From a virus (Duplodnaviria; Caudoviricetes): a stretch of 26,450 bases of DNA. How positions within the stretch are numbered: position 1 is the stretch's first letter; each line of letters opens with the position of its first letter. This document shows positions 1-26,450 of this stretch, one piece after another. The DNA is taken from positions 1 to 26,450 of the IMG/VR virus record IMGVR_UViG_3300032233_001145, one strand, 5' to 3'. Made by a program: the position numbers and the translations under genes. The notes under the pieces were generated by a model. The model worked only from the letters and a program-made list of their open reading frames with translations. It made no database searches and was not told where the DNA came from.

Positions 1-1
1 A

Positions 2-1129
2 AATTCAACGTCTGCTTCATACGCATTAACAGCTTCATTTGCATTAAATGGTGGTGGTGGTGGTGTAGCATTTCCTTATACTGGTAGTGCTCAAATTACT
101 GGTAGCTTAGGTGTTACAGGTTCATTTACTCAACAAACAGGATATACTATTTTACCTACTGTTTCTTCATCATTAAATTTTGTTGATGATGATGCTGCAG
201 CAACGGGCGGAGTTCCATTAGGTGGTGTTTATAGAAATGGAAACTTTTTATTAATAAGAATAGGTGGTGTAAGTGGAAGTGCTCCTACAGCTTCAGCTTA
301 TATAGTTGCTACTGGTGGTACAGTAACAACATCTGGTTCTTATAAAATTCATACTTTTAATTCTTCAAGTACTTTTACAATTTCATCTGTAGGTACTGAT
401 CCTACTGATGGAAATAAAGTAGAATACTTAGTAGTTGGTGGTGGAGGTGGATCAGCAGGAGCTAGCTTTGGTAACTATGGTACTGGTGCTGGAGGTGCAG
501 GTGGCTATAAAGCTGCTGCAGGTTTTACTGTAACTGCTCAAGCTTATTCTATTACTGTTGGTGCTGGTGGTGCAGGTGGTGCTCATGCTACTAATTCAGG
601 AGATAGAGGTATTAATGGTACTAATGGTGGTGATTCAATATTTGATACTATTACTGCTAAAGGTGGTGGATATGGAAGTAACTCAGCAGGTGCTGGTGGT
701 GCTGGAGGATCTGCTGGTGGAGGAGGTGGTGCACAATCAGGAGGTACTGCTGATGGTACTTGTGGTTGTGGTAACAACGGTGCTGGAGGAAGTAGTGGTT
801 CACCTTATAATGGTGGTGGAGGAGGAGGAGCTGGTGCTGCTGGAAACGGTGGTGGATCAGCAACTGGAGGTATTGGTCTTCAAAATAGTATTTCAGGCAC
901 TAATATCTACTACGCTGGAGGCGGTGGTGGTGGTAATAGTCAAGCTGGAGGAAATGGAGGAGGAGGTACCGGTGGAACACAATCAGGATTGAATGGTAGT
1001 GCAGGTGCAAATGGAACTGCTAATTTAGGTGGTGGTGCTGGTGGTACTGGTAACAACGATACTGGTACTGGTCCAGATGGTGCTAATGGTGGTTCAGGTG
1101 TAACAATTATAAAATATAAATTTCAATAA
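2..1129 (+). CDS. C-terminal part of tail fibre protein (SASYA-type repeats followed by a glycine-rich domain); 5'-truncated
   Basis: Frame 2 reads NSTSASYALTASFALNGGGGGVAFPYTGSAQITGSLGVTGS...IVATGGTVTTSGSYKIHTFNSS...VEYLVVGGGGG...GGSGVTIIKYKFQ* with TAA at 1127-1129. It is absent from the ORF track because its start lies outside the window. Confidence 0.85.
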   Translation, partial: NSTSASYALTASFALNGGGGGVAFPYTGSAQITGSLGVTGSFTQQTGYTILPTVSSSLNFVDDDAAATGGVPLGGVYRNGNFLLIRIGGVSGSAPTASAYIVATGGTVTTSGSYKIHTFNSSSTFTISSVGTDPTDGNKVEYLVVGGGGGSAGASFGNYGTGAGGAGGYKAAAGFTVTAQAYSITVGAGGAGGAHATNSGDRGINGTNGGDSIFDTITAKGGGYGSNSAGAGGAGGSAGGGGGAQSGGTADGTCGCGNNGAGGSSGSPYNGGGGGGAGAAGNGGGSATGGIGLQNSISGTNIYYAGGGGGGNSQAGGNGGGGTGGTQSGLNGSAGANGTANLGGGAGGTGNNDTGTGPDGANGGSGVTIIKYKFQ

Positions 1130-1132
1130 TAT

Positions 1133-1480
1133 ATGTCACATTTTGCTAAAGTTAATTTAGAAGGAGAGGTTGAAAACGTAATTGTTGCAGAACAAGAATT
1201 TATAAACACACTATCAGGAAACTGGGTTCAAACCTCATATAACACAATTGGAGGTGTACACAAATTAGGTGGTACTCCACTTAGAAAAAATTATGCGGGT
1301 ATAGGTTTTACTTATGACCCTAATAGAGATGCATTTATTCCTCCGAAACCATACCCAAGTTGGATTTTAAATGAAGATACATGTCAGTGGGAATCACCAG
1401 TTTTATGCCCAACAGATGGTAGATTATTTGAATGGAATGAAGAAGAATTAAATTGGGAAGAAAGAATTAAATCATTATAA
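1133..1480 (+). CDS. Phage protein associated with Gly-rich tail fibres (possible fibre accessory/chaperone)
   Basis: MSHFAKV...WVQTSYN...RKNYAGIGFTYD...DAFIPPKPYPSW motif, directly after the Gly-rich fibre gene. Confidence 0.7.
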   Translation: MSHFAKVNLEGEVENVIVAEQEFINTLSGNWVQTSYNTIGGVHKLGGTPLRKNYAGIGFTYDPNRDAFIPPKPYPSWILNEDTCQWESPVLCPTDGRLFEWNEEELNWEERIKSL

Positions 1481-1481
1481 C

Positions 1482-1613
1482 ATGTCAGTATCACTTTCAG
1501 GATCATTAGCAGTAACAGGATCAGTAATTGCAACTTCATTTACAGGTAGCCTACAAGGTGCTGTGCAAAGTAATGATGTTTACAGTTACACATTCTTATT
1601 GATGGGAGCTTAA
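1482..1613 (+). CDS. Small 43-aa virion-associated protein ending FLLMGA
   Basis: MSVSLSGSLAVTGSVIATSFTGSLQGAVQSNDVYSYTFLLMGA*; fills the intergenic gap and shares the VTGS/FTGSL motifs of the fibre protein. Confidence 0.6.
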   Translation: MSVSLSGSLAVTGSVIATSFTGSLQGAVQSNDVYSYTFLLMGA

Positions 1614-1636
1614 AATAAAATTATTAAACAAAATAT

Positions 1637-1960
1637 ATGGCAACAACATACAAAATATTAGGCCAAATAACAGGATCAGTTTCAACAGCATCATTATACA
1701 CCTCACCAGCAGCTACTCAAACAGTAGTATCTAGCTTAGTAGTAGCTAATAGATCAACATCTAACTCTACTTACTATATTGCTGTTGTTCCTTCAGGTTC
1801 AACTTTAGAAGTAAATGATTGGTTAGCATTTAACGTACCAATTTCAGGTAGTGATAGTACAGCATTAACATTAGGTATTACATTAGGTGCTTACGATCAA
1901 ATTCAAGTATCTGGTTTAGCAACAGGATCTTTCAATTTATTTGGAAGCCAAATATCATAA
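1637..1960 (+). CDS. Small beta-rich tail fibre-associated protein
   Basis: MATTYKILGQ...LGITLG...FNLFGSQIS, located in the fibre cluster. Confidence 0.65.
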   Translation: MATTYKILGQITGSVSTASLYTSPAATQTVVSSLVVANRSTSNSTYYIAVVPSGSTLEVNDWLAFNVPISGSDSTALTLGITLGAYDQIQVSGLATGSFNLFGSQIS

Positions 1961-1963
1961 TCT

Positions 1964-2740
1964 ATGTCAGTAGTAAATTTAAGAAGATACTCATTCGCAA
2001 CAGGACTTACAAAAGGAGGTGACTTTGCAGATATTCCTTATGTAGCACCTAGTGATATTATAATTAGTACTACCAATCTACAATTAAATACTGATGCTCA
2101 AAATACAACATCAAATCCAGGATCAGGAACTACATGGTTTGATTTAACAGCAAATGCATACAATGGTACTTTAACTAATGGAGCTGCATTTACAGCAGGC
2201 ACTCCAAAGTATGTTTTATTAGACGGATCAAATGACTATGTTACTTATGGAGATATTTTAGGAGCCCCAGCAGCAATTACACTTCAAGGTTGGTGGTATG
2301 GTACTAATATTAATGGTGCTGGTATTAACATTATGGCCGCTTATTGGACAGATACTGGCAATCAAAGATCAATTATATTTGGTCACAATATTGACAGTGG
2401 ACAAGGACCAGGAGTATTATTAGATAGATCAGGTACTTTTAGTGACGTACTTAAAGTTCAAAAAGGATCTCAATTATCAAATAACGTTTGGTATCATTTA
2501 GCATTTACTTTTAATGGTCAAACTGCAATAATATACCAAGACGGTGTTCAAATAGCTACTGGTGCTTATGGATCAAACTCAGCATTATTTAATTCATCAG
2601 ATCCTCTTTATGTAGGTAGAGATGGTCAAGGTAGATATTGGGGAGGCAGAGTAGGTGAATTTGATTGGTACAACGCAGCAATAAGTGGTGCAACTGTACT
2701 ATCTAACTTTAACGCAACTAAAGCAGCATATGGAAAGTAG
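1964..2740 (+). CDS. LamG / concanavalin A-like lectin domain tail protein (candidate receptor-binding protein)
   Basis: GSGTTWFDL, LDGSNDYV, NVWYHLAFTFNGQTAIIYQDG and LYVGRD...WGGRVGEF are typical of Laminin_G_3-like domains. Confidence 0.8.
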   Translation: MSVVNLRRYSFATGLTKGGDFADIPYVAPSDIIISTTNLQLNTDAQNTTSNPGSGTTWFDLTANAYNGTLTNGAAFTAGTPKYVLLDGSNDYVTYGDILGAPAAITLQGWWYGTNINGAGINIMAAYWTDTGNQRSIIFGHNIDSGQGPGVLLDRSGTFSDVLKVQKGSQLSNNVWYHLAFTFNGQTAIIYQDGVQIATGAYGSNSALFNSSDPLYVGRDGQGRYWGGRVGEFDWYNAAISGATVLSNFNATKAAYGK

Positions 2741-2990
2741 AAAATATATAATATTTGACGTTTCAGAACTAATTAAAATTAATTTTGATGAAGTAATGGA
2801 AACGTCTTCGAATACACTTAGAGTATCATTAGACGGCTCTAAAACGTTTGTTAAATATACTTCAGACGATATGCCTACAAGTGTATCTAATTTAACAACT
2901 AAAATAGGTCCATTTGATGAAATGGAAATGAACGTTACATTAGGTAACGCTGATTGGACAATACCATCCCCAACAACAGGTAGTTTATAA
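2730..2990 (+). CDS. Hypothetical protein accompanying the LamG tail protein
   Basis: ATG at 2730 overlaps the LamG stop; MESRKYIIFDVSEL...RVSLDGSKTFVKY. Confidence 0.6.
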   Translation: MESRKYIIFDVSELIKINFDEVMETSSNTLRVSLDGSKTFVKYTSDDMPTSVSNLTTKIGPFDEMEMNVTLGNADWTIPSPTTGSL

Positions 2991-3009
2991 ACACACAAAA
3001 ATAATAAAA

Positions 3010-3234
3010 ATGCCAATTCCACAACGCAAACAAGGAGAAGCTGAAGATACATTTGTATCAAGATGTATAGGTGACTTATCAAGCGAATATGATACACCAC
3101 AAGCAGCAGCTATATGCTATCAACAATTAGCAGTTCATCTAACAATGGACAAAGAATGGCGCAAGTCATTTATAAATTCGCCAGAAGCTACATGTCTTAC
3201 ACAATACAAGCACGTAGGTTCGAACATCAAATGA
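3010..3234 (+). CDS. Small head-module protein (MPIP...FVSRC...QAAAICY)
   Basis: 74-aa ORF with A-rich start context, immediately upstream of the scaffold gene. Confidence 0.6.
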   Translation: MPIPQRKQGEAEDTFVSRCIGDLSSEYDTPQAAAICYQQLAVHLTMDKEWRKSFINSPEATCLTQYKHVGSNIK

Positions 3235-3248
3235 GGATAACACGTATC

Positions 3249-3262
3249 GTTATAACAATATA
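3249..3262 (+). promoter_or_regulatory. Putative late promoter box GTTATA(ACAATATA)
   Basis: The identical 14-mer GTTATAACAATATA occurs at 16733-16746; both are intergenic and upstream of head genes. Confidence 0.55.
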
Positions 3263-3276
3263 AATTCAAAACTAAA

Positions 3277-4050
3277 ATGGATTCAAAACAAATTCTAAAC
3301 AAAATTATCACTATGTTAGGCATAGAGGGTAAACAAGTAGAATTAGAGGCATTTGGCAACGGAAACGCTGTCAGCCCAATCTACGGAAAGTTAGAAGGCG
3401 GTGGTGCTGTAAAAGCTGATTTTTGGGACTTAGGCCATATGGTCTTTGTTGTTAAAGATGATGGCTCTGAAGTACCTGCTCCTGATGCTGACCACATTAT
3501 CTACTTGCCAATCGGATTGGCGGGTGGTAACAAAAGATATTTTATCACAACAAAAGGTGGAGTAATTACATCAATGAACTTAGAAGACACACATGGTGGT
3601 GTTAAAAAGGACGTTAATGCCTCTGCACAAACAAATTCAGAAATGGAAAACACATTATCAACAGAATTAGGTGCTGAAAAAACCTATGACGAAAAAGAAG
3701 CTGTTAAAAAAGAAACTATGGCAGTTGACCCAGCTCAACGCTTAGATGCTTTAGAAGCAGAAGTTAAACAATTACGCGACGATATCGCTAATTTGTATGA
3801 AACTAAAAAAGGCGACGATTCATCTGAGGTAGAGATGGGCGTTAAAGTCTATGATGCAGAAGCCGCTGTAAAAGAGGTTCAAAAAGTAGACGAAAGTAGA
3901 GGTGGTAAATTGCAAATGAGCAATTCCGCAAAGAAATTCACTGGTGCTCCAGTTGAAGAAACAACAAATTTAAGTGGTTTATTTAAAAGCAAAAAAGAAG
4001 GAACTATGTTAGGTTCTGTACTTGCTAAAATGAGTAACTCTAAATTCTAA
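3277..4050 (+). CDS. Putative prohead scaffolding protein
   Basis: Acidic and Lys-rich, with a coiled coil (RLDALEAEVKQLRDDIANL); directly upstream of the major capsid gene. Confidence 0.6.
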   Translation: MDSKQILNKIITMLGIEGKQVELEAFGNGNAVSPIYGKLEGGGAVKADFWDLGHMVFVVKDDGSEVPAPDADHIIYLPIGLAGGNKRYFITTKGGVITSMNLEDTHGGVKKDVNASAQTNSEMENTLSTELGAEKTYDEKEAVKKETMAVDPAQRLDALEAEVKQLRDDIANLYETKKGDDSSEVEMGVKVYDAEAAVKEVQKVDESRGGKLQMSNSAKKFTGAPVEETTNLSGLFKSKKEGTMLGSVLAKMSNSKF

Positions 4051-4090
4051 TAAGTAAAAATAATTAATTAAAATTAAACATTTAGTAAAA

Positions 4091-5023
4091 ATGGCAACAA
4101 CAACATCGATAACCACAACCTATGCCGGTCAATTTTCAGGCAAATATATAGCTGCTGCGTTATTAAGTGCACCTACTCTAGATAAAGAGTATATCACTAT
4201 CAAACCAAACATCAAGTACAAAGAAGTAGTTAAAACATTAGCACAATCAGGTATCATCGTAGATGCATCTTGTGATTTTACAGCAACTGGTTCTGTTACT
4301 TTGAACGAAAGAATCTTACAACCAGACGAATTCCAAGTTAACACTCAATTGTGTAAGAAGGATTTCCGTTCTGATTGGGAAGCAATTGAAATGGGTGTAT
4401 CAGTTTATGATAACTTACCTGCTTCATTCACAGATTTCTTGATTGCAAACACTGCAGGTCAAGTAGCTGCTCAAATCGAGACTAATATTTGGTCTGGTTC
4501 AGCTGCAGTAAATGGTCAATTTGCTGGTATGATCAATTTGATCAGTCAATCAGCTGCTTTACCAACTGCTAACTTCGTTACTCAATCTGCTCCAACAGCA
4601 GCAAACGTAACTGCATCATTATTAGCTGTAGTAAACGCTATTCCTAACACAGTATACGGTAAGGAAGATTTATACATCTACGTATCAACTGCAACAGTTA
4701 AAGCTTACCAAACAGCTTTAGGTAGTGCTAACTACCAATTCAATTCATTCACTGGATTCGCTCCTTTATCATTCCAAGGTATCAGCTTAGCATGGTGCCC
4801 AGGTATGCCAAGTGGTGTTACAATTGCAGCACAAAAGAGCAACTTGTTCTTCGGTACAGCATTGATGAGTGATAAGAATGAAGTTAAAGTATTGGATATG
4901 GCTGATTTAGACGGATCTCAAAACGTTCGTATTATCATGAGATATACAGCGGGTGTACAATTCGGTATCATAGGTGATATCGTTTTAGCAGGTCCAGCTG
5001 GTATCGGTGGAACAACAGTATAA
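4091..5023 (+). CDS. Major capsid protein
   Basis: 310 aa; MATTTSITTTYAGQFSGKYIAAALLS...LCKKDFRSDWEA...DMADLDGSQNVRIIMRYTAGVQ; codon usage typical of high expression (TTC/AAC/ATC); followed by a hairpin. Confidence 0.8.
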   Translation: MATTTSITTTYAGQFSGKYIAAALLSAPTLDKEYITIKPNIKYKEVVKTLAQSGIIVDASCDFTATGSVTLNERILQPDEFQVNTQLCKKDFRSDWEAIEMGVSVYDNLPASFTDFLIANTAGQVAAQIETNIWSGSAAVNGQFAGMINLISQSAALPTANFVTQSAPTAANVTASLLAVVNAIPNTVYGKEDLYIYVSTATVKAYQTALGSANYQFNSFTGFAPLSFQGISLAWCPGMPSGVTIAAQKSNLFFGTALMSDKNEVKVLDMADLDGSQNVRIIMRYTAGVQFGIIGDIVLAGPAGIGGTTV

Positions 5024-5039
5024 TAACTGAACAATATAG

Positions 5040-5064
5040 AATGGGGGTGTAAAAGCCCCCATTT
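5040..5064 (+). terminator. Stem-loop after the major capsid gene (terminator or mRNA-stabilising hairpin)
   Basis: AATGGGGG-tgtaaaag-CCCCCATT, with only a short T tail. Confidence 0.55.
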
Positions 5065-5098
5065 AACCAAATTTGACTCAAAATAAAAATTTAATAAC

Positions 5099-5644
5099 AT
5101 GGCATGTAATATTTCATTAGGATATAATGAACCTTGTAAAGACAGTATAGCTGGTCTTACCGCCGTGTATTTCATGAATTACAACACAGGAAGCTTTACA
5201 TTAAATGCTACTGACGTTGTAACTGCATTCCCTTCAGCATCTACTGCTTATAAGTATGAATTGAAAGGAACTAATGGATACACAGAAACTGTTAACACGT
5301 CACGTGATAATGGTACTACTTTCTTCTCTCAAGTGTTAAGCTTACAATTGAAAAAATTGGAAGCAACTGCAACTAAAGAGTTGAAATTATTGGCTTATGG
5401 TAGACCAAAAATTGTTGTAGCAGATAGAAACGGTAATGCGTTTTTAGTTGGTAAAAATGAAGGTGCTGATATGACTGGTGGTACAATTACTACTGGTACA
5501 GCATACGGAGATTTATCAGGATACACAATGCAATTTACTGGTAACGAAGTTCTACCAGCTAATTTCTTGACAGGTTCAACATTAGCAAACCCATTCGCTG
5601 GTGTTTCTAATGCTCCTACTATCGTTTACGGTACAAATAGCTAA
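5099..5644 (+). CDS. Putative major tail (tube) protein
   Basis: 181 aa and beta-rich; MACNISLGYNEPCKDSIAGL...YKYELKG...GTTFFSQVL...GDLSGYTMQFTGNE; follows the capsid gene. Confidence 0.65.
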   Translation: MACNISLGYNEPCKDSIAGLTAVYFMNYNTGSFTLNATDVVTAFPSASTAYKYELKGTNGYTETVNTSRDNGTTFFSQVLSLQLKKLEATATKELKLLAYGRPKIVVADRNGNAFLVGKNEGADMTGGTITTGTAYGDLSGYTMQFTGNEVLPANFLTGSTLANPFAGVSNAPTIVYGTNS

Positions 5645-5680
5645 TACAGGGTTTCACAATACTCTGTCCACTATAGCTCT

Positions 5681-5719
5681 ACATAGATAGCTCCCTGTTC
5701 TGGGGGGCTATCACTATGT
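5681..5719 (+). terminator. Stem-loop after the putative tail tube gene
   Basis: ACATAG-ATAGCTCCC-tgttct-GGGGGGCTAT-ca-CTATGT, an extended imperfect inverted repeat. Confidence 0.55.
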
Positions 5720-5744
5720 TCATCAAATAAAAATACAATTAATG

Positions 5745-5750
5745 GTTATA
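5745..5750 (+). promoter_or_regulatory. Putative late promoter box GTTATA
   Basis: Follows a hairpin; AAAAT-N10-GTTATA, 5 nt before ATG 5756. Confidence 0.45.
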
Positions 5751-5755
5751 GCAGT

Positions 5756-6127
5756 ATGATAGTAGTATCCCCAAATACCAGTGCAACAGGTTCAGTTAGA
5801 TTTTCTGTGCGTACACGACCTACATCTTCACTTGGAACATTCGTTGTTAGAATGAATTATATAAATGAAGAAAACCAAAAATCAGGTAGTGTAACAGTAA
5901 CTGCATCCTATAGTTCAACTGATTTTTTAAACGTAACAGCATCACTATATGCTTCAGCTAGTAATTTTTATAGCTTTCAACTTATACAAATGAGTGGCAG
6001 TGTAGAATGTAATGAATTATATCGTGGAGAATTATTACCAACAACATCATCAGCAACAATAGTAAATAGTCAACCATTATTCTCATATACTGGGAGTAAT
6101 GATACATTTATAATATATTCAGTTTAA
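5756..6127 (+). CDS. Hypothetical virion protein (possible head closure/decoration)
   Basis: 123-aa Ser/Thr-rich ORF between tail tube and portal; GTTATA box just upstream. Confidence 0.5.
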   Translation: MIVVSPNTSATGSVRFSVRTRPTSSLGTFVVRMNYINEENQKSGSVTVTASYSSTDFLNVTASLYASASNFYSFQLIQMSGSVECNELYRGELLPTTSSATIVNSQPLFSYTGSNDTFIIYSV

Positions 6128-6128
6128 T

Positions 6129-7436
6129 ATGGAAAATCAAAATACAATACCTAACGGAAACGGAAAAGGTGTAGTTAAAGTAATTAATTTATCAGGTGGG
6201 TACATTTTACCTAGAATATCTGAATCAACAAATAAGCGTAAAGCCTGGGTTGAATTTGGTATTGATGGTATGGATGATTTCTTCAATACATTAATCAAGC
6301 GTTACGAAACATCTCCAACCAATCAAGCATGTATTGATGGTACAACAGATTTAATTTATGGTAAAGGTATTAAAGCAAAAGATAGATTAGATTTAGAAGA
6401 ATATCTTTACACATTAACTACTGAAGACGAAATCCGTAAAATAGTATTTGACTATAAATTATTTGGTAACGCAGCAATACAATGTGTATTCAATGCAGAC
6501 AGAACTAGAATAGTTAATTTCTATCACTTACCATCAGATACAATCCGTGCTGAAAGAGTAAATGATCAGGGTATTATACCTGGATTTTATTATTCAGCTG
6601 ATTGGACAAACAAAAATATTAAACCAAAATATATTCCTGCATTTGGTCAAAACCAATTTGAAGATGATGTACAGGTAATTTATATGAAGCGTTACGCTCC
6701 AGGTAAATTCTATTATGGTATTCCTGATTACTACTCTGCAATTCAATATTGCGCTGTAGAAGAAGAAGTATCAAACCTACATTTAAACAATATATTAAAT
6801 AACTTCATGCCTAGTACAATCATTAACTTTAATGGTGGTGTACCAGCAGTTGAAGAACAAGCGATGGTTGAAAATAGCATTGCAAACAAATTTACAGGTA
6901 CTACAAACGCAGGTAGATTCATTTTATCATTTAACGATAATCCAGAATATAAAACAACTGTTGAGATGTTACGTCCAGAAAACTTACATCAACAATACGA
7001 CTTTATAGCTGAAGAATCATCTCGTAAGATTATGTTAGCACATAGAATTACCTCACAAATGTTATTCGGTATTAAAACAGCAAACGGATTTAGTTCAAAC
7101 GCTGATGAATTAAAAACATCATACGAAATTATGTTGGCATTAGTTATTCAGCCTTTTCAACAAGAGATAATTAAAACAATACAAGGTATAGTTGAATTTA
7201 ATGAAATTGATGGTGAATCATTATATTTCTCTCCACTTATCCCATTCGGTTTCTTAGCTGAATTAATGGATGATGCAGGTGCAGCTAATGCTAAAGCAAT
7301 GATTGAAAACCCAAATGCTGATTTGCCTGATGCAGTTGCTACACCAGCAGAAGGTGATGGTTCAATGGCTCCAAATCCTAACGAAACAATAGGTGATGTT
7401 GTAGGACCAGAAAATACAGGTGAACAAGGAACTTAA
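6129..7436 (+). CDS. Portal protein
   Basis: 435 aa; SPTNQACI...IYGKG, DYKLFGNAAIQ, YYGIPDY, KFTGTTNAGRFILSF, IMLAHRITS...LFGI, VIQPFQ match phage portal architecture. Confidence 0.85.
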   Translation: MENQNTIPNGNGKGVVKVINLSGGYILPRISESTNKRKAWVEFGIDGMDDFFNTLIKRYETSPTNQACIDGTTDLIYGKGIKAKDRLDLEEYLYTLTTEDEIRKIVFDYKLFGNAAIQCVFNADRTRIVNFYHLPSDTIRAERVNDQGIIPGFYYSADWTNKNIKPKYIPAFGQNQFEDDVQVIYMKRYAPGKFYYGIPDYYSAIQYCAVEEEVSNLHLNNILNNFMPSTIINFNGGVPAVEEQAMVENSIANKFTGTTNAGRFILSFNDNPEYKTTVEMLRPENLHQQYDFIAEESSRKIMLAHRITSQMLFGIKTANGFSSNADELKTSYEIMLALVIQPFQQEIIKTIQGIVEFNEIDGESLYFSPLIPFGFLAELMDDAGAANAKAMIENPNADLPDAVATPAEGDGSMAPNPNETIGDVVGPENTGEQGT

Positions 7437-7456
7437 AAAATTAAAAATAGAAGATA

Positions 7457-7972
7457 ATGAGTTTAAATATTTTATTCTGCTCCAGAAATGATATAGTTAA
7501 AAGAACACCATTAGGTGGAAACGTTGACCCCGATAAAGTAATACCGTTTGTAAAAACGGCTCAAGACAAATATTTGTTGATTGCTCTAGGTACTGTGTTA
7601 TACAATTATTTACAAACACAAGTTGCAGCAGGTACACTAACTGGCAATTATAAAACATTAGTTGATGATTATATTATAGATACTTTAGTACATTATGCAA
7701 TGGTTGAAGCATTACCGTTTTTAGCTTATAGTATAGGCAATACAGGTATTACTAAAAACCTAAATTCAGAGCAAGGTGCATCACCAAACAAAAATGATAT
7801 TGATTATCTGTTACAAAAAGAATTAGCAACAGCCCAGTTCTATGCTGAACGTTTAGTTAACTACTTGATTGCACAAAATACTCTATATCCACAATACACA
7901 GCAACTACAGGATTCAGTGATAACGTATATCCAGACAAGGGTCAACAATACAGAAACGGATGGGTGATCTAA
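7457..7972 (+). CDS. Putative head-tail adaptor protein
   Basis: Helical 171-aa protein directly after portal; GNVDPDK...AQDKYL...LGTVLY. Confidence 0.55.
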   Translation: MSLNILFCSRNDIVKRTPLGGNVDPDKVIPFVKTAQDKYLLIALGTVLYNYLQTQVAAGTLTGNYKTLVDDYIIDTLVHYAMVEALPFLAYSIGNTGITKNLNSEQGASPNKNDIDYLLQKELATAQFYAERLVNYLIAQNTLYPQYTATTGFSDNVYPDKGQQYRNGWVI

Positions 7973-8130
7973 ACAAAACATATCTAGGCTATAAACCTAA
8001 AGATGATAATATAGTTAAACTAACGCAGTATCTGCGCGCTAAAGGCGTTTTAACAGCTCCAAAAAACGCGTTAAATACTAAGTTTACTAATTTAGCGTCA
8101 AATAAAATATTACGCAATAAACGCTTTTAA
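7960..8130 (+). CDS. Small basic 56-aa protein
   Basis: MGDLNKTYLGYKPKDDNIVKLTQYLRAKG...NKRF*; overlaps the upstream stop and ends 2 nt before the next ATG. Confidence 0.5.
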   Translation: MGDLNKTYLGYKPKDDNIVKLTQYLRAKGVLTAPKNALNTKFTNLASNKILRNKRF

Positions 8131-8132
8131 AC

Positions 8133-8654
8133 ATGCAAACATATTATTCAGTCACTAATTTTTTCAACAACGTTTGCACAGCGCATCCAAACATAAAGTC
8201 ATTTACTTTGGGTGATTTGTATACTGTTGATATGAAAAAATCACAGTTATTTCCTTTAGCGCACTTAATAGTTAATAATGTTAATATTGATTCAGGATTA
8301 ATGACATATAACGTTACATTAATGGTAATGGATAGAGTAGCTGACATAACACCAGATTCATATGGTAGTTACAACAACTTATTAAAAAACTATAAAGACG
8401 TTACTAATATAATTGATGTACACAATACATCTTTAATGACGTTAAACGATATTGTATCTTACATTTACAGAGATCCTCAAGCAGGTGAATTAATTGTAAA
8501 TGGTAGTTCATTAGCAACACCATTTGAAGAACGTTTTGATGATTTACTTGCTGGATGGGCAGTTGATATGAATATAGCTGTAGGTAATACTCAGGATATG
8601 TGTGCAATTGTTATTAGTGATGCGTTAGCAAATGGTGGTGATGTTGTATGTTAG
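8133..8654 (+). CDS. Putative tail terminator / tail completion protein
   Basis: LFPLAHL and PFEERFDDLLAGW motifs; 173 aa, in the connector cluster. Confidence 0.55.
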   Translation: MQTYYSVTNFFNNVCTAHPNIKSFTLGDLYTVDMKKSQLFPLAHLIVNNVNIDSGLMTYNVTLMVMDRVADITPDSYGSYNNLLKNYKDVTNIIDVHNTSLMTLNDIVSYIYRDPQAGELIVNGSSLATPFEERFDDLLAGWAVDMNIAVGNTQDMCAIVISDALANGGDVVC

Positions 8655-9121
8655 CTCAACCAATTATAGAAGCAGAAAAGAAATGGGCTCAGCTAGTTGT
8701 AACAAACGCTAAGTCCATCTTAATACGCAACAAAAAAGTTGCTAGTGGTAGACTAATTAATTCTGTGCGTTATACAATTAATTCTCAAGGTAAAATCAAA
8801 TTTTTATATGATAAAGATGGTAAATGGGTTACCAGCGGTAGAAAACGTAATTCACGATTTCCACCGCCTGCTGCTATATCTAAATGGATTAAACAAAAAG
8901 GATTAAGAGGTAGAGATGCTAAAACGGGTAGATTTATAAAAGATAAAACATTAACATACTTAATTTCACGCGGTATTGCTAAAAAAGGTATTAAACCATT
9001 ACCATTTATGAAAATGGCTATAGATAAAACAATTAAGCAATTACCTAAAATTCTTAAACCAGTGGTAGCTAAATCAGCAAAAGCACAAGTGCTTAAAGAT
9101 ATAGGTTTAATCAAACCATAA
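8648..9121 (+). CDS. Putative neck / tail completion protein (HK97 gp10-like)
   Basis: Very basic; ASGRLINSV, PPPAAISKWI..KG, ISRGIAKKGIKPLPFM. Confidence 0.6.
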   Translation: MLAQPIIEAEKKWAQLVVTNAKSILIRNKKVASGRLINSVRYTINSQGKIKFLYDKDGKWVTSGRKRNSRFPPPAAISKWIKQKGLRGRDAKTGRFIKDKTLTYLISRGIAKKGIKPLPFMKMAIDKTIKQLPKILKPVVAKSAKAQVLKDIGLIKP

Positions 9122-9135
9122 AATTACATTTTAAT

Positions 9136-9141
9136 GTTATA
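9136..9141 (+). promoter_or_regulatory. Putative late promoter box GTTATA
   Basis: AAAAT-N11-GTTATA, 5 nt before ATG 9147. Confidence 0.45.
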
Positions 9142-9146
9142 ATAAC

Positions 9147-10451
9147 ATGCCAATACAAGTATTACAAAAACCATCAGACGTTCAATCAGCACAATCACCA
9201 ATTGTGTTTTCCGTAATTACATCTGGTAGCGAAGCAAACGCATACACAGCTAGTGGATTTCAATATACCGCTAATTTATATATTTGGTCAGGTACTACAG
9301 CTCAATCAGGTTCGTATTTGTACCAGTCACGCAAATATCCAAACACATCAGGATCAGGTATATTTGATTTTAGTAAAATGATTAATTCAACATTAACTGA
9401 TTTATCTGCTGAAAACGGGAGTAATTTAAAATTTTATAAAGTTGATTTTGGATTTCAATATGAATCAGGTAGCAGTTATGTTACGCAATCAGGTGCATTA
9501 ACATCTGTTAGTTGTTCTGTTGGTGGTACATTATTTAAAGCATACGATGGTTATTCTTTATTTCCAGAACAAATTAATACAAGTCTATATAGTGGATCAA
9601 ATGGAGCTTTTCCAATTATGTCTGATATGTGGACTGTAACTCAATCTGTATTAGAAAACGATGTAACAAAAATAGGTGCAGCATCAACTGGAACTTCTCA
9701 AAGAGGTATATCATATTTTAGAGGACAAAGTGATAATGTAATTCCAAATCTAATTGCAATTACAGCTAGCTATACTACTGGTACTAAAATTAGTGCTAGT
9801 TTAGCAATAGCACAAGGTACTACCACTGCTGGACAAATCCAATTTAATGGTTCAGCTCCAGGTGATGGTGGTTGGCCTTTTTATGGTGGTACTGCTACTA
9901 TACCTCTTACTAACTTAGATACTTATGTGTTTAATACTTATAGTGGAAGCCTTAAATTAGGACCTAGTGTTAATTACGAAGTTGTTTGTAAACATTATTA
10001 CGAACCAGTAAGAATTGCTTATAAAAATAGGTATGGTCAGTTTGATTTTATAAATTTCTATAAGCGTCATGATAATCAGTTTAATACTGAACAACGTATA
10101 TACCAACCACAATTAGGTAGTTGGCAATCATCTACTTTATCTTATAATGGATTTCAAACACGTCAACAACGTTATATTGTTGATGCTACTGAAGTAATAA
10201 CATGTAATACAGATTTTTTACAAGAAGGATATAATGAATTAATAAAACAACTACTTGTATCTGATGAAATATATTGGTTATATGAAAACATTGATGTTAA
10301 TGGTGATCCAGGAGGTTTTGATTCTTTTACCAATATTAAACCATTAACAATACAAACAAATAGCCTTCAGTTTAAAACAGGCGTTAATAATAAATTAATT
10401 CAATACACAATAACATTTGACATTGGTCAGCCATATAAACTAATTCTGTAA
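9147..10451 (+). CDS. Minor tail protein (distal tail / baseplate component)
   Basis: 434 aa; YKNRYGQFDF, CNTDFLQEGYNELIKQLLVSDEIY, KLIQYT; translationally coupled (TAATG) to the tail tip gene. Confidence 0.6.
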   Translation: MPIQVLQKPSDVQSAQSPIVFSVITSGSEANAYTASGFQYTANLYIWSGTTAQSGSYLYQSRKYPNTSGSGIFDFSKMINSTLTDLSAENGSNLKFYKVDFGFQYESGSSYVTQSGALTSVSCSVGGTLFKAYDGYSLFPEQINTSLYSGSNGAFPIMSDMWTVTQSVLENDVTKIGAASTGTSQRGISYFRGQSDNVIPNLIAITASYTTGTKISASLAIAQGTTTAGQIQFNGSAPGDGGWPFYGGTATIPLTNLDTYVFNTYSGSLKLGPSVNYEVVCKHYYEPVRIAYKNRYGQFDFINFYKRHDNQFNTEQRIYQPQLGSWQSSTLSYNGFQTRQQRYIVDATEVITCNTDFLQEGYNELIKQLLVSDEIYWLYENIDVNGDPGGFDSFTNIKPLTIQTNSLQFKTGVNNKLIQYTITFDIGQPYKLIL

Positions 10452-13400
10452 TGGGAGTTTTAACTACACAAGGATATAGAGGTAAACTGGTTGATAAGTT
10501 AACTGGAACTATTTTAGATCAATTTAGTGATGAAGATATTAAGGTATCTAACAATATACTTGATTTATTTGATTTAGGTGAAATTCCAGGCACATATACA
10601 CAACAAATTACTTTACCAGGTACTAAAAAGAATAATGCTTTTTTTGAACAATATTATGATATTAGTATTTATGAACCAGATATATTCAATACTAATCAAG
10701 TAGTCGAAGCATATCTTGATTTTGATGAATTTTATTTAGTAAACGGCTATTTACAATTAAATAAAGTAAATGTAATTCAAAATAAATTCGTTGACTCATA
10801 CGAGGTAACTCTATTCGGTATTATTTCTAATTTCAGTATTGACACAAAATCGTCTTTTCTAACAGATTTGAGCACTTTAAGCGCTTATAACCATACAGCT
10901 TCATACGATAATATTAGTGCTAGTTGGCAACGAAATTTATTTAGTGGAGATATAGTTTATCCAATGGCTGAATATGGACAAAATATCTACTATTCACAAA
11001 TTGATTTTGATGGTATAGATGATAATACAAATGCATTAGTAGTTCAAGACTATAAACCAGCAATTCGTATCAAAAAAGTATGGGATGCTATATTTAATGA
11101 ATTTGGTTACACATACACTGGATCGTTTTGGAATGAACCATTCTTAAATGATGTTTATTTAAACTGTAATAATAATTTACAGGCACCTGTATTTTTCCCA
11201 GATATTGAAGGATACGGAACAGGTAGAGTAACAAACGTATCAGGTTCAGCTCCAATTAATTTAACAGCAGCTGTATCATCAAGTTTTTTATTTTCTGCAG
11301 TATCTTCTAATAGAGATGGTAAATTTGCTATTGATTCAACTTATACAAAGTATACAGTAGATCAAAGAACTACTTTAGATATGACTTTGGATTTAGCATT
11401 TCAAGTAAGTGCATCTGGAGCAGCAGGTAGTGGTATGCCAGCTTGGTACATTACATGGGTAAATGATTCTACTGGATTAGTTCAAGATACTCAAGTATTA
11501 GCTGGACCAATCAACAATTATATTACCACAATACGAGATTCTAGAACAATTACTATTACTGAAACATTTAATTTAAAAAATGTTCCTATTGTATCAGCAA
11601 CATTACCCGCTGGTACTTATAGAATTTATATTGTATATCAAGTTTATGGTACAAATAATTTTACAGTTAAATTAAATCCAGATGCTAGTAATTTATGTGC
11701 TTTATCTATAAATAGAGTACGACAGGCAGGCGATCAGCAAGTAATGGATATTCCTAGTAATATGCCTAATGGTACATCTGGAATTAAAGTAATGGATTTT
11801 ATACGCAGTGTACAAAAGAAATTTAATCTAATAATTTATCCTAGTAAACAAAATCCAAATCAATTTATAATTGAAACGTTTAATAATTGGTATAAACAAG
11901 GTACAATTAAAGACTTTAACAAATACATAAATGTTAAAGATAAAATTACATTTACCCCAGCTAATCAATTAGGATATAAACAAGTTAAATTTAGTGATGC
12001 AACAGATACTGATTATATAACAACACTATTTAAACGTACTAATAATAGAACGTATGGTGAATCTAATTATTATGATTCAGGCTCATATTATTCACAAGGT
12101 ACACTTAATGTAATTAGTGATGTATTAGCATCAGGACCATTAGGTCAAGTACCAGGTTCAGTTTACACAGGCTCTATTAATACAGTTACTGGTTGTTCAA
12201 CATATCAAATTAATTATGGTGGTGAAGGTCCACTTGGTTCTTCAAAAGCTTACTATACAACTTGTGCAGGTTCTCCTGCTACACAAAGTATGGGTGGTGG
12301 TACTGTAAATGCTTGGATTTGTGCTAGAACAGGAACAGTAACATTAGCTGGTAGTCAAATAAGTTGGGAATTACAAGGTAACTGTTCAACACCTCCAACA
12401 GGTAGTGCTACAGGCAGTGGTAATCCAATGTGGGTACCTTATTATATATCTAATGACAAATATGATCCAGCAAGAGTATTACCGCGTTTAATGTTTTATA
12501 ACGGATTAGTTAATGTTTCTCCTTATTGGATTCAAGGTTATTATGATAGTACACAAGCTGTTATACAATCAAACAAACAAACACAATATCCTTATTTTGA
12601 TGTTTATTCTACTGGTAGTTTAAATGGCACTGCTTCAATATATCCACAATTAAATTCTAAATCATTACTTTACAACAATGAGCAATCAGTATGGGGTACA
12701 ACTCCTACTGGTTCATTAGTAAGTGAATATTGGGATACTTATTTAGCATTACTATATAATCCAAGAACACGGTTAGTTGATGCTAGTGCCGTAATTGGTT
12801 TAGCTGATTATTTTGATTTAGAATTAAACGATATAGCTGAATTTAGAGGTAACTATTATCACTTAAGAGCAATTAACGATTATAACTTAACTACAGGCGA
12901 GTGTAATATTCAAATGTTAGGACCTATTATATCAAATACTATTTCAAGTATATTAAGTGGATCATGGGCGCCTACAACTGATGCTTGTGCATTTACTTAC
13001 TCAGCATCTTATTTACCTTATGCTACAACTTATTCATTAGGATATAGTACAAATAGTTCATCTGCTTGTTTAGAAACACCAGAAACTTATTATTTACTAT
13101 CGGGTAGTGTAATTGCTAGTGGAAGTAAAATATGGGATGACATATATTTTGAAACTGCTAGTACAAACGGATTTTACGCTACTGGTGGATTTAGTTATCA
13201 AGTAGTAAATGGACAATTTAATGGTGTAAGTGGAAGTTGTTATAATTTTATATCAGCATCTGGAGGTACAATCGTTGAATCAGGTGATTACAGATATCAC
13301 TATTTTAATAGTAATGGTACGTTTACTGTTTCTTCTACAGGTAGTGCTCCTGTTAACTCAATTGACTACTTAATTGTAGGTGGTGGAGGAGGAGGTGGTG

Positions 13401-14140
13401 GTATGCGCTACGCAACTATGGGAGGTGCTGGTGGTGGTGCTGGTGAATATGTTACTGGATCATTCTCAGCTACTTTAGGATCACTTAATGCTGTTCGTGG
13501 TAATGGTGGTGCGGCTGGAAATGCTGCATTTCCATATACTTTTGGATTTTCAGGTAGCAATGGACAAACTTCAAGTTTCAATAGTGTTACTGCAATTGGT
13601 GGTGGGGGTGGAGCTGGTTCTCCAGATACAGCAGGATATGTTGGATCAAATGGTGGATCTGGTGGAGGAGGAACAGGATATTTAAATCCTCAAGGTGATC
13701 CAGGTGCAGCAGGAGGTACTGGAGTTGGTTCTTATAGAGGAAATAATGGTGGAGCAGGTGGTGTAAATGGAGGTGGAACTCCTAATAATGGAAATGGTGG
13801 TGGAGGTGGTGGAGGTGCTGCTGGTAATGGTGGTGGCGCTGGTGGCGGTGGATCCTCAGGTGGTGGACCAGGTTCACAATGGTTAGATGGAAACTACTAC
13901 GCAGGTGGTGGTGGAGGAGGAAGATATCTACCAGATAGTAATGTAGGTCAAGGTGGTATTGGTGGTGGTGGTACTGGTGGAAGTAATCCATATATTATAC
14001 CTGGAAGTCGATTAACTCCTGGGACTGCTAATACCGGTGGTGGTGGTGGAGGATCAGGTGTTGAAGATTCTTCTTCTTCTAATCGTAATGGTGCAGCAGG
14101 TGGTAGTGGTATTGTTGTAGTAAGATATAAATATAAATAA
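10451..14140 (+). CDS. Large tail tip / baseplate hub protein with C-terminal glycine-rich domain
   Basis: 1229 aa; N-terminal YTQQITLPGTKKNNAFF...GYLQL, DFIRSVQKKFNL; C-terminal ~295 aa Gly-rich domain ending GGSGIVVVRYKYK. Confidence 0.75.
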   Translation: MGVLTTQGYRGKLVDKLTGTILDQFSDEDIKVSNNILDLFDLGEIPGTYTQQITLPGTKKNNAFFEQYYDISIYEPDIFNTNQVVEAYLDFDEFYLVNGYLQLNKVNVIQNKFVDSYEVTLFGIISNFSIDTKSSFLTDLSTLSAYNHTASYDNISASWQRNLFSGDIVYPMAEYGQNIYYSQIDFDGIDDNTNALVVQDYKPAIRIKKVWDAIFNEFGYTYTGSFWNEPFLNDVYLNCNNNLQAPVFFPDIEGYGTGRVTNVSGSAPINLTAAVSSSFLFSAVSSNRDGKFAIDSTYTKYTVDQRTTLDMTLDLAFQVSASGAAGSGMPAWYITWVNDSTGLVQDTQVLAGPINNYITTIRDSRTITITETFNLKNVPIVSATLPAGTYRIYIVYQVYGTNNFTVKLNPDASNLCALSINRVRQAGDQQVMDIPSNMPNGTSGIKVMDFIRSVQKKFNLIIYPSKQNPNQFIIETFNNWYKQGTIKDFNKYINVKDKITFTPANQLGYKQVKFSDATDTDYITTLFKRTNNRTYGESNYYDSGSYYSQGTLNVISDVLASGPLGQVPGSVYTGSINTVTGCSTYQINYGGEGPLGSSKAYYTTCAGSPATQSMGGGTVNAWICARTGTVTLAGSQISWELQGNCSTPPTGSATGSGNPMWVPYYISNDKYDPARVLPRLMFYNGLVNVSPYWIQGYYDSTQAVIQSNKQTQYPYFDVYSTGSLNGTASIYPQLNSKSLLYNNEQSVWGTTPTGSLVSEYWDTYLALLYNPRTRLVDASAVIGLADYFDLELNDIAEFRGNYYHLRAINDYNLTTGECNIQMLGPIISNTISSILSGSWAPTTDACAFTYSASYLPYATTYSLGYSTNSSSACLETPETYYLLSGSVIASGSKIWDDIYFETASTNGFYATGGFSYQVVNGQFNGVSGSCYNFISASGGTIVESGDYRYHYFNSNGTFTVSSTGSAPVNSIDYLIVGGGGGGGGMRYATMGGAGGGAGEYVTGSFSATLGSLNAVRGNGGAAGNAAFPYTFGFSGSNGQTSSFNSVTAIGGGGGAGSPDTAGYVGSNGGSGGGGTGYLNPQGDPGAAGGTGVGSYRGNNGGAGGVNGGGTPNNGNGGGGGGGAAGNGGGAGGGGSSGGGPGSQWLDGNYYAGGGGGGRYLPDSNVGQGGIGGGGTGGSNPYIIPGSRLTPGTANTGGGGGGSGVEDSSSSNRNGAAGGSGIVVVRYKYK

Positions 14141-14146
14141 GAAAAA

Positions 14147-14737
14147 ATGCCAGATATACAATATAAATTAACATTACAATCAGAAAGCTTAAATAGTGGA
14201 CCTTACTATGTAGTAACTTATTCTACAGGATCAGCAACATATTTTCCTGTAGTTAGTGGTTCACCCGCTTATTTACCTAATACAGGTAGTAATGCTACAG
14301 TAGTGATTACTTCAGGATCATACGCTAATCTATCATTTAAATTAAATAATGGTGTAGGTGGTGATTGTGAATTATGTAATAATGATGTTGTATATATTGT
14401 AACAGGATCTGCACCTGCTCCTCCTCCGACACCAGCACCTACAACTCCTGCACCTACAACACCATCTCCAACTCCAGCACCTGGCCCAACGCCTGCTCCA
14501 ACAACACCTGCTCCAACAACCCCAGCACCAACTCCTTCAGAGTGTTCATCTACATCATGGAGAATTAATAATAGTTCAAATCCATATGATGTTTATTGGA
14601 GCGGAACTAATTGTGATGGAGGTCCTTTAGGTGGAACTGTTGGTGCTTTTTCTACTTTAAATGGAACAGGATGTGTTAAAGACGGTACATTAACTTATAC
14701 AGGATTTCCAATAGTAACTGTTTCAGCAATTTGTTAA
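14147..14737 (+). CDS. Two-domain virion protein with Pro/Thr-rich linker
   Basis: 196 aa; beta-rich N-domain, (TPAP/TTPAP)n linker and Cys-containing C-domain. Confidence 0.6.
   Translation: MPDIQYKLTLQSESLNSGPYYVVTYSTGSATYFPVVSGSPAYLPNTGSNATVVITSGSYANLSFKLNNGVGGDCELCNNDVVYIVTGSAPAPPPTPAPTTPAPTTPSPTPAPGPTPAPTTPAPTTPAPTPSECSSTSWRINNSSNPYDVYWSGTNCDGGPLGGTVGAFSTLNGTGCVKDGTLTYTGFPIVTVSAIC
14411..14539 (+). repeat. Coding tandem repeat, PT(T)PA linker
   Basis: Encodes APAPPPTPAPTTPAPTTPSPTPAPGPTPAPTTPAPTTPAPTPS with synonymous divergence between units. Confidence 0.8.
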
Positions 14738-14748
14738 AATAAACACAC

Positions 14749-14898
14749 ATGATACAAAATATAGACATAGAAAGTATTGTTACAATGATGAAAATGTTGC
14801 CTAAGCAATATAACACACCAGCAATTAAAGTAGCAAAAGGTAAAAATAAATTACCAACAACATTAAGAGAAATAATTAAAAAGTTTAAAAATGGCTGA
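14749..14898 (+). CDS. Small 49-aa protein preceding the tape measure gene
   Basis: MIQNIDIESIVTMMKMLPKQYNTPAIKVAKGKNKLPTTLREIIKKFKNG*; overlaps the tape measure start. Confidence 0.55.
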   Translation: MIQNIDIESIVTMMKMLPKQYNTPAIKVAKGKNKLPTTLREIIKKFKNG

Positions 14899-16726
14899 TG
14901 AAACCGTAGACATAGACGTCAATATTAATACTAATACAGGTGAAGCTGAGGGTAGCTTTAAAAGATTACAATCTCAAATTAGAGAAACTACAACTTTACT
15001 GCAAGAAGCAGAAGCTGCTGGTGATCAAGCATCCTTTAAAAAATATAAAAATCAATTAGATGATTTACAGGATCAATTAGAAATAACTAATTTAAAACAA
15101 CAGCAATTTGATGATACTCTTGCTGCTGCTCCAGGTCCATTAGGTAAAGCAGGTCAAGCTGTTAAAGCGTTTGACGGTGCTATGAAATTCTTAGCTGCAA
15201 ATCCAATTATTGCTATTTTAGCTGGTTTAGCTGCAATATTATTTGCTGTTAAAGAAGCAATGGAAAAAACTACAGAAGGTCAAAAAGCATTATCTCAAAT
15301 AACTGAAGCATTTGGTAATATAATTACACCAATTATTGAATTTATATCAGCCGTAGCAGTACCCGTTGTACAATTATTTGCTGATGTTGTTAATGGACTT
15401 GCTGTTGCTTTAGGTTTAGTAAATGAAGAACAGGTTGCAGCACAAGAATCATATAAACAATATGCTATTGATGTTAAGAAAGCCAATGCAGAACTACAAG
15501 GACAAATTGATATATTAGAAGCTAAAGGTGAAAAAGAAGCAGATATTGCAGGTAGATCAAAACAAATAATTGATAATGAAATATCATTACTTGAGAAAAA
15601 AAGAGCAGCATTTGGTGTATTATCTGCAGAAGAAGAAGCACAAATTGTATCATTACAGAATAAAAAAGCAGTAATTGATGCTAAAGAACAAACTAGATTA
15701 GCTAAAGTAGCAGAAGAAGCTATTAAAGCTAAAAATGAATTAAATAAAAAACTAGATCAGATTGACATTGATGCTATTAAAAATAAAGAAGTAGCAGATA
15801 TTTCTGCCAGACAATCAAAATACTTTAATGATTTACGTGATTTAGAAAAAGACTTAGAATTTATTAAATTATCTGAAGAGAGAAAAGCTTATTATAGAGA
15901 ACAATTACAATTAGCAGCTCAACAAGATATAGATGAGATTAATAAAAATGCTAGAATAAAAGCATTTCAAGATGATTTAGATATTTTACAGGCTCAACGA
16001 TTAACATTATTAGCAGGTACTGATGCTTATTTAGCTAACGGATTAGCAATTGAAGAGAATGCTTATCAACAAAAAATTGAGAATGCTGAAGGTAATGCAA
16101 AGAAATTACAAGCAATTGAAATAGAGCATGAAGCAAATTTAGCAAATATTAGATTACAAGCAGCAATTGCTGAAAAACAACTTCAATTAGATAGATTAGC
16201 TGTAATTGGTGGTATTGGTAATTCATTAGCTCAATTAGCTGGTAAAAATAAAGCATTAGCCATTGCTGCAATTACAATTGAAAAAGCAGCTGCTGTAGGT
16301 AGCATTGTTGTTAATACTCAGATTGCTAACTTAAAAGCAGTAGCAGCGAGTCCATTAACATTTGGACAACCTTGGGTTACTATCAATACGATTGCAGGAG
16401 TTTTAGCAGCCGCAGCAGCAATAGCTTCAGGAGTTAAAGCAATACAAGAAATTAATTCAGTTCAAGTACCAGGTTCAACTGCAGGTAGTGGAGGTAGTGG
16501 TGGTAGTACTGCAACTCCAGCTTTTGCAGCAGGAGGTAATATTGGAGCTCCTCAAATTGGACCTACATCAGCACAACAAGGTACAATAGCAGGTATAACA
16601 GCAGGTACAATGGCTGCAAACAATTCAACTGATAGACCAATTAAAGCATATGTTGTTGGTAACGATGTTACTACAGAACAACAATTACAAAGAAGATTAC
16701 GCACAATGGCTCGATTAGGAGGCTAA
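14891..16726 (+). CDS. Tail tape measure protein
   Basis: 611 aa, Ala/Glu/Lys-rich and helical, with hydrophobic segments (ANPIIAILAGLAAILFAV; TIAGVLAAAAAIASG) and a C-terminal PIKAYVVGNDVT motif. Confidence 0.8.
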   Translation: MADETVDIDVNINTNTGEAEGSFKRLQSQIRETTTLLQEAEAAGDQASFKKYKNQLDDLQDQLEITNLKQQQFDDTLAAAPGPLGKAGQAVKAFDGAMKFLAANPIIAILAGLAAILFAVKEAMEKTTEGQKALSQITEAFGNIITPIIEFISAVAVPVVQLFADVVNGLAVALGLVNEEQVAAQESYKQYAIDVKKANAELQGQIDILEAKGEKEADIAGRSKQIIDNEISLLEKKRAAFGVLSAEEEAQIVSLQNKKAVIDAKEQTRLAKVAEEAIKAKNELNKKLDQIDIDAIKNKEVADISARQSKYFNDLRDLEKDLEFIKLSEERKAYYREQLQLAAQQDIDEINKNARIKAFQDDLDILQAQRLTLLAGTDAYLANGLAIEENAYQQKIENAEGNAKKLQAIEIEHEANLANIRLQAAIAEKQLQLDRLAVIGGIGNSLAQLAGKNKALAIAAITIEKAAAVGSIVVNTQIANLKAVAASPLTFGQPWVTINTIAGVLAAAAAIASGVKAIQEINSVQVPGSTAGSGGSGGSTATPAFAAGGNIGAPQIGPTSAQQGTIAGITAGTMAANNSTDRPIKAYVVGNDVTTEQQLQRRLRTMARLGG

Positions 16727-16732
16727 TTTTGT

Positions 16733-16746
16733 GTTATAACAATATA
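16733..16746 (+). promoter_or_regulatory. Putative late promoter box GTTATA(ACAATATA)
   Basis: Same 14-mer as 3249-3262, upstream of the protease gene. Confidence 0.55.
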
Positions 16747-16756
16747 ATAAAATACC

Positions 16757-18280
16757 ATGGCAGACATTAAGAAAAAAGTATATAGTATGTTCATTGACGA
16801 AGAGGATATGGACGCGGGTGTATTTGCAATATCATTAGTTGAAAGTCCAGCTATTGAAGCAAATTGGATCACTTTATCTAAACAACTTAAAATTGAATTA
16901 GCTACTGCTGATACTGAAAAACGCATTTTATTAGGCCCAGTATTAATTCCAAATAAATTGATTCCTCGTTTAGACGAACAAACAGGTGAAGAATACGACA
17001 TTAAATTTGATGAAGCTGTAATTGAAAAAGCAGCACAATTATATATGATGCGTCAACATAACAACGACGCTACATTAGAACACGCAGAATCAATTGATGA
17101 TTTAAGTGTTGTTGAATCTTGGTTAGTTGTAGATTCAAATAATGATAAATCAAACGCATATGGCTTATCATATCCTAAAGGAACATGGATGGTAATGATG
17201 AAAGTTAACAATCCAACTATTTGGGAAGATTATGTAAAAAACGGTATAGTTAAGGGATTTAGCCTAGAAGGACTGTTTGGACATAATTTAGTGGAAGCAT
17301 CAAAGCAAGCGCATTTAGTGTCTTTATCTGAGTTGACTGATATTTTTGATAGCGAGTATGCTGAAGAAATGTTAGCATCAATCAAAGGTATCATTAAAAA
17401 AGATGGTAGACTAAAAGATGGCCAACGTGTTGAATTAGAAACATACAATGACTATCCAGATACAGTTAAAAACGCCGCTAAACGTGGCATTGCATTAAAT
17501 GAAAAAGTTAATAATAGATGTGCCACTGACGTCGGGAAGATTAGGGCCCAACAATTGGCTAACGGTAGAAATGTATCTATACAAACCATCAAGCGCATGT
17601 ACGCCTACACTTCACGAGCTAGAGAGTTTTACAACCCAGATGATACAACAGCATGTGGCACTATCTCTTACTTATTGTGGGGAGGAGATGCAGCTAATAG
17701 ATGGAGCGCAGCTAAATTAAAAGAATTAGGATTATTTAATGGTGAAACCGCTGTTTCAGTTGGTTCATCATACGCTGGTCAATTTGGTCCAGGCAAAAAA
17801 TATAAAGCACCTGCTCAATTAGCTAAGGAAGCTGAAATAGACATATTTGGATATAAAACTAAACAATTTTATATTTGCCCAGGAGCATTAGGTACATTTG
17901 AAGATTTAAAATCAGCAACTAATTTAGATGAAGATACAATTGGTATGATACGTTCAGCAGCACAAATAGCTGATAATGTATTTAAAATTGAAAAAGATGC
18001 TATTGAAAATGGTAGTACAACACAAAGAGAATTAGATGAAGCCGTTGTATTAGTAAATGATTTTAAAGACTTAATGTCTGAAATTGATGAAATTGTAGGT
18101 ACTAAACATGATGTATCTTATATGGATGGTCATATTGTAACAATTAAATCATATTTGTCAGTTGAATTAGCTGAATTTGAACAAGGTCCATGCCAAGCAG
18201 GATACGTTCAGATTGGTATGAAAGATAAGAATGGCAGAATGGTACCTAATTGTGTTCCAGAAGATAAAGTAGGTAAATAA
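16757..18280 (+). CDS. Prohead protease, XkdF-like (Peptidase_S78_2) with extra C-terminal domains
   Basis: AISLVESPAIE, EKRILLGPVLIPN, TLEH, VVESW, GTWMVMMKV...VKGFSLEG. Confidence 0.75.
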   Translation: MADIKKKVYSMFIDEEDMDAGVFAISLVESPAIEANWITLSKQLKIELATADTEKRILLGPVLIPNKLIPRLDEQTGEEYDIKFDEAVIEKAAQLYMMRQHNNDATLEHAESIDDLSVVESWLVVDSNNDKSNAYGLSYPKGTWMVMMKVNNPTIWEDYVKNGIVKGFSLEGLFGHNLVEASKQAHLVSLSELTDIFDSEYAEEMLASIKGIIKKDGRLKDGQRVELETYNDYPDTVKNAAKRGIALNEKVNNRCATDVGKIRAQQLANGRNVSIQTIKRMYAYTSRAREFYNPDDTTACGTISYLLWGGDAANRWSAAKLKELGLFNGETAVSVGSSYAGQFGPGKKYKAPAQLAKEAEIDIFGYKTKQFYICPGALGTFEDLKSATNLDEDTIGMIRSAAQIADNVFKIEKDAIENGSTTQRELDEAVVLVNDFKDLMSEIDEIVGTKHDVSYMDGHIVTIKSYLSVELAEFEQGPCQAGYVQIGMKDKNGRMVPNCVPEDKVGK

Positions 18281-18624
18281 TGTTTAACGCAATAAGATCA
18301 TATCAGGATAAGCTTAACAAATACGCTGAATTAGGTCGCAAACCTAAAGACACATTAGTTATAGCTGATAGTAGAGAGTTAGCAGAAGAGATAAAGCAAA
18401 ACATGATTGATGAATCTGAATTAGCTGGTCATAATAATACTGGTACAATGGAAAATAGTTTCAGTGTAAGACCAAACGGCGGTGGTGATTATGCTATTAA
18501 AGGAGTTGATTATACTAAGTACGTAAATGGTAGAGATAGAGAAGCAGATGGTAGTGGATTTGTAGATGATGCTGTAAATCAAGCATTACTCGATTTAGGC
18601 GGTGACGCTGAAGTAATAATTTAA
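18280..18624 (+). CDS. Hypothetical protein (weakly gp10/neck-like)
   Basis: 114 aa, TAATG-coupled to the protease gene; NTGTMENSFSV...DYTKYVN. Confidence 0.5.
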   Translation: MFNAIRSYQDKLNKYAELGRKPKDTLVIADSRELAEEIKQNMIDESELAGHNNTGTMENSFSVRPNGGGDYAIKGVDYTKYVNGRDREADGSGFVDDAVNQALLDLGGDAEVII

Positions 18625-18626
18625 TT

Positions 18627-18893
18627 ATGGAAAATATTTATACAGTAATTATAACTGCAATAACCACATTAGGTGGAGCAAGTGCATGGAGATATTTCGA
18701 AAAACGAGCATCACACAAAGAGGACGATGAACGTTTTATTCGCAATGATTGCCAGAGTAGAATTACAAAATTAGAAGCATTATTAGAAAAAAGTTCAGTA
18801 GAGAAGGACGAAATGAGACAACAGATACTAGGATTAGTAGCTGAAGTAGCAGCGTTAAGAACCGAAATTAAGTATTTAAAAGATAGTAAGTAA
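18627..18893 (+). CDS. Putative holin-like membrane protein (one N-terminal TM segment plus coiled coil)
   Basis: IYTVIITAITTLGGASAW is hydrophobic and followed by a coiled coil; last gene before a terminator. Confidence 0.5.
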   Translation: MENIYTVIITAITTLGGASAWRYFEKRASHKEDDERFIRNDCQSRITKLEALLEKSSVEKDEMRQQILGLVAEVAALRTEIKYLKDSK

Positions 18894-18933
18894 ACGTTTT
18901 GGTATTCATGTACCATTTGTGTGTTTATGTGTA

Positions 18934-18960
18934 GCCCCGTTAGAAATAACGGGGTTTTTT
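18934..18960 (+). terminator. Rho-independent terminator of the late operon
   Basis: GCCCCGTTA-gaaa-TAACGGGGT followed by a T run. Confidence 0.85.
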
Positions 18961-19135
18961 ATGCCAAACATTGGCTACAATTCTTCCCTCCAAACGGAGA
19001 AACTATTACAGGTGCTGTGTGCAGAAAAACGGCAACCGGGAACGTTAAACCCCGTTGAACCGATTAAATCGGTCCCGTGTTGATCCACTCCAACCTTGCC
19101 ATTAACTAGTGGGACACGTTGACATTACAGTCGTT
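18961..19135. other. GC-richer, hairpin-dense non-coding element (candidate ncRNA or replication origin)
   Basis: At least five stems: GCCAA/TTGGC, CTCC/GGAG, CAAC(C)GGG/CCCGTTG, ACCGAT/ATCGGT, CGTGT..CCACT/AGTGG..ACACG. Confidence 0.45.
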
Positions 19136-19236
19136 ATGTTTATCTATGTGCAGCAATGAACTATTACATTATGCTTGTGTGCGATTATAAATATAGCAAA
19201 GAACTCTGCCCATATGAAGAAAAATAATTTTATTTC

Positions 19237-19269
19237 TTTGGTGTTTTGAAAGATAGGACGTATATTTAT
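19237..19269 (+). promoter_or_regulatory. Bacteroidota sigmaA-like early promoter
   Basis: TTTG (19237-40), 20-nt spacer, TATATTTA (19261-68) versus consensus TTTG-N~19-21-TAnnTTTG; 18 nt upstream of ATG 19287. Confidence 0.55.
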
Positions 19270-19286
19270 TGACACAAACACATATT

Positions 19287-19655
19287 ATGGAAATAACAAA
19301 ATACTGTTCTAAATGCGACACAACAAAACCAATTGAACAATTCTCCAAATCAAAACGTAGCGCTGATGCATATAGCTATACGTGCAAGTCATGTATTAAA
19401 GTATATCAATTAGCCAATAAGGAAAAACTTAAAGCGTATCAACGCGAATACCAACCACAATACAAGGCGGAACATAAAGAAGAATTAGACCAATATTTAA
19501 AAAATTGGCAGAAAGCTAACCCAGAAAAAGCACGTGCACATGTAGCAGCATCTAAAGCTAGAAATGCTGAACATTATAAAACATACCAACGTGAATGGGC
19601 ACGTAAAGATAGGTTACGTAAAAAATTAGCTAAACAACAACAGCCTAATGACTAA
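19287..19655 (+). CDS. C4 zinc-ribbon protein with basic helical tail (HNH-associated N-terminal type, no nuclease domain)
   Basis: KYCSKCDTTKPIEQFSKSKRSADAYSYTCKSC; ATG at 19287 preferred to TTG at 19269. Confidence 0.7.
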   Translation: MEITKYCSKCDTTKPIEQFSKSKRSADAYSYTCKSCIKVYQLANKEKLKAYQREYQPQYKAEHKEELDQYLKNWQKANPEKARAHVAASKARNAEHYKTYQREWARKDRLRKKLAKQQQPND

Positions 19656-20157
19656 TAGCCAATTAGTAGAACAAACGTATCGCAAACATCATACCTGGTT
19701 ACTTCAAGTATCATATAATTTTACCAATAGTAAAGATAAATCACAAGAATTAGTTCAGGATTTATATCTTAAATTAATGGAATATAAAGATGTTACTAAA
19801 ATAATGTTTAAAGATGATGTTAATTTATTTTACTTATATAAAATGTTAAGATCAATTTATTTAAACGGCTTAAAACGCTCAAAATCAAGTCTACCATTAG
19901 ATGATGATTTATTAAACAAACCAGCAGATGAATATTCTTATGAAGCAGATAACGATTTTGAACGTATGTTGGAATTAACAAATCAAGCATTAGATGAATT
20001 TAACTGGTTTGATAGTCATTTATTACGTGTTTATTTAGATGAAGATCATTCAATACAATCATTACATAAAGCAACAACAATATCAGCATCAACAATTTGG
20101 TCATCACAACAAAAAATAAAAAAATATGTTAGAGAATATGTCAACAAAAACATGTAG
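19648..20157 (+). CDS. ECF-like RNA polymerase sigma factor
   Basis: 169 aa; region 2 SQELVQDLYLKL...YLYKMLRSIYLN; region 4 HTH SIQSLHKATTISASTIW. Confidence 0.7.
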   Translation: MTNSQLVEQTYRKHHTWLLQVSYNFTNSKDKSQELVQDLYLKLMEYKDVTKIMFKDDVNLFYLYKMLRSIYLNGLKRSKSSLPLDDDLLNKPADEYSYEADNDFERMLELTNQALDEFNWFDSHLLRVYLDEDHSIQSLHKATTISASTIWSSQQKIKKYVREYVNKNM

Positions 20158-20644
20158 AGCCTGTAAGCAAGACAAACCAATAGAATGTTTTAATAAGGAT
20201 AAATCTAGAAAAGATGGTAAATGTCCTAGATGTAAAGCGTGTGATTTAGTAGCTACATCTAAATGGAGAGAAAATAATTTAGTTAAGAAAAATATATATG
20301 ATAAACAGTTTTATTATAAGCATAAAGCTAAGTATGATGAAATGGTTGATGTAAAACATAATAGTATTGATCCAGCTATCTATATGATTAAAAATATAAT
20401 CAATGGTAAATGTTATATTGGTACAAGTAAAGCACCTTATAGACGTGTTTATCAACATCTATCATATCGTAAAGATTTAAATAGTAACTATCCAAGCCCA
20501 TATGAATTAGCATGTGATATTGACAAATATGGTAAAGGAGCGTTTGTGTGGGGAGTAATGGAACATGTGACAAAAGAAAATAAATTCACTAAAGAACGTG
20601 AATATATAAGTATATATCAACCTGAATACAATAATAGAAAATAA
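20138..20644 (+). CDS. C4 zinc-ribbon plus GIY-YIG endonuclease
   Basis: CRACKQDKPIECFNKDKSRKDGKCPRCKAC followed by AIYMIKNIINGKCYIG...RRVYQH...KEREYI...PEYN. Confidence 0.75.
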   Translation: MSTKTCRACKQDKPIECFNKDKSRKDGKCPRCKACDLVATSKWRENNLVKKNIYDKQFYYKHKAKYDEMVDVKHNSIDPAIYMIKNIINGKCYIGTSKAPYRRVYQHLSYRKDLNSNYPSPYELACDIDKYGKGAFVWGVMEHVTKENKFTKEREYISIYQPEYNNRK

Positions 20645-20645
20645 T

Positions 20646-20813
20646 ATGAAACTAGGAAACTTTGTGGAAAAATTAATAGCAATCGTTACATTAGGATATG
20701 GACATCGTATTGCACAGTATGTGGCTAATAAAATGGGTTATGAATCGTGTGGATGTGAAACGCGTAAAGAATGGCTTAATACGTTATTTGTAAAAAAAGA
20801 CATAAAATTATAA
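20646..20813 (+). CDS. Small 55-aa CGC-motif protein
   Basis: MKLGNFVEKLIAIVTLGYGHRIAQYVANKMGYESCGCETRKEWLNTLFVKKDIKL*; fills the gap exactly. Confidence 0.65.
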   Translation: MKLGNFVEKLIAIVTLGYGHRIAQYVANKMGYESCGCETRKEWLNTLFVKKDIKL

Positions 20814-20814
20814 C

Positions 20815-21099
20815 ATGACACTAGAACAAGCACAAGAAGTTAAAGACATTCTAAAAACAATACACGACCATATTCCAGCAACACATGTTGACAGAATATT
20901 TCATTACTATAAAAGTTATATTGATCCACATGCTGGTAAACCTTGTACATGTAGTCCTAAAGACTGGAATAGAATGTTAATTGAATTAAAAAATAAAGTA
21001 GAAGCTACATTAGCAAGTTATGAACAAATACAAAATCAACCAGAAGAAAGTACCTCATCCAAACGTGGTAGGAAAAAAGGAATTAAAACAACTTTATAA
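20815..21099 (+). CDS. Hypothetical protein with PCTC motif
   Basis: 94 aa, KPCTCSP, basic C-terminus. Confidence 0.6.
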   Translation: MTLEQAQEVKDILKTIHDHIPATHVDRIFHYYKSYIDPHAGKPCTCSPKDWNRMLIELKNKVEATLASYEQIQNQPEESTSSKRGRKKGIKTTL

Positions 21100-21103
21100 T
21101 ATA

Positions 21104-21367
21104 ATGGAATCAATTAAATATGAAACAAATCCTATGTCTGATGAGGAACGAGACAAATTAAATAAAGAATATAAAATAGGTCCTTATCGTGAGTGGACAA
21201 TTAGTTTACCTAGGATGAAAGAAATAGAGAAAATAGTTAGTGATATACATACTCATTATGGTCCTAAAACAATGAGTAAAAAACCATTTGGTGCTGGATT
21301 AGGAACAGGTAAAAGACAATTAGAAGCAGAACGAGAAAAATTAATATCAGAAATAGAAAATGGCTAA
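21104..21367 (+). CDS. Hypothetical protein
   Basis: ATG at 21104 avoids overlap with the upstream gene (ORF track start 21020). Confidence 0.5.
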   Translation: MESIKYETNPMSDEERDKLNKEYKIGPYREWTISLPRMKEIEKIVSDIHTHYGPKTMSKKPFGAGLGTGKRQLEAEREKLISEIENG

Positions 21368-21485
21368 ATCATCAGCGGGCAGAGTAACTAAATTAACATT
21401 TGGTAAACGTAAATCAGGTAAAGCAAAAAAATCATATGGACCAACAGAACAAAAACCTAAGCGTTATAGAGGACAAGGACGTTAG
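21360..21485 (+). CDS. Small basic 41-aa protein ending YRGQGR
   Basis: MAKSSAGRVTKLTFGKRKSGKAKKSYGPTEQKPKRYRGQGR*; C-terminal YRGQG(R/K) motif recurs in aquatic phages. Confidence 0.65.
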   Translation: MAKSSAGRVTKLTFGKRKSGKAKKSYGPTEQKPKRYRGQGR

Positions 21486-21666
21486 TGAACAAGAAGCAGT
21501 ACGTGAATACGTTGATGCTATAGAAAATAACATTGAATACTTTAAAGAGTGGGCTGCTATCTATAAAACACAAAAAGATATAGCACAACAAAAAGTAAGT
21601 ATTTTAGAAATGAAGGTTTTACAATTAACAGAAATAATAAGACAGTACCAAAATGGCACAATGTAG
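21436..21666 (+). CDS. Hypothetical coiled-coil protein
   Basis: ATG 21436; helical heptad pattern. Confidence 0.5.
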   Translation: MDQQNKNLSVIEDKDVSEQEAVREYVDAIENNIEYFKEWAAIYKTQKDIAQQKVSILEMKVLQLTEIIRQYQNGTM

Positions 21667-21907
21667 ACAATGTAGTAAATGTAAAGAAATAAAACCATTA
21701 ACTGAATACTATAAACGTAGTCAAAGTAAAGACGATGGTGTAGCTAGACAATGTAAAATGTGTACTAACGCTAACTACAAAGCATATTGGAAACGCACTG
21801 CAATTAAACAATCACAAAAACGACATGCTAGACAAATACGGGTTGATATACAAAATAACGAATACAACAAACCAGAGATATTACATTGGGAAAAAATGTC
21901 TGCATAA
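21653..21907 (+). CDS. C4 zinc-ribbon protein
   Basis: RQCSKCKEIKPLTEYYKRSQSKDDGVARQCKMC. Confidence 0.65.
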   Translation: MAQCRQCSKCKEIKPLTEYYKRSQSKDDGVARQCKMCTNANYKAYWKRTAIKQSQKRHARQIRVDIQNNEYNKPEILHWEKMSA

Positions 21908-22157
21908 AGGTAAAGCATGGGACAAATACTGGGGTAGTAGTAAGGATTTAATAGCAGATATGAAGATAATAGGTAAGGATAAATTCAATAAAGAAGTATT
22001 ACAATATTGTGAATCCAGCTATGAACTCAGTTACTACGAGATAGAACATATGATCAAACACAATTGGCTCAGTGATGATTGCTATAATCAGAATATGAGC
22101 GGACGATATTTTAAATCAAAATTAACACATAATGAAAACAGAAACAACACGATTTGA
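21825..22157 (+). CDS. Stand-alone GIY-YIG (Seg-like) nuclease domain protein
   Basis: YGLIYKITNTTNQRYYIGKK...YWGSS...FNKEVL...LSYYE...YNQN. Confidence 0.7.
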   Translation: MLDKYGLIYKITNTTNQRYYIGKKCLHKGKAWDKYWGSSKDLIADMKIIGKDKFNKEVLQYCESSYELSYYEIEHMIKHNWLSDDCYNQNMSGRYFKSKLTHNENRNNTI

Positions 22158-22452
22158 TGCCATAATTGGTAAATTAGATGAACCCGCATTAGACCCAAAT
22201 GCATTTTACTTATTAGATTTAGACAAAATCAATACAATTGATGATGTTAAAGCAGTATTTAATGCGCTTGGATTTAATTTCATAGGTAACCATCCACGCA
22301 TTACTATGATAGCGCATTTGTTAAATAGAAATAATCCAATATATCCACCTGCAGCATTTGAGGTAGAAACGGATTTGAGTAAATTAGATGATTATCCTGA
22401 TGTAGTATCAGCAGACGGATATGCTACTAATGAGAATGAAATTGCTGAATAG
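22132..22452 (+). CDS. Hypothetical protein
   Basis: 106-aa ORF with acidic C-terminus. Confidence 0.5.
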   Translation: MKTETTRFDAIIGKLDEPALDPNAFYLLDLDKINTIDDVKAVFNALGFNFIGNHPRITMIAHLLNRNNPIYPPAAFEVETDLSKLDDYPDVVSADGYATNENEIAE

Positions 22453-22454
22453 TG

Positions 22455-22460
22455 GTTATA
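22455..22460 (+). promoter_or_regulatory. Putative late promoter box GTTATA
   Basis: GAAAT-N12-GTTATA in the gap upstream of terS. Confidence 0.45.
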
Positions 22461-22488
22461 ATACGTAGACAACGTAAAGAAACATAAT

Positions 22489-22803
22489 ATGCCATTCATA
22501 GCAGGAGAAGTAACAGGTAGACCTAAAGGAAGCGAAGGTAAAGATACCAAACGCGTTCGTGAAGCGATCACAGCAATCACTGAAGGCGGTATAACAAGTT
22601 TAAATGAATGTTTTGACGAAATAAGACAAGATAATCCAGCTAAATTTGTTGAATTGTACTTGCGATTATTAGAATACACAATGCCTAAATTAAGGTCAAT
22701 TGACAATAATATTGATTTAAACGATTCACTAATACAAAAAATAACAGTAGAAGTCAATGCCAAGAGACCTCAACATACAAGCGACGACAGTATTTCAGAA
22801 TAA
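22489..22803 (+). CDS. terS: Putative terminase small subunit
   Basis: MPF...GRPKGS N-terminal motif; directly upstream of and overlapping terL. Confidence 0.65.
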   Translation: MPFIAGEVTGRPKGSEGKDTKRVREAITAITEGGITSLNECFDEIRQDNPAKFVELYLRLLEYTMPKLRSIDNNIDLNDSLIQKITVEVNAKRPQHTSDDSISE

Positions 22804-24001
22804 CTGGGATGCAACTACTCGTTTTGTAGTTAATATTGGTGGATCACGTTCAACAAAAACATACTCAATACTCCAATTATTGATTGTTAAAGCATTAGAA
22901 AGTGTTGAACCATTAGTTATATCAATTGTTAGGAAATCCCTACCATCACTCCGTATTAGCGTGATGAGGGATTTCTTTAACATACTTAAATCGCTCGATT
23001 TATATAATGAAGAATTACACAATAAAACTGAAAACACATATCATTTAGGCAATTCAATAATTGAGTTTTTTAGTATTGATGATGCACAGAAACGTAGGGG
23101 TACTAAGCGTGATATACTGTTTGTAAATGAGGCAAATGAAATTACTTATGAGGACTTCTTTCAATTAAACATTAGAACAACAACACAAGTATATTTTGAC
23201 TTTAACCCATCAGAAATATTTTGGTACAACGATCAAATACAAACTAGAGATGATATTACAATCATTCATTCAACATATAAAGACAATCCTTATCTTAATG
23301 ATGATCAGATTAAAGAAATCGAACGTCTACAACACACTGACAAACAATACTATCAGATTTATGCATTGGGTCAGTTTGCAGGATCCATTGATCGTATATA
23401 TCAGTATATACCTGTTGATGATATACCTGTTGATGTAGCTAAATTAGTAGCATTAGGAATGGACTTTGGATTCACTAATGACCCAACAACATTAGTTGAG
23501 GTTTGGAAAGACAATAGAGACAATATCTGGTTGAATGAATTAGTTTATGAGCAAGGCTTAACAAACGGCGATATTGCTGCTTTATTAGGCCAATATGGAG
23601 TTGATAAGTATATTGAAATAATAGCTGATAGCGCTGAACCTAAATCGATTGAAGAATTAAGGCGCTTTGGATATAACATTAAACCAGCACACAAAGGCCC
23701 AGATTCAATTAATAATGGTATTGATATATTGAAACGCCACATAATTCATGTTACTAAACAATCAGTTAATTTGATTAAGGAACTAAACAATTATAAGTGG
23801 GTAACAGATAAAAACGGAAATAAATTAAACAAACCAGTAGATATGTTTAACCACGCTTTAGATGCTGTACGTTATGTAGCACTTAATAAAATGAAAGTAG
23901 AAAATAAAGGTAGATACAACATAAGCATTGTAGGTAGAGATGGTGAATTATCTAGAGCAATTACAGGACAACAAAATTCAAAAACATACGCAATAAGATA
24001 A
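22757..24001 (+). CDS. terL: Terminase large subunit (PBSX/SPP1-like)
   Basis: Walker A GGSRSTKT, Walker B ILFVNEANE, coupling motif DFNP, STYKDNPYL, nuclease GMDFGFTNDP, ADSAEPKSI, NHALDAVRY. Confidence 0.92.
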   Translation: MPRDLNIQATTVFQNNWDATTRFVVNIGGSRSTKTYSILQLLIVKALESVEPLVISIVRKSLPSLRISVMRDFFNILKSLDLYNEELHNKTENTYHLGNSIIEFFSIDDAQKRRGTKRDILFVNEANEITYEDFFQLNIRTTTQVYFDFNPSEIFWYNDQIQTRDDITIIHSTYKDNPYLNDDQIKEIERLQHTDKQYYQIYALGQFAGSIDRIYQYIPVDDIPVDVAKLVALGMDFGFTNDPTTLVEVWKDNRDNIWLNELVYEQGLTNGDIAALLGQYGVDKYIEIIADSAEPKSIEELRRFGYNIKPAHKGPDSINNGIDILKRHIIHVTKQSVNLIKELNNYKWVTDKNGNKLNKPVDMFNHALDAVRYVALNKMKVENKGRYNISIVGRDGELSRAITGQQNSKTYAIR

Positions 24002-24002
24002 C

Positions 24003-24695
24003 ATGAAATTAACAATTACATACCCTGATAGTTGGGCTGAAGTAAAATTATCACAATATTTAGAATACACTAAGCATGTAAAACCTTGGACAGAAACAGA
24101 AGAATATGCTGAAAGATCAATACAATCAGCATTGCTACATTTTTGTAAAGTACCTGTTGAATACATAAATAAATTACCTAAAGCAGTAGCTGATAAAGCA
24201 TCTGTAAAATTAGGAGAATTATTTACTGATATAAACAAAAAACCGTTAGTAACAGAATTTACTGTTGGTAGTACAGTGTATGGTTTTATACCTGCACTAG
24301 ATGATATGACATATGGTGAATATTTAGATTTAGTTGCTTACACTAAAAAGGATATGTGGGATAATATTCCTACAATTATGTCTATTTTATACAGACCAAT
24401 TACAAATCGCGTAGGTAAATTATATACAATAGAACCATACTCAGGTACACCTGAAACTAGAATAGAATTATTTAAACACATTCTAACAATGGATGTTGTA
24501 TTTGGAGCTATTGGTTTTTTTTTAGGTTTGCAGAAAGACTTACTGATAGGTACCCTGACTTATTCAATGGAGGAGATGAAGAAGACCAAGGACCCAGAAA
24601 CATTAGCCATACTGCAGGATTTAACGAAAAATGGTCAGGATATAGTACAATCGCAATCTTATCTAATAACGACCTTACGAGATTCGACACTATAA
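24003..24695 (+). CDS. Putative tail assembly chaperone (gpG-like), 0-frame product
   Basis: PDSWAEVKLSQY, YGFIPALDDMTYGEYLDL, IMSILYRPI; contains a T9 slippery tract at 24515-24523. Confidence 0.6.
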   Translation: MKLTITYPDSWAEVKLSQYLEYTKHVKPWTETEEYAERSIQSALLHFCKVPVEYINKLPKAVADKASVKLGELFTDINKKPLVTEFTVGSTVYGFIPALDDMTYGEYLDLVAYTKKDMWDNIPTIMSILYRPITNRVGKLYTIEPYSGTPETRIELFKHILTMDVVFGAIGFFLGLQKDLLIGTLTYSMEEMKKTKDPETLAILQDLTKNGQDIVQSQSYLITTLRDSTL

Positions 24696-24796
24696 CTGAA
24701 TATCCAGTACATAAATGCTTAACGTACTTATCATATCTAAAAGATTACAATGAATTGCAAGTACAACAAGCTAAACAATACCAAGCATTTAAGTAA
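24003..24796 (+). CDS. Putative -1 frameshift product of the tail assembly chaperone (gpGT-like)
   Basis: After GGT TTT TTT TTA the -1 frame has no ATG yet stays open for ~91 codons to TAA at 24794-96: FRFAERLTDRYPDLFNGG...KWSGYSTIAILSNNDLTRFDTITEYPVHKCLTYLSYLKDYNE...AFK*. Confidence 0.65.
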
Positions 24797-24930
24797 ATTT
24801 GGATTGGGCAAAATTATTGACGTAACTTCTAATTCGCTGGTTCAATTATTAACCGATTAATAAAACTGGTTGAATAGAAAAAATGTAGCAATGGTTGAAA
24901 TGAAATCACGTTCTGTGGTTACAATGTTAG

Positions 24931-25149
24931 ATGAAAAAATACTTTTCTAGTCGCGATACTCGATATGCAATTGAGGAAAAACCATCACCGAAATTTTCGT
25001 ATGGTTTAAATGTGCCTGGTTCACCCGCTTTTCAAGCATGTTTATGTGCTGATAAAGATAACTTAACCTATAGCAAGAAATGTTGCAAGGGTTATTTATT
25101 TAATCAAGGCATCGGTAACATCACGGCGCCATATTCAGGTAGTATATAA
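24931..25149 (+). CDS. Small Cys-rich protein (CLC...TYSKKCC), copy 1
   Basis: MKKYFS...ACLCADKDNLTYSKKCCKGYLFNQGIGNI. Confidence 0.7.
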   Translation: MKKYFSSRDTRYAIEEKPSPKFSYGLNVPGSPAFQACLCADKDNLTYSKKCCKGYLFNQGIGNITAPYSGSI

Positions 25150-25394
25150 TGAAAAAGTATTTTAGTAATAAAGTAACAAACCCAAACGCAAGCAGAGATG
25201 CACCTAATTTCTCGTATGGTAAATCAGGTGTTAGAGGTGGTTCACAACTAGCATGTTTATGTGCAAATAGAAAAACATATAGTAAAGAATGTTGTAAGGG
25301 TTACTTACTAAATCAAACAATTGGAAACATTATTTCACCATATCCAAATGCTGGAAGAGCATTTAATGAAGGATTTAGTGATGGATTCTCTTAA
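25149..25394 (+). CDS. Small Cys-rich protein (CLC...TYSKECC), copy 2
   Basis: MKKYFS...ACLCANRKTYSKECCKGYLLNQTIGNI...AFNEGFSDGFS; TAATG-coupled paralogue of the previous gene. Confidence 0.7.
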   Translation: MKKYFSNKVTNPNASRDAPNFSYGKSGVRGGSQLACLCANRKTYSKECCKGYLLNQTIGNIISPYPNAGRAFNEGFSDGFS

Positions 25395-25405
25395 TAAACT
25401 AAAGT

Positions 25406-26450
25406 ATGCCGTACAGTCGCAGTGATATATTAAATCAAAACACATCAGATTTTCCTAATAATAATTCAGGACAAATTACACCTGCAATATTAAGAGATTT
25501 TAATGCTAATTTTGTTAACTCAGTTCAATTCATAGGCGATCCTACAGATAGCGCTTCATACGCAGTATCAGCATCATTTGCTGTTTCATCTTCATACGCA
25601 GTAAATGCTAGTAATGCTAATACAGCTACATCAGCGTCTTATGCACTGAATTCAACATCAGCTTCATACGCATTAAACGCAACAACAGCTTCTTACTCAA
25701 ACACATCAACGTCTGCAAGTTATGCTTTAACAGCATCATTTGCTCTAAATGCACCAACAATTGATACAGGTAGTTTTGTAACTACATCTTCGTTCAATGC
25801 ATATACTGCATCAACAAATACGTTTACTCAGTCTATACAAACGCAAGTAAACAGTTTAGCTGCAGCTACTTCATCTTATGTGACAAATAGCCAAACTAGC
25901 AGTATGAGCGTTTTAAGCGCTTCATTTGCAGCTACAGCTTCATTTTTAACTGGTGCAGTTACATCAGCGTCATTTGCTACATCAGCGTCTTATGCTGTAA
26001 ATGCTACATCAGCATCTTTTTCTCAAACAGCAATAAGTGCATCATATGCTCCTGATACTACTTTTCCTTATACTGGGTCAGCTAGAATAACAGGATCATT
26101 AGGTGTAACGGGTAGTGTAAATGCAACCTCATTTACAGGTTCATTATTTGGAACTGCCTCTAGAGCAGATAATGCTACATCAGCATCATACGCTTTAAAC
26201 GTAACAACAGCATCTTATTCAAACACATCAACATCAGCTTCATTTTCTCAAACAGCAATATCAGCTAGTTATGCTTCACAAGCACAGAATGCAGTTAGTT
26301 CATCATTTGCTTCTGCAGCTATATCTGCTTCATTCGCATCAACAATAGCAAGTGGTTTAAATATCACTGCATCAAACATATTAGTAACAAATAACTTAAC
26401 TGTAAATGGTACAGCATCATTTGGTTATACTAAAACAGTTACAGGCTCAG
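25406..26450 (+). CDS. N-terminal part of tail fibre protein with Ser/Ala/Thr repeats; runs off the window
   Basis: MPYSRSDILNQNTSDFPNNNSGQITPAILRDFN... then many (T/S)SAS(Y/F)A units and FPYTGSARITGSLGVTGS; no stop before 26450; missing from the ORF track. Confidence 0.85.
   Translation, partial: MPYSRSDILNQNTSDFPNNNSGQITPAILRDFNANFVNSVQFIGDPTDSASYAVSASFAVSSSYAVNASNANTATSASYALNSTSASYALNATTASYSNTSTSASYALTASFALNAPTIDTGSFVTTSSFNAYTASTNTFTQSIQTQVNSLAAATSSYVTNSQTSSMSVLSASFAATASFLTGAVTSASFATSASYAVNATSASFSQTAISASYAPDTTFPYTGSARITGSLGVTGSVNATSFTGSLFGTASRADNATSASYALNVTTASYSNTSTSASFSQTAISASYASQAQNAVSSSFASAAISASFASTIASGLNITASNILVTNNLTVNGTASFGYTKTVTGS

Follow-up and report, generated by a model that had tools for sequence, protein, structure and literature searches.

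Satellite viruses that possess their own encapsidation genes and lack key replication genes are known from Streptomyces, namely MiniFlayer and MulchRoom, whose helper is a large virulent phage (PMC10690885); Ando and Aci01-2-Phanie are named as further satellite viruses in PMC13587820. MiniFlayer, MulchRoom and Ando measure 13-17 kb and reportedly have no long tail, relying on the helper tail or on short helper-binding fibres (PMC10690885, PMC13587820). P4, PICIs and cf-PICIs are portrayed in PMC10690885 as integrating elements that encode replicases, borrow capsids or tails and depend on the helper for lysis. The PLE of Vibrio cholerae, with ICP1 as helper, integrates, uses helper virion parts and encodes a lone DnaD-like initiator active only in helper infection (PMC7145576). 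Two groups of autonomous phages are relevant as well: Inhavirus (Nonlabens phages P12024S/L) within Flavobacteriaceae EVG group 1, with genomes near 30 kb (PMC5332604, PMC7198788), and Immutovirus with related divPolA1 phages, myoviruses of 155-190 kb (PMC11348598).

The DNA analyzed here, a stretch of 26,450 nt referred to as the window, resembles MiniFlayer and MulchRoom in encoding its own terminase, portal and capsid without key replication genes, two of the traits of satellite viruses. It shares the lack of an integrase with MiniFlayer and a GIY-YIG nuclease with MulchRoom, and its candidate helper is also large. In contrast to MiniFlayer, MulchRoom and Ando, it amounts to 28.8 kb when closed, probably has all genes of a siphovirus tail, brings a sigma factor of its own and can be traced to an autonomous ancestry. 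It falls outside PICIs, cf-PICIs, P4 and PLE, having no integrase, replicase or initiator and carrying its own tail-gene homologues among further virion genes; helper-dependent lysis is what we propose for the window too, and PLE serves as a model for those relatives of the window that retain only an initiator. The features of the window are as follows.

25406..26450, + strand: SAS[YF]A-repeat fibre, N-terminal part (frame, X1 contig, relatives with one ORF)
1..1129, + strand: fibre, C-terminal part, Gly-rich, PF21722 and phrog_2295 (Pfam, PHROGs, homologue in L102)
1133..3234, + strand: variable fibre-associated genes, namely phrog_7759, phrog_1276, LamG and small ORFs (Pfam, PHROGs)
3277..5023, + strand: scaffold and major capsid protein (MCP) block
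3277-4050, + strand: likely scaffold (gene order)
4091-5023, + strand: likely MCP, 31% to P12024S gp02 (homology, gene order)
5099, + strand: likely tail tube, opening the block 5099..9121 (order and homology to P12024S)
6129-7436, + strand: portal (PHROG portal, E 3e-61)
7457, + strand: likely head-tail adaptor (order and homology to P12024S)
8133 and 8648, + strand: likely tail completion and neck (order and homology to P12024S)
9147..16726, + strand: block containing the likely distal tail protein and small tail genes (homology and order against P12024S gp44-49)
10451-14140, + strand: likely hub with Gly-rich tip (same basis)
14891-16726, + strand: likely tape measure (same basis, plus a hydrophobic segment)
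16757..18280, + strand: prohead protease (PF14550)
18280..18893, + strand: region containing a neck1-like ORF (PHROGs)
18627-18893, + strand: holin-like ORF (phrog_2658, E 3e-7)
18933..18956, + strand: hairpin resembling an intrinsic terminator, with A and T runs on both sides
18997..19186, - strand: conserved non-coding multi-branch structured element (alignment, covariation)
19188..19195, - strand: promoter-like core TATATTTA facing the structured element
19238..19268, + strand: promoter-like site TTG-N20-TATATTTA in front of the zinc-ribbon/sigma operon, of a type enriched in Immutovirus-like genomes
19287..19655, + strand: zinc-ribbon protein like the DNA-binding part of endonucleases, nuclease domain not found (PHROGs, profile searches)
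19648..20157, + strand: ECF-type sigma factor (domain profile, Foldseek)
20126-20644 and 21825-22157, + strand: two GIY-YIG nucleases (Pfam, PHROGs)
20646, 20815, 21020, 21360, 21400 and 22132, + strand: small ORFs without known family
21653-21907, + strand: second zinc ribbon (Pfam/PHROGs)
22489..25394, + strand: block containing the likely TerS (homology and order against P12024S)
22757-24001, + strand: TerL (PF04466, PF17288)
24003-24695, + strand: likely tail assembly chaperone (homology and order against P12024S)
within 22489..25394, + strand: two Cys-rich small ORFs

Both ends of the window lie inside SAS[YF]A-repeat ORFs, one starting at 25406 with an open 3' end and one running up to 1129 with an open 5' end, which had led the sequence-only reading to propose a circular gene order and a closing of the contig across 26450->1. 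The circle was obtained with a contig of run X1 (10,499 nt, depth 19, + strand), whose positions 1-358 equal window 26093-26450 with 0 differences, while positions 2691-10499 of an X1 record alike in length, depth and strand, and on these grounds taken as the same contig, equal window 1-7809 with 14 differences. This bridging leaves a gap of 2,332 nt, known from its length and frame rather than its letters, and yields a circle of 28,782 bp. The fibre frame continues unbroken in length across the gap, the distance from 25406 to position 2 being exactly 1,126 codons. In L102, the closest relative (MCP 97%), homologues of both fibre ends are found within a single 1,383-aa ORF, and G017 has a long fibre ORF of 1,995 aa at the equivalent place; the fibre gene thus likely runs through the gap without a break, with a length of about 1,501 aa. 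The bridging contig may stem from the window's own sample. The X1 matches listed leave three small holes in the window (21208-21275, 23182-23185, 25558-25620). Among the repeat families of the window no terminal repeat stood out, and its GC skew tracks the coding strand, with no origin signal.

The genes for capsid, tube, portal, adaptor, neck, Dit, hub, protease, TerL, chaperone and sigma all have homologues in P12024S, arranged in comparable blocks. Identities of 33% (portal) and 38% (protease) to P12024 fit a place of the window in EVG group 1, and it falls outside the genus Inhavirus, with core proteins 21-42% identical and the replication and lysis module absent. Among the virion genes, named families were matched by TerL, portal and protease only; the labels MCP, tube, adaptor, neck, Dit, hub and tape measure follow from gene order and homology to unannotated P12024S genes, and the MCP profile reached E 0.59 at best against a solved capsid protein. 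The full virion kit claimed earlier stands for packaging and head, and the tail is likely complete. Likewise, the block 19287-22452 does consist of sigma factor, zinc-ribbon and GIY-YIG proteins and small ORFs, although a conserved 88-aa ORF (21400-21666) had been overlooked. In the ESM Atlas the ORF at 22132 found no match and the ORF at 20815 only unnamed viral clusters. The second GIY-YIG protein was dropped as a pointer to a helper, its homologues lying on short contigs (longest 26.5 kb) and its best cultured-phage matches being T4-like Methylophilales phages and cyanophages.

When 41 window ORFs were searched against Pfam and PHROGs, none matched a family for replication, recombination, lysogeny or an endolysin, and the same held for subsets searched against PHROGs at E 0.1 and against NCBIfam; 37 replication and lysis proteins from relatives had no tblastn match (E<=0.05) to the window. 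The window is thus without a detectable helicase, primase, initiator, SSB, recombinase, integrase or endolysin, and Pfam, PHROGs and NCBIfam found no integrase, repressor, partition or addiction gene. These absences refer to profile searches on the 26,450-nt window and reach as far as the sensitivity of the profiles; six small ORFs there have no family, and folding covered the sigma factor. The predicted lack of such genes is borne out, also on clade level, with one amendment: the endolysin is indeed missing, also behind the holin-like ORF, but this holin-like ORF itself, in which no strongly hydrophobic stretch was found, had not been recognized.

The window genome belongs to a well-supported clade nested among the P12024-like (Flavobacteriaceae group 1) phages, which is monophyletic with a FastTree support of 1.0 (six genes, rooted on P12024S). 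P12024S has primase, helicase, Erf, exonuclease, SSB, endolysin and holin; the clade has lost the replication genes and the endolysin, gained SAS[YF]A fibres and uses a different late motif. Reference helicase, primase, SSB, Erf, exonuclease, RusA and endolysin had matches in 0/15 clade loci, an annealing protein was found in none of the 15 either, and unbiased scans of the clade ORFs detected no endolysin and no helicase. In the sister group of 13 genomes, helicase (7), initiator (4) and endolysin (9) are present in part. Four further closed genomes of 28.6-31.8 kb are also devoid of helicase and endolysin: G017, G021 and G023 closed by end overlaps (275 nt, 97.5%; 161 nt, 99.4%; and 275 nt, 98.2%, respectively), whereas G026 and L102 are two contigs overlapping at both ends (92-95%) and form one. 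The anticipated clade of replication-less circles of ~27-30 kb exists, but it is not uniformly replication-less, since an initiator-like gene occurs in 5/15 loci. Besides the sigma factor, only the ORF at 20646 among the non-structural window ORFs is found in at least 9 of 10 clade genomes, so that a substitute lysin or initiator common to the whole clade is not apparent. An MCP search of 50,697 phage records matched only P12024L/S (4 records), giving no MCP kinship to MiniFlayer or MulchRoom. The GTDB prophage search returned 10 matches. Nine are short contigs of phage-like character that sit in bins unrelated to one another, the tenth is a patch, likely chimeric, within an archaeal MAG, and they indicate neither host nor integration site. 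No description of the clade was found in the open literature covered; members may be listed among the EVG tables belonging to PMC5332604 and PMC7198788.

The region 18893-19286 is not empty: besides a terminator it contains a structured element that is conserved and a pair of divergent promoters. The A and T runs flanking the hairpin suggest that the terminator would work in both directions. The element at 18997..19186 is probably an RNA, judged by covariation among four sequences, two of them nearly identical. Its folding energy is weak (z -1.0 over 236 nt, z -1.7 for the core), and alifold values of -36.3 and -35.2 hardly distinguish the two strands. Direct repeats of 10-11 nt (19159-19168, 19001-19010) flank the element and change together between lineages. 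Rfam 15 covariance models had no match to 18997-19186, the one chance match of the window lying elsewhere (E 0.24), and none that was credible in five related loci. The element was not found among phage or plasmid records, in 36 large-phage loci or in 151 Bacteroidota genomes (the latter without positive control), and two exact-pattern scans of IMG/VR returned just two loci already known. Across the clade this position is a variable slot, hosting a lone initiator-like gene in the five loci mentioned and non-coding DNA otherwise. In G016 and G017, near relatives with 78-79% TerL identity, a DUF6291 initiator-like gene takes the slot of the structured element, which is compatible with a host-run replication route.

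The sigma factor at 19648-20157 shows sigma-2 and sigma-4 domains (TIGR02937, E 4e-7, below the curated cut-off), and the best Foldseek matches of its predicted fold are ECF sigmas (E 2e-5). It likely drives the late promoters of the type GTTAT[AG] at 3248, 5744, 9135, 16732 and 22454. The promoter type TTG-N20-TAnnTTTA shows a sharp peak in the large phages, with 92 sites at spacer 20 versus 21-44 at other spacers; neither host DNA (6; range 4-13) nor the sister group (13; range 10-31) peaks there. Such a site heads the sigma operon in six of seven close genomes; P12024S carries the host-type G form at this place. In the large genomes this bipartite class concentrates in small-ORF regions, with 12/22 and 14/23 sites within one 20-kb bin, and is probably their early class. 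As an early class must be read by host RNA polymerase, sharing the promoter type may show only a shared host. G021, G025 and L250 have host-type promoters in the sigma-operon/slot region. TATTTAT before structural genes also occurs in four sister genomes (G003, G005, G007, G011); we do not claim this site as proof of helper-gated transcription, for which it is weakened by the controls in host DNA, sister and large genomes.

Fibre repeats, a replication-operon gene and the promoter type link the clade, on sequence grounds, to Immutovirus-like myophages of 150–165 kb. A protein of 124-129 aa, missing from the window itself and present in 4/15 clade loci, has homologues in large phages, with contigs of up to 163 kb and the cultured Flavobacterium phage immuto (70.5%) among them; in the contigs they are flanked by divergent PolA and by SSB-RecA-exonuclease-DnaB. 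Its fold matched only as generic ferredoxin/RRM-like (best Z 6.3), and it may resemble T4 RegA. SAS[YF]A repeats are found in 7/9 clade and 2/2 large genomes, compared with 0/9 sister genomes, and are absent in P12024S; the N-terminal fibre part had no match among cultured phages with the low-complexity filter on. Immutovirus-like phages also possess homologues of LamG and of the ORF at 2685, and L250 encodes a homologue of a large-phage sigma-like protein. In total 19 of 377 clade ORFs match the large genomes, versus 8 of 623 for sister group and P12024S; this overlap is small (5%) and comes from genomes that are not independent of each other, and a shared habitat or host could be its cause. 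No core head, tail or packaging protein of the window matched the large genomes. Phage immuto, cultured on Flavobacterium sp. LMO8, has genes for a complete replisome and, for lysis, two annotated endolysins together with a lysozyme and a holin.

We give about even chances to the window being a satellite virus with a self-made particle that depends for lysis, and probably for the replisome, on an Immutovirus-like myophage of the same Bacteroidota host, the borrowed lysis being held more firmly than the borrowed replisome. Helper dependence has been observed for MiniFlayer-type satellites, whereas for the window it is inferred from shared genes and a promoter type. Infection would proceed with its own tailed particle, and the divergent promoters at 19188-19268 would fire most strongly or only under co-infection. 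The structured element, or the lone initiator in sister genomes, would then mark or prime the origin, where DnaB, SSB and polymerase of the helper may be loaded, comparable to PLE with ICP1. Its own sigma factor would turn on the virion operons, its own terminase would package the DNA, and the helper endolysin would break the cell to release the progeny. An action of the GIY-YIG and zinc-ribbon proteins against the helper is speculative. The wider proposal of a widespread, fully tailed satellite clade that arose from an autonomous siphophage lineage by gene loss and parasitizes Immutovirus-like myophages, with a non-coding structured RNA that in the lineage of the window took over from the initiator the recruitment of the helper replisome and thus a tailed dsDNA phage without any replication protein of its own, is doubtful. 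The inverse-satellite idea of the earlier reading stands regarding an own virion without replication and lysis genes; it is not unprecedented in view of MiniFlayer and MulchRoom, and its helper remains a candidate. A satellite lacking integrase, repressor and partition gene leaves persistence between co-infections unaccounted for, and the initiator-like gene in 5/15 loci together with the host-type promoters in G021, G025 and L250 fits host-run replication.

The main competing explanation, which we regard as possible but rather unlikely, is an autonomous minimal phage that the host replisome copies, starting at an origin of RNA-primed (ColE1-like) or structured kind or, where sister genomes have one, with the help of a lone initiator, and that exits through an unrecognized lysis protein. 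At a ColE1-type origin, a transcript forms a persistent R-loop primer on which host Pol I and RNase H act; no similarity to the structured element was found among plasmids. The exchange of initiator-like genes and non-coding structured elements at one slot speaks for autonomy, as do a TTG plus TAnnTTTr promoter layout, probably readable for host RNA polymerase, and the retention of a full tail and sigma factor, which a satellite need not keep. There is also a precedent, as some duplodnaviruses rely on their host with almost all replication genes absent (PMC11348598). However, an endolysin in 0/15 loci without a universal small gene as substitute argues against it, and it leaves both the capture of a large-phage replication-operon gene in four loci and the G-to-A promoter difference to P12024S unaccounted for.

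An improbable variant is a host-run episome that needs another phage only for cell breakage and perhaps as late-gene trigger. It would settle the persistence problem and agrees with endolysin loss being clade-wide and initiator loss patchy, and with no integrated copy among the 10 GTDB matches, but no partition, repressor or addiction gene was found, and the element was not found among plasmids or, on a scan without positive control, in the 151 Bacteroidota genomes. An artefact, with the missing genes hidden in the gap, a deletion variant or a misassembly, is very improbable: the gap being known from length and frame, the possible origin of the bridging contig from the same sample and the three holes left by the X1 matches listed would allow it, yet the gap length keeps the frame, a single long fibre ORF lies at this place in relatives, and the four other closed genomes likewise lack helicase and endolysin.

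Whichever interpretation holds, the structured element, at 190 nt, is compact and open to testing. Should the clade be autonomous, it needs a novel Gram-negative lysis route and a protein-free origin, also worth finding. If dependence on a helper holds true, the clade would show an ordinary lytic phage turning into a satellite, with the stages from an autonomous outgroup through intermediates left with an initiator only to end points without one placeable on one tree and with a cultured member of the candidate helper group at hand in immuto. Some complete-looking virome genomes of ~30 kb that are counted as lytic would then be parasites of large phages.

Every called gene of the window lies on the + strand, and the named family matches among the 41 ORFs scanned comprise TerL, portal, prohead protease, LamG and Gly-rich domains, a sigma region, two GIY-YIG nucleases, zinc ribbons and a holin-like family. 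No replication, recombination, lysogeny or endolysin family was matched among these ORFs, and rescanning of subsets gave the same result, bearing out the absence of such genes proposed by the sequence-only reading. The sigma factor is ECF-like by profile as well as by fold. Nonlabens phage P12024S was the only cultured MCP relative, with 15 of its 25 tested genes matched by a window ORF; the remaining, putative virion labels rest on gene order and P12024S homology. A 41-aa basic peptide (21360-21485), with homologues at varying positions in 6 of 10 clade genomes, is possibly a DNA-binding virion peptide. Tail assembly chaperones typically have a frameshift extension, and the 235-nt stretch 3' of the chaperone-like gene (24696-24930) is a possible candidate for one.

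The proposed circular gene order was likewise confirmed by a 10,499-nt contig of sequencing run X1 bridging both ends: window positions 26093-26450 form its start and positions 1-7809 follow from record position 2691, two X1 records of the same length, depth and strand being taken as one contig. The unread gap amounts to 2,332 nt and the whole circle to 28,782 bp. X1 was counted as a second assembly, not as an independent sample, because it may be the window's own source. The fibre pieces at the two ends share their frame across the gap, for which chance alone gives one in three. In L102, the closest relative, both fibre ends fall within a single 1,383-aa ORF, and G017 carries a single 1,995-aa fibre at the corresponding place.

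Relatives were gathered by TerL, MCP, sigma and protease scans and drawn from the matches listed, among which the longest contigs mostly measure 28-34 kb. A tree built from six genes of 35 genomes or loci, with P12024S as its root, places the window in one clade (support 1.0) beside a sister group. The clade's closed genomes comprise the window, G017, G021, G023 and a composite of two contigs, G026 + L102; short related pieces occur in run X4, a freshwater metagenome. Searches with 37 reference proteins found no helicase, primase, SSB, Erf, exonuclease, RusA or endolysin in any of 15 clade loci, several of which are partial; in the sister group they found a helicase in 7, an initiator in 4 and an endolysin in 9 of 13, two incomplete members having neither helicase nor initiator. 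These proteins were drawn largely from the sister group, and clade ORFs were therefore also scanned against libraries: 64 in Pfam and, in PHROGs, 99 of the 129 cluster representatives of 194 ORFs, the omitted ones being already scanned or spurious-looking. No endolysin or helicase emerged from these scans, and one holin did, in G018.

The TerL of the clade member G027 is divided between two ORFs and accompanied by a short inverted duplicate (L299:6491-7829), which reflects an assembly artefact or a broken gene. Phage capsid and protease fragments in chimeric ORFs of a Woesearchaeota MAG chromosome (L307, CP070803.1:130686-151540) are probably a misassembly. Several clade members carry transferase-like genes, some labelled by eye, possibly for virion or DNA modification; a few have large-phage homologues. 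Glycosyltransferase-, acetyltransferase- or methyltransferase-like genes lie at:
L203:10667-13130
L185:2726-4571
L205:5615-6172
L235:5026-7959

The stretch that separates the sigma operon from the holin-like gene is a slot whose content varies among clade members:
G016, G017 (- strand): DUF6291 gene
G022: DUF1376 and AAA ATPase
L250: DnaD-like gene
Window, G027, G028, L221: non-coding element of ~190 nt, preceded by the same divergent promoter
L192:11661-11990 (G021), L235:13541-13860: ~300-nt non-coding element, 92% identical
L184:4754-5296(-), L205:3797-4339(-), L203:9027-9593(+), L221:4241-4792(-): 181-189-aa protein
G018, G021, L235, L282: 124-129-aa gene, at or near the slot

We take DUF6291 to be the N-terminus of phage replisome organisers, a reading indirectly supported by phrog_19415, which the O-like initiator of G011 also matches; the slot gene of L282 is presumably initiator-like. 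The ~300-nt element folds with a z of -3.3 in G021 and -1.2 in L235 and has no Rfam match. The 181-189-aa protein shows a PD-(D/E)xK-like motif, read by eye, and no Pfam match; its gene immediately follows the ~190-nt element of L221, on the same strand. In the latter element, 13 of 40 predicted pairs change on both sides and 97.5% of cells pair, values reached by 0 of 500 shuffles (slid controls, 32-41% paired), in a test of four sequences, two nearly identical, from which the structure itself was derived. Direct repeats of 10-11 nt flank this element, and both change together. On the simplest reading, the slot would be an exchangeable origin or initiator cassette. In G029 the slot has iteron-like short tandem repeats of ~11-12 nt, located between the divergent promoters (L205:4600-4700).

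The 124-129-aa gene belongs to a family of about 5,500 stretches in IMG/VR; in five loci examined it lies between divergent PolA and gp32-like SSB, RecA, 5'-3' exonuclease, DnaB and ribonucleotide reductase. Among cultured phages, the match is to Flavobacterium phage immuto (Immutovirus, 160 kb; 70.5%, DnaB 88%), which encodes endolysins and a holin (within 100 of its 160 kb) and is not mentioned in PMC7077304. The Immutovirus-like phages, the candidate helper group, and their conserved replication neighbourhood are described in PMC11348598. A conserved gene between divergent PolA and SSB of this large-phage group (L360:9986-10438; NC_055915.1 gp002) has a predicted ferredoxin/RRM-like fold. 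Under a single pipeline, 19 of the 377 ORFs of the clade matched immuto or the Immutovirus-like G035 and G036 versus 8 of 623 from the sister group and P12024S (Fisher p 0.0009, the genomes not being independent). The window contributes 4 of 36 ORFs; what it shares with the large phages is the fibre gene, the LamG gene, the 2685 ORF and one GIY-YIG. SAS[YF]A repeats are common to clade and large genomes, with none in 9 sister genomes or P12024S. A sigma-like protein of G035 has a homologue in the clade member L250 (11768-12634, - strand; 25%, E 1e-12).

TATTTAT[AT] precedes 65 of 213 large-phage starts versus 6.9 expected. For five Bacteroidota genomes the count is 3 of 248 starts (5.1 expected), for the sister group 6 of 190 (3.4) and for the clade 8 of 208 (5.3). 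TAnnTTTG, which we take to be the host promoter consensus, was found at 30 of 248 host, 18 of 190 sister and 2 of 213 large-phage starts. GTTAT[AG], at 47 of 208 clade starts versus 6.3 expected, probably serves as the late promoter of the clade itself. TTG-N20-TATATTTA heads the sigma operon in 6 of 7 close genomes, N20 being the spacer of the large-phage peak; P12024S has the G form instead. Two clear promoter-like classes occur in the Immutovirus-like G035, G036 and NC_055915.1:
TTG-N20-TAT[AC]TTTAG: within stretches of small ORFs
TATTTAT core: ahead of genes for portal, sheath, tube and terminase

The window's promoter site fits the bipartite class together with the core seen before large-phage structural genes. 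A promoter readable by a helper only is disfavored: the bipartite class is probably early and host-readable, because its sites in the large genomes gather where small ORFs lie, and four sister genomes also have TATTTAT before structural genes. The site marks kinship of transcription signals, not dependence on a helper.

Satellites that lack replication genes yet encode a capsid are already known (PMC10690885 and PMC13587820, the latter citing Aci01-2-Phanie); MiniFlayer, MulchRoom and Ando differ in their 13-17 kb size and in having no long tail themselves. PMC5332604 and PMC7198788 cover Group 1 phages; their accessible text, supplements aside, mentions no replication-less subgroup. Our literature search found no description of the clade or the ~190-nt element.

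Tailed phages that infect Gram-negative hosts normally require an endolysin. Of the signs pointing to dependence on another phage, the strongest is the clade-wide loss of this enzyme, with no universal replacement gene found across the clade, and we consider the chances evenly balanced that the window is a satellite virus. Borrowing of the replisome is held less firmly, since host proteins could serve a route that is initiator-only or RNA-primed; in the PLE, however, a lone initiator can require the helper (PMC7145576). An autonomous minimal phage is less likely than a satellite, an element freeloading for lysis only is improbable, and an artefact is very improbable. The feature proposed by the sequence-only reading is judged real; the helper dependence of the element is putative, though likely, and persistence without an integrase might, as a guess by analogy, proceed via MiniFlayer-like attachment to the helper.
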